From IMG/VR virus record IMGVR_UViG_3300037483_001818: DNA of 64,000 bases. One strand, given 5' to 3'. The notes under the pieces were generated by a model that worked only from the letters and a program-made list of their open reading frames with translations, was not told the origin of the DNA and ran no database searches. Shown here piece by piece: positions 1 to 64,000 of the stretch; position 1 is the stretch's first letter; each line of letters begins with the position of its first letter. The stretch is from a virus (taxonomy: Duplodnaviria > Heunggongvirae > Uroviricota > Caudoviricetes). The translations under genes and the position numbers were made by a program.

Positions 1-346
1 TGCTCCGGGATCGACGCTCCTCCTGCTTGAAATCCGCGCGGATCGGCAGTGGCTGTTGTTCGATGGCGACGTCGCCGCCAAGGTCGTCGGGCGTGCGCCT
101 GCCGTTCGGCATCGTATGTGCGCGCGGGCGGTACTTGCCGAGCATGAGCTCTGTGAGCTTCCGAAGATCTTCGCGGAGGTCGATGCGGACGCACGCGTGG
201 ATGTTCAGTCTTCACGGCGGAGGACGATCCGGTGATCGATTACGTCCTCATCTCCGCGCTCAAGGACAAGCGGAGTTGGTCGTCGAGTACGACCCGCACA
301 TGCGTAGCGTTCGCACCAACTAACGAACGAGAAAGCGAGAGACAAC

Positions 347-1177
347 ATGGCAGCCATCACGTTCTCAACCGAGAAGAAGTCCGTGACCGAGTACCTGGGG
401 ACCCTCGTGTGGGACGGCACGCCGCGGATCGACCGCTGGCTCGTCGACTGTGCTTGCGCCGAGGACTCTCCCTACGTGCGTGCGGCGTCACGCGTGCTGC
501 TCGTGGCTGCTGTTCGTCGTGCCCGTCATCCCGGGTGCTGGTTCGACCAGCTGCCAATCCTTGACGGTCCACAGGGCTGTGGCAAGTCGGCTGCTCTGCG
601 CCTCCTCGCGGTCGAGGATGACTGGTTCACGAATACTCTGCAACTGGACGGGGACACGCGGCAGATCATTGAGTCGACCGCAGGTAAATGGATCGTCGAG
701 GCGAGCGAGTTGCAACGCCTCTTCCAGGCAGACAACGACGATGACGAAGAAGACGCTGACGAAGAAGACGTTGACGCCGAAGACGACGAAGACGAGGAGG
801 AAGACGAGGACGCGGGTGACGAAGGTGGCGGTGGCGAAGATGAAGATGAAGATGAAGATGAAGATGACGCCGGTGAAGCTGCCGATCTGCCGCCCGCCGC
901 TGCATTCAAGTCGTTTCTGTCGCGATCTGTCGACGAGGCCCGCATGGCGTACCAGATCGAGCGTACCCGTGTGCTGCGGTCGTTCGTGGTCGTCGGGACG
1001 ACCGCGATGCCATATTTGAAGGACACGACAGGCCACCGACGGATCTGGCCGATTCGTGTTGGACACTTTGATCTTGGGTGTCTTTCCGAGGCCCGGGATC
1101 AGCTCTGGGCCGAAGCCGCTGTCGCCGAAGCCACCGGAGAGTCGATCCATCTGGACGCCGTAGCTTCGAACGCGTAG
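347..1177 (+). CDS. VirE-family P-loop NTPase (primase-associated) with acidic D/E-rich insert
   Basis: Walker A DGPQGCGKS; C-terminal VVGTTAMPYLKDTTGHRRIWPI resembles VirE/DUF5906 signature; poly-D/E insert; N-terminus may lie upstream of window. Confidence 0.55.
   Translation: MAAITFSTEKKSVTEYLGTLVWDGTPRIDRWLVDCACAEDSPYVRAASRVLLVAAVRRARHPGCWFDQLPILDGPQGCGKSAALRLLAVEDDWFTNTLQLDGDTRQIIESTAGKWIVEASELQRLFQADNDDDEEDADEEDVDAEDDEDEEEDEDAGDEGGGGEDEDEDEDEDDAGEAADLPPAAAFKSFLSRSVDEARMAYQIERTRVLRSFVVVGTTAMPYLKDTTGHRRIWPIRVGHFDLGCLSEARDQLWAEAAVAEATGESIHLDAVASNA
837..868 (+). repeat. (GAAGAT)n microsatellite encoding (ED)n
   Basis: gaagatgaagatgaagatgaagatgaagatgac seen directly inside ORF 347-1177. 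Confidence 0.8.
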
Positions 1178-1194
1178 AGAGGAAGCGGCCCGAC

Positions 1195-1383
1195 ATGACC
1201 GAGAAGAAAACACAGCGGTATTCGATCAGCGTGTCCTCCAGAACCTACGATCGCCTGCGCACGGCGGTGACCGGCAGCGTGGCCTCTTTTGTCGATGACA
1301 TCATTCTGAAAGCTCTCGACGATCCGGCGATTCTCTCGCGTGTGGTGGCCAGGTGCCATCCGCGTAAGGAAGCCGACGCGTAA
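1195..1383 (+). CDS. ribbon-helix-helix-like small DNA-binding protein
   Basis: RYSISVSSRTYDRLRTAV...SFVDDIILKAL resembles CopG/Arc RHH; GAGAGG upstream of ATG 1195. Confidence 0.45.
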   Translation: MTEKKTQRYSISVSSRTYDRLRTAVTGSVASFVDDIILKALDDPAILSRVVARCHPRKEADA

Positions 1384-1501
1384 TGGAGGTGATCGTGCCG
1401 TTCGTGTTCGTCGGGGCGTTTTTGCTTGGTGTCGAGGTCCTGCGCTGGAACCTGCGCCCAGAGCAGCGCCGTTTGCGCATGATCAGAAAGATCGGGCGAC
1501 G

Positions 1502-1933
1502 ATGACGGCGACGGCATGGCTGGTCGAGACCGTCGGGATCGTAGCGTTCGGGACCAACGTTTGGGCGAATATCCTGATCGCCCGTAAGTCGGAGTCCGGC
1601 TGGATCGTACGGCTCGTGAGCAACGCGTTCTGGCTTGCGTTCGGAATCGCGGCGCTGAGCCTGGCGAACATTCTTAACGCCGTGACGTTCGCGGCGATCA
1701 ACGTGTACGGACTGCGGCGCTGGCGCCGCGAACGACTGGAGGCACGTATGCGCATGCAGAGTGACTGCGGAGACCATTACAAGATCCTCTGCTTCTACTG
1801 TCGCGACGTCGTCCGGCAGTGCGGCTGCCACGCGGGCGCGAGCAAGCCGACCACGCAGAACGGTCTGTGCGGCGTGTGCTTGGCGCAGGGCGTCTTGGTT
1901 GATCGCGAGCGTGATCGCGAGGCAGCGTCGTGA
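1502..1933 (+). CDS. hypothetical membrane protein with Cys-rich C-terminus
   Basis: two hydrophobic helices (WLVETVGIVAFGTNVWANILIA, AFWLAFGIAALSLANIL); ATG 1502 in frame of track ORF 1340-1933. Confidence 0.45.
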   Translation: MTATAWLVETVGIVAFGTNVWANILIARKSESGWIVRLVSNAFWLAFGIAALSLANILNAVTFAAINVYGLRRWRRERLEARMRMQSDCGDHYKILCFYCRDVVRQCGCHAGASKPTTQNGLCGVCLAQGVLVDRERDREAAS

Positions 1934-2265
1934 CGCCAGAGGAGCAAGCCGCGCTCATAGCCAAGTTGTCGAAGGTTTCCCCGATCCTCATCGAGCCGCG
2001 CCTAGCACCGATGACGATCGATCCAAAGTGTACCGTGATCATCGGCACGAGCAGCTCCACGGACTACCTGCGCGACGGAACGGGCAATCAGCGGTTCTGG
2101 CCTGTCAGTGTTCCGTGCGGTGAGTCTGCATTGGATTGTGACGGCCTCCATGACGAGAGCGCGCCCAGCCACTATTTGTGCTCGAGACGCTTTCCGGAGC
2201 CCCGGGGAGATCTCTCCGAATCCCTAGACCCTAGTCGTCGAGACGAAACCGAGGAGATGGAGTAG
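1930..2265 (+). pseudogene. VirE-like C-terminal fragment (possible gene remnant)
   Basis: VIIGTSSSTDYLRDGTGNQRFWPVSV matches the VirE C-terminal motif seen in ORF 347-1177; only 111 aa. Confidence 0.35.
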
Positions 2266-2269
2266 AGCT

Positions 2270-2500
2270 ATGTCGTTCATGATGCAGATCGAAGCCGCGC
2301 AGCGGTCACCGCTTGACCAGCTCGTCGTCGATTACTTCTACGCTGAAAGGTCGGCCCAGCCGTCGCTCGACTTCTGCCGACGGGTAGTCGGCGTGCCCGA
2401 AGCCGACGAGAAGATCGCGCGGCGCCTCAGCGTCGCGGTGTCGACAGTGCGTGGTTGGCGCGAGCTCGGACGTCGCGCGAGTCGGTGGAACTGCCAGTGA
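2270..2500 (+). CDS. small HTH DNA-binding protein
   Basis: IARRLSVAVSTVRGWRE helix-turn-helix-like; GGAG RBS before ATG. Confidence 0.45.
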   Translation: MSFMMQIEAAQRSPLDQLVVDYFYAERSAQPSLDFCRRVVGVPEADEKIARRLSVAVSTVRGWRELGRRASRWNCQ

Positions 2501-3087
2501 CTGTCGATCTTGAGGAACGGTTCAAGAAACTGTTCACTTCAGGCTGCGATCCGTACGGGGTTGGAGCAACTGTGCTGTTCGATAAGCCGTCGATCACGCT
2601 AGAGGAGCGGCACCTCGTGAAGCTCGTGTTCATGCACATGGCTGCGTGTCGCGGATACCTCGCAGGCGAATCGTCGTTGCGGAGCGCAGCGGACATGTTT
2701 CACGAGGTCGGAGCTGCCTTTGCTGCGGAAGAGCTGCTCGTCGATGTCCGCAACGCGAAGCTGGCGGACAGTCTCCGCAAGAATCTGCGAACATGTGACC
2801 AGATCAAGAAGATTGCTTCCGATGGTTTCGAGCTGTGCGTGCGCGCACTCGCCGCGATGGGTGCGCCGGACGTGACGATCCACGAGTGCGGTGATCAGGT
2901 GCTCGGTGAGCAGCCGTGGAACGACCGCGACGAAGCTGTGAAGTGCACCGGGACGATCGTCCACAACGAGTTCACCTCGTGTCCCGTGCACGACCAGGGC
3001 CAAAGCTCTGACCCCATGAGGTGTACTGGGACGCGCGTCCACGGGGAATTCACAGCGTGCCCGGTGCATGACTGGAGGGATAGGTGA
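2497..3087 (+). CDS. hypothetical protein with tandem Cys/His-rich 17-aa repeats
   Basis: GTG start overlapping upstream TGA (GTGA); CTGTIVHNEFTSCPVHD / CTGTRVHGEFTACPVHD repeats. Confidence 0.45.
   Translation: MTVDLEERFKKLFTSGCDPYGVGATVLFDKPSITLEERHLVKLVFMHMAACRGYLAGESSLRSAADMFHEVGAAFAAEELLVDVRNAKLADSLRKNLRTCDQIKKIASDGFELCVRALAAMGAPDVTIHECGDQVLGEQPWNDRDEAVKCTGTIVHNEFTSCPVHDQGQSSDPMRCTGTRVHGEFTACPVHDWRDR
2944..3072 (+). repeat. two 51-bp coding direct repeats (C/H-rich peptide repeat)
   Basis: repeat units 2944-2994 and 3022-3072 within CDS 2497-3087. Confidence 0.6.
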
Positions 3088-3275
3088 GCAGCTTCCGGGG
3101 CGGCCTCCATCCGATCTATTTGCGTTCGCCCGGCAATGTCTCTCGCGCGCTCGCTATTGCATGCCCGATCTGCCGCGAGTTGCCCGGCAGAGCGTGTCGG
3201 ATCGAGGGCGGCAAGCCCGTCGTGCACGACGCCCGCGAGTCGATCGCGTACCATGGCAAGAAGATCTGGGTATGA
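3084..3275 (+). CDS. small zinc-finger-like protein
   Basis: CPICRELPGRACRIEGG; GTG start with GGAGGG RBS; ATGA overlap with next gene. Confidence 0.45.
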   Translation: MSSFRGGLHPIYLRSPGNVSRALAIACPICRELPGRACRIEGGKPVVHDARESIAYHGKKIWV

Positions 3276-3571
3276 CCGACAGCACGAACAAACATTTCTT
3301 TTACGTGAACGACGGCGGTGCGAGTTACTACCTCGTCGCGCGCGATGTCGTGCACGCGAAGGAGCTTCTTCGCGATTCTGGCGTCGAGTTCACGGCAGAT
3401 GATGGGGACTCGTACCCGATCGACGCTGCACAAGTCGCGGACGTGGAATGGCGCGAGATTTCTGCGCAGGACGCGGCCCGTCGACGGGTGTGGCTTGGTG
3501 ACGACGGGACTCCTCCCCAGTCTGTCCTTGCTGCGTGCAAGATCGGCGACTGGTTCTCGTCGGAGATCTAG
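3272..3571 (+). CDS. hypothetical protein
   Basis: ATG 3272 overlapping stop of upstream gene; MTDSTNKHFFYVNDGG... Confidence 0.45.
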   Translation: MTDSTNKHFFYVNDGGASYYLVARDVVHAKELLRDSGVEFTADDGDSYPIDAAQVADVEWREISAQDAARRRVWLGDDGTPPQSVLAACKIGDWFSSEI

Positions 3572-3805
3572 ATGCGTTTCCGTCGCTACCGTCGGGGCGC
3601 GGTTGTTGCCTACGCATTTGATGACGCGGGCACTGTTGGCCTCCAGCATCCAGATGGCTTGGGCCTCTTGCGTACCAGTGACGGCATTCCACGTTCGATC
3701 GTCGAGCGATCCGACATCAGTGATGTCGCGACGCTTCTTGGCTGCATCGCTGAGGATCTCGATCGTGATGCATGCCGTGCGCGCGGTGTCGAGGTCGTCC
3801 CGTGA
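3572..3805 (+). CDS. hypothetical protein
   Basis: ORF track; ATG immediately after upstream TAG. Confidence 0.35.
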   Translation: MRFRRYRRGAVVAYAFDDAGTVGLQHPDGLGLLRTSDGIPRSIVERSDISDVATLLGCIAEDLDRDACRARGVEVVP

Positions 3806-3981
3806 GCGGCGACGATCACGTAGTCACTCGGATCGAATTCCGTATGGTCGTCGATGGCCGTCCGGTTACTGCGATTTTTACGCGCCTCGAGAAGCTTGCC
3901 GAGTTGTTGTCCGAAGAGAAATGTAGCCTCGGCGAGTGGCTGCGCGCACTGCGCGACGCTCCTGAGGTTCCTGAGATCTAA
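3802..3981 (+). CDS. hypothetical small protein
   Basis: GTG start overlapping upstream stop (GTGA). Confidence 0.35.
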   Translation: MSGDDHVVTRIEFRMVVDGRPVTAIFTRLEKLAELLSEEKCSLGEWLRALRDAPEVPEI

Positions 3982-3994
3982 CCAAGGAGAAGCG

Positions 3995-4348
3995 ATGACG
4001 ACGAAGAAGAAGAGCAAGAACGCAGCGAAGAAGTCGGTCCCGAAGAAGCTCGACAACGAGAAGACGTTCGACAACGAGAAGATGTTCGAAGCGATGCGCG
4101 CGAGTTTCCACGCGGCGTTCCCAACCCCGATCGACCAACGCAAGGAGCTGTTGGCGAAGGTGGCAGGTTCCATTGCCGCGAGCCTTGTCGCCTCGCCGAG
4201 TCCCTCTATCGCGTCACCATCTGGCATCGCAACGGCCGCGGTGGATATCGCAGAGCAGATCCTGGACGCAGTCGGGCTTCCGGCGGTCGAGTCCTCCGTG
4301 GAAGCGCCGCCGACGCACGCTGCTGCGGACGTCGAGGCGGCTTCGTAG
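3995..4348 (+). CDS. Lys-rich N-terminus hypothetical protein (basic, histone-like tail)
   Basis: strong RBS AAGGAGAAG then ATG; MTTKKKSKNAAKKSVPKK. Confidence 0.5.
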   Translation: MTTKKKSKNAAKKSVPKKLDNEKTFDNEKMFEAMRASFHAAFPTPIDQRKELLAKVAGSIAASLVASPSPSIASPSGIATAAVDIAEQILDAVGLPAVESSVEAPPTHAAADVEAAS

Positions 4349-4559
4349 CTGCTTCGGGTGCAGGCTTCCTTCTCTATGAGGAGGAACCTGCGCCCGTTCG
4401 CCGTTCGCCGATGTGTTGACGCAGCGGTGTGCCTCGGCAGCGCGGCGCATGGTTAGCGGGCTCTACGTGTGTCGGAGGGATCTGCACTCGTAGGGATCTG
4501 CAAACATGGTTGAGGGCTGACGTTGATCCTCGTAAGGATCGACGGGACCTTAGCGAGAG

Positions 4560-5396
4560 GTGAAAAAGTTGACTTCGGACCCACCGCCACCCTTGTCGAA
4601 TACCGACAAGCGGGAGGTCTGCGACCTGCACGGCTGGGTTGGGAGGAAGGTTTTTCAGCGCGATCGCCACGACCTCTGCGAGGTGCCACGAGAGAAGTTG
4701 CTGGAGGACGGGGACGAAGCTGCGGATGAAGACGCGGTTGACTTCGAGGAGCACGGAGACGAAGACGGGCCTGTCGAGTCTGAGGCCGAGGCGATCGTTC
4801 CCGAACTTGACGAGCCGCCCCGATGGAGCCGTGCGGCTGCTCGCCGGCAGGGCATTCCGCCCAAGAAGACGCTCGCGGTTCGGCGGATCACACAGCTCGA
4901 GCTAGCCGCCGGACGGGCTGAGCTGCAAGCACTTGGTGCTGACGAGCCGTACGAGCGTCCGAGAACGCGCGGTGACTGCGCGCGGATCCCGAGGCCGTGT
5001 CCTTACGTGGCGTGTAAATACTCGCTCTACCTCGATGTGAGTGAGACCGGATCGATCATCCTCAATTTCCCGCATCTTGAACCGGGCGCGATGCCGGCCG
5101 AGCAAAGCTGCGCGCTCGATCTCGCGGATCGCGGCGCGATGACCCTCGAAGACATCGCCGTCGTCACGAACCTGACGCGTGAACGAATCCGGCAGGTCGA
5201 GTCGAAGGCGCTGGTTCGGCGAGCACGAACTGCCGCGGTTGCGATGGGACTCGGGCCCGATGATGCCGCTGCCCTTGGTGGTCGCCACCGTGTTGGTCCC
5301 GGTGCCGATCTTGAAGAGACGGGTGTCGAAGGCGCGGTGCCGAGCGACGTTGCCACGCTTCTTAGCAGTGGCGGTGGTGGCGGCGACGACAGTTAG
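4560..5396 (+). CDS. sigma-70 region-4-type HTH protein (sigma-like regulator or small-terminase-like)
   Basis: [30 protein letters not shown] matches sigma70 r4 HTH; GTG start. Confidence 0.5.
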
Positions 5397-5915
5397 GCTT
5401 CGTCATCGAAGATGACTATCGTCGACAAAGGACGCTATCGCGGAGGATGGTGCGAAAACGTCGCCATGGTGGTGACGTTTGTGTAGATAGTGTTCGCCCG
5501 CTTTGGTAGCCGGTGGGGTGAACTGACACCGATTGGGTAACGGCGGCTCTGAGCATCGTTCGACCACTATTCGGTGGTCCCGCCGTGGAGGAATCGTTGT
5601 GGATGAACGCGTGGCCAGCTGTGTCGTGTAGCTCGCGGCGACGTTTTTCGTCGGGGTGCAGCGCTTCGTTGATCTCGTGGGCCCATGGTCCATGCGAACA
5701 GAATAGGTTGTGCCTACTTGAATCTCGATCCGGCTTGACCAGGATCGTTGGAGCGCGTGCAGGCGTTGTCGTGATGCGTCGCACGTGGGCAACGCTTGTT
5801 GCCGCAGTCGCAGCAGACAACGAACGTTCGATGAAATGGCCACAGCTCGCCGTATTGCGCGCGCAGTCGAGCTTCCTCGCACTCGAAACACCAGCAGGTC
5901 GTACTTGCCGACACG

Positions 5916-6419
5916 CTAGCTCACGTACGCGACGACTTCGTAGCGTCCAGTCTTGTCCATCTTGTGCCATTGGAGGGCGAGCATGTGGTTCACCTCGCGT
6001 CCGGCCTCGTCGTGCAGTTGCCAGCTCGCCTTGCCGTCGCGGCCTACCAGGAGGAACTCTTCCTCCTCGGGGTCGAAGCGAAAGCCTGCGCGCTTCACGA
6101 TCGCGAACAGATCGTCGTTCGGGATGGACTGGAAATACTTGTTGTTGACGAGATCGTAGATCTGCTCGTTGGCCTTCTTGGCAGCCTTCGAGAGCTCTCT
6201 GCCGGAAGGCTTGCGTAGGGCTGCGCCTACGGCTGCATGTGACCTGCGTGCGGGCTTGCCCGTCAACAGTGATCCCGGTACGGCATACAGCTTCTTTCGA
6301 GGGACACCGTAGTACGCAGCCGTGTTGTCCAGCGCGCTTCGCTCGGACGACGCCTCGATCTCCGTGAGCGGATCTGCCGCGCCGATTTCGTAGATCGTCC
6401 AGATTTTCTTGATCGCCAT
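5916..6419 (-). CDS. hypothetical protein
   Basis: clean ORF, AGGAG RBS upstream of ATG 6419. Confidence 0.55.
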   Translation of the reverse strand: MAIKKIWTIYEIGAADPLTEIEASSERSALDNTAAYYGVPRKKLYAVPGSLLTGKPARRSHAAVGAALRKPSGRELSKAAKKANEQIYDLVNNKYFQSIPNDDLFAIVKRAGFRFDPEEEEFLLVGRDGKASWQLHDEAGREVNHMLALQWHKMDKTGRYEVVAYVS

Positions 6420-6506
6420 GGCGAAGCTCCTACGTGCCGCTCCGCAAGCTTATCGTCGGCCGGGACAAAAGGGGAATTTCCTGCGCTGTTCTGTCCCCAC
6501 GTCAGC

Positions 6507-7055
6507 TTACGATCTGATCTTGGCAAGCGCTCGTTCGAGCTTCTCGATCTTGGCGCGGTGCTTCGCTTGCTCGCGCTCCAGCACTTCGTCGCGTAGCTCT
6601 GGTTTGACGAGTGAGCTTACCCGCGGCGTGCGGCTCGCCTCTCGCGCGAGGTCCTTCTCGATTTCTCTCGCGACTAGCTCGCGGCCCATCTCGGTGAGGT
6701 GGAGCATGCCACCGTTCCTTGGCTCGATCAGACCCAGCGCGAGCGTTCGTTTGATGTGTGGGGCGTCGACGGCGGCCATGCGGCTCGGAAACGATGGGCC
6801 GTGTTCGAGGACCATCTGCGTGAGTGCGAACAGGTTCACGCCTGTAAGCGTCATCTTCTTCGGCGGAGCCTTCTTCGGGTACCCGAAGCCGAGAGCTTGC
6901 GCGACTTCGTAACGCTCTGCGGGCAGACCACCGGCTAAGATGGCGTCAATTTCGGTGTCGAGCTGCTCACGGGTCTTGAGCCCGGGCTTCTTCGGGATTC
7001 GACCGAGGGCCTCGCGGATCTCCTGATCGAGCTGGGCCGTTCGCTTCTTGGCCAT
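6507..7055 (-). CDS. hypothetical protein with N-terminal KKRTAQLDQEIREAL motif
   Basis: ORF track; carries the recurrent K-K-x-S/T-x-x-Q-L-D-x-E-I motif at its N-terminus. Confidence 0.55.
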   Translation of the reverse strand: MAKKRTAQLDQEIREALGRIPKKPGLKTREQLDTEIDAILAGGLPAERYEVAQALGFGYPKKAPPKKMTLTGVNLFALTQMVLEHGPSFPSRMAAVDAPHIKRTLALGLIEPRNGGMLHLTEMGRELVAREIEKDLAREASRTPRVSSLVKPELRDEVLEREQAKHRAKIEKLERALAKIRS

Positions 7056-7096
7056 ACGGTACGAGATCGTATCATCGTTCCGATAGAATCGCGTCC

Positions 7097-7480
7097 ATGG
7101 CGCTCACCCTGCCTGCTGATGCCGGCGAGCCGATGTCGGCGGTGCTCATCGCGAACTCCAAGGTCAAGCACCACGAGTTTCCAGCTCTCACGCGCCAGAT
7201 TTCGCTGCGCAACACGGGTACGAATACGCTGTGGCTCTCGCTGGACGAGGGGAAGAGCTATTTCGATGTGGCATGCGGAACGTCGTGGGATGACAGAGTG
7301 AGCATGCGGGAGCTGTGGTACTGCACGCAGCTTGGGAAGACGCGGTTCGTCGTGATTGGGTTGTCCCTCATGGACATTGGCGGGGACGGCGCTGGCGACA
7401 ATGATTCGGCGCGGCGTCCGGCGAAGCCGCAGCTTTCCCGGCGGTGGCTACCGTCGCGCATCGGCCGGGATCGGAGGTAG
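7097..7480 (+). CDS. hypothetical protein
   Basis: ORF track; non-repetitive beta-rich composition. Confidence 0.4.
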   Translation: MALTLPADAGEPMSAVLIANSKVKHHEFPALTRQISLRNTGTNTLWLSLDEGKSYFDVACGTSWDDRVSMRELWYCTQLGKTRFVVIGLSLMDIGGDGAGDNDSARRPAKPQLSRRWLPSRIGRDRR

Positions 7481-7959
7481 TTACGCCGCTCACGCATTAT
7501 CCCAAAACGGCGGAGAACCTGGTCTTTGCGTGGGTACAGCCGACTCCGCCGGACGTACCCCCGCAGGAAGGATTGCCAGACTTCTTGGGTCGCTCGTTCT
7601 CAGAGGTGAATCGCTTCGAGAAGGAAATTGTTCCCGGCGAAGTGGTGGTCGGTTATCACGACGCGCAGCCGTTCACGCGCTTTTACGGGTCGATCGCAAG
7701 TGATCAGCCTCTTGAGGTCACAATCTCGTTTTCGAATGACGAGGTCGCCGGTGACGGGCGCACGATCAGCGACGATAATATCGGATCGCTCAGCTACGAC
7801 GCCGAGGCGTTGAAGCAGTTTTACGATCCGAACAAGCAGGGTCCGACGGGAAAATACTTCTGCACGATCTTCGGGCACTGGATTCGCGTCGAGGTCAAGA
7901 ACGTCGGCGAGAAGCCTACGGCGAAGCTACGCGTATACGTCAGAGGCTCGGTATTCTAG
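7444..7959 (+). CDS. hypothetical protein
   Basis: ORF track. Confidence 0.45.
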   Translation: MATVAHRPGSEVVTPLTHYPKTAENLVFAWVQPTPPDVPPQEGLPDFLGRSFSEVNRFEKEIVPGEVVVGYHDAQPFTRFYGSIASDQPLEVTISFSNDEVAGDGRTISDDNIGSLSYDAEALKQFYDPNKQGPTGKYFCTIFGHWIRVEVKNVGEKPTAKLRVYVRGSVF

Positions 7960-7968
7960 TCTCGACGG

Positions 7969-8187
7969 ATGGCGAAGCATTCGGTCAAGACGCCGGTCGG
8001 CGGCAGCGTATGGACGCACTCGGTGGGAGTGGGTCAGCGTGTCGTTGTCGGCACGACCCTTTTGATCTGTGAGGTCATGAAAACGGAGTTTCCCGTCGAG
8101 GCGCCAGTCGATGGCGTCGTGAGCTGGCTCCGGCCGTGTGGAGATACGGTAGAAGCCGACGACGTCGTGGCTACGCTGGATGCGTAG
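7969..8187 (+). CDS. biotin/lipoyl-attachment-like small domain protein
   Basis: LLICEVMKTEFPVEAPVDGVV resembles biotinyl/lipoyl hairpin (E-x-M-K core). Confidence 0.4.
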   Translation: MAKHSVKTPVGGSVWTHSVGVGQRVVVGTTLLICEVMKTEFPVEAPVDGVVSWLRPCGDTVEADDVVATLDA

Positions 8188-8188
8188 C

Positions 8189-8899
8189 TCAGTCTTCAGG
8201 GTTCCAGCGAGACGCTGGAACGGACGCTTGTCGCGGCTTGATGCGATACGTGACGCCCGGCTTTTTCTTTGCCTTGTACTCGTCCTGCGCTTCCTTCGCG
8301 TCTGCCCGCGTCGAGAAGTGTTCGTGGAGCACGCGTTCGTTCTTGGTGCGCGTGTTCACTTCGAGCAGATCGTAGACGGTGTGCTTGTCCGCGCGCCGGG
8401 TTGCGTGGCCTCTGAGCCGGCTCAGGTACTGGAAGTACATTCGGGCCGTGGAGCCCGGCGCGTTCTTGCTCTTGCGGTAGCCGGCTTGTCGCGCGACCTC
8501 GGCAATGCGCGCGGCTTTGCTCATCGAGACGTCCGCGTGATAGTCGCGCGTGAAGTCGACGCCCTCGGATTCGAGGAGACGTTTGGCCTCGTGGGGATCG
8601 AGCTTCTTCTTCCTTGCGTGGGACTGGCTCGGAGCCTTCGCCTTGCCTGTGAAGCGAAGGGCCTCAGCGGAGAACCACGTGGCGCCAGTGTGTCCGTCCT
8701 TGGACTTGGAAACGAGGTATGACAAAGCATCGCCCTTTGATGGGCCGCTCTCGGTGTACATGCCGGGATGCGTGCTGTAACTGACGGCATGGCCGAATTG
8801 GCCTGGCTTCCAATACGGATGAGGACCCATGTCGTCGGTCTTCACGATCTGGACACGTCGCGGGGGTGTGATCGATGCTTGGATGTACTTGCCGGCCAT
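8189..8899 (-). CDS. hypothetical basic protein
   Basis: ORF track. Confidence 0.5.
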   Translation of the reverse strand: MAGKYIQASITPPRRVQIVKTDDMGPHPYWKPGQFGHAVSYSTHPGMYTESGPSKGDALSYLVSKSKDGHTGATWFSAEALRFTGKAKAPSQSHARKKKLDPHEAKRLLESEGVDFTRDYHADVSMSKAARIAEVARQAGYRKSKNAPGSTARMYFQYLSRLRGHATRRADKHTVYDLLEVNTRTKNERVLHEHFSTRADAKEAQDEYKAKKKPGVTYRIKPRQASVPASRWNPED

Positions 8900-8970
8900 G
8901 CGGTGCCTCTGGTTCGAGCTTACGTCACACGTGCCTGTTCAAGCCAGAATCAAGGGATACGTTTCAAATT

Positions 8971-9387
8971 TCAAATACCGAGCTTCATGCCGAGGAGTTC
9001 CATCTTGGCGAGCTGGGACTCGGCTTCCTTGAGGGCGGTGTAGACGTCCTTGATCGTGTCATTCAGGATCCCGCCAAGGTCTTCGAACGCACTCCCTGCT
9101 AGGGAGATTTCTTCGACGTTCGAAGCAAGATCGTTGATTCGGTCTTGGATCGCGCGCGCCTGGTTGGCATCTGTGCTGGAGGCTTCCTCGGGCAGTTTGT
9201 CGACGATGTCGTCGGCAAGCTGTCCAAGGCGATCGTAGACGCGTTCACGGTCTGTGGCGTGCTGCTTGTCGATCTTGGCGACCTGTCGAATTGTTTCTTT
9301 GCTCGCTTCGTGGAGCTTGGCGATCGCTTCGCGTGTATCAGCGATACGTGCACGCGTCCGCCGAGCGAAGTCTTCGGTCATCGTCAT
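8971..9387 (-). CDS. hypothetical coiled-coil protein
   Basis: ORF track. Confidence 0.5.
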   Translation of the reverse strand: MTMTEDFARRTRARIADTREAIAKLHEASKETIRQVAKIDKQHATDRERVYDRLGQLADDIVDKLPEEASSTDANQARAIQDRINDLASNVEEISLAGSAFEDLGGILNDTIKDVYTALKEAESQLAKMELLGMKLGI

Positions 9388-9716
9388 GAGCGCACAGTCT
9401 CCAAACTAAGGGCCTCGAGCGCGGACTCTCGAACGGCACCTGATCGATCATGGGCTGCGATGGCCGTCAACCGCGCATGGATCACCGGATCATCGGCGAG
9501 CTGCTTTGAAAGCCCGTAGATCGCGCCCTCGCGAACGGTTGGTGATTCATGGTCGAGCAACGCAAGCAATGCCGTACGTGCCGCGGGCAAACATCCAGCT
9601 ACCTCCGCCGCGAAGGACAGCTCCCATGGTGGCAGCGTCCTACGCAACAGCTCGGTGATCAGAAGATCGGGATCGCTGTTCGCCAGCGCTTGCCAGTGCA
9701 ACAGCGGGTTGGGCAT
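9384..9716 (-). CDS. HEAT/PBS-lyase-repeat-like protein
   Basis: PTVREGAIYGL, AVRESALEAL repeat motifs; ATGA overlap with downstream gene. Confidence 0.45.
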   Translation of the reverse strand: MPNPLLHWQALANSDPDLLITELLRRTLPPWELSFAAEVAGCLPAARTALLALLDHESPTVREGAIYGLSKQLADDPVIHARLTAIAAHDRSGAVRESALEALSLETVRS

Positions 9717-9810
9717 CGGTACCTACGAGGGTACTTCGTGGGAACGTGTTCTCGCCAGCATGCGGTGCTCGCAGCGGGATCTTTGCAGCCCCGGATCCCT
9801 GGATCACGAG

Positions 9811-10401
9811 CTATTCGACGGCGTGCATGGCGCGCGTCGACCAATAGACGATCGCTTCGGCGAACTGCGCGGCGGTGTATTCCGCCTTGGTGCCTCCTGG
9901 AAGCGCCAAGAAGTTCCTGGCCATGGCCATCGGAGAAATCGGCTCTGGCTCGGCGCTCGTGCGCGCGTTGAGGCTGACGATCTCGTAGTCGGTGTCTGCC
10001 TCCGGGTGCTCTCCTTCTTCGACGAGGAGCGCGCGGCTGTAGAGGATGATGTCGACGGCGATCGCCTCGGTTTTACGGCCTTGCGCTTCGACCGTGATGG
10101 CCGCGGCTTCACCGGGTCTCCGCGCGGCAAACCGTGCACGCAACGGCGTCGTCTCGGTCAGCACGGTGACTCCGCTGTAGAATTGGAAGCCGGCGAAGCA
10201 CGGCGGGACGCTCAACACCACGACGCCCGGCCTGTAGCCGTCCTTGGTGGTCGCATCGAGCTTGGTGGGCTCTTCCATGCATTCCTCGACGTGAACTTCG
10301 AGGGTGCGCCAGTCGGCGGTGCGACCGATCGGATCGGAGAGGAAACTGAAGGGTGATTCGGCGGTCTGCCGCTTCACGAAGTCGCTGCACTTGATCTTCA
10401 T
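9811..10401 (-). CDS. hypothetical protein
   Basis: ATG at 10401 (MKIKCSDFVKRQ); the N-terminal Arg/Ala-rich part of the track ORF is discounted. Confidence 0.45.
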   Translation of the reverse strand: MKIKCSDFVKRQTAESPFSFLSDPIGRTADWRTLEVHVEECMEEPTKLDATTKDGYRPGVVVLSVPPCFAGFQFYSGVTVLTETTPLRARFAARRPGEAAAITVEAQGRKTEAIAVDIILYSRALLVEEGEHPEADTDYEIVSLNARTSAEPEPISPMAMARNFLALPGGTKAEYTAAQFAEAIVYWSTRAMHAVE

Positions 10402-10697
10402 GGTGTCCTTTTGGTGATGTCTGGCGCTCTGTTCATGGGCTCTGCTCTCATGACGCTGCACGCGTTGTGATCTGACAGCGCGCCGCGATCTTTTCGCAGC
10501 GCCTGCACGTCGCGTTGCCGCACGGCACTTGGCGCTGGCCGATTTCGATGCCGCAGATCGTGCGGTGGCCATCGCGCGTGAGGTGCTCGCGGATGTTGCC
10601 GCTGTCGTCGATCCGGTCGACCTTGGTCATCTGGTGAACTGGACGCACAGGGGTAGTCGGATCGGACAGGCCCGCGGCGCCGTCGGTCGGCGGGTTT

Positions 10698-11261
10698 GTG
10701 GGCGGGGCGGTTTTCGTCATCTACGGATACGACGGTAAAATCCCCGCGGATCTGACAGCCGATCTGCTGATCTTCGGAAAACCGCGTCGAGGCAAGGGTT
10801 TTCATGGTAGAGATCGGTCGATGCCGGCCCACGCTCGCGTCAACGGCAGCGTCAGCGATTCCCATGCGGCAGGGCGCGCTCGGCAGCGTCTCAAGCTCGC
10901 GGCGATCGGCTACGTGAACGCTCGGCACGGCATCGACACTGACGTCGATCTGGCGCGCGGGGGGCTCATGGTCCTGTGCCAGATGGCGATCGAGTTTGTC
11001 GCCGCGCTTCCAGGGACACACCTGAAGAATCGTCGGATCGATCTCTATGCCCAGGGCAACAACGAGAGGCTCAAGCTCGCCGCAATCGCCTACGTGAGCG
11101 CTCGGCACGGCATCGACGCTGATGTTGGGATGACTCGCGAGGGACTCGCGCTCTTGTGCCAGGCATCGATCGACTTTGTCGAATCGTTGCCACGGGACGA
11201 TCAGGCCGCGAAACGGTCAACCGATCCTCACCACCAGATCGGAAATGGGGTGCAGCCTTGA
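10698..11261 (+). CDS. hypothetical protein with two ~44-aa tandem repeats
   Basis: RQRLKLAAIGYVNARHGIDTDVDLARGGLMVLCQMAIEFVAALP repeated as NERLKLAAIAYVSARHGIDADVGMTREGLALLCQASIDFVESLP, supports plus-strand coding. Confidence 0.4.
   Translation: MGGAVFVIYGYDGKIPADLTADLLIFGKPRRGKGFHGRDRSMPAHARVNGSVSDSHAAGRARQRLKLAAIGYVNARHGIDTDVDLARGGLMVLCQMAIEFVAALPGTHLKNRRIDLYAQGNNERLKLAAIAYVSARHGIDADVGMTREGLALLCQASIDFVESLPRDDQAAKRSTDPHHQIGNGVQP
10881..11192 (+). repeat. 180-bp period tandem coding repeat (2 copies)
   Basis: copies at 10881-11012 and 11061-11192. Confidence 0.55.
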
Positions 11262-11635
11262 CTGATTCGTCCAAATTGCTGAAGTCCTGGCCGCCGATCG
11301 CGTGTGACATCCTCGTCGACGCCGCTCGCTACTACTACAGCGAGATGAAGGAGCCGTGGCCGGTTCCCGCTGCGATCATGGAGCGCTCGATCGAGTTGGC
11401 GAACAAGGAGATTGCTGCGAAGCAGAGTGAGATCTACGAGGACGCATCCTCGCGCTGGATCAACCGTTGGGAGAGCGGCAAGCTCGACGCCGAGATGAGG
11501 CGCATGATCGAGGAAACGTATCGGAGGTTGTCTCGTGCTGAGGGCATGATTCGCCCGCGCGCGAGTGCCAGGAAGAAGAGTCCGAGGCAGCTCGACACCG
11601 AGATCGCCGCCACGCTCTCCGAGAAACGGAGATAG
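11156..11635 (+). CDS. hypothetical protein ending in RKKSPRQLDTEIAATL motif (start uncertain; ATG 11345 or TTG near 11258 possible)
   Basis: ORF track; C-terminal copy of the recurrent motif. Confidence 0.45.
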   Translation: MPGIDRLCRIVATGRSGRETVNRSSPPDRKWGAALTDSSKLLKSWPPIACDILVDAARYYYSEMKEPWPVPAAIMERSIELANKEIAAKQSEIYEDASSRWINRWESGKLDAEMRRMIEETYRRLSRAEGMIRPRASARKKSPRQLDTEIAATLSEKRR

Positions 11636-11817
11636 GATAGCCGGATGGGTCCGATGATCCTTCAACGGCAAGTCTTGCCCCCGCGCCAGGCGCCGCGTGA
11701 GCCGCACGACTTAGTGTCGGAGGCGCAGGTCCGCGCTGCGATTGCGCGAGCGATCTGGACGTTGGCGGCCCTTGTCGTACTCATGAATGTGGTCGCGCGC
11801 ATGTTGGGGACGGGGCT

Positions 11818-12441
11818 GTGATCGACGGTCTTTCGGCGAGCACGATCTTTGGCTTGTCCTTTCTGGGCGCCTTGTTCGCGATCCTGGCCTCGCTGCTATT
11901 CGTCTACACGTACGTGATGCTGTGGCTCCTTCCGAGGATCAAGCGTGGCTTCCGCGCGCTCGTCGCGGAGATCGGCCCCAAGGCGGTGTTCGAGCGCATG
12001 GACCTGGATCCGGTGGAGATGATGCAGCAGTTCGGCGTCGCTCCGGCAGCCGCGGAGGCACGCGCTGTTGGGATCGTCTTCACATGTGAGGATCACGGGC
12101 GGTGCTTCGGTTGCCCCAAGGTGCTCGCGCAGTTCGAGGCCATTATTCGGCACCAGGGTGAGGACAGTTTCGACGAGGTCGAGCGGAAGACCTACGCGCA
12201 ACTGCGCGAGCAACTCTCGCGCGACGCACTCCTCGACGGCGAGTCGGAGACCGAGCGGCAGAAGCGGATCGCGGCGCGTGTTATCGAGACGCTTGTTCGT
12301 GAAGGGTTCGCTGTTACTCACGTTCGCGGTGTGGTGTGGGCGATCGGCAAGGATGATCGCGCGACGTTTGTCGGCTGGCTCACGGCAGCGCGCACTTGCT
12401 GCGAGAAGCTTACCGAGCAAGACGAGCAGGAGGTCGCATGA
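11818..12441 (+). CDS. membrane-anchored hypothetical protein
   Basis: N-terminal TM IFGLSFLGALFAILASLLFVYTYVMLWLL; GTG start. Confidence 0.5.
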   Translation: MIDGLSASTIFGLSFLGALFAILASLLFVYTYVMLWLLPRIKRGFRALVAEIGPKAVFERMDLDPVEMMQQFGVAPAAAEARAVGIVFTCEDHGRCFGCPKVLAQFEAIIRHQGEDSFDEVERKTYAQLREQLSRDALLDGESETERQKRIAARVIETLVREGFAVTHVRGVVWAIGKDDRATFVGWLTAARTCCEKLTEQDEQEVA

Positions 12442-12887
12442 GCGCTGGATACGGTCGCGGATATTACGGCGACGGGCAACTTGCCCGCAGTGCGCCACGA
12501 AAGAGGAGCTGGTTCACCATCGTGGCCGTGCTCGGCGTCGGCTCGGCGGCGGTTTGGCTCTTGTGGCCGCGTAAAGCGGCGCCAGATTTCGGGGCCGTCT
12601 ACAAGGAACCCGAGCTTCTGACGCCGGCACCAACGCTGCCGACATCTCCCCTGGTCGTGATCAACACGACCAGCGCGCCGCTTGCGACACCCGCGCCGTT
12701 TGCGACACCCGCGCCGTTCGGCGGCATGCTCAAGCAGCTCGAGGATGACGCGCGAGCTCGCGGGTTTATTTCGGTGAAGAACTACGAAGACTCGGTGATC
12801 GCGACGGCCAAGCAGCTTCAGGCCACAGGCGCGAAAGTGGTTCTTGCTCCACACCTACAGCACCTGGCTCCGCAGCTAGAGTCCTGA
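12438..12887 (+). CDS. single-pass membrane, Pro-rich hypothetical protein
   Basis: perfect AGGAGG RBS then ATG 12438 (ATGA overlap with upstream); TM WFTIVAVLGVGSAAVWLLW. Confidence 0.55.
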   Translation: MSAGYGRGYYGDGQLARSAPRKRSWFTIVAVLGVGSAAVWLLWPRKAAPDFGAVYKEPELLTPAPTLPTSPLVVINTTSAPLATPAPFATPAPFGGMLKQLEDDARARGFISVKNYEDSVIATAKQLQATGAKVVLAPHLQHLAPQLES

Positions 12888-12927
12888 AGAGGAAGCGTAT
12901 GTCCGTGGTCGAGACCCCCACGATCTA

Positions 12928-13929
12928 TTGGCCGGTGCCGTAACCGTGTCTGCGCGGCGCTTCGTTTGCGGCGCTTGTGGTCACGTACACGCTGCCTGGG
13001 CGGCGCGCTGCGCGAGCTGCTACTCGCACGGTCTTGCCCTTGCTTCTGAAGTGCCGGCACCCGCGCTCGTTCAATCACGCCCGGTTGCGGCGCAGAGCGC
13101 TCCGCAGCAGCAGGAAGAGCGTACTGTGCCGGAGCTTTCTCGTTTGCGTCTGGTGCGTGCACCCTCGCCCGAGCCCGAAATCTCGCCCGAGGAGCTGGTC
13201 GACGATGATGTGACTCCGTTGGATTCATCGTCTCCAGCGCCTGTCCCGATTACCGAGATCGCCACCGAGACGTCGTTCGTGCGTGACTCGACGGGCCTGA
13301 CGCCGCTCGATCATGTGCTGGGCGGAGGTTTGGTAGCAGCGTCCGTCATCCTACTCGCGTCGCCGCCGGGCATTGGAAAAACATCGCTGACGCTTCAGAT
13401 GCTCGCCGGCCTGGGGCACAGGTGCCTCTACGTTACGGGCGAGGAGACGCGAGAGCAGATCGCCGGGACCGCACAGCGCATCGGCGCACTGACGCCACGC
13501 TTGTATGTGCTCTGCGAGAACGATCTTGCGACGATTTTCGCGCATGCTCGAGCGATGCGTGCTCAGACGATCGCGATCGATTCGATCCAGAAAATGGTGT
13601 GCGATGACGTCAACGGTCGCGCCGGATCGACGGGACAGCTCAAGGAGTGCACGGCCCGCCTGGTTCACTATGCGAAGAATAACGAAACGGCTCTCTGGCT
13701 CATTGGGCACGTCACGAGTGACGGTGACGTCGCCGGTCCCAAGACGATCGAGCACGACGTCGACGTCGTGCTCGAGCTGTCACCAGGCCCGAAGTTCGAG
13801 GGCAATGAGCGAATTCTGCGATGCCCTGGTAAGAACCGCTTCGGACCTACCAACGTGGTGGGACACTTCGAACTGACCGCCAAGGGGTTTGTTGCCGTCG
13901 ACGCCGACGGGTGGAACGAGGAACTGTAA
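12928..13929 (+). CDS. RadA/Sms-like (Sak4-like) RecA-fold ATPase with N-terminal zinc ribbon, no Lon domain
   Basis: CGACGHV...CASC zinc ribbon; Walker A LASPPGIGKTSLTLQM; GLTPLDHVLGGGL matches the RadA glycine-rich segment. Confidence 0.7.
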   Translation: MAGAVTVSARRFVCGACGHVHAAWAARCASCYSHGLALASEVPAPALVQSRPVAAQSAPQQQEERTVPELSRLRLVRAPSPEPEISPEELVDDDVTPLDSSSPAPVPITEIATETSFVRDSTGLTPLDHVLGGGLVAASVILLASPPGIGKTSLTLQMLAGLGHRCLYVTGEETREQIAGTAQRIGALTPRLYVLCENDLATIFAHARAMRAQTIAIDSIQKMVCDDVNGRAGSTGQLKECTARLVHYAKNNETALWLIGHVTSDGDVAGPKTIEHDVDVVLELSPGPKFEGNERILRCPGKNRFGPTNVVGHFELTAKGFVAVDADGWNEEL

Positions 13930-13933
13930 TGCT

Positions 13934-14278
13934 TCAGTACCCTGCGGCGCGGTACGCCTGTGCCTCGGCAGCAAGCTGAGCGATCGGTGTGTTCAGGAGC
14001 CTTGCGATCCCGTACGCGAGTGCGTCGATGAAAGCGAAGTCCTCCGGTGAGATGAGTGCTCGCGCAAGACGTAGCACTTGATCGTCGGATAGTGCTCCTG
14101 CTTGATACAGTCGCTCAGCTTCTTGGCTGAGCTGGTTGAGCTGCTCACGCGATAGCAGCTCGGCTCGGCGCAGGCGGCCGACCTCGTAGCAGAACCAGTC
14201 CCAAGCGTCGCAGCTCGATTGCATTGGATGGATCGATGATACTACGGTCGAGACCTTGAGGGTGATCATCAAACGCAC
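13934..14278 (-). CDS. hypothetical protein
   Basis: ORF track. Confidence 0.4.
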   Translation of the reverse strand: MRLMITLKVSTVVSSIHPMQSSCDAWDWFCYEVGRLRRAELLSREQLNQLSQEAERLYQAGALSDDQVLRLARALISPEDFAFIDALAYGIARLLNTPIAQLAAEAQAYRAAGY

Positions 14279-14325
14279 GTCGGGTCAGCGGAGTGCGGTC
14301 GAGTTCATCAAGTTGGAGCTGTCGC

Positions 14326-15087
14326 TCAAACACGCCATTCGACCACATCGCCACGATCCCGGGCCCATTCATCGTGGCGCTCTGCCTCGCGCTCCGAGCG
14401 GAAGCCTGCTCCGCAGGAACAGCGATACTCCTTGTCGCTCTTGGAAGAGATGGTGTGCTTCCGTGGAGCTTTGGTGATCTTGGTTGTCGTCGCGTGCGAT
14501 CTGCGTCCCGGTGTGCGACTCAGCGGTCGTCCCGTAGCAGCCTTGAAGGACAGATCAGCTGGCCATCCCCACGTTCGACCACTGCGGTAGCGATCGATTT
14601 GCTCGGGTGTCATGCCTGACTGGGAATCGCCAAGTGCTTCAGCGATCTCTCGATCCAATTGGGCCGGTGACTTCTTCGTCGCGTGATGGCGTGACTTCGC
14701 AGGTGACGCTGACGCGCCTGACGCGCCTGACAAAAGCTCGACCTTGTAGAGCTTGCCCTTTGGCGGCCCAAGACTGACGTAACCCTCCTGTCCAGTGCCG
14801 AGGTTTCTCGACCACCAGCGATCCAACCCTTGGCCGAATCGATCCTGATCGCTCTCGCGCTCTCGCAAGATCTCGACGTCGGCGCCCTGATACCGGAAGC
14901 GCAATCCTGGTTTCAGATCCTTCGCAGCAAGATCCTTTGTGCGCTTCTTGGGCATCGGCTCTTGGCAGCCTACCGTTTCAAGGGACAAAGTTGAAGTTTC
15001 ACGCGCGCTGTCACCAGCGACGGCAAGACGCCGGATCGCGGCGTGGTCAAGGCGCTTTCCAACGTGCTCGACAAGCTGCGTAAACAT
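14326..15087 (-). CDS. hypothetical protein with internal TKKSPAQLDREIAEAL motif
   Basis: ORF track; motif encoded near 14640-14690. Confidence 0.45.
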   Translation of the reverse strand: MFTQLVEHVGKRLDHAAIRRLAVAGDSARETSTLSLETVGCQEPMPKKRTKDLAAKDLKPGLRFRYQGADVEILRERESDQDRFGQGLDRWWSRNLGTGQEGYVSLGPPKGKLYKVELLSGASGASASPAKSRHHATKKSPAQLDREIAEALGDSQSGMTPEQIDRYRSGRTWGWPADLSFKAATGRPLSRTPGRRSHATTTKITKAPRKHTISSKSDKEYRCSCGAGFRSEREAERHDEWARDRGDVVEWRV

Positions 15088-15128
15088 CCCGCGGGTTAGC
15101 CTGTCAGACGCTCTACGTAGGCTACCGC

Positions 15129-15428
15129 ATGGCCAAGAAGCAGACTCGTCGGAGTGTGTCGCTCAATCGAAACGATTACGAGGCCGCCAAGCTAGAGGCC
15201 GCCCGCCGCGGCATGACGCTCTCGGGACTCGTCGAGTCGGGGCTTGCGGCGATCGGTGTCGCGGTGGTTGCGCACACGCAGCAAACGGTGGAGCTGGCAC
15301 AAGTGAGTGCAGCGCGCCGGGCCGAGAGCCTGGCGGCCCGGCAGGCTGGTAGGAACATGGAACCTCGCCCGTTACGCGAGCCACAGATGCATGGGGATCA
15401 GGTCGCGGATGTTTGCGGGTTTGCGTGA
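15129..15428 (+). CDS. ribbon-helix-helix (CopG-like) DNA-binding protein
   Basis: MAKKQTRRSVSLNRNDYEAAKLEAARRGMTLSGLVESGL is a typical RHH N-terminus. Confidence 0.55.
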   Translation: MAKKQTRRSVSLNRNDYEAAKLEAARRGMTLSGLVESGLAAIGVAVVAHTQQTVELAQVSAARRAESLAARQAGRNMEPRPLREPQMHGDQVADVCGFA

Positions 15429-15884
15429 TCGATGAGGTTGTCGCAGCAGGATCGAAACAAGCGACGCAGCCATGATCGTGCGTCGTTGGGCCGCGTACCG
15501 CGTCGAGGAGGCGCAGCGCGCCGCTTGGCGTAAGCGTCGTGCGGAACGGCCCGACGATATCGACGAGGCCGCGGGTGAAGGTGACTTGTTGGCGGATCTG
15601 CCCGACGGTCTGTTAGGCTAACTTCATGAAGGACCAGCCTCGTTCTCCGATGTCTGAGCAGGTATTTTCGCCGTGAATGACAGCACGTGCTCTTGTTGCT
15701 CTCGCCGTGACGGGCTGACCTCTGGCGGATGCGTTTACTGTTCCGCGCGGACGTACTGCGCGTGCGGACAGCTCGTGGGCTGTGGGTGCGGGCGCGCGTT
15801 CTTGTCGCACGCGTGCCCCAGCGTTGTGTTCGTTGGCCTGTTCGAGCCAATTCCGACCATGCCACTCGGGGAGGACCTGTCCTC

Positions 15885-16391
15885 GTGAGTTACTACCGCG
15901 ACACAGCGACGGCGCTCGTACAGCGCGCCCCGGGAAACTTCATCGGCGTTGCGCTCTACGTGCCCACAAGTAAGTCGACATCGCCGTGGTGGAGCTTGGT
16001 GTCGTTCCCGAGCTCCAATGCAATGCAGGAGTGGTACGAGGAGATCGCTCCCTCGCACGCGCTCTATTACTATCTCGCCGCGTTCGACAAGACGCGCAGC
16101 GCCGAGCCTGTGGGAGAGTCGATCGCGCCACCCAAGCCCGGGGTACCTGGCTTCAACCTGCACATCACTGATCGCTGGCGACCGCCGTCGTTCAACAGGC
16201 CGGCAGTCTCTGGTGTGATGACAGCAGGTGAGCGCAGCGTCGCGACCACTGCGAAGACCCTCGGGCTCTTTGCGTTGTTCGCGATCCCCGCAGGACTTCT
16301 CCTTTCGAAGATGCAGGAGCGCAAACACGTCCGAGCGGAGAAAGCAGCGTTTCGGCGTTCTGGTTTGGACTGGGAGCAAAGGTTCCGGTAG
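15885..16391 (+). CDS. hypothetical protein with C-terminal TM segment
   Basis: GTG 15885 preceded by GGGGAGG; the Arg-rich upstream part of the track ORF is discounted. Confidence 0.45.
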   Translation: MSYYRDTATALVQRAPGNFIGVALYVPTSKSTSPWWSLVSFPSSNAMQEWYEEIAPSHALYYYLAAFDKTRSAEPVGESIAPPKPGVPGFNLHITDRWRPPSFNRPAVSGVMTAGERSVATTAKTLGLFALFAIPAGLLLSKMQERKHVRAEKAAFRRSGLDWEQRFR

Positions 16392-16394
16392 CCG

Positions 16395-16898
16395 GTGAAC
16401 ATGTCTCGCGGTGAGGTCAGCGAGGTCATCCCTGGCCTCTACATCGGAAGCAAGCCTCCGCCGGGCAAGCACGAAGGCATTGACGCGATCGTTCTTGCAG
16501 CGATGGAGTACCAGCCGCCTGCGCATCTGTTTCCGGCGACCGAGGTGATTCACGCACCGCTCGACGACGCGCCGGGGCGACACATGCGCGAAGACGAGAT
16601 CGTGACCGCGATCAAGGCCGCCAAGCGCGTTGCTTGGCTACTGCGCGCCGGTCGTCGCGTGCTCAGTACCTGCCAGATGGGCCTTAACCGATCGTCCCTA
16701 GTCGCTGCGCTCGCAATGCACGATGTCTATGGCGGCATGAGTGCGGATGAGATCGTGACGCGTGTGCGGCGAGCTCGTGGCAGGTGGGCGCTGTCGAATC
16801 CGAATTTCGAGAAGCTTTTGCGCGTCGTGGTTGGCTACGGCCAGAATTCTTCGTTGCATGGGATGTCCGATCCTGCGCCGACGGTGCGTCCCGCCTGA
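16395..16898 (+). CDS. dual-specificity (Cys-based) protein/RNA phosphatase-like
   Basis: CX5R active-site loop STCQMGLNRSS matches the DSP/PTP signature. Confidence 0.6.
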   Translation: MNMSRGEVSEVIPGLYIGSKPPPGKHEGIDAIVLAAMEYQPPAHLFPATEVIHAPLDDAPGRHMREDEIVTAIKAAKRVAWLLRAGRRVLSTCQMGLNRSSLVAALAMHDVYGGMSADEIVTRVRRARGRWALSNPNFEKLLRVVVGYGQNSSLHGMSDPAPTVRPA

Positions 16899-16901
16899 CC
16901 C

Positions 16902-17363
16902 ATGCGCATTCAGATTGCCCAGGGCGCGCCAGCTCTGATTTCACAGCGTCGCGAGGCGTTGTTGCACGATGCGTCGCTGCCGCTGACGGTGCGTGGATCT
17001 GCAAACGTGCACTTCGAGAAGCCGTGGATACCGAACTTCTGGACGGTCGCGATCCGTGCGCCCAAGCCTGGCAGCGAGAGCTTCTTCGACTTCCCGGTCG
17101 GTTACGCCGACGATGGCACGCCATGGTTCTTTCCGTCACGAGAGTGGTGGGTAGCGCACGCCAAGGCGAGTCATCCGCCCGACGGCATGGGTTGCGATGT
17201 CGACGTTCATACGAAGTTCCTCTCGAGCGAAGGATCTGTGCACGAGTTCGATTACGCGACGGTTCTCACCGATGGAACGATGCAGATCCTTGGGCGTGCG
17301 GACTTTGTCGATGAGTGCGCGTGGTGGTCGCACGCGTTTGGCGCGCGCGGAGGACAGCCGTGA
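16902..17363 (+). CDS. hypothetical protein
   Basis: ATG directly after upstream stop. Confidence 0.45.
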   Translation: MRIQIAQGAPALISQRREALLHDASLPLTVRGSANVHFEKPWIPNFWTVAIRAPKPGSESFFDFPVGYADDGTPWFFPSREWWVAHAKASHPPDGMGCDVDVHTKFLSSEGSVHEFDYATVLTDGTMQILGRADFVDECAWWSHAFGARGGQP

Positions 17364-17395
17364 AGATCAGCGCTCTATTGTTGAGGTGTCGTCGA

Positions 17396-17710
17396 TCACG
17401 CGTCCTCATTCTGGGAGGCGCGCGACGCTGCTGGTGCGGCGTCGGGCAATACTTCGAGGATTTCGGCGTCGCAGTAGCAACTGCCGCCTGCTGAGCAGGG
17501 CATGCCCAGCAGCGTGTAGCGCTTCGTGGTGTCGAGATCTGTGATGACGCCGTAGATGCCGGGACCTCGTCCATCGGCTAGTTCATGGTCCGCCGCGCTT
17601 ACTCGAAGTGCGACACGCTCGCCATGAAACATGGGTGTGAGGGTGGGACCTTCAAGCGGGATCTCGTAGTGCGTCTTGTCGGCGGACAGCGGCCACGGTT
17701 CCTTGATCAT
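17396..17710 (-). CDS. hypothetical protein
   Basis: ORF track; GAGG upstream. Confidence 0.45.
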   Translation of the reverse strand: MIKEPWPLSADKTHYEIPLEGPTLTPMFHGERVALRVSAADHELADGRGPGIYGVITDLDTTKRYTLLGMPCSAGGSCYCDAEILEVLPDAAPAASRASQNEDA

Positions 17711-17817
17711 CGTGGAGACCTCAGGGCTCTCGCGCTACTGGTGCGTTCACCTACCGATCGCTTCATGATGGCGGTGTTTTGAAGGCTCGCCTGCATCTTA
17801 AAGACGATACCGTGAAC

Positions 17818-18243
17818 TCACTCTTCCGCGGGCGGTTTCGGGATCCGATGCTCGACGGGTGTGATGTCGTCATCAGACAAGACAGTCGTGTCCTCAGAAG
17901 GTTTGACGACGTCGCGTGTGCTTGTCCGCGGGATCTCCGCGAGTGGTACACGAACCAGCGGTGTCATCTCGCCGGTCGGGATCCGTGGAGGCGTAACGTC
18001 GTCTTCATCGAGAAACGGAGCCATCACCAGATGAAGCACCCGCTGTGGATGATCGGGGACGTCGATGAGAACGAACAGGTCTCGTCCGGCTCCCTGACGG
18101 AGTCCTGGCAAGCGTCCGAGGCGGCGCATATCGTCTACCTCTTCCCAGATCTCGACGAGCTCCTCGTGGGCGAGCACCGTCTCGGCGGTTGCCAGGAACT
18201 TCCCGGTCTGACGGAAGTAGAGGAGCTGGACCCTGTACGGCAC
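17818..18243 (-). CDS. hypothetical acidic protein
   Basis: protein-like composition; preferred over the overlapping plus ORF 17779-18258. Confidence 0.45.
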   Translation of the reverse strand: MPYRVQLLYFRQTGKFLATAETVLAHEELVEIWEEVDDMRRLGRLPGLRQGAGRDLFVLIDVPDHPQRVLHLVMAPFLDEDDVTPPRIPTGEMTPLVRVPLAEIPRTSTRDVVKPSEDTTVLSDDDITPVEHRIPKPPAEE

Positions 18244-18622
18244 TGCCGAGGACGGTAGCTCGGCGTGATCTTGAGCGCGAATCTTCGGCAGTCATGACCG
18301 CACCTTCGCCCTGCGCTCATCGCGTTGGTTGACAGCCGCGTGTACATCGCGCTAGCCTTCTTCTTGTAGAGAAGCTCATGTCGATCGCAACCGCATCCAC
18401 GAGAGTCACAAGGCGCCAAGGCGTCATGGGACACGTGTGCGCGCGTCGCGATTGGGCCCACTCGGCGAATTTTGCCGGCAAAGGGACCGTCGAGGGTATC
18501 AAGCGCCAGCCGCAGCCCACGACCTATGAAGGGAAGGCTCCAGACTCGTAGACCAGGCTAGAACAGCCGAAACGATCTGGAGCCGCCCTGGGAACAAAAC
18601 CCTCGGCGGTTTTCTCGTTTTC

Positions 18623-18707
18623 GGGCGCGCAGACCGGCGTGGCTCCGGGCGTGGTTGTAACCCACGCATGCTTCTGCATCGTCTCGGTTCGATTCCGAGC
18701 GCGCCCA
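18623..18707 (+). tRNA. tRNA-Tyr (GTA), long variable arm
   Basis: acceptor GGGCGCG/CGCGCCC, T-arm CTCGGTTCGATTCCGAG, anticodon loop TTGTAAC. Confidence 0.6.
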
Positions 18708-18763
18708 CGAAGGAATGTGATGACGAAGAAGAAGCTCAAACGCACGGCCTCAAGTCCGCTCAC

Positions 18764-18843
18764 GGGCTCGTGGCAGAAAGGTTATGCACCCGACTTTTAA
18801 TCGGAGCCGCGAGGCAATGGGGGTTCGACTCCCTCCGGGCCCA
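18764..18843 (+). tRNA. tRNA-Lys (TTT), extended variable region
   Basis: acceptor GGGCTCG/CGGGCCC, T-arm GGGGGTTCGACTCCCTC, loop CTTTTAA. Confidence 0.5.
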
Positions 18844-18858
18844 CGCACACAAGATCGA

Positions 18859-18929
18859 TCAGGGTTCGTCCAACGGTAGGACCTGCGCCTCTGGAGCGCA
18901 TGACGAGGGTTCGAATCCTTCACCCTGAA
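18859..18929 (+). tRNA. tRNA-Gln (CTG)
   Basis: U1:A72 acceptor TCAGGGT/ACCCTGA (bacterial Gln feature), D-arm GTCCAACGGTAGGAC, loop CTCTGGA. Confidence 0.55.
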
Positions 18930-19081
18930 CTGCACGCTGACTGCATCGCGCGTGAATCGACGGTCCCCCGAGCAACAGCGCTCACAGCGGGACGACAGCG
19001 ACACGGCGAAGGCGGGGCGAATGACAAGCGAATAGTTCGATGATGATGACGCGATCGCGGCATGTAGCGCGATCGCAGCTT

Positions 19082-19154
19082 GTCACTCTTGCGTAGTTGG
19101 TCTGCGCGCTCGGTTGAAACCCGGGAGGTTCTGGTTCGATTCCAGAGGGTGACG
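19082..19154 (+). tRNA. tRNA-Phe (GAA)
   Basis: acceptor GTCACTC/GGGTGAC, T-arm TCTGGTTCGATTCCAGA, loop TTGAAAC. Confidence 0.6.
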
Positions 19155-19169
19155 CAACGGCATAACTGC

Positions 19170-19240
19170 GGGTCGCAAGCATTATGGTGATGCACTGGTC
19201 TCTTAAACCGGTGATCAGGGTTCGATCCCCTGGCGACCCA
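19170..19240 (+). tRNA. tRNA-Lys (CTT)
   Basis: acceptor GGGTCGC/GCGACCC, T-arm CAGGGTTCGATCCCCTG, loop CTCTTAA. Confidence 0.65.
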
Positions 19241-19261
19241 CGTTACGTGAAGCGATGTTCT

Positions 19262-19333
19262 CGAGGTGTGGCCCAACGGTAGGGTACGTCGTTTGGGACG
19301 ACGGGACTGGAGGTTCGATTCCTCTCACCTCGA
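19262..19333 (+). tRNA. tRNA-Pro (TGG)
   Basis: acceptor CGAGGTG/CACCTCG, D-arm GCCCAACGGTAGGGT, loop TTTGGGA. Confidence 0.65.
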
Positions 19334-19441
19334 CGAGTGACACGGGCATCCGAGAGCCCGGCCGGCGATCGTGTGCACGATCGCCGCGGCAACGATGAGA
19401 CACCTGCTCCGGTGTTTGAAAGGCGACTCGGGTTTCTTCTC

Positions 19442-19513
19442 GCGGACGAGGCCGCTTGGTGCGGCGTCAGCGTGCCAAGCTGATTCAGGCGGGTTCGATC
19501 CCCGTCGTCCGCT
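19442..19513 (+). tRNA. tRNA-Gly (GCC)
   Basis: acceptor GCGGACG/CGTCCGC, U73, loop GTGCCAA, T-arm GCGGGTTCGATCCCCGT. Confidence 0.65.
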
Positions 19514-19525
19514 CGACTGCCCTCT

Positions 19526-19596
19526 GCCCTCGCAGCACGAAGGTCGTGCATCGGTTTCGTAAACCGGAGGTTCGAGTTCAATTCTCGACGAGGGCT
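19526..19596 (+). tRNA. tRNA-Thr (CGT)
   Basis: acceptor GCCCTCG/CGAGGGC, loop TTCGTAA, T-arm TCGAGTTCAATTCTCGA. Confidence 0.6.
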
Positions 19597-19712
19597 CGAA
19601 AGCGAACGCGTGGGATTCAACTTCTCCACGACGGGGCAAAAGCTGATGGAAGCGAATCGGCCGATAATGCGTCCTGAAAGATCTCTGAAGGCTGGGCCTG
19701 CGTTCGTGATTT

Positions 19713-19785
19713 GCTCGCGTAGCTCAGCTAGCAGAGCGCTCGTTTTGTAAACGAGATGACGCAGGTGCAATGCCTGCCGCGAGCT
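19713..19785 (+). tRNA. tRNA-Thr (TGT), T-loop TGCAATG
   Basis: acceptor GCTCGCG/CGCGAGC, D-arm GCTCAGCTAGCAGAGC, loop TTTGTAA. Confidence 0.6.
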
Positions 19786-19796
19786 CGACGCTTCAT

Positions 19797-19868
19797 TCCC
19801 CGGTAGCACAATGGTGGTGCGGTCGGCTGTTAACCGAAGGGTTGCCCGTTCGAATCGGGCTCGGGGAG
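19797..19868 (+). tRNA. tRNA-Asn (GTT)
   Basis: acceptor TCCCCGG/TCGGGGA, T-arm GCCCGTTCGAATCGGGC, loop CTGTTAA. Confidence 0.55.
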
Positions 19869-19873
19869 CTTCT

Positions 19874-19946
19874 GCGAACGTGGTGTATTGGTCGCATGCA
19901 GGTCTTCCAAACCTTGCGGTGATGGGTTCGAGTCCCTCCGTTCGCT
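19874..19946 (+). tRNA. tRNA-Gly (TCC)-like, weak T-stem (possible pseudo-tRNA)
   Basis: perfect acceptor GCGAACG/CGTTCGC, loop CTTCCAA, T-loop TTCGAGT but only 3 bp of T-stem. Confidence 0.4.
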
Positions 19947-19950
19947 CGAT

Positions 19951-20023
19951 GCGCGCGTAGCTTAGTGGCGAAAGCATTTGCCTGACGTGCAGAGGATCGC
20001 GAGTTCGAGTCTCGCCGCGCGTA
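19951..20023 (+). tRNA. tRNA-Val (GAC)
   Basis: acceptor GCGCGCG/CGCGCGT, D-arm GCTTAGTGGCGAAAGC, T-arm GCGAGTTCGAGTCTCGC. Confidence 0.55.
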
Positions 20024-20028
20024 CTGTT

Positions 20029-20101
20029 GTCGTGTTCGTCTAGCGGCCTAGGACACTGGTCCCTCAAACCGGTTACGCGAGTTCGATTCTCGCACACGAC
20101 G
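20029..20101 (+). tRNA. tRNA-Glu (CTC)
   Basis: D-arm TCGTCTAGCGGCCTAGGACA is near-identical to canonical bacterial tRNA-Glu; loop CCCTCAA (C33). Confidence 0.6.
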
Positions 20102-20117
20102 CTGAAGAAGTTTTTCT

Positions 20118-20193
20118 GCCCCTGTAGCTCAGCAGATCAGAGCACTCGGCTACGAACCGAGGTTAGTCGGAGGTGCAATTCCTTCCAGGGGTA
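20118..20193 (+). tRNA. tRNA-Arg (ACG), T-loop TGCAATT
   Basis: ACTCGGCTACGAACCGAG anticodon arm as in bacterial Arg-ACG; acceptor GCCCCTG/CAGGGGT. Confidence 0.65.
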
Positions 20194-20195
20194 CT

Positions 20196-20262
20196 AGGCG
20201 CACGTGCACGTGGGCAGCTCGCGTTGGTGTCCCACCACCTTCGCGAGGACTGGTGCACGCCG
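20196..20262 (+). ncRNA. long imperfect hairpin (structured RNA candidate)
   Basis: GCGCACGTGCAC...GTGCACGCCGCGC outer stem enclosing CTCGCG/CGCGAG and GGTG/CACC inner pairings. Confidence 0.25.
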
Positions 20263-20361
20263 CGCTTCATTTTGCTTCGACGGCTCGCTGCTTGTTGCAA
20301 GGCGAGTGATGGTGATGCCGCTCGCTGGCAAACCTCGGGGTGCACTCTCCGAAGTTAGGTC

Positions 20362-20451
20362 AGGCCGTCGAGGGAGTTTCTAGGTCGCGCGAGCTGGGCT
20401 CGGCTTGGAGTCCAAATCCAATGCGGCAGGGTTCAATTCCCTGGCGGCCTG
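20362..20451 (+). ncRNA. atypical 90-nt tRNA-like RNA: good acceptor and T-arm, no canonical D/anticodon arms
   Basis: AGGCCGT/GCGGCCT acceptor pairing, T-arm CAGGGTTCAATTCCCTG; the interior folds into CGAGC-TGG-GCTCG and TTGGA-GTCCAAA-TCCAA hairpins instead. Confidence 0.35.
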
Positions 20452-20532
20452 CGGCTTGTGGGGTCTTGGCCTCGCGGCAACGTGAGGAGGGAGCCAAAGA
20501 GAACTAGGTGAGAGTCCTGGGGACCCGATCTT

Positions 20533-20605
20533 GGCGCGCAGATCACCTGGCGGTGATGTCGGTCTCATATGCCGAATGCGGAGGGTTCAATTCCCTCGCG
20601 CGCTA
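20533..20605 (+). tRNA. tRNA-Met elongator or Ile2-type (CAT)
   Basis: acceptor GGCGCGC/GCGCGCT, loop CTCATAT, T-arm GAGGGTTCAATTCCCTC. Confidence 0.6.
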
Positions 20606-20650
20606 CCTACTAATTTAGGAGTAACTAGTAGTTCGTTAGTAGTTCGTTCA

Positions 20651-20722
20651 CGGGGTGTAGCGAAGTGGTATCGCGCTGCGTTCGGGACGCAGAGACCGCT
20701 GGTTCGATCCCAGTCACCCCGA
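20651..20722 (+). tRNA. tRNA-Pro (CGG)
   Basis: acceptor CGGGGTG/CACCCCG, D-arm GCGAAGTGGTATCGC, loop TTCGGGA. Confidence 0.65.
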
Positions 20723-20757
20723 CGATTGGATGCTGGATATGGGCGTGGTGGCGGCAC

Positions 20758-20849
20758 GGATGCGGGTTCGATCCCCGTCGGGTCCACGACGGGCCCGTGG
20801 CTGGTGCCTACGGAGATATCCACCAGGGGTTCGACTCCCCTCGCGTCCA
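20758..20849 (+). ncRNA. composite tRNA-like element with two T-arm modules
   Basis: GGATGCG pairs with CGCGTCC 85 nt downstream; contains GCGGGTTCGATCCCCGT and AGGGGTTCGACTCCCCT; no clean D/anticodon arms. Confidence 0.3.
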
Positions 20850-20855
20850 CGACAC

Positions 20856-20928
20856 GGAGGACAGTTCACCTAGGGGTGATGGCGGTCCTACAAACCGCTC
20901 GCGGTCGGTGCAATCCCGACGTTCTCTA
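20856..20928 (+). tRNA. tRNA-Val (TAC), T-loop TGCAATC
   Basis: acceptor GGAGGAC/GTTCTCT, anticodon arm GCGGTCCTACAAACCGC. Confidence 0.5.
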
Positions 20929-20935
20929 CGATGAC

Positions 20936-21006
20936 GTCTCGTTAGCACAGCGGTAGTGCAGTCGCTTGATAAGCGGCCGACGAAGGTTCGACCCCTTCAC
21001 GAGACA
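20936..21006 (+). tRNA. tRNA-Ile (GAT)
   Basis: acceptor GTCTCGT/ACGAGAC, D-arm GCACAGCGGTAGTGC, loop TTGATAA. Confidence 0.65.
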
Positions 21007-21015
21007 CGACGGCCT

Positions 21016-21086
21016 GGGCCTCTAGTTCAATGGAGAACGTCTGCCTTATCAGCGGAATGTTGAGGGTGCAAATCCTTCGGGGCCTA
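21016..21086 (+). tRNA. tRNA-Ile (TAT), rare anticodon; T-loop TGCAAAT
   Basis: acceptor GGGCCTC/GGGGCCT, D-arm GTTCAATGGAGAAC, loop CTTATCA. Confidence 0.45.
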
Positions 21087-21094
21087 CGATTCGT

Positions 21095-21168
21095 GGTGTG
21101 CGTAGTCATCTGGTGAAGACGCTGGGTTGTGGTCCCAGTTCAGGCGAGTTCGATCCTCGTCGCACACC
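21095..21168 (+). tRNA. tRNA-His (GTG) with encoded G-1
   Basis: G-1 plus GTGTGCG/CGCACAC with C73, loop TTGTGGT, T-arm GCGAGTTCGATCCTCGT. Confidence 0.65.
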
Positions 21169-21174
21169 CTGTCT

Positions 21175-21249
21175 CGAGCAGTAGCTTAGCCTGGCTAAAG
21201 CGTTGGTCTGGGGGACCAAAGATCGCAGGTTCAAATCCTGTCTGCTCGA
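21175..21249 (+). tRNA. tRNA-Pro (GGG)
   Basis: acceptor CGAGCAG/CTGCTCG, loop CTGGGGG, T-arm GCAGGTTCAAATCCTGT. Confidence 0.55.
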
Positions 21250-21326
21250 CGAAAGGAGAATGCGGCTGATCTACTGTCAGATCTGTCGCCAAGGAGCGTC
21301 TAGTCTACCGAAGGAGAACGAACGTC

Positions 21327-21863
21327 ATGGAGCCGACACATCAAACGCTTGTCCTTAGTCAGGGCTATGAGCCCGTTAAGATCGTTTCGTGGCAGCGCGC
21401 GATCACGATGCTCTTCCTCCACAAGGTCGAAGTGATCGAGGAGTACGATCGCAACATCAAGACGACGTCGTTCGTCGCCAAGATCCCCGCGGTCGTGCGG
21501 CTGCTCAAAGCGTTCCGTCGGTACAAGAAGCCGGTGAAGTTCTCCCGGATCAACATCTACGGCCGCGACAAGTACACCTGCCAGTATTGTGGCGTGAAGA
21601 AGTCGATCCACGATCTGACGTATGACCACATCGTGCCTCGATCGCGAGGCGGCAAGACGACGTGGACGAACATCGCAACGTGCTGCCAAGGCTGCAACGG
21701 CAGGAAGGCGAACCGTACGCCCGAGCAGGCCGGCATGCGTTTGCTCCAGGTGCCCGAGCAGCCAATCTCGTCGCCGGTGCTCGTCGTGACCGTGAGCCGC
21801 CAGTCTGCACCCGACGCGTGGCGCGACTACCTGTACTGGACCGGCGAGCTGGACCAGGACTGA
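21327..21863 (+). CDS. HNH endonuclease
   Basis: YTCQYCG...LTYDHIVPRSRGGKTTWTNIATCCQGCNGRK HNH motif. Confidence 0.8.
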   Translation: MEPTHQTLVLSQGYEPVKIVSWQRAITMLFLHKVEVIEEYDRNIKTTSFVAKIPAVVRLLKAFRRYKKPVKFSRINIYGRDKYTCQYCGVKKSIHDLTYDHIVPRSRGGKTTWTNIATCCQGCNGRKANRTPEQAGMRLLQVPEQPISSPVLVVTVSRQSAPDAWRDYLYWTGELDQD

Positions 21864-21888
21864 TCAAGCGAGCGACGTGCTCGCATCT

Positions 21889-21962
21889 GGGAACGTGGGA
21901 GAGATGGAGTCTCCGCCGGCCTGTCACGCCGGAGGTCGCGGGTTCAAGTCCCGTCGTTCCCG
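21889..21962 (+). tRNA. tRNA-Asp (GTC)
   Basis: acceptor GGGAACG/CGTTCCC with G73, loop CTGTCAC, T-arm GCGGGTTCAAGTCCCGT. Confidence 0.65.
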
Positions 21963-22067
21963 CCGATAGCGTGGTCGATCACCGCGCGTCGATGACTCAT
22001 CCTCGCAAGGGGCTCCTTTTTGGGATGCCGCGCACGTCGAGCGCTCGGCGACGCGGCTGGGTCTTCT

Positions 22068-22138
22068 GGGTCCATCGTTCAAAGGGAGAACGCGGCGTTC
22101 GCAATGCCGAAATGCGAGTTCGAGTCTCGCTGGATCCA
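22068..22138 (+). tRNA. tRNA-Ala (CGC) with G3:U70
   Basis: acceptor GGGTCCA/TGGATCC (G3:U70), loop TTCGCAA. Confidence 0.6.
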
Positions 22139-22157
22139 CGTTACGTAGTCCTACGAA

Positions 22158-22229
22158 GGGGCTGTCTGTCCAACGGTAAGACGCGCGTCTGGCTGACGCG
22201 AGATGACGGTTCGATTCCGTTCAGCTCCA
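22158..22229 (+). tRNA. tRNA-Ala (GGC) with G3:U70
   Basis: acceptor GGGGCTG/CAGCTCC (G3:U70), loop CTGGCTG, T-arm GACGGTTCGATTCCGTT. Confidence 0.6.
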
Positions 22230-22263
22230 CGATCGCTGCTCCGCCGTGCGGTGCCTACACGCA

Positions 22264-22334
22264 ACCATGATGCCTCAAGGTGAGGCGTCGGCCTATGGAG
22301 CCGAAGCAGTCAGGTTCAATTCCTGATCATCCCG
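22264..22334 (+). ncRNA. degenerate tRNA-like element (4-bp acceptor, anticodon loop CTATGGA)
   Basis: T-arm TCAGGTTCAATTCCTGA and anticodon stem TCGGC/GCCGA present; 5' acceptor only partly complementary. Confidence 0.3.
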
Positions 22335-22373
22335 CAAGGGATCGTGCACCGTGCACTCGAGCAGCGAACACTT

Positions 22374-22625
22374 TCAGTGGCCATGGCAAGGGCCACGGCA
22401 GACCATGCATTCTTCCTCGAAGCTGTCGTCGAGGGTGTCTGCGCCAGGATGCGGATGGATCACTTCCTCTTCGAGGACGTCTCCAACCAAGGCATCGTTG
22501 GTGGTGGTAGCGCAGCGTGGACACAAGAGCATCGATTCAGCGTGCCGCCACGCCTGGGGGAACTGATCGATGGCGGTGATCTCCTGCGTCTTGCCACAGC
22601 GAGCGCACACAACGAATGTCGCCAT
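22374..22625 (-). CDS. small zinc-ribbon-like protein
   Basis: CARCGKT...CPRC and CMVCRGPCHGH cysteine pairs; sits between tRNAs. Confidence 0.3.
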   Translation of the reverse strand: MATFVVCARCGKTQEITAIDQFPQAWRHAESMLLCPRCATTTNDALVGDVLEEEVIHPHPGADTLDDSFEEECMVCRGPCHGH

Positions 22626-22644
22626 GCTTCTACGCTACGTTACC

Positions 22645-22666
22645 GTCGGTATCACCGACAGTTTTT
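22645..22666 (+). terminator. rho-independent terminator-like hairpin plus T5
   Basis: CCGTCGG-TATCA-CCGAC followed by AG TTTTT. Confidence 0.45.
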
Positions 22667-22673
22667 GGCTCTC

Positions 22674-22746
22674 GGGCAGGCATGTTCCAAGGGGGCGAGC
22701 GGGATTTGCAATCCTGCTGCGGCCGGTTCAATCCCGGTCCTGTCCA
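22674..22746 (+). tRNA. tRNA-Ala (TGC) with G3:U70, irregular D-arm
   Basis: acceptor GGGCAGG/CCTGTCC, anticodon arm CGGGATTTGCAATCCTG, T-arm GCCGGTTCAATCCCGGT. Confidence 0.5.
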
Positions 22747-22954
22747 CGCGTCATGCTTACGCCGGCACCTCGCGATGTCTCCCGGCTCTACTCGGGATCG
22801 ATTGCGGCGCGCCGACGAGCACAGCCTCGATGTCGGCTCTATGAGTTACGTCCGGGGCAACTCAAGCGGGCCGTCCGCGGGACTGTCTCCCCCGCTTTGC
22901 TAGCCGTTCGCTTGTGCCCGAGGATATCAGACCCAGCTCCGCGCTGTGTTTCTC
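22747..22954 (+). ncRNA. ~200-nt structured spacer between tRNAs (candidate ncRNA)
   Basis: hairpins TCCCG-GCTCTACT-CGGGA and GCGGG-ACTGTCTC-CCCGC then TTTGC; no credible ORF. Confidence 0.25.
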
Positions 22955-23025
22955 GCCGCTATCGTCAAACAGTAAGACGCTGCTTTGGTAGGGCAGAAAT
23001 CCGGGTGCGATTCCCGGTGGCGGCT
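22955..23025 (+). tRNA. tRNA-Thr (GGT), T-loop TGCGATT
   Basis: acceptor GCCGCTA/TGGCGGC, anticodon arm CTGCTTTGGTAGGGCAG. Confidence 0.55.
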
Positions 23026-23033
23026 CGAATCGA

Positions 23034-23104
23034 TCAGGGATCGTCTAACGGTAGGACACGAGATTTTGGATCTCGGCATGAAGGTTCGATTCCTTCTCCC
23101 TGAA
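23034..23104 (+). tRNA. tRNA-Gln (TTG)
   Basis: U1:A72 acceptor TCAGGGA/TCCCTGA, D-arm GTCTAACGGTAGGAC, loop TTTTGGA. Confidence 0.6.
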
Positions 23105-23108
23105 CCAT

Positions 23109-23180
23109 GCATGGGTCGCCAAGAGGCTAGGCACTTCTCTGCAAAAGAAGCACACGCGGGTTCGACTCCCGTCCCATGCT
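23109..23180 (+). tRNA. tRNA-Cys (GCA)
   Basis: acceptor GCATGGG/CCCATGC with U73, loop CTGCAAA, T-arm GCGGGTTCGACTCCCGT. Confidence 0.65.
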
Positions 23181-23184
23181 CCGC

Positions 23185-23259
23185 GCTCCTGACGCCCCAT
23201 TGGAAGGGGTCTCTGTTTTCTAAACAGATCCGTTGCAGGTTCGAGCCCTGTCAGGAGCA
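23185..23259 (+). tRNA. tRNA-Arg (TCT)
   Basis: acceptor GCTCCTG/CAGGAGC, anticodon arm TCTGTTTTCTAAACAGA. Confidence 0.6.
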
Positions 23260-23268
23260 CGAGATCTT

Positions 23269-23341
23269 GGTCCCGTAGCCTAGTGGACGAGGCACGCGTT
23301 TCCTAAACGCGCTCACGCAGGTTCGAGTCCTGCCGGGATCA
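23269..23341 (+). tRNA. tRNA-Arg (CCT)
   Basis: acceptor GGTCCCG/CGGGATC, anticodon arm CGCGTTTCCTAAACGCG, T-arm GCAGGTTCGAGTCCTGC. Confidence 0.6.
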
Positions 23342-23366
23342 CGCACGTCATCATCGTCGACTTCAC

Positions 23367-23434
23367 GCCTCCGTACGTGGACGTGACCCGAGTTTCCGAA
23401 GCTTGGTGGGCTGGTTCAAATCCAGCCGGAGGCA
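23367..23434 (+). tRNA. 68-nt tRNA-like (anticodon CCG, Arg) with truncated D-arm
   Basis: acceptor GCCTCCG/CGGAGGC, T-arm GCTGGTTCAAATCCAGC, anticodon arm CGAGTTTCCGAAGCTTG; only 13 nt where D-arm should be. Confidence 0.4.
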
Positions 23435-23440
23435 CCATAC

Positions 23441-23512
23441 GTCGGTGTCGTTCAATGGTCAGGACCACGGCCTTTCACGCCGTAGATACGAGTTCGATTC
23501 TCGTCGCCGATA
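23441..23512 (+). tRNA. tRNA-Glu (TTC)
   Basis: acceptor GTCGGTG/CGCCGAT, loop CTTTCAC identical to bacterial tRNA-Glu, T-arm ACGAGTTCGATTCTCGT. Confidence 0.65.
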
Positions 23513-23533
23513 CGATCTTCACGCACGTGCCAG

Positions 23534-23713
23534 CTACACGCGTTTCATTTTCTGCGCTGTGTGCAGCGCGACGCTCAACATCCACGAGCTAAGGCCGAGA
23601 CCCGCATTCTTCGCGGTCTCAGCCAATGCTTTTTTCTGCGCTTCTGTGACGCGGATGAGGATTCCTTTGTTCTTGCGTCCGGCCTTGCTGCGTTTCGGTT
23701 TCTTCGCCGGCAT
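23534..23713 (-). CDS. small RHH-like DNA-binding protein (59 aa, absent from ORF track)
   Basis: translation MPAKKPKRSKAGRKNKGILIRVTEAQKKALAETAKNAGLGLSSWMLSVALHTAQKMKRV; divergent from rsr. Confidence 0.35.
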   Translation of the reverse strand: MPAKKPKRSKAGRKNKGILIRVTEAQKKALAETAKNAGLGLSSWMLSVALHTAQKMKRV

Positions 23714-23868
23714 GTCGTGATAGCGCTTGTATAGCGTTAAGCGCGCGCTGTCAATCTGACGCCCCGCGCGCGCAGGATTGACTCCGCTTGCGAATGGATA
23801 TACAAACGCTAGCGTTGAATGACAGGGCGCGAACGCGCCGTTGTTTGTTTTGCTAGACGAGGTGCGCG
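23714..23868 (+). promoter_or_regulatory. divergent intergenic region with perfect palindromes (operator candidates) upstream of rsr
   Basis: AGCGCGCGCT (10-bp palindrome) and AACGCTAGCGTT (12-bp palindrome); GAGGTG SD 6 nt before rsr ATG. Confidence 0.3.
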
Positions 23869-25788
23869 ATGACGACAGCAGAGAAGTTGGGACCTGCGGA
23901 GAAGATTCTCCAGACGCTCCTGAATCACACGGACCACATGGTCCACAACCGTCCCGGCATGGTGTCGCCGGATGCTCGTCACACGATCGGTGTGCGCTGG
24001 GTGTTCGTCACGCACAAGGAAGAGAACGGCCAGAAGGTCGTCTACGAGCTGACGAAGGTCGGCAAGAAGACGAACGAGATCCGCAGGGGCGTGATGCGCG
24101 CCGACGGCAAGGTCGAGGAGAACGGCAAGATCGTCGGCGAGTACCGCTCGCCTGGGCTGTTTCCCGAGGTCGCCGCCTGGATGTATCGCCAGGTCGCTGA
24201 GGTGTGGAAGATGGACAACGAGTTCGCGGCGCGCTGGGCGTCGTACGCGTTTGGCCAGGAGCACCGTGACCTCAAGGTCGTGCTCGCGGCCTTCATGCTC
24301 GTGCAGACGCGCAAGGGCGATCCCGTGCTCGACGGGGGCAAAGTCGCGTTCTACGACGACGACTTCCGCGACATCGGCGAAGCCATGATGCTTATCCACC
24401 GTCGGGACGGAAAGGATCTGAGCCCGAAGCTCCTGGTCCGCGTCCACGACCTTCTGAAGGTGCCGGGCGTCGCGGCCATCAACCGCGAGCTGGGCTTTGG
24501 TAACTCGGCGCGTCGCCCGTTCCTTGGCCGTTGGTCGAAGGCGGTCGAGAAGTGGCTCCAGTTTCGCGAGGAGAACCCCAGGATGCTCGACGGCCTCATC
24601 AAGGCCGGCTTCAAGAGTACCGTGAAGGATCTCGCGCGTACGGTCGGCTACAAGCCTCAGACCCCGAAGTTCTTCGAGGCCCTCGGCTGGGCACAGGATC
24701 AGGCCAAGGACGGCCGGCGCTCGATCCTCATCGGCGTCGATCTGGCCAAGGCCGAGACCTGGAACGATCTGACCGAGGCGCAGATCTGCGAGAAGATCGT
24801 CACCGAGAAGCCGGGCTGGAAGCGCATCGTCGGTCTCTTGCCGAAGAAGCTCGGGGTCACGCGCGCCATCATGAGCGCAGCCGTCGAGTCGAACGCGCTG
24901 TCCAACAAGGACCTCATCATTCTCACGCCCACGCTGGAGGAGCTGGGGCTCCTGGAGGTCAAGGAGGTCAAGGCGAAGTGGGAGCGCGCCCTCAAGAAGG
25001 CCGAGGACGACATGCGCGCGGGCAACATCGCGCGCAACGTGAAGTCCAAGGACGTGCAGGAGCAGCTCCAGGGAGCGGCCGACACGGCGCTCCAGAAGAC
25101 GATGGAGGTGGCGACGCGCAACATGCGTATCTACGTCCTCATCGACATCTCCAGCTCGATGCAAGGTGCCATCGAGAGGGCGAAGACGCTGCTCGAGAAG
25201 TTCCTCCAGGGCTTCCCGCTCGATCGCACACACATCGCGACGTTCAACACGGTGGGGCGCGTGATCGAGATCAAGCACGCTTCGGCGGCTGGCGTGGCCC
25301 AGGCATTCAAGGGTTTCACTGCCAGCGGGGGCACGACGCACGGTGCAGGTGTGATGGCTCTTGCCCCGTTCCCGCCGAAGGAGGACGAAGACACGCTCTT
25401 CATCATCGTTGGCGACGGCGGCGAGAACTTGTCGTTCCACACCTACGTCGAGCAGTCCAAGCTGCGTCCGATGGCCTTCGGCTTCCTGATGCTGCCTGGT
25501 CAGAACTACGGCGCACCGGAGAAGACGGCGGCACAGCTCGGCATTCCGTGCTTCAAGATCGAGCAGAACACGTTCGACGACGTCTACGCGATCCCGCGGA
25601 CCATCCGCGCGCTCGTGGCGGCGACGCCGGTCGGTGCCGTGGCGCGTGCGGCGGCGACGCCGCGTGTGACGCTCGTCGAGACGATCCTCAAGACGGATCT
25701 GCTCAAGAAGCCTGCATGGGCGGCGACGGTCCGTGCGATCGCCGCAGCGGACGCAGCACCCGCGGCGACGGCCGCGGCGACGGCCTAG
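23869..25788 (+). CDS. rsr: Ro60 ortholog (Rsr): TROVE domain plus C-terminal vWA with MIDAS
   Basis: 639 aa; vWA MIDAS motif VLIDISSSM; N-terminal two-thirds is Ro60/TROVE-like; Ala-rich C-terminal tail. Confidence 0.75.
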   Translation: MTTAEKLGPAEKILQTLLNHTDHMVHNRPGMVSPDARHTIGVRWVFVTHKEENGQKVVYELTKVGKKTNEIRRGVMRADGKVEENGKIVGEYRSPGLFPEVAAWMYRQVAEVWKMDNEFAARWASYAFGQEHRDLKVVLAAFMLVQTRKGDPVLDGGKVAFYDDDFRDIGEAMMLIHRRDGKDLSPKLLVRVHDLLKVPGVAAINRELGFGNSARRPFLGRWSKAVEKWLQFREENPRMLDGLIKAGFKSTVKDLARTVGYKPQTPKFFEALGWAQDQAKDGRRSILIGVDLAKAETWNDLTEAQICEKIVTEKPGWKRIVGLLPKKLGVTRAIMSAAVESNALSNKDLIILTPTLEELGLLEVKEVKAKWERALKKAEDDMRAGNIARNVKSKDVQEQLQGAADTALQKTMEVATRNMRIYVLIDISSSMQGAIERAKTLLEKFLQGFPLDRTHIATFNTVGRVIEIKHASAAGVAQAFKGFTASGGTTHGAGVMALAPFPPKEDEDTLFIIVGDGGENLSFHTYVEQSKLRPMAFGFLMLPGQNYGAPEKTAAQLGIPCFKIEQNTFDDVYAIPRTIRALVAATPVGAVARAAATPRVTLVETILKTDLLKKPAWAATVRAIAAADAAPAATAAATA

Positions 25789-25795
25789 CTTCGTT

Positions 25796-26734
25796 ATGGG
25801 GTGGCGCGATTTACTCCAGACGGGCGACGAGAAGGTGACCCTTCCGTGGCTTGGCGGCAGGACGCTCTACTCCACTGCGCAGCGCTGGTCGATCGAAGGG
25901 CGCCTCCCGAAGGACTACGGGTGGCACACGTTCAAGATCGCCAACCGGGAAGCTCACGCACAAGGGCCAGCTGATCCGCAACCGGATCTGCTTCAGCATT
26001 CCGTGCGCGGTTACCTGGTTGGCGATCGCATCGTCGCGGATGACGTCCGTGTCGATCCAGATCCCAAGGGCATCGTGAATTTCTCCGAGACGGTGTTCCT
26101 GCTCGACGAGGGCATCGATCGGTTCGCGCGTGTGCGCGCGGGGCGCATCAACAAGGAGGGCCCGCTGGTCTACCAGGGCCTCGAGATGCCGCTCGGCCAG
26201 GAGGACGCCGTGCTCGAAGCTTTCCTCGAACAGAAGACGTCGGTCGCGGACATCAAGAACGTACCGCCGGGGCTCGATGCGGCATTCCGCATGGAGAGCT
26301 GGCAGCGCGCCGAGGCCGAGCGTCGCCGCATCGAGCTGGAGCGCATCCGTTGTGAAGAGGAGGAGAAGCGTCAGAAGGAGGAGCGTCGCCAGGCGCTCGT
26401 GAAGAAGCTCGGGGACGGTGAAGGCCGTCGCGAGATGGCGCTCCACGACTTCGACGCTGCGGCACGCGCAGCACTCGCGGTGGGCGGCGCGGTCTTCCTC
26501 GACGCGAAGTCTGTGCGCAAGAACGAATGGGCGGTCCGCTACCGTATCGGTAACGACCGCCAGCGGTTCGAGTGCGTGTGCAACGAGCGCCTTCGCATCG
26601 TCGACGCGGGCATCTGTCTCGTCAATCACGCCACCGACGAGAGGGGCGACACTTTCTTCACGCTCGAATCACTCCCAGCCGTCGTGCAGCAGGCGCAGCG
26701 CGAGCGACGGCTGGTCATCTTTCGTCACGTGTAA
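25796..26734 (+). CDS. hypothetical protein (coiled-coil centre) immediately downstream of rsr
   Basis: ATG 25796 in frame of track ORF 25733-26734. Confidence 0.5.
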   Translation: MGWRDLLQTGDEKVTLPWLGGRTLYSTAQRWSIEGRLPKDYGWHTFKIANREAHAQGPADPQPDLLQHSVRGYLVGDRIVADDVRVDPDPKGIVNFSETVFLLDEGIDRFARVRAGRINKEGPLVYQGLEMPLGQEDAVLEAFLEQKTSVADIKNVPPGLDAAFRMESWQRAEAERRRIELERIRCEEEEKRQKEERRQALVKKLGDGEGRREMALHDFDAAARAALAVGGAVFLDAKSVRKNEWAVRYRIGNDRQRFECVCNERLRIVDAGICLVNHATDERGDTFFTLESLPAVVQQAQRERRLVIFRHV

Positions 26735-27033
26735 GAACCACCGGAGGAGTCATGAGCAAACCAAAGTACAAGGTCGGCGACAGCGTTACCATCGACATCG
26801 GCTGGGAGCGTGTCGTGCCTCGCAAGGTGCTCATCTCTGAGGTGCGCGCTGATCACGGCAGACAGGGGGCGCACCGCTATTTTGGAAGTGGTGACGGTGG
26901 CGAGCACGGCTTCTACGAAGATCAGATTCTGGTCGAAGGGCGTGATCGAGTTTCACGCGCGGACTGGGAGGCGCCTCTGTGAAGAGGCCGAGCATCGTGC
27001 AGCGCGAGCGAAGGCTGGTCATCTTCCGTCACG
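26698..27033 (+). repeat. 36-bp direct repeat pair flanking a 76-aa ORF
   Basis: gcgcgagcgacggctggtcatctttcgtcacgtgtaa (26698-26734) vs gcgcgagcgaaggctggtcatcttccgtcacgtgtga (26996-27033). Confidence 0.6.
26752..26982 (+). CDS. hypothetical small protein
   Basis: GGAGGAG RBS; MSKPKYKVGDSVTIDIGWERV. Confidence 0.45.
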   Translation: MSKPKYKVGDSVTIDIGWERVVPRKVLISEVRADHGRQGAHRYFGSGDGGEHGFYEDQILVEGRDRVSRADWEAPL

Positions 27034-27045
27034 TGTGAGCTCACC

Positions 27046-36154: not shown

Positions 36155-36232
36155 GCGCTGATCGCCGCGGCGTGGGGATTACGGATTGCGCATTTCGAGC
36201 TGCGTGAGGACGTCCGTAGCCGATCGATGCGT
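36155..36232 (+). repeat. ~80-bp direct repeat, copy 1 (partner at 37290-37368, ~85% identity, 1-nt indel)
   Basis: cggcgctgatcgccgcggcgtggggattacggattgcgcatttcgagctgcgtgaggacgtccgt vs cggcgccgatcgccgcggcgtggggattgcggatcgcgcattcgagctgcgtgaagacgtccgt. Confidence 0.6.
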
Positions 36233-36354
36233 GCTTGACGGTACGATCGTCATTGGGTATTTTTCTTCGTCGGGTTGTAGCGAATCCGGCGTTATTTTGG
36301 CGGGTTGTTGACGCAGGTGTCCGCCATTTACCCGCCAAAGCAGCATGCTGCTGG

Positions 36355-36392
36355 CTCAGGAGCCGCGAAAGCGGCTCCTGCTTTTTTGGATG
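36355..36392 (+). terminator. hairpin terminator (GGAGCCGC-GAAA-GCGGCTCC then TGCTTTTTTGG)
   Basis: seen directly; same hairpin core as at 30109. Confidence 0.5.
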
Positions 36393-36437
36393 CGTGCGGC
36401 CGGCGATGCGGGCAGTGCCGTCGTGTAAGTTTGACGC

Positions 36438-36728
36438 ATGCCAAACATCGAGATAGCGGAGGGCGAGGCCGTCACCATCAGTTTCGCCGGAACAGACGGC
36501 CAGATTACCGTCGCCTTCATCAGCGAGGCGGGCGAGTGTCGAGGGTGCGCCTCGACCGACGTCGCCGCAGAGCTGTCCGCCAAGGGTAGCGGGATCTTCG
36601 TGCACGCCGACATGCCCGACGCCATGAGCCGGGACGGCGTTATCTACCACGAGCCGTTCAACCAGCGCGATCCGCGACTCGCGAGTAAGGCGAATGTCGA
36701 CTCGCCGAGGTCACTCGGTTCTCGGTGA
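36438..36728 (+). CDS. hypothetical protein
   Basis: ORF track; no obvious RBS. Confidence 0.4.
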   Translation: MPNIEIAEGEAVTISFAGTDGQITVAFISEAGECRGCASTDVAAELSAKGSGIFVHADMPDAMSRDGVIYHEPFNQRDPRLASKANVDSPRSLGSR

Positions 36729-36732
36729 ACTC

Positions 36733-37413
36733 TTAGGTCGACTCGGAGACGATCTCCGCGTCGATCGCGTCGTCGAATGACGGGCGACGCCACGTGAGGA
36801 TCGCGTGGCCAGGAGCGCGGGCAGGCCGTGCGGAGCGCGGAGCTGCGGGAGCCGTGGTGACCGGCGCCGGAGCTTGAACGTGGCGCGGGGAAGGGGTGGA
36901 CGGTGCGTGCTCGGTGCGGTTGCGTGCGCGAGTCGCTGCGCGGCGCGCATCCGTTTCGCGCTGGCGGCGCGTGGCGTCACGCGAGAGCGCGATCACCGAA
37001 CCGTTCGCGATCGCGTTGATCAGGACCAGGACCGCGAGTGCAACGGTGCTCGTGACTCCGTGGCTGACCAGCATGACGCCCTCCAGGGCGAGCACGAAGC
37101 CGAGGGCCTTTCTCGTGTCGCCGAACGCGGCCTTGCCAAACTTGTAGACCGAGATCGCGGAGAAGCACGCGCAGCCAAGCACGACTGTGAGCATCACCAT
37201 TGCGAGGGAGGTGTTACCCGCAGACCAGGCCGCCGGGGCCTCCTCGTGCGCGAGCGTGCGGCCGAACCAGGGGACGAGGCCACCGACCACGGCGCCGATC
37301 GCCGCGGCGTGGGGATTGCGGATCGCGCATTCGAGCTGCGTGAAGACGTCCGTGGTGGCGGATCGGTCGACGACTCCGCGGGACTGCTTGCTGCGCTTGC
37401 TGGACTTGCTCAT
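36733..37413 (-). CDS. multi-pass membrane protein
   Basis: several hydrophobic helices; N-terminal region encoded by repeat copy 2. Confidence 0.5.
   Translation of the reverse strand: MSKSSKRSKQSRGVVDRSATTDVFTQLECAIRNPHAAAIGAVVGGLVPWFGRTLAHEEAPAAWSAGNTSLAMVMLTVVLGCACFSAISVYKFGKAAFGDTRKALGFVLALEGVMLVSHGVTSTVALAVLVLINAIANGSVIALSRDATRRQRETDARRAATRARNRTEHAPSTPSPRHVQAPAPVTTAPAAPRSARPARAPGHAILTWRRPSFDDAIDAEIVSEST
37290..37368 (+). repeat. ~80-bp direct repeat, copy 2
   Basis: see copy 1 at 36155. Confidence 0.6.
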
Positions 37414-38288
37414 TGCGGGAAGATAGAGCAGCTCGCGTGCCGATCATGGAGACGCGTAAGTGTCCGTCCGAGAAGCCTGGGTAGACGACCACCCAGTCTC
37501 CACGCGTGCCCAGGTGCCCAGGTACGTAGCGCTCGAGACACGGGTAGCGAGCTACTCACTGCATCTCAGGCATCCCAGGCCAGGCGGCCAGGCGGCCAGG
37601 CCAGTTGGTGTGCGGCGTGTAGTTCCGAGGCTGGCCGTCCGGCGCGAAACAGCGTCCGCGAGACGGCGTGGGTGTCGATCTAGGCTGCTTGTTTTTGTGG
37701 ACAACGACGCCGAGTGCAGCTCGGTGAGCGTGAATGTTTTCGATCGCTCACGGCTTTGCAGCGATGCGTTTCAGTGCTCGTGTTGATTCCAAGATCGAAG
37801 ACAAAAACATCCCACCTGCCATGCCGATAGTAGCGCCTGCGCTTCGATCCTCGGGAGAGGACACAGCACGCCCAGTTAATGCACCTGCGAGCGCCCACAG
37901 CACGAACGAACCAAGATCGAGGGCAGAGCTAACTTGGTCGGAAGCGACGCCCGAGACTGGAACGGACGCCCTGCTCGCGTGCATGGCGTAGTATCCGTTG
38001 GAGCCGTTGGAGCCGTACCGTCCACGTTCGTTCATGGCTACATGATACATTGCTCAAGGCGGTCCCGTTCACAACCTTCACGAGCGAGGCGCCCTTGAGG
38101 CCAAGCGCGTCCGCGAGCGGTTGCTAGCCCGTCAGGTATTGAGGAACCTACCCCTTCTGAGGCACGGCCCCATCGCAAGGCGTGCTGTCGGGACTCGGAG
38201 ATCTTGCTGCCGGCCCCCTCCATGAAACCGTGCCTTTCTCCTCGCTGCGGGGCGCCTGGTTCGGCTAGGTTCCTCGAAGGAGGCATGT

Positions 38289-38747
38289 ATGAGTGACAAG
38301 ATCGCGAGGCTCGGGATCCAGCGCGACAACGACCTGATGTACTACATCAAGGATGGCGACGTCTGGGCCACGCCGCGCAAGCAGAAGGGTCAGCCCAAGG
38401 GCAAGGCCCGGAAGATTGCTCCGGCCGGCCTCGAGATGGACTACAGCCGTTATATTTACTTTCTCGACGGTGATGGGGACGTTGCGCGCAAGGCACGCGC
38501 CCTCGGCGGTGGCGGTCGGAAGGCGAAGGCTAAGCCGGCCAAGGTCGCGAAGCCAAGCAAGGCGGCGAAGTCGGTAGCGCCGTCGACACCGTCAACATCG
38601 GCGCCACCGAAGAAAGTCGGCAAGAAGAGCGAAGCTCAGCTCGACCGCGAGATCGAGGAGTGTCTCGCGCAGGCCGAGAAGGGCGGGAACGGGAACGAAG
38701 GCAGCGACGAGTCAGCCAAGCCCGCTGGCAAGAAGAAGCACCGCTAG
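38289..38747 (+). CDS. histone-H1-like Lys/Ala-rich protein carrying GKKSEAQLDREIEECL motif
   Basis: strong RBS GAAGGAGG; KAKPAKVAKPSKAAKSVAPSTPS tail. Confidence 0.6.
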   Translation: MSDKIARLGIQRDNDLMYYIKDGDVWATPRKQKGQPKGKARKIAPAGLEMDYSRYIYFLDGDGDVARKARALGGGGRKAKAKPAKVAKPSKAAKSVAPSTPSTSAPPKKVGKKSEAQLDREIEECLAQAEKGGNGNEGSDESAKPAGKKKHR

Positions 38748-38760
38748 CTGCTAGCAGTGG

Positions 38761-39045
38761 CTATGCCTCGGGTGTGGTGTGGTTGGGTAGAGTCGATCGG
38801 TGCTCGCGCAGATCAGTGAGTGCGGCCTCGTCGAGGCTCTCGAACAGTTCCCAGCACACCTCGCGTCGGGCCTCGACAAAACCCATTTTCCTTAGCCGAT
38901 TGTCCTGCCACACAATCCACCAGAAGCGGTTCGTCTTGTCGTACGTGAGCCAGACGGTCGTCTTGCCGATCGTTCGTTTCTTGGCGATGACACCGCAGCG
39001 ATCGCTCTGGCCGGTCTGTGGATCGACGGCAACCAGGTCCTTCAC
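38761..39045 (-). CDS. hypothetical protein
   Basis: ORF track. Confidence 0.45.
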   Translation of the reverse strand: MKDLVAVDPQTGQSDRCGVIAKKRTIGKTTVWLTYDKTNRFWWIVWQDNRLRKMGFVEARREVCWELFESLDEAALTDLREHRSTLPNHTTPEA

Positions 39046-39320
39046 ACTGACGATCCTACCAGACCACTACGACGAAGTTGCGTCCACACCGCGGGCTGGG
39101 CGACACTTACGAGGATGCAGCGTGATGACCGTGCGGCGACGACGGCGGTCCCTTCCGTCGTAGACCAGCAGCGCGGTCAGTACCTAGCCGCGGCCGATGG
39201 AAAGAAGAGTGGCGGTGCTGGAGGCGTTTTGCTTCTTCTGGGGATCGCGGCGGGCGTGTACGCGCTTTCCCCGGGCGCACGGCACTTCTACAAGCACGGC
39301 TATTTGCCGCCCTACCGTCG

Positions 39321-39779
39321 ATGAACCACTCGCGTTCTCCCCGCTTGCGCTTGCTAGGCCGCGTCGCCGGCCTGGTGATCTACCTCGTTGATGGTGAGAA
39401 GGTCCGTGATGTGATCGACATTGACTTCACGATGGGCGGCAACGAGGCGCGCTACAGCTACGTTCCACCTGGCGAGATTTGGATCGACAACGCAGAGCAT
39501 GTGCTCGATCGCACCGCGACGGCTCTTCATGAGCTGGTAGAGCGCGATCTCATGCTTCATCACGGAATGAGCTACGACTCTGCTCACGACGCCGCGAACG
39601 CCCGCGAGCGCGCGTTTCGCCAAGACCTTGAGCGCCGCCGCCCGTCGCGGTTCGATGCCCGTCGCGTCGGAGAGGCATACCGCATCTATTTCCGAGAGAA
39701 GCCGATCCGCAAGAGATCGCGCCAGCTCGACAGTGAGATTGCCGCGGCCCTGGCGCGGCCCGATAGGAGTACCTCGTGA
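39321..39779 (+). CDS. hypothetical protein ending in RKRSRQLDSEIAAAL motif
   Basis: ATGA overlap with upstream ORF; C-terminal copy of the recurrent motif. Confidence 0.5.
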   Translation: MNHSRSPRLRLLGRVAGLVIYLVDGEKVRDVIDIDFTMGGNEARYSYVPPGEIWIDNAEHVLDRTATALHELVERDLMLHHGMSYDSAHDAANARERAFRQDLERRRPSRFDARRVGEAYRIYFREKPIRKRSRQLDSEIAAALARPDRSTS

Positions 39780-40162
39780 GATGGAAAACGCTTGTTGCAG
39801 ATCTCGACGAAGCCAAGGAGCGCAAGCAGCTCCGCGGGCGCATTCAGCGGTTGCTTGACAAGTGGCAGCCGATCTTGGGCGTTACGATCGACGACTGGGA
39901 TCTGAGGACGATGAAGAAGTACTGGGGTTCGTCCCGACGAGCCGGTTGCGACATGTTCGAGTGTCGGCCTGGGCACATCACTTTCAACACCGAGCTCGCG
40001 AAGCTGCCACCGCGCTATCTCCAGTACATCGTGATCCACGAGCTGGTTCATCATCTGACCGACGGGCACGATAAGCGTTTCTACAAGCTGATGGATCAGC
40101 ATCAGCCGGGCTGGCGGCGGATGCAGGCGCGGATCGAAGAGCCGCTGACCCAGTACAGTTGA
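39776..40162 (+). CDS. DUF45/YgjP-like HExxH metallohydrolase
   Basis: IVIHELVHHLTDGHDKRFYKL matches the YgjP/M48-like zinc motif; GTGA overlap. Confidence 0.6.
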   Translation: MRWKTLVADLDEAKERKQLRGRIQRLLDKWQPILGVTIDDWDLRTMKKYWGSSRRAGCDMFECRPGHITFNTELAKLPPRYLQYIVIHELVHHLTDGHDKRFYKLMDQHQPGWRRMQARIEEPLTQYS

Positions 40163-40165
40163 TCT

Positions 40166-40825
40166 ATGGCGACGCTTGACGAGCTGGCTGCAAGCATCGA
40201 TGGCTACGTGACCAAGTATATGGGGATCCTTGCGATCGACGGAGAGCGCCCCAGCATCAAGCTACGAAGCAATCTCGGATCAAAGTGGCTCGGGCGTTCG
40301 ACGTGGTCCCCAAGTCGTCCTCACACGACATTGCTCGAGCTTCAGCAGTCCATTCTCGGGGACGACAGAACACTCGAACGCGTTGTCGCTCACGAGATGG
40401 TCCATCATCGTGATGCGCTGGCGATCTCCGAGAACGATGTCGTGCTTTTACGCGTCGGAATCAAACCCGAGGCGCACGGCGCTTCGTTTCGCGAAGGTGC
40501 TGCGCGCATCAACGAGGTCATGGGACCAGGCTTTGTCACAGCGGTCTCAGACAAGGAGTACGTACACGCTCCTTCTCGTAAGAAATTTGTTGTCTTGATC
40601 ACGCCACTGCCGGACGGTCGGCTTGGCTGGACGTGGGCTGCTCGCCTTGGAGGCAAGGCGCAGGGGTGGGTGGACGAACTCGTTGGGCGTGGATCGCGCC
40701 TCGTGTACACGACAGATGAGCGGTGGACGAGAGGGCGCAAGATCAAACGCTACGGGGGCTATTCTGTGCCCAGGGACAGTGAAGACGCTGCGCGGCTTCA
40801 GGATCTCTTCAGGAGCGTTACTTGA
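40166..40825 (+). CDS. SprT-like HExxH zinc metalloprotease-fold protein
   Basis: RVVAHEMVHH motif. Confidence 0.5.
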   Translation: MATLDELAASIDGYVTKYMGILAIDGERPSIKLRSNLGSKWLGRSTWSPSRPHTTLLELQQSILGDDRTLERVVAHEMVHHRDALAISENDVVLLRVGIKPEAHGASFREGAARINEVMGPGFVTAVSDKEYVHAPSRKKFVVLITPLPDGRLGWTWAARLGGKAQGWVDELVGRGSRLVYTTDERWTRGRKIKRYGGYSVPRDSEDAARLQDLFRSVT

Positions 40826-41720
40826 GTTCCTCGGGTCAGAACTCCTGCTGTGATCCGTCGTCAAACAGCACACCGATCATCGGGTTCGTTGGATAGACCT
40901 GTCCGCATCCGCAGCTGTATTCGAGATAGTTCACCCAGCCGCGCCTTCAGAGGCAACGCCGCGCCGGCAGCTAGCGCTTGGGCTTGGGTACTTCTGCCCG
41001 CGCAGTCTCGGCTCTCACGACCTCGACGAGCCGCAGACAAATCCAGTCACTCACGGCTCGATTGTCGCGATCCGCGAGCTCCTCGACGGCACGCGACGGC
41101 ACCGATCAGGACTGTGATGCTCGCTTCGCAGCGTCGCTCACCAACCGCCCCCGCCTCACGCGCAACGTCGCCGATCCGCAACCTAGTCTGTCGACTGTTT
41201 CGCGGGCTGCCGATCGTCGGTTCGTGGCTTACGCGGCGCCCACAGCGAACGATCCGGTTTCCAATCTTTCGGGATCGGGAACTGGGTCACGGGTCCATCC
41301 GTGTCGTCCTTGGCGCGAAGCATACGGCAAGAATATCTGGCCGGTGTGACAGCGCAACAGAATTGCGCGTGCCGCGTTTTGCGGCAGCTTCTGCCGGTTA
41401 CTCCCCTCCGGTATGTTGGTCTCATGGTGGAGAGTGCGGTGAGTGCTGAGTCGCGTACGCACGAACTCGACGAGATCTTGCGGCTCTGGTCGGTGCCGAT
41501 CGGCACTCCGTTGCCGGGAGGGAGCGCCGCCGGACGGCACCTGTTCGTGCCGCGCCGACCCACGTACCACTGCGAAAGGGTGTCGTCGGACAATGCGATT
41601 ACGGTGACGGGCTGCCCGATCATGACGGGCGCGCCGCGCACGTCCGTGTAGATCGGGCGCGCAATTGCACTGATGAAATCATGTTCCCAACTTGAACCGG
41701 CCGCGCCGATACGGCGACGC

Positions 41721-42326
41721 TTAGTCAAGTGGAACTTCGGCCGTGGCGCGGGTGATTTGATGGCGGAGATGCCGCGTGCCGTCGCGGTACTCTTCTGGTG
41801 TCAGGGTGACCATGCGGTCGAACAGCCGGAAGTATTTGTCGCGGGTCTCGGTCACCTGCTTCCGGCGGAACTCGACAGGCGATCCTGTCAGCGAGCGGAG
41901 GTTGTCGAGGCGATCGCACGCCTTCACGAAGTACGGCCTCCAGTCGGTGCACACGTAGAATCGATCCAGGTAGCCCTCCTTCGGATCCTTCGAGAGCACC
42001 TTGACGATCCCGCAGATGTCCGCGCCGAACACGTGCTCGATCATCTCGGGCCGAAGATCGCGTGTGTCCTCGATGCCGTCGTGCAGGATGCTGGCGATCA
42101 CGGTGTCGGGCCGAACGATCTGGGCGAGATCGATTCCGATGAGGGTGGCGCGGCGCACGTGCTCGAAGTACCGCACGGGTTCTCCTTGCGCGTCGAGTTC
42201 CTTGCGCGTCTGTGACCGGTGTGCGGCTTTCGCGAGGATGTAAGCCAGCTCGATGTCGCGGAGGATCTTCGGCGAAAAGAAGGGGTAGAGGCGTTGGAAG
42301 AAACTCTCTCGGTTCTCGACGTTCAT
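41721..42326 (-). CDS. HD-domain (p)ppGpp hydrolase-like (SpoT/RelA hydrolase-domain family)
   Basis: AAHRSQTRK...PVRYFEHVRRA...ASILHDGIEDT HD motifs; ATG 42326. Confidence 0.6.
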   Translation of the reverse strand: MNVENRESFFQRLYPFFSPKILRDIELAYILAKAAHRSQTRKELDAQGEPVRYFEHVRRATLIGIDLAQIVRPDTVIASILHDGIEDTRDLRPEMIEHVFGADICGIVKVLSKDPKEGYLDRFYVCTDWRPYFVKACDRLDNLRSLTGSPVEFRRKQVTETRDKYFRLFDRMVTLTPEEYRDGTRHLRHQITRATAEVPLD

Positions 42327-42438
42327 GCGACTACTCTCGCAGAGACAGCACCCGAGGACCATGGGTACCTATCTACCCGGGCTGCGTGACTTCAAGTCAC
42401 ACGCGACACGCGACTGCCGCCCATGCCGCTCTAATTCC

Positions 42439-42834
42439 TCACCGGGCGAGTTCGGCGTCGACAGCGTCAAAGAAAGCGCTCGGAAGCACCAGAAGACCCA
42501 ATTGCGCGGCCTCCCTGCGCAGCTGTGCGAGCCGCGTCGCCCAAGAACTCACGTTTTGAAGAGGTCCGCTTCTGATCCAATCGCCGAAGTAGGAGAACAG
42601 TGGCTGGGCTGTTGTTTGCCACCATGCGCGGACGCCAGCGGATACAGATGGACGAATGCTCATCCGATTTTGCGGTGCCGGCTGCATGATCTGTTCGCGG
42701 AGCGCCATGAACAATGCGAAGCCCTCTCGAGTGAGAGCTTCTTTCATTTGTTCGCCCACCGTAGATGTTCCCCACGCACCAACGCTTGGGTAGTGCGGAC
42801 TGTCGTAGCCGTAGGAACCGTAGGGGCTGCTCAT
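42439..42834 (-). CDS. hypothetical protein
   Basis: ORF track. Confidence 0.4.
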   Translation of the reverse strand: MSSPYGSYGYDSPHYPSVGAWGTSTVGEQMKEALTREGFALFMALREQIMQPAPQNRMSIRPSVSAGVRAWWQTTAQPLFSYFGDWIRSGPLQNVSSWATRLAQLRREAAQLGLLVLPSAFFDAVDAELAR

Positions 42835-43288
42835 GCTTCCGATTCTATCGGACCAGGTAACAGAACGCTGCTTTTGTGCTTCGTTCCGTTACCGCTCTAC
42901 GCGCTTGAGGGACGGATCGAGGTGCGCACGATGAAGTTTCGCAGGACTCAGTGCGGTCTACCGTCTCACGGGACTCGTGACAGAATTGAAGGCGGGCATT
43001 CGTTCATGGGCAAGGTAGGCACTGGCGTGGGCGGCGTTCCCCACGGCTTCAGTCGCGAATAACGAAGGTCCACCTTCAGTAAGACCGCGTCCGCCCGTCC
43101 ACCGGGGACCGGGGGCGTACCAGCCAGGGAAGCGATCTACCGATCGAGAGGCGCGCGAGACTTCCGAGGCAACTCTACCCGGGCTTGTGTCAGAAATTTG
43201 GGGGCCTGCAACATTTTGCGGCATTGTCCACGCGTTCGTTTTCCTCCAAGCTGGCCGCTCGGTCGTTCGTCGACCAGAGAGGAAACAC

Positions 43289-44368
43289 ATGAAGCATTTG
43301 TTCTTGTCCGCGCTGCTACCCGCATTGTTCACGTCCGCATGCACGACCGCGCCCCCTGATCCCGATGACCTCGACGAGGTCTCCTCCAAGGTCGGGCAGC
43401 AGGGCAACCACGGCAATCATGGCTGCACCTACGGCGTCGCGCGCTGGGGAGCGAATGACGAGGCGGGTCAGTCCAACACGCAGACGGATCAGAAGGCGAA
43501 GGATGCTGCCAAGCTGATCAAGACAGGTCGCCGCTGGCGCCTTGCGCACGAGTACAACGCCCAGATGCCCACGCTGCCGTTCCCGGGGCTGCTCGGCTTC
43601 CAGCTCGGGATCCTTGGACCGATTGCCCTGGGCACGACGGTCGCACAGGAGGAGCAGGTGCACTCGGAGATCGGGCAAGTTGGCACGCAGATGGATACGC
43701 TCGGGCACATGTGCTTCATGCAGCCCGGTACGACGGATCCGCTCGATGCGACATGCTACGGCGGCAACAAGGTTCGCGACGTCGTCACGCCGACGGGTCT
43801 CACCAAGCTCGGCATCGAAAAGATCCGCCCGTACTTCACGCGCGGCTTTCTGCTCGACGTGCCGCGCGCGCTCAACGGGGGCCAACGACTGGCACCGGGC
43901 CGGCCGGTGACGGCCGCAATGATCCACGCGACGCTCGCGGCGCAGGGACAGAGTCTCGACATGATCGAGGAGGGCGACGTCGTGCTCGTGCGCACAGGGC
44001 AGGAGGAGTTCTGGGACACCAATCCCGTGGCGTTCTACGGCTCGACGCCGGGGCTCGATCTTTCCGCCGCACAGCTTCTTGCCTCGCGGTGCGTTGGCAC
44101 GATCGGCGCCGACAACTGGCCCGTCGACGTGATCCCCAAGGTCGACAACGTTCCGTCTGGCACGGACTATCCCGTGCACGAGCAGAACCTACGGATCGCG
44201 GGCATTCCGCAGATCGAGGCGCTGGCTCTCTCCGAGCTGGCCGACGACCTCGCCGCGGAATTTCGGCATCACCCGAACGGCGAGGCATATCAGTTCGCGT
44301 TCGTGATGAACCCGATGCCAATGACCGGCGCCACGGGATCTCCGGCGCTGCCTCTTGCGCTGAAGTAG
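43289..44368 (+). CDS. secreted/lipoprotein cyclase-family (arylformamidase-like) protein
   Basis: signal peptide with lipobox-like LFTSAC; GTQMDTLGHM resembles cyclase-family metal site; AGAGGA RBS. Confidence 0.55.
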   Translation: MKHLFLSALLPALFTSACTTAPPDPDDLDEVSSKVGQQGNHGNHGCTYGVARWGANDEAGQSNTQTDQKAKDAAKLIKTGRRWRLAHEYNAQMPTLPFPGLLGFQLGILGPIALGTTVAQEEQVHSEIGQVGTQMDTLGHMCFMQPGTTDPLDATCYGGNKVRDVVTPTGLTKLGIEKIRPYFTRGFLLDVPRALNGGQRLAPGRPVTAAMIHATLAAQGQSLDMIEEGDVVLVRTGQEEFWDTNPVAFYGSTPGLDLSAAQLLASRCVGTIGADNWPVDVIPKVDNVPSGTDYPVHEQNLRIAGIPQIEALALSELADDLAAEFRHHPNGEAYQFAFVMNPMPMTGATGSPALPLALK

Positions 44369-44629
44369 GTCTCGTCGGCTCGGGGCACGTAACACGTGAC
44401 GATCGCGCTGCGGACGTGCACCGGACGAGAGCGCCTTCGTCGACGAGGAGACCGTCGTCGAGGATCGCCCTCGCGCGACCGTCTTCAAGCTCGTCAAGTA
44501 GGGCCGGGACAGAATGCGCTTGGACCTTCTGTTTTGTTCCGTGGGACGGTAAGCTCGGCTTCCACGGTTATGATTGGATGATCGACGACATCCTTCCGAA
44601 CCGGTAGTCCCTACAGTGAAGGTGACGTT

Positions 44630-45205
44630 ATGCCCAAGCTCGACAAGCAGAAGGCGCGCGACGCGGTCCGTGCGTTCGATGATGGGCAGCTGTCGGCGCT
44701 GGCTGTCGCCGGCCATCTGCTGGCCGCTCTCGATCGCGTCGACGAGCTGGAGGGAGCAGCACTCTTGTGCGCCGACGTCGCGAGGAGCGGCCTCTCATCG
44801 TCTTCGGTTGCACAGAAGGCGTCTGTGCTCTCCGACGTCCACATGCGCCTGCGGGCCATTCTTGAGGAAGGCGGAATTCGCCCATGGATGCAAACGCCGC
44901 GGCACCAGGCACGTCTCGGTCCGTGGACTGCGGACGAATTGAAGATGCATCTTGCCGCCGTTGTTGACGGCATCTCCGCCGAGAAGGACAGGGCTGCCTC
45001 TCCGCTCGACGTTGCGCTTCAGTTGCTCGGCGGCGAGCTGGAAGCCTTCGTCCTGTTCGGCCGGGCAGGTCACCTCGATCCGCCGCGGCCGGACGGCAAG
45101 GTACCTATCGCGATCCTCCAGCGCAGGAGTGAAGATCCGGTGATCGACGTGAAGATCCGCGAGACCGCGAAGAAGTGGGCGATCGAGCAAGAGGGACGAT
45201 CGTGA
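44630..45205 (+). CDS. hypothetical protein
   Basis: GAAGGTGA RBS; ORF track. Confidence 0.5.
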   Translation: MPKLDKQKARDAVRAFDDGQLSALAVAGHLLAALDRVDELEGAALLCADVARSGLSSSSVAQKASVLSDVHMRLRAILEEGGIRPWMQTPRHQARLGPWTADELKMHLAAVVDGISAEKDRAASPLDVALQLLGGELEAFVLFGRAGHLDPPRPDGKVPIAILQRRSEDPVIDVKIRETAKKWAIEQEGRS

Positions 45206-45492
45206 GCGAAGCGCCTCCCCCCACCCGTCTTGTCATCTTGTCTGGCAGCCTTGAGCTGAGCACAGGCTCGTCTGTGCTTGTGCGCGTGATCTTCTTGCGC
45301 TGTCCAGGGCTCACTCGCGACGAAGAGCGCGAACTCGAAAATGTGAGGCTTGTGCTGCACGACCTCACGCCGCGGGTGTTGAGCGAAATCGACGCCTGCG
45401 CGGCGTGCGCTGAACAGACGATCGCCGCGCGCTTGACGGATGACGCGATGCGCACCGAGCACACGTGCGCGCTTCCGCAGGAAGCAAGGTAG
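45202..45492 (+). CDS. hypothetical small protein
   Basis: GTGA-coupled start. Confidence 0.4.
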   Translation: MSEAPPPTRLVILSGSLELSTGSSVLVRVIFLRCPGLTRDEERELENVRLVLHDLTPRVLSEIDACAACAEQTIAARLTDDAMRTEHTCALPQEAR

Positions 45493-45494
45493 CG

Positions 45495-45680
45495 ATGAAG
45501 CTCGGACGTACGTGGACCTGCCAAGGATGTGGCGGCAACAAGTGGGAAATTTGGTGTTGGGACTGCGACATTCACTGGAGCGGAAAAACGTTTGTCGCGT
45601 TGCGCGAAGAGAAGGCCGTCAGCGATCTCGACATGGCGCTGTCAGCGACGCGTCTTCCCGAGAAGATAGCGACGTCGTGA
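45495..45680 (+). CDS. small zinc-ribbon protein
   Basis: CQGCGG...CWDC; AAGGTAG RBS. Confidence 0.4.
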   Translation: MKLGRTWTCQGCGGNKWEIWCWDCDIHWSGKTFVALREEKAVSDLDMALSATRLPEKIATS

Positions 45681-45877
45681 AGACTTTGATGCGCTGCCCC
45701 TCACGCAAGGCAAATGAGGATACGCCCTGCCCCGAGTGCGGGCTCAACATGATCGGCACGTGGGACGACGAGACCAAGGTCTACTGCATCGGTTGCGCGA
45801 CGATCAGCGATACGGTTGGAGGCACGTCGGTGCCGATCTTTCGCCGGAGACCGTCATCGAGGAGTCGAGGAGTATGA
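45677..45877 (+). CDS. small zinc-ribbon protein
   Basis: CPSRK...CPECG...CIGC; GTGA-coupled. Confidence 0.4.
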   Translation: MKTLMRCPSRKANEDTPCPECGLNMIGTWDDETKVYCIGCATISDTVGGTSVPIFRRRPSSRSRGV

Positions 45878-55071: not shown

Positions 55072-55458
55072 CTACGTCTCGATGCCGAGGGCTTTGAGGT
55101 CCGCGGCCGTTAGCCCCCCGGCGGCTGGTTCGGGCTGTTCCTCCGATAGGCCGAGCGTCTTCAGGTCTTCGGGGGTCAGCGCTCCGGCGGGTGGCTCTTT
55201 CGACGGATCTGGCGGAGGTCCGGGAACCTGCGGCAGCTCGCAGACATCGGTCGGCAAGCCCAGGTGCGCGAGGACCTTGGCCGTGCATCCGATGCAGAGA
55301 TCCAGCGCTTCGTGCTCTCGAGGACTTGGGACCGGCAGCCCAGCGGCGATGAACGCCTGAAGCATTTTGTAGTCGACGCGCGGAGGGCTCACGCTCAGGG
55401 TCGAGTGACCTCCATCGCGTGCGAACTTCGTACTGCAAGCATCGCAGACCATTGCCAT
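55072..55458 (-). CDS. zinc-ribbon protein with C-terminal LTPEDLKTLG-type repeats
   Basis: M 55458; CDAC...CIGC. Confidence 0.45.
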   Translation of the reverse strand: MAMVCDACSTKFARDGGHSTLSVSPPRVDYKMLQAFIAAGLPVPSPREHEALDLCIGCTAKVLAHLGLPTDVCELPQVPGPPPDPSKEPPAGALTPEDLKTLGLSEEQPEPAAGGLTAADLKALGIET

Positions 55459-55562
55459 GCGGTCGAGCGTATCAAATATCGTTGGCGAATTTCGGACGCG
55501 GACGCGCCGTTCAGGACATTCACGTCGCCCGCACGGACCGCCGAAACCATGAAGTGCTCGGT

Positions 55563-56372
55563 TCACTTCTTCAGGTCGGAGGCGGCCTGAAGAGCCTCCG
55601 CCGCGAGGCGCTGACGCCGACGCTGGTGGTTCTCATTCTCGGCGCGGAGGTCAAACGCATATTCGCGTGGAAGAGAACGGATCACGACACCAGGCTGGTT
55701 CGCCATCAGTCCGAGGGCGGAGAGGAGATCCTCGGACCAATCGAGCAGCGCGTGCTTCACGCTGCTCATTTTCCACGAACGGTGCCGGCGAGCGGCCTGG
55801 ACCATGTCCAAGGTGACTTGAGACCGAAGGCCCGCGAGAAGGCGTTTCGCGACCTCGGTCGGCACTTCAGGATCATGAAGGAATGCCGTCACGTCTCCAG
55901 ATTGCAAGTGTGGCGAGGCCGTGAGTGGTTTTGTCGGATCTGTACGCGCATGGAACTGGCGCATGCTGGTCATCGTTTCCTTGAGCACGTCGACTGTGCG
56001 TGACACGCGTGCGCGAAGACTGCGATCTAGGTACGCACGAAACGGCATGATCAGCCACACGGGAACGGTCAGGCGTGCCAGGGCTGTGTGCTCGCGATCC
56101 AATCGCAACGCTGCCTCTGTCACGGCGACCAGTGCACGTCCGAGTTGCTCATCTTGGAGTGCCGCCTTGACCTGGCTCTGCGAATACTCGGAACCTAGGT
56201 ACGGTACGAGTGCGCTGTCATAGGACCGCATTCGATCGTTCGCGGTCGACCACGCTTCCGGGATCATTCCGCGGAACAACTGCACGAGCCTGGTGCCACG
56301 CCGGTTGAGCACTTCCAGCGCGGTCGGCTCGAACAACGCTAGATCGTTGGACACGCTTCGGTTTACCAACAA
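55563..56372 (-). CDS. hypothetical protein
   Basis: ORF track. Confidence 0.5.
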   Translation of the reverse strand: MLVNRSVSNDLALFEPTALEVLNRRGTRLVQLFRGMIPEAWSTANDRMRSYDSALVPYLGSEYSQSQVKAALQDEQLGRALVAVTEAALRLDREHTALARLTVPVWLIMPFRAYLDRSLRARVSRTVDVLKETMTSMRQFHARTDPTKPLTASPHLQSGDVTAFLHDPEVPTEVAKRLLAGLRSQVTLDMVQAARRHRSWKMSSVKHALLDWSEDLLSALGLMANQPGVVIRSLPREYAFDLRAENENHQRRRQRLAAEALQAASDLKK

Positions 56373-56444
56373 TCCGAGATACGGAAAAGGACTCTTTCCG
56401 TCGACGACCGGGGAGCACCGCTGAGAGGCGGTGTGCCTATCCGA

Positions 56445-56672
56445 TTAGCGACCATCATTGAGAAGCTCGGCTAAGCGAACACGGGCCGCGGTCACCGTGG
56501 CGTGATCTTCGGCGCTGAGCATTGGCATCAGCATGTGAGGGATGAAGGCCCTCTTGTAGATGCGGACAAATTCACGGTCATTTTGTGTGGCCACGCCACG
56601 CTCGAATCGCGAGAGAGCTGCCTTGACGCGCGCGCTGATTTGCTCGTCGGTAAGGGTGTCAGCGGTGATCAT
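56445..56672 (-). CDS. hypothetical small protein
   Basis: AAGGAGAG RBS then ATG 56672. Confidence 0.5.
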   Translation of the reverse strand: MITADTLTDEQISARVKAALSRFERGVATQNDREFVRIYKRAFIPHMLMPMLSAEDHATVTAARVRLAELLNDGR

Positions 56673-56805
56673 CGACTCTCCTTGGGTGGCAAGCCGGATA
56701 AGCATGCTTATCCCTCACTGGCTGACCGAACGGCGGATGAAAGCGGCCACCGTGCTCGGCGTGATCTCCAAACCCCAGTGCCAAGGCATGGTTTGAACCG
56801 TCCGT

Positions 56806-58728
56806 TCATCGAACCGCGAGCTTGCCCATTGCCTCGTATTCGAGTTGTGCGGCCTTCGCGAGATGCGCTCCTGTAATCGGCGTGTTCTCGTCGGCGGCAA
56901 GGAACGCAGCACGCAGCACGGCGTTCTTTATGTAGCCGCCGCTCATCACGTACTTCTCCGCGAGCTTGTCGAGGTTCAATGCACCACGAACGGGGGCTTT
57001 CGTTGGGATCAGGGCGTGCCAAAGCTTCTGCCGCTCCGTCGCCTCGGGCATCGGGAATCGGACGTGAACAGCAAGTCTCCGCCGAAACGCTTCGTCGATC
57101 GCCGTCTCGTGGTTGGTCGTGAGAATACAGATGCCCCCAAAGGTCTCGATTCTCTGCAACAGGAAGTTCACCTCTTGGTTTGCAAACCGATCGTTGCTGG
57201 ACTTCACCTCGGTTCGCTTGCCGAACAGCGCGTCGGCCTCGTCGAACAGAAGAATTGCGTGACCAGCTTCTGCGGCATCGAACAGCTCGGCGAGCTGTTT
57301 CTCCGTCTCCCCGATCCATTTCGAGACGATCTTGCTCAGATCGACTTGGAAGATCTCGACGCGCAGCGAACGCGCGAGCAGTCCGGCAGCCATTGACTTA
57401 CCCGTCCCTGGCGGGCCTGAGAACAGCGCGGCGATACCGCGCCCCCTGCCGACCTTCTCCGCAAAGCCCCATTGCTCGTAGACACGATTCCGCTGGCGAA
57501 TCCTGGCGAGCAACTCGACGATTGCGGTCCCTTGATCTTCGGGAAGGACGAGATCATCCCAGGACTGGCTCACGGTCATGCGCGTCGCAAGCCCTGCGAG
57601 GCGATGCTCCAAGACGAGCCCAATCGCGGTCTCGATTTGCTCGGCGGTGGGGCGCGCACCGCGAGACATCCGCATGGCAGTTGTGCCGACCGCGAGCACG
57701 ATCGCTGGCGCGAGCGGGTAAACGCTGGCCAGAAGCGTGTGGTCATCCGCATGAGGTAGGGCACGCCGCCAAAGCTTCTCGAGCTGCTCACCTGTTGGGG
57801 GTGGCACGGTGATCAGCGTTGGCGGACGGCTCCAGGGACGTGCGATCGGCCTCGTGGACGTTGCGAAGATCAGCTCTTCAAACGCCGTTTCGACAAGATG
57901 GATGCGATCCGAACCCTCGGCGAGGGCGTCGAGGTCGCGCACCAACGGAACCGCGCCCAAGAGCTGACACTCTCGCGCGACCTTGCGCAGCTGCGTGCGC
58001 GTCTCGTCAAGTTGGCGCGACAGGTTGCGAGCTTCGATGATGATAGCACCCGACGCTTTCGTGGACGCCGCGGCGCCAAGCAACGTTCGTCGCCCAGAAC
58101 CAGACCGTCCCTGGACGAGTACCAGCTGTGGCTCGTCAATGGCCAACGCCGACTTCAACTGGGTCACGACATGGGGAGAGATCACGAGCTCGGCCAGCAT
58201 TCCTGGCGGCGTGTCATCAAAGCGCGCGATGTCTTTCAGAGAGCTGTCGAGCCGAAGTAGACCCGTGGCCAGCTCAAGAACGCGATCGGCGATGCGCACC
58301 CGCTGCATGCTCATCGCGAGATGGCGATGCTCCAGATCTACCTCGATCAATGCCTTCCTTCGTAGCGCCCCGGTTTCCAGCAAGTCATCGAGACCGATCG
58401 ACGGTCGATCTGAGTACACGACGGCGAGGAGCGTGCCGATCGTGATGCCTCGCGAGTCATTCGAGAGATGTGCGAGCAGATGTCGAACAGCTGGATCCAG
58501 ATCGAAGGCAACGAGCGTCCAAAGGACGAGCATCTCCTGCTCTGTGAGGCCGAGACGCTGCTGACAAAGCGTCATCGGGTGGTCAGGCGCGAGGTCGGCA
58601 GGCTCGATCGGAATGGCTTTGGCGAGCGCTAGGTCTCCTGCGAGCCAGCCCTCTTCGCGGCCACGCGCGATCGCAGCGACAACATGGGGCCGCGCGATCC
58701 GGTACGCGTCGAACGCGGGATCATTCAT
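56806..58728 (-). CDS. two-module AAA+ ATPase (degenerate N-module, canonical C-terminal AAA)
   Basis: Walker A GPPGTGKSMAAG, Walker B ILLFDEADAL, sensor ILTTNHETAIDEAFRRR; N-module VLVQGRSGSGRRTLL; start set to M 58728. Confidence 0.75.
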   Translation of the reverse strand: MNDPAFDAYRIARPHVVAAIARGREEGWLAGDLALAKAIPIEPADLAPDHPMTLCQQRLGLTEQEMLVLWTLVAFDLDPAVRHLLAHLSNDSRGITIGTLLAVVYSDRPSIGLDDLLETGALRRKALIEVDLEHRHLAMSMQRVRIADRVLELATGLLRLDSSLKDIARFDDTPPGMLAELVISPHVVTQLKSALAIDEPQLVLVQGRSGSGRRTLLGAAASTKASGAIIIEARNLSRQLDETRTQLRKVARECQLLGAVPLVRDLDALAEGSDRIHLVETAFEELIFATSTRPIARPWSRPPTLITVPPPTGEQLEKLWRRALPHADDHTLLASVYPLAPAIVLAVGTTAMRMSRGARPTAEQIETAIGLVLEHRLAGLATRMTVSQSWDDLVLPEDQGTAIVELLARIRQRNRVYEQWGFAEKVGRGRGIAALFSGPPGTGKSMAAGLLARSLRVEIFQVDLSKIVSKWIGETEKQLAELFDAAEAGHAILLFDEADALFGKRTEVKSSNDRFANQEVNFLLQRIETFGGICILTTNHETAIDEAFRRRLAVHVRFPMPEATERQKLWHALIPTKAPVRGALNLDKLAEKYVMSGGYIKNAVLRAAFLAADENTPITGAHLAKAAQLEYEAMGKLAVR

Positions 58729-59176
58729 CGTCTCGTCCGCACGAATCGCCGGTCTTAAACGAGCGTTCGATACGAGCGAGATCATCTTCAGAAGGGAGTA
58801 GGCCGGTGTACGGCTCGCACTTGGGCGGAGACTCCACGCACGCCTTCCACAGCACTCGGTTCGCCTGGCTTAGCCCGTACCAGCGATCCATGAGCGTGTC
58901 TTTGGACAGGCGCGGCTGTTGTGTCTGCAAACGCGTTTTCAACTCAGCGATGTTCCAGCCCTGAGCGGTACAGATGTCGCTCAGCTGCGCTGCGTGCGTC
59001 GATCGAAGCTCACCGAGAGCACTGCGATGTGCCGAGAGCGCTAAGACGCAGCCGACAGCCACGACGACGAGAAGCCCGGCACGCGAGGCTGCCCTCGTAA
59101 ACGCGCGAGAGGGAGGCACTGCAAGCAGAACCGATCCTACGAAGCCCCCGAGCAGCCCGATGAAAAGTTGTCCCAT
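58721..59176 (-). CDS. small membrane protein
   Basis: MGQLFIGLLGGFVGSVLLAV... TM. Confidence 0.45.
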   Translation of the reverse strand: MGQLFIGLLGGFVGSVLLAVPPSRAFTRAASRAGLLVVVAVGCVLALSAHRSALGELRSTHAAQLSDICTAQGWNIAELKTRLQTQQPRLSKDTLMDRWYGLSQANRVLWKACVESPPKCEPYTGLLPSEDDLARIERSFKTGDSCGRDDE

Positions 59177-60597
59177 TACGCCTCCAAGGCCCGCAGCGAG
59201 AGGTTCTGCGCACGTTCTGCCATCAGCTTGATGTGCGTCGTCTCGGCATCCGTGGCGCGGTGCACGTCGACCGAGGATTTGCCGTTGATCATGTCGTTCA
59301 TCGCGTCGTGGTCTTCCTTGATGCGAGCGGGACCGACCGGCGTGCGGTGATGGATGATCATCTGCTGTAGGTTGGTCCAGTTGATATCGCGCACGTAGCC
59401 ATCGGCCGTGATCATGACGCTCGCGTACTGCGTTGCGGGGTTCGTATGCTCCGAACAGATGCGGATGATCTTGTTGATCGGGAGGTCTCCGACGCGACCG
59501 AGCTGTGCCAGGCGCTTCCGCACTTCGGGCCCGACGTTCCCTAGCCGCATGCGGTGATCGGGATCGGCGAGGAGTTGTCCGCCCATATCGATGAAGATCT
59601 CCAGCATGCCGGATTCCGCATCGATCGCGTGCACTTGGTTATTCTCCAAGGCGCCTTGCGTTTTCGTCGGATCGACATTCGAGCGCGTGGGATCCTGGCC
59701 TGGACGCTCCGGCGCCTGGGCGGAGTCCTTGAGTCCGACCGCACCCTTGCTTCCATTCTTCTCGAAGAAGTCCCAGCCGCCCATCGCACCGTGCGACGCC
59801 TGCGCGAGAAAATTCGTCCAGCCGATGACGATGCGATCCTTGATGGCATCGAGAATCTCTGCTGTCGATGCGAGCAAGCTTTGCGAGGCAATCAACGCGG
59901 CATCCAGCTCCGCCGACGTCAGGCCGGCGAGCTGGTCGTGAAGCTTGGGCCATTCGGCACTGAAGCGAGCGACCGCCGCGAGCTCTTCGGCGCGGAGTTG
60001 ATTGAAGTACGCAAGCTTGAGGTCGCGGACGTCAGGCGGAGCAACCGGCGAGCTTGGCGATAACGCCTTTCTGACGAGATCCTTCATCGCGTACGCGATG
60101 AAGGTCGCTGCTGGGCTGCGTCCCTTGGGCGCGGCTGCGGGCGCCGATTCATCCGGGCCCTTCTCAGAGGTGGAAGGTTTGCTGCTCGTCAATGCCCCAG
60201 CGACCCATGCTCCCAGCGCGGCGCTGGAGCCATAGAGCGTGCTCATGGCCGCGATGCCTAGAATCTGGGCCAGCCAACCGCCGTCCACATTCTTCGGCAT
60301 CTCGGCAGGCATGATGAGGTCCTTGGCGGCATCCATGCCCAGATTCAGCGCCGTGAACACGGCGTCTTGAATTCTGCCGATGCCTTGGATCTGGCCTTCG
60401 CGATGGCTGTTCTCATCCACCGCGTGGCCCGGCTTCGCAGAACCGCCTGTCGCGTTCATGGAACCAAGGATTCCGTCGACCGTACCCGCAGACGGCGGTT
60501 GATGGGCTTGATCCTCTTTCCTGCGCGCAGCGAGTTGTTTGTCGCGCGCTTGCTTCGCGGCGTCGCGGTCCGCGAGTCCCTGCTCAGGTCCACTCAT
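59176..60597 (-). CDS. hypothetical protein
   Basis: ORF track; ATGA coupling. Confidence 0.55.
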   Translation of the reverse strand: MSGPEQGLADRDAAKQARDKQLAARRKEDQAHQPPSAGTVDGILGSMNATGGSAKPGHAVDENSHREGQIQGIGRIQDAVFTALNLGMDAAKDLIMPAEMPKNVDGGWLAQILGIAAMSTLYGSSAALGAWVAGALTSSKPSTSEKGPDESAPAAAPKGRSPAATFIAYAMKDLVRKALSPSSPVAPPDVRDLKLAYFNQLRAEELAAVARFSAEWPKLHDQLAGLTSAELDAALIASQSLLASTAEILDAIKDRIVIGWTNFLAQASHGAMGGWDFFEKNGSKGAVGLKDSAQAPERPGQDPTRSNVDPTKTQGALENNQVHAIDAESGMLEIFIDMGGQLLADPDHRMRLGNVGPEVRKRLAQLGRVGDLPINKIIRICSEHTNPATQYASVMITADGYVRDINWTNLQQMIIHHRTPVGPARIKEDHDAMNDMINGKSSVDVHRATDAETTHIKLMAERAQNLSLRALEA

Positions 60598-60637
60598 GAC
60601 GCATCTCCTTGTTCGTGCACTGCGGTGGTGTCGGCCT

Positions 60638-61036
60638 TCATGGGATGGAATCCATTGCTTGCTTGAGGATCATCCTCAAGCAAGCGTCGTCGGTGCACGC
60701 ACGCCACGCGTCCATCGGAAACGGCTGGGGCATGCAGCGGTCGAGCATGACCTTCGAATCGTCCCCACCTCTGGCGTTGCCGACTCGATCGTAGAGATGG
60801 CGGCGTTCATCCTCGATCTGCTGGGGTGTGAGCCACGCCGGGTTGTCGGTGTCGTGAATCATGGATCGATCGGTGAGGAGGGCTGCCTTGACCGCACCGC
60901 AGATCTCCGCGTATTTCTTGGCCTTGGGCGTGAGCCGGTCGACCTGTCGGTTGAGGGTGGTGTTGATGTACACCATCGCGACGATCGCGACGATGAACGC
61001 GATGGTTCCGATGATCTTCACGTAGACGAGCTTCAA
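60638..61036 (-). CDS. membrane-anchored small protein, paralog of 61033-61404
   Basis: TTG start overlapping upstream stop (TTGA); TPKAKKYAEICGAVKAAL and CLRMILKQAMDSIP match the paralog. Confidence 0.45.
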   Translation of the reverse strand: MKLVYVKIIGTIAFIVAIVAMVYINTTLNRQVDRLTPKAKKYAEICGAVKAALLTDRSMIHDTDNPAWLTPQQIEDERRHLYDRVGNARGGDDSKVMLDRCMPQPFPMDAWRACTDDACLRMILKQAMDSIP

Positions 61037-61404
61037 GGGATCTTGGCCTCCACAGCCTTGAGGATGTTCACGATGCAAGGGTAGTCGCGGCGATTGCGGC
61101 ATGCGGCAAGCGCGTGGAGGTCTACCGTGTCGTGAGAGCACCAGTCGAACATCCGTGTCCGGTTGCCGATCTGGCGATTGTCGTATCCGTCGAGGACGAA
61201 CTGGCGCATCGGTTCATCCTCGCTACGGCCTAGGAAGAAGATGTCGCTCCCGACCGCGGACTTGATGGCGAGGCAGATCTCGTCGTACACCTTCGCCTTC
61301 TCCTTGAGGCGGTTGTTCTCCCGCGTGAGGGAGATCGTGATCCATCCGGCGGCGATGAACAGGAGGGCGGTCGTCGCGATGGTGATGCGGGCGATGCGAT
61401 TCAC
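61033..61404 (-). CDS. membrane-anchored small protein, paralog
   Basis: GTG start with GGAGA RBS lying in the IS left-end repeat; KEKAKVYDEICLAIKSAV, CIVNILKAVEAKIP. Confidence 0.5.
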   Translation of the reverse strand: MNRIARITIATTALLFIAAGWITISLTRENNRLKEKAKVYDEICLAIKSAVGSDIFFLGRSEDEPMRQFVLDGYDNRQIGNRTRMFDWCSHDTVDLHALAACRNRRDYPCIVNILKAVEAKIP

Positions 61405-61411
61405 GTGGCAG

Positions 61412-62700
61412 TCTCCAAGGCGGAAGCCCCGCCGTTTAGGGCGGGGAGGAAGCCGCTCTGCTTTGGTTGTCGTACCGCTGTGTTACGTAGGGCAGGGTGC
61501 TGATCTGCAAGTCCTTCCGCTACCGCGTCTATCCGACGGCTGTGGTGATTGCTACGGCGGAACGGTGGAGTGATGCGCTGCGGTTCCTCTGGAACCTTGC
61601 GAACGAGCAACGACTCCTCGGATTGGCACGAGAGCGTGGTGAGCGGCGCTACGTGACCGCGTTTGATCAGTCGAAGGAGCTGACTGAACTTCGATCTGAA
61701 CTGTCGTGGCTTGCAGAAGTTCCCCGCAACGTATCGATGCAGCTTCTTAACGATCTCGACCAAGCTTGGCAGCGATGCTTCAAAAAGCTCGCGGATCGCC
61801 CTTCGTGGAAGCGCAAGGGCGTCGACGTCGTCAACCTGTGCGAACCGCACCCGAAGGTTTGGCGGCTCGACGGCTCGACGCTCTACTTTCCCAAGCTCGG
61901 AAAGATTCGTGCGGTCGTTCATCGCCCGCCTGAAGGCAAGCCGAAGTCGTGCACGCTCGTTCGTGATGGTGACCAATGGTTCGCATCGATTGCATGTGAA
62001 ATCGAAATCCCAGATCCTCCCCCGCGAACCAGCCCTGTGGTCGCGATCGATCGCGGCATCACCAACTTCGCAGGGACCTCCGATGGAGAGCTGATCCACG
62101 GGCCTCAGTACCTGAAGGCTGCGCTGAAACGACTTGCGCGTGCTCAGCGAAAGGTTTCCCGTCGAAAGAAAGGATCCAAGAACCGAGAGAAAGCTAAACG
62201 AAGCTTTATGCGTCAGAGTCGCAAGGTCCGTCGACAACGCCATCATTTTGCGCACGTTCAGTCGGCACGATTCGCCAAGAGTCACGGTGTGATCGTGCTG
62301 GAGGATCTGAACGTCGCGGGGATGATGCGTGGGAACTGTGCGCGTGGAATCGGTGATGCAGGCTGGTCGATGTTTGAGTGGATGGTCCGCTACAAACTGG
62401 AATGGTCTGGCGGATCGGTCAGGCTTGTCCGGGCAGCGTATAGCTCGCAGGAGTGCGACTTCTGCGGACACATCGACGCGAAATCGCGGCGGGGTGAGGT
62501 CTATTGCTGTACGAAGTGTGGTCATACGGATCATGCGGACATCAATGCAGCGAAAGTATTGTTACGCCGTGCGAATCGCTCGGTGCTGCCTGTGGAGGGA
62601 GAGCTGCTCGAGGGCGCCCTGAGAAGCAGGAAAGCGAAGGTTGGATTGCGTGTTCCACGCCGTCGATCTTTGCAAAGCTCCGGCCTTTAGGCCGGGGTTG
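61412..62700 (+). mobile_element. IS200/IS605-family element encoding TnpB only (no tnpA seen)
   Basis: left end with hairpin CCCCGCC-GTTTAG-GGCGGGG, tnpB ORF; right boundary approximate. Confidence 0.6.
61497..62690 (+). CDS. tnpB: TnpB (IS605 OrfB, RuvC-like plus zinc finger)
   Basis: N-terminal FRYRVYPTA...LWNLANEQRL motif; C-terminal CDFCGH...CTKCGHTDHADINAA zinc finger. Confidence 0.8.
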   Translation: MLICKSFRYRVYPTAVVIATAERWSDALRFLWNLANEQRLLGLARERGERRYVTAFDQSKELTELRSELSWLAEVPRNVSMQLLNDLDQAWQRCFKKLADRPSWKRKGVDVVNLCEPHPKVWRLDGSTLYFPKLGKIRAVVHRPPEGKPKSCTLVRDGDQWFASIACEIEIPDPPPRTSPVVAIDRGITNFAGTSDGELIHGPQYLKAALKRLARAQRKVSRRKKGSKNREKAKRSFMRQSRKVRRQRHHFAHVQSARFAKSHGVIVLEDLNVAGMMRGNCARGIGDAGWSMFEWMVRYKLEWSGGSVRLVRAAYSSQECDFCGHIDAKSRRGEVYCCTKCGHTDHADINAAKVLLRRANRSVLPVEGELLEGALRSRKAKVGLRVPRRRSLQSSGL

Positions 62701-62701
62701 A

Positions 62702-63904
62702 TTACGAGGTACCTCCAGAGAGGTTGGGAACGACAACGGCCGGTGCTGTTGCCTGGTTGGGATCCGGCTGCGGTCCCTGGACGGGACCAAGTGGTGGTAG
62801 CGGCTTGGGGCCCTGCACGGGGCCAAGCGGCGGAAGCTTTCGACTCGCCGGGGCCAGGTCGAGGCGCGGGATCATGAGTACCGACTGATCGCCGGTCTCA
62901 GCCGCGAGCTCGCTGCGCGAACGATAGCGGGTCGTGGGCGCAAAGCCCCACACCTGCTGCTGCCGTTCGATCGCCGTACTCTGGAACTCGGGCTCGACCG
63001 GACGCATGAGGGTGAGCCTGCCCTGCTGAGAAGGACCGAAGTGTTCCGGATCGCCCCGCTCGATCTCGTGGCCGTCCTTGTAGCTCGGATCAGAAATTCC
63101 ATCCGCGCTGCCATGTCCGTTGGCCCAGTCCTCGCGCAGGTAGTAGAGCTTGGGCACCGGATCTCCCTCGATGACGACCCACGCAACCTGGGTGTCGCGA
63201 ACGGTCGCGTTGTAGGAGTCCTTCTTCGACGCGCCGTCCTTGAGCCGGTGCTTGTTGCGACCGATCTCCGAGGCGGGGCTGTTCAGGTAGCGCGCGAGTT
63301 TCTGTTCGAGCACGGCCTTGAGATCGGGCTGGGTGTGTCCGTTCTCCGCATCGAAGCTCTTGTAGAGCGCGATCCGCTCCGCGTCGTTGGCTACCGCTGG
63401 CGCCTCACGAGACAAGTGCTGGTAGGAGATGGCGGCTGCACGCTTGAGCTGGTCGAGATAGCTCATCGCCACCTGCTTGCGATCGGAGGCATCCGCGTTC
63501 AGATCCTTCTTCATCTTCTTCAGCTTGCCTGTCACGGCAGTCTTACCCGTGCGCATCGCGCTCCTGATGACATTGTCCAGACTCTCGGGGCTCGCGACGT
63601 TCAAGAGGTTGCGAACCAACGAAGTATCCTTCGCGTCCTCGGTGCTGGTCTGGAAGTCCAGCATGCTCTCGATGGTCTGATGGAACGTCTCCGGCGGCGT
63701 CGAGCGGACCGCTTTCAATGCCTTGCCCGCCAAGTTGCCGAGGAAGCCGCTGGCGATGTCGAGCGCGAGCACGATGATCGCAGGGACCTCTTCTTCTTTC
63801 TGGATGAGACGATCGAATCCGATCTCGGTGAGTGCGTCGGTGAGGAAGTGCTCGGAGGTGCGGATCGAGATCTTGATCTCAGTGACGAGACGCTCGCGCT
63901 GCAC
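62702..63904 (-). CDS. hypothetical protein with C-terminal LPPLGPVQGP tandem repeats
   Basis: ORF track. Confidence 0.55.
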   Translation of the reverse strand: MQRERLVTEIKISIRTSEHFLTDALTEIGFDRLIQKEEEVPAIIVLALDIASGFLGNLAGKALKAVRSTPPETFHQTIESMLDFQTSTEDAKDTSLVRNLLNVASPESLDNVIRSAMRTGKTAVTGKLKKMKKDLNADASDRKQVAMSYLDQLKRAAAISYQHLSREAPAVANDAERIALYKSFDAENGHTQPDLKAVLEQKLARYLNSPASEIGRNKHRLKDGASKKDSYNATVRDTQVAWVVIEGDPVPKLYYLREDWANGHGSADGISDPSYKDGHEIERGDPEHFGPSQQGRLTLMRPVEPEFQSTAIERQQQVWGFAPTTRYRSRSELAAETGDQSVLMIPRLDLAPASRKLPPLGPVQGPKPLPPLGPVQGPQPDPNQATAPAVVVPNLSGGTS

Positions 63905-64000
63905 GTCGGTGAGGAAGTTACCTTGACCGCTCTTGTTCTCGCGGTTCTCGATCCACGCGTCTCCAATATCCGCCGCACTGGTGGCCGGCTTCTGTTGCGG

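Follow-up and report, generated by a model that had tools for sequence, protein, structure and literature searches.

Encapsulin cargo-loading peptides and the encapsulation peptides of bacterial microcompartments are short, terminal or interdomain, are set off by a flexible linker and dock unrelated enzymes to the inner face of a shell, the microcompartment peptides being amphipathic helices. Sliding-clamp-binding motifs include the bacterial QL[SD]LF, the PIP box and the T4 gp45-binding tails of gp43, gp33 and gp55. The capsid-targeting sequence (CTS) of phage T4, whose leaders are of the MKTYQEFIAE type, appears to be the closest analogue of the peptide described here. The T4 CTS is carried by the internal proteins IPI, IPII and IPIII and by Alt propeptides and targets them to the prohead core, leading to packaging and injection (PMC3012670; PMC9026906). 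It comprises 10 residues, always at the N-terminus, is common to diverse small basic proteins that are often arranged in arrays, contains a Glu cut by the prohead protease (L/I-x-E), and works on foreign proteins (PMC3012670; PMC9026906). The polyvalent proteins of phages and conjugative elements carry an arsenal of effectors (ART-PolyVal, ParB-like and metallopeptidase) presumed to enter along with the DNA; they are large, with 2–15 effector domains and typically an embedded metallopeptidase, and solo versions of the domains exist (PMC5512222).

The window, that is the whole 64,000-nt stretch of DNA analyzed here, contains 43 tRNAs, a tmRNA, a release factor, RtcB and HNH genes. Genes for a capsid, portal or terminase were seen neither there nor in about 330 kb of flanking sequence, so the phage nature assumed in the initial annotation is something that we infer, and it is plausible. 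Encapsulins, HK97-fold shells and BMC domains likewise had no match in the window or flanks.

Tag copies and their carriers in the window

The motif QLDxEI occurs six times in five ORFs of the window. In six-frame translation, the six matches to QLD.EI compare with a mean of 0.013 and a maximum of 1 in 300 codon shuffles, and six matches to LD.EI...L with 0.023 expected from codon shuffles. An HMM made from the six copies recovered the five carrier ORFs at E values of 1e-15 to 3e-6, the next segment in the window scoring E 0.74. All five copies named in the initial annotation are present, but its count was too low, a second copy in the first carrier having been overlooked. Comparison with homologues indicates that the starts it gave for the second and third carrier ORFs are probably too early. 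By position, the copies comprise one that is N-terminal, one tandem second copy, one internal and three C-terminal.

The first carrier (6507–7055, minus strand; 182 aa, pI 9.9) bears two tags at its N-terminus. Copy 1, KKRTAQLDQEIREAL (7005–7049, minus strand), occupies residues 3–17 and is thus of the N-terminal type, while the overlooked copy 2, LKTREQLDTEIDAIL (6936–6980, minus strand), stands in tandem with it and is kept in the orthologues P0009–P0011. In the AF2 model, helices at residues 2–18 (modest confidence) and 29–41 both lie apart from the globular domain, which is predicted to be winged-helix-like and to be followed by a long C-terminal helix; the fold matches were all MarR/IdeR/PadR-like, at E values of about 0.2 that make them suggestive only. 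The second carrier is probably a gene of 85 codons at 11378–11635 (plus strand; pI 10.0). The mechanical ORF begins at 11156 and overlaps the gene at 10698–11261, and the Met corresponding to 11378 begins the homologue P0004, so that 11378 is probably the true start. Its tag, copy 3, RKKSPRQLDTEIAATL (11570–11617, plus strand), is of the C-terminal type, with the stop codon five residues further on, and is kept in P0004 and in a further homologue, P0123.

The third carrier is a 253-aa ORF (14326–15087, minus strand) that, on comparison with homologues, probably starts at 14955, giving 209 aa with a pI of 10.0. It consists in order of a KOW/EF-P-domain-I-like barrel (Foldseek match to EF-P domain I, probability 1.0, E 2e-3), a linker, the tag and short helical modules, so that copy 4, RHHAT-KKSPAQLDREIAEAL (14632–14691, minus strand), stands between two domains. 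This copy has the full form seen outside the window, including RHHAT, its core motif spanning 14632–14676 (minus strand). AF2 predicts a disordered linker at residues 127–137 and a motif helix at residues 141–154 (pLDDT about 84). A second junction element, RSHAT, lying within GRRSHATTTK and lacking the helix, is found at 14488–14502 (minus strand) in a disordered stretch of the same protein, of which residues 194–230 have pLDDT below 50 in the model.

The fourth carrier (38289–38747, plus strand; 152 aa, pI 9.9) has an identical counterpart on four other metagenome contigs. Its tag, copy 5, KKSEAQLDREIEECL (38622–38666, plus strand), lies near the C-terminus behind a Lys/Ala/Pro-rich tail and is kept in P0072, P0104 and P0109. 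The fifth carrier (39321–39779, plus strand; 152 aa, pI 9.4) matches phrog_15218, and its C-terminal copy 6, RKRSRQLDSEIAAAL (39708–39752, plus strand), has a basic part one residue shorter; it belongs to a family of 116 members in which the C-terminal tag is present, decayed or missing. Outside the motif the five carriers are unrelated, as the initial annotation had it, the best E value in a motif-masked comparison being 0.18 and none significant.

Anatomy, selection and distribution of the tag

Outside the window the consensus is (R-H-H-A-T)-K-K-S-P-A-Q-L-D-R-E-I-A-E-A-L, a tag of 15–20 residues in which a Lys-Lys patch is followed by an S/T-P-A-Q helix-capping box and then by the three-turn amphipathic helix Q-L-D-R-E-I-A-E-A-L. 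Among 226 distinct instances Q, L, E and I are conserved at 98–99%, with Glu(+4) at 99%, while motif position 4 is R in 85% of copies. The near-invariant Q, L, E, I and L occupy one face of the helix (0–180 degrees; hydrophobic moment 0.49). D(+2)/A(+6) alternates with Q(+2)/D(+6) (Fisher p=1e-15, not corrected for relatedness); the latter form retains an acidic group on the same flank, one helical turn away, and both forms coexist within one contig. In structure models the tag is a predicted helix outside globular domains, preceded by a disordered linker.

At S, P, A, L and D the third codon position is free to vary, and because these synonymous sites vary, conservation is at the level of the peptide; DNA identity among the six window copies is only 68%. 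The tag is real, portable and under peptide-level selection. An upstream domain plus HAT precedes 123 of the 226 distinct copies, and carriers show an approximately 9-fold enrichment of additional H[AS]T sites, whose conserved context is R(-2), S/H(-1), K/R(+3) and K(+4). Both the motif and the extra RSHAT sites fall in disordered linkers between modules. The codons of HAT are nearly always CAC GCG ACG (Ala is GCG in 83% vs 42% in the background, p=1e-7), an exception to the free synonymous variation, and 95% of copies use CGY for Arg(+3).

These codon biases, together with combinatorial joining of domains exactly at the motif, would suit a signal in the DNA itself, either a recombination linker of ~50 nt that favors swapping of domains in frame or a selfish in-frame insertion of the Rickettsia palindromic element type with the peptide as a passenger. 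Such a signal is nevertheless very unlikely: within the helix synonymous sites are free while the amino acids are fixed, the window copies diverge in DNA, and recombination at the motif may be a by-product of its conservation and leaves retention of the peptide unexplained. The motif DNA had no palindrome or fold signal (mean fold z -0.36), and the DNA-level conservation and foldable sequence of Rickettsia palindromic elements were not found.

The junction element raises another alternative, in which R-x-H-A-T and the helix mark cuts by a phage protease in bead-on-a-string polyproteins, with no targeting involved. The placing of the motif and RSHAT sites at module boundaries and the enrichment of H[AS]T are in keeping with this, a cut after HA or HAT would leave ends resembling the natural N-terminal class M-P-K-K-T-P-A-Q, and three HExxH or HExxH-like genes lie together at 39321–40825. 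However, a conserved helix of this length far exceeds the three residues that prohead proteases require (PMC9026906), helices are poor protease substrates, copies 2–5 residues from the N-terminus or 5–10 from the stop would free tiny peptides, and HAT is missing from N-terminal and most window copies, which makes processing by itself an improbable function.

An exhaustive profile search returned 181 carrier clusters, with about 5% of genes (~1/20) tagged in this genome and its relatives. The contigs concerned are 190–460 kb long, have ~62% GC and are rich in ORFans. A similar frequency in unrelated proteomes, which the initial annotation held would count against the motif, was not seen: there was no true match in 185,579 GTDB species genomes or IMG/VR, and none among 50,697 INPHARED phage records. 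The motif itself had no match in PDB, Pfam, NCBIfam or PHROG, nor to any known targeting peptide, and is not described in the literature searched. The tag is confined to one clade of huge, phage-like elements, which have no cultured relative.

Tags occur at N-termini (48 of the 226 distinct copies), at C-termini or in interdomain linkers, internal copies accounting for more than 50%; the N-terminal copies have their own Shine-Dalgarno-like sequences and in-frame stops upstream, indicating real starts. Carriers are mostly small and single-domain (median 190 aa), some being multi-module proteins with domains like beads on a string, and most of their domains are ORFans. Only about 10 of 145 carriers match Pfam families, a different family each; recognizable are sigma-70 region 4, a primase, a transcription regulator, a winged helix, ParB_N, ART and the KOW/EF-P-like barrel. 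These proteins are soluble and strongly basic: a membrane-like segment is missing from all 155 carriers, and the pI exceeds 9 in 89% of them, compared with 47% of non-carrier window proteins (p=1e-10). Tagged genes sit in accessory, ORFan-rich regions away from structural genes. At the locus L035 nine follow in a row with differing contents, including single matches to PARP/ART-PolyVal and to ParB_N.

Such tandem arrays resemble the expansion of a gene family and could suggest ordinary paralogy, a fast-diverging family with one short block still recognizable, or chance. Both have been refuted already: the carriers have different folds and Pfam domains (KOW-like barrel, winged helix, PARP, ParB_N, sigma region 4), the position of the tag varies, the same domain occurs with and without it, and the shuffle expectation is negligible, leaving this alternative with almost no probability. 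The initial proposal of a portable module rather than paralogy is strongly supported by the unrelated flanks, the different predicted folds, the combination of at least 21 upstream (N-side) and at least 17 downstream (C-side) domain families around the motif, and the family that has both tagged and untagged members.

Candidate roles of the tag

The initial annotation proposed a docking, packaging or injection signal or a protease site as possible roles, and the data fit a docking or targeting tag. Tentatively, we favor a portable address tag that docks unrelated small basic proteins onto the prohead core as a common receptor. Flexible linkers would present the tag at the N-terminus, at the C-terminus or between domains, one common receptor would capture all tagged proteins, and the likeliest such receptor would be the assembling prohead core. 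A Glu-specific prohead protease may then cut at the invariant Glu, while R-x-H-A-T, upstream of the helix, may act as a junction or processing signal. Since this Glu is so highly conserved, a cut after the E of LDxE, as suggested in the initial annotation, is possible. Docking to a partner, the identity of that partner and any cleavage are what we infer; no receptor, virion protein or protease was identified in the analysis.

Several observations bear on packaging. The carriers resemble T4 internal proteins in being basic, in lacking membrane-like segments and in their gene arrays, and the PARP/ART-PolyVal and ParB_N matches in L035 are domain types of virion-delivered polyvalent proteins (PMC5512222). 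Overall, 77% of copies contain an I-x-E (I+5, E+7), which would fit proteases that cut after L/I-x-E (PMC9026906). Against packaging, I-x-E is absent from three of the six window copies, tagged genes do not adjoin structural genes, the majority of copies are internal whereas the T4 CTS is N-terminal only, and the sigma factor, primase and regulators among the carriers need not enter a virion.

Those nucleic-acid-related domains, the very basic carriers and the non-structural regions that hold the tagged genes would also suit a short linear motif that docks to a hub inside the infected cell, recruiting DNA- and transcription-related accessory proteins to a DNA-bound platform without packaging. 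Candidate hubs would be a clamp, an SSB-like or RNA-polymerase-like hub, or a replication or transcription compartment, comparable to the partners of clamp-binding and PIP motifs, which share the occurrence of N-terminal, internal and C-terminal copies on disordered linkers. No hub was identified, however, the bacterial clamp motif is not matched, and a single replisome hub would have to serve many clients, about 5% of genes with ORFan arrays included; we regard this possibility as rather unlikely, if a serious one. A tag that acts alone, through self-association of helices into an assembly or condensate or through binding of DNA or RNA by the basic patch and helix, seems clearly less probable. 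Its zwitterionic layout, in which KK precedes an acidic amphipathic helix, could allow head-to-tail pairing, tandem copies exist within one protein, and some of the basic carriers, such as the fourth, have H1-like Lys/Ala/Pro tails. Yet the helix has a net negative charge and corresponds to none of the known DNA-binding motifs, at 10–14 residues it is short for a stable coiled coil, and the strictly conserved Q, E and capping box suggest specific recognition, not generic stickiness.

With the address tag as the preferred reading, the motif might, on an equally guarded estimate, represent a new protein-sorting signal with a dedicated receptor, specific to a clade of uncultivated 200–460 kb phage-like elements, with R-x-H-A-T as a second, processing signal. 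If so, it would mark from sequence alone the products of ~5% of genes as bound for one destination, either the injected proteome or a new intracellular compartment, and R-x-H-A-T would allow fusion and release of modules. As an address label, it would provide a sequence-only listing of co-delivered proteins, for instance those that are injected alongside the DNA and disarm the host, would group ORFans beyond the reach of any other method, and would offer both a handle on the receptor and a portable tag with which foreign proteins could be loaded, a use to which the T4 CTS has already been put. The varied position, the HAT element and the shuffling of domains would exemplify a short linear motif driving modular virus evolution. 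As the motif was found neither in cultured phages nor in the reference genomes searched, the lineage is open ground.

Comparison with known systems

Like the encapsulation peptides, the tag is, in AF2 models, an amphipathic helix with a flexible linker between it and the cargo domain. It differs from encapsulin and microcompartment cargo in having no adjoining shell gene, another consensus and dozens of carriers per genome rather than one to few. With clamp-binding motifs it shares independence of position, disordered segments, unrelated DNA and transcription proteins that include a sigma factor, and a start in Q-L-D/S; unlike them, it is helical, longer and preceded by the KK patch and capping box, and no clamp was identified. 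Neither bacterial beta-clamp motif, Q-L-[SD]-L-F or Q-L-x-L-x-L, was found in it, because tag positions 4–5 are R (85%) and E (99%), not hydrophobic. Some tagged carriers recall polyvalent proteins in their beads-on-a-string layout and their ART-PolyVal and ParB_N domains; in contrast to polyvalent proteins, carriers are mostly small and single-domain, the HExxH genes at 39776–40825 are separate genes, and no shared linear tag was described for polyvalent proteins (PMC5512222).

As in the T4 CTS, a short peptide is the sole common part of diverse small basic proteins, often arrayed. The tag is longer and more often internal or C-terminal, however, only the N-terminal minority of copies having the position of a leader; its Glu(+4) lies in L-D-x-E instead of the T4 pattern L/I-x-E, and the upstream R-x-H-A-T has no T4 counterpart.

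Recurrence of the motif within and beyond the window

The five motif copies listed in the initial annotation were all found, in carriers 1 (6507-7055, minus strand), 2 (11156-11635, plus), 3 (14326-15087, minus), 4 (38289-38747, plus) and 5 (39321-39779, plus), and a sixth, absent from that list (LKTREQLDTEIDAIL, 6936-6980, minus strand), forms a tandem pair with the first inside ORF 6507-7055. Six-frame translation of the 64-kb window yields six occurrences of QLD.EI, where 300 codon shuffles give 0.013 on average. An HMM of the six copies recovers the five carrier ORFs with E values between 1e-15 and 3e-6, and no other translated segment scores better than E 0.74, a gap indicating that the motif is a discrete entity rather than the tail of a continuum. 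DNA identity among the six coding stretches is only 68%, and the invariant L, D, E and I are encoded by different synonymous codons from copy to copy, showing that it is the peptide that is conserved. Once the motif is masked, no two of the five carriers resemble each other significantly (best E 0.18), which upholds the initial reading of a portable module as opposed to paralogy. The carriers are five among roughly 100 genes; following its homologue P0004, carrier 2 probably begins at 11378 (85 aa), later than the mechanical ORF start, and homologues P0012 and P0084 place the probable start of carrier 3 at 14955 (MPKKRTKDL...).

Exhaustive searching of 1.84 billion cluster representatives with the six-copy profile (cut-off E<=1e-3) recovered 181 proteins of 39-1425 aa; a word-indexed search with a longer profile returned only 7, so exhaustive searching was required. 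The consensus from 226 distinct instances is R-H-H-A-T-K-K-S-P-A-Q-L-D-R-E-I-A-E-A-L-A. Numbered from the Q of QLDREI as 0, and biased by the profile used for finding the instances, its position frequencies are K 85% (-5), K 94% (-4), S or T 95% (-3), P 69% (-2), A 81% (-1), Q 98% (0), L 99% (+1), D 82% (+2), R 85% (+3), E 99% (+4), I 99% (+5) and L 94% (+9). Carrier-bearing contigs are 194-461 kb long, ORFan-rich and of 60-70% GC. Loci fetched from metagenomes hold 84 motif instances in 274 kb, five carriers falling within one 21-kb locus (L026), a density that is an upper bound because the loci were chosen for containing a match.

At the DNA level, the KKSPxQLDREI pattern matched 53 stretches in JGI metagenome contigs and none in GTDB, where 185,579 bacterial and archaeal species were each represented by one genome. 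Both refuting conditions of the initial annotation are answered in its favor: the masked carriers show no significant similarity, and the motif is not equally common in unrelated proteomes. The shorter pattern QLDREIAEAL gave seven matches in GTDB species genomes, which are taken as chance since the four that could be read all lack the basic patch. A DNA-pattern scan of IMG/VR with KKxxxQLDxEIxxxL returned 17 loci, all of low GC and dismissed as chance matches. No description of the motif was found in the full-text literature searched for motif strings. The motif is a real, strongly non-random, portable module at the peptide level and, as far as these databases show, is confined to a single lineage of uncultivated, huge, phage-like elements.

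Carrier families and the element that encodes them

The position of the motif varies among 153 representatives: it lies inside the first 12 residues in 23, at most 25 residues from the C-terminus in 11, and internally in the remainder. N-terminal copies (M-P-[R]-K-K-[S/T]-P-A-Q-L-D-R-E-I) have their own Shine-Dalgarno-like sequences and upstream in-frame stops and are genuine starts. Masked all-against-all BLAST of the carriers yielded 53 components, 37 of them singletons; one large component is a chain in which at least 21 upstream and at least 17 downstream domain families are combined around the motif. Recombination in frame at the conserved stretch was probably the route of this domain shuffling. 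The same arrangement might be expected were the motif a DNA-level recombination linker or selfish insertion, a less likely explanation for a stretch conserved as peptide; such recombination would be a consequence of motif conservation, not the reason for it.

Only about 10 of 145 outside carriers match Pfam, each a different family (DUF3560, DUF6496, sigma-70 region 4, aspartyl protease, SPOR, HTH_24, EFP_N and others), and PHROGs contributes further matches to a primase, a sigma factor and a regulator. No family common to the carriers emerged when those of the window and these 145 were compared with Pfam, PHROGs and NCBIfam. As a class the carriers are small (median 190 aa) and basic, with pI above 9 in 89% compared with 47% of 66 non-carrier window proteins (odds ratio 9, p=1e-10) and of 9.4-10.0 in all five window carriers; a membrane-like segment was found in 0 of 155. 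A metagenome locus of 5.9 kb (L035, JGI Ga0334722_10019048) carries at least nine consecutive small tagged genes at 869-5684 on the minus strand, with tags at or near the N-terminus or internal and with unrelated gene bodies, including a PARP/ART-PolyVal domain and a ParB_N domain. A GNAT-like segment was also seen in these genes, by eye only.

Among 116 homologues of carrier 5, a strong tag is present in 35, a degenerate one in 43 and none in 38, indicating that the tag is an optional addition, subject to gain, loss and decay; about 20 shorter, more distant relatives terminate directly after the globular domain. Decayed-looking pieces of the system can also be seen in two window proteins encoded next to each other (SQSHARKKKLDPHEAKRLLE and RLRGHATRR in 8189-8899, minus strand; KQHATDRE in 8971-9387, minus strand), none of which scores with the motif HMM.

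The window (62% GC) has a gene content typical of 'huge phages'. Its 43 tRNA genes lie in arrays at 18623-23513, 29993-34040, 46705-47003 and 54034-54282, including a possible four-base-anticodon tRNA (46930-47003); a tmRNA (53560-53921, minus strand; tag peptide ANDNNGAVALAAA), RtcB (48331-50415) and a release factor (RF-1/PCRF) gene are also present, together making up the translation toolkit typical of such phages. Also encoded are VWA, SPFH and AAA proteins and a TnpB-type transposase of the TnpB/IS605 family (OrfB_IS605 plus Cas12f-like TNB; 61497-62690, plus strand); another gene of this family, in the fetched locus L024 (16043-18568, minus strand), is an 813-aa ORF with an IS66-type DDE domain apparently fused to TNB. 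Between carriers 2 and 3 lies a RadA/KaiC-like ATPase resembling RadA/Sms (12928-13929, plus strand). This protein combines a zinc ribbon at its N-terminus with a P-loop domain of the KaiC/DnaB_C type, has a KNRFG motif and lacks a Lon-like C-terminal domain. Further matches are to HNH endonucleases, AlkB-like, ThiF, PnuC-like and HEAT proteins and a sigma-70 region-4 protein; most window ORFs have no family match. Genes for capsid, portal or terminase were seen neither in the window nor in the flanks of related loci, hence the label "huge-phage-like element".

A contig of 328,796 bp encodes a protein identical to carrier 5. No close relative was found among 50,697 phage records (INPHARED), either by megablast with window positions 30-45 kb or by tblastn with the consensus peptide and carrier 3, and the AAA protein has only distant matches there. 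Two proteins of the motif clade (P0051 and P0192; NCBI HSX23305.1 and a second protein) come from 118-kb and 3.8-kb contigs of one MAG labeled Gaiellaceae bacterium; either phage DNA was mis-binned there, or the deposits hint that the host is actinobacterial.

Predicted structure of the tag and its junction element

AlphaFold2 models suggest that the tag lies outside folded domains. Carrier 3 is predicted to contain a small barrel (residues about 50-120, pLDDT above 90), followed by a disordered linker (127-137) containing RHHATKK and by a helix formed by the motif (141-154, pLDDT about 84). The barrel matches EF-P domain I in Foldseek with probability 1.0 (E 2e-3, 26-30% identity over about 60 residues). 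It is a stand-alone, KOW-like barrel within the 253-aa ORF (14326-14955, minus strand), and an isolated EF-P domain I is unusual in a phage-like element; one outside carrier also matches Pfam EFP_N, and a word-indexed protein search with the KOW-like N-domain alone gave no candidate. Carrier 1 is modeled as low-confidence helices (2-18 and 29-41) and then a confidently predicted domain; its top structural matches are without exception winged-helix regulators, none of them significant (E about 0.2).

We take the S/T-P-A-Q stretch of the motif to be a textbook helix-capping box. On a helical wheel (hydrophobic moment 0.49), the near-invariant Q0, L1, E4, I5 and L9 fall within 0-180 degrees and the variable positions center on 278 degrees, a clustering that is statistically not strong, being matched by 21% of random choices. 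In a second flavor, Q-L-Q-R-E-I-D-E, Q(+2)/D(+6) replace D(+2)/A(+6), so that the acidic group sits one helical turn further on, still on that flank; the two positions covary (24 Q/D and 5 Q/N pairs; Fisher p=1e-15, uncorrected for relatedness) and both flavors occur within one contig. This pattern is the one expected of a docking helix recognized on one face. Self-association or DNA binding by the tag is less likely.

Internal motif copies are usually preceded by R-x-H-A-T, an element also found, with no helix following, at other boundaries between carrier modules (e.g., GRRSHATTTK, 14488-14502, in carrier 3). Over 29,028 carrier residues, 68 additional H[AS]T sites were counted, about nine-fold above a rough composition estimate, with a conserved context of R(-2), S/H(-1), K/R(+3) and K(+4) and with Met following in 17% of cases. 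In the window alone R-x-H-A-T by itself is not clearly enriched (11 compared with 4.3 +/- 2 for HAT[KR]); in the wider carrier set it is. The codons of HAT are almost always CAC GCG ACG, as in the fetched loci L024, L036, L041, L047 and L055 and at window 14677-14691; its Ala is GCG in 83% of cases and GCC in 2%, compared with 42% (p=1e-7) and 31% in the same ORFs, while the neighboring helix codons vary freely. This bias suggests a nucleotide-level constraint. RNA structure was considered as an explanation of the motif and set aside, no fold signal being detected (mean fold z-score -0.36).

A probable docking role and known targeting systems

The best-supported interpretation is that the motif serves as a portable docking or targeting tag for small basic proteins, which would bring a diversified set of them to a single common receptor. 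A PDB profile search with the motif gave nothing below E 0.19. The best look-alike, not significant (E 0.55), was the Yra1 peptide EKPAKKSLEDLDKEMA (PDB 5sup chain G), presumably bound there to the helicase Sub2; this eukaryotic short linear motif shares, by analogy, the layout of a basic patch and then a short helix.

By analogy with phage T4, the receptor would most likely be the prohead core. The T4 targeting sequence ends in L/I-x-E and the prohead protease cuts after the Glu (PMC9026906); in the tag, Glu(+4) is 99% conserved and I-x-E is found in 77% of copies. That the tag is a processing signal only is a less likely reading. Three consecutive and apparently related genes at 39321-40825 (plus strand) are possible candidates for enzymes that process tagged proteins. 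These are carrier 5 itself (39321-39779, plus), which has a conserved HELVERD...H region (phrog_15218), a YgjP-like/SprT/WLM HExxH metallopeptidase (39776-40162, plus) and a SprT-like HExxH protein (40166-40825, plus).

Against the prohead core, most tag copies are not N-terminal, the tagged genes lie without nearby structural genes, no virion genes having been found near them, and carriers such as the sigma factor, primase and regulators need not be packaged. Docking to a hub inside the infected cell, in the manner of clamp-binding motifs, has almost the same likelihood; the tag, however, does not fit QL[SD]LF. Parallels with the T4 case are that the carriers are small and basic and that tagged genes with unrelated bodies stand in tandem arrays. 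In T4, Alt is an ADP-ribosyltransferase processed at both ends (PMC9026906), and the ART and ParB-type domains found among the carriers are of kinds thought to be delivered with DNA (PMC5512222). The motif thus resembles known targeting and docking peptides in kind, and what is new is its sequence, its position independence, the HAT junction element and the number of its carriers.
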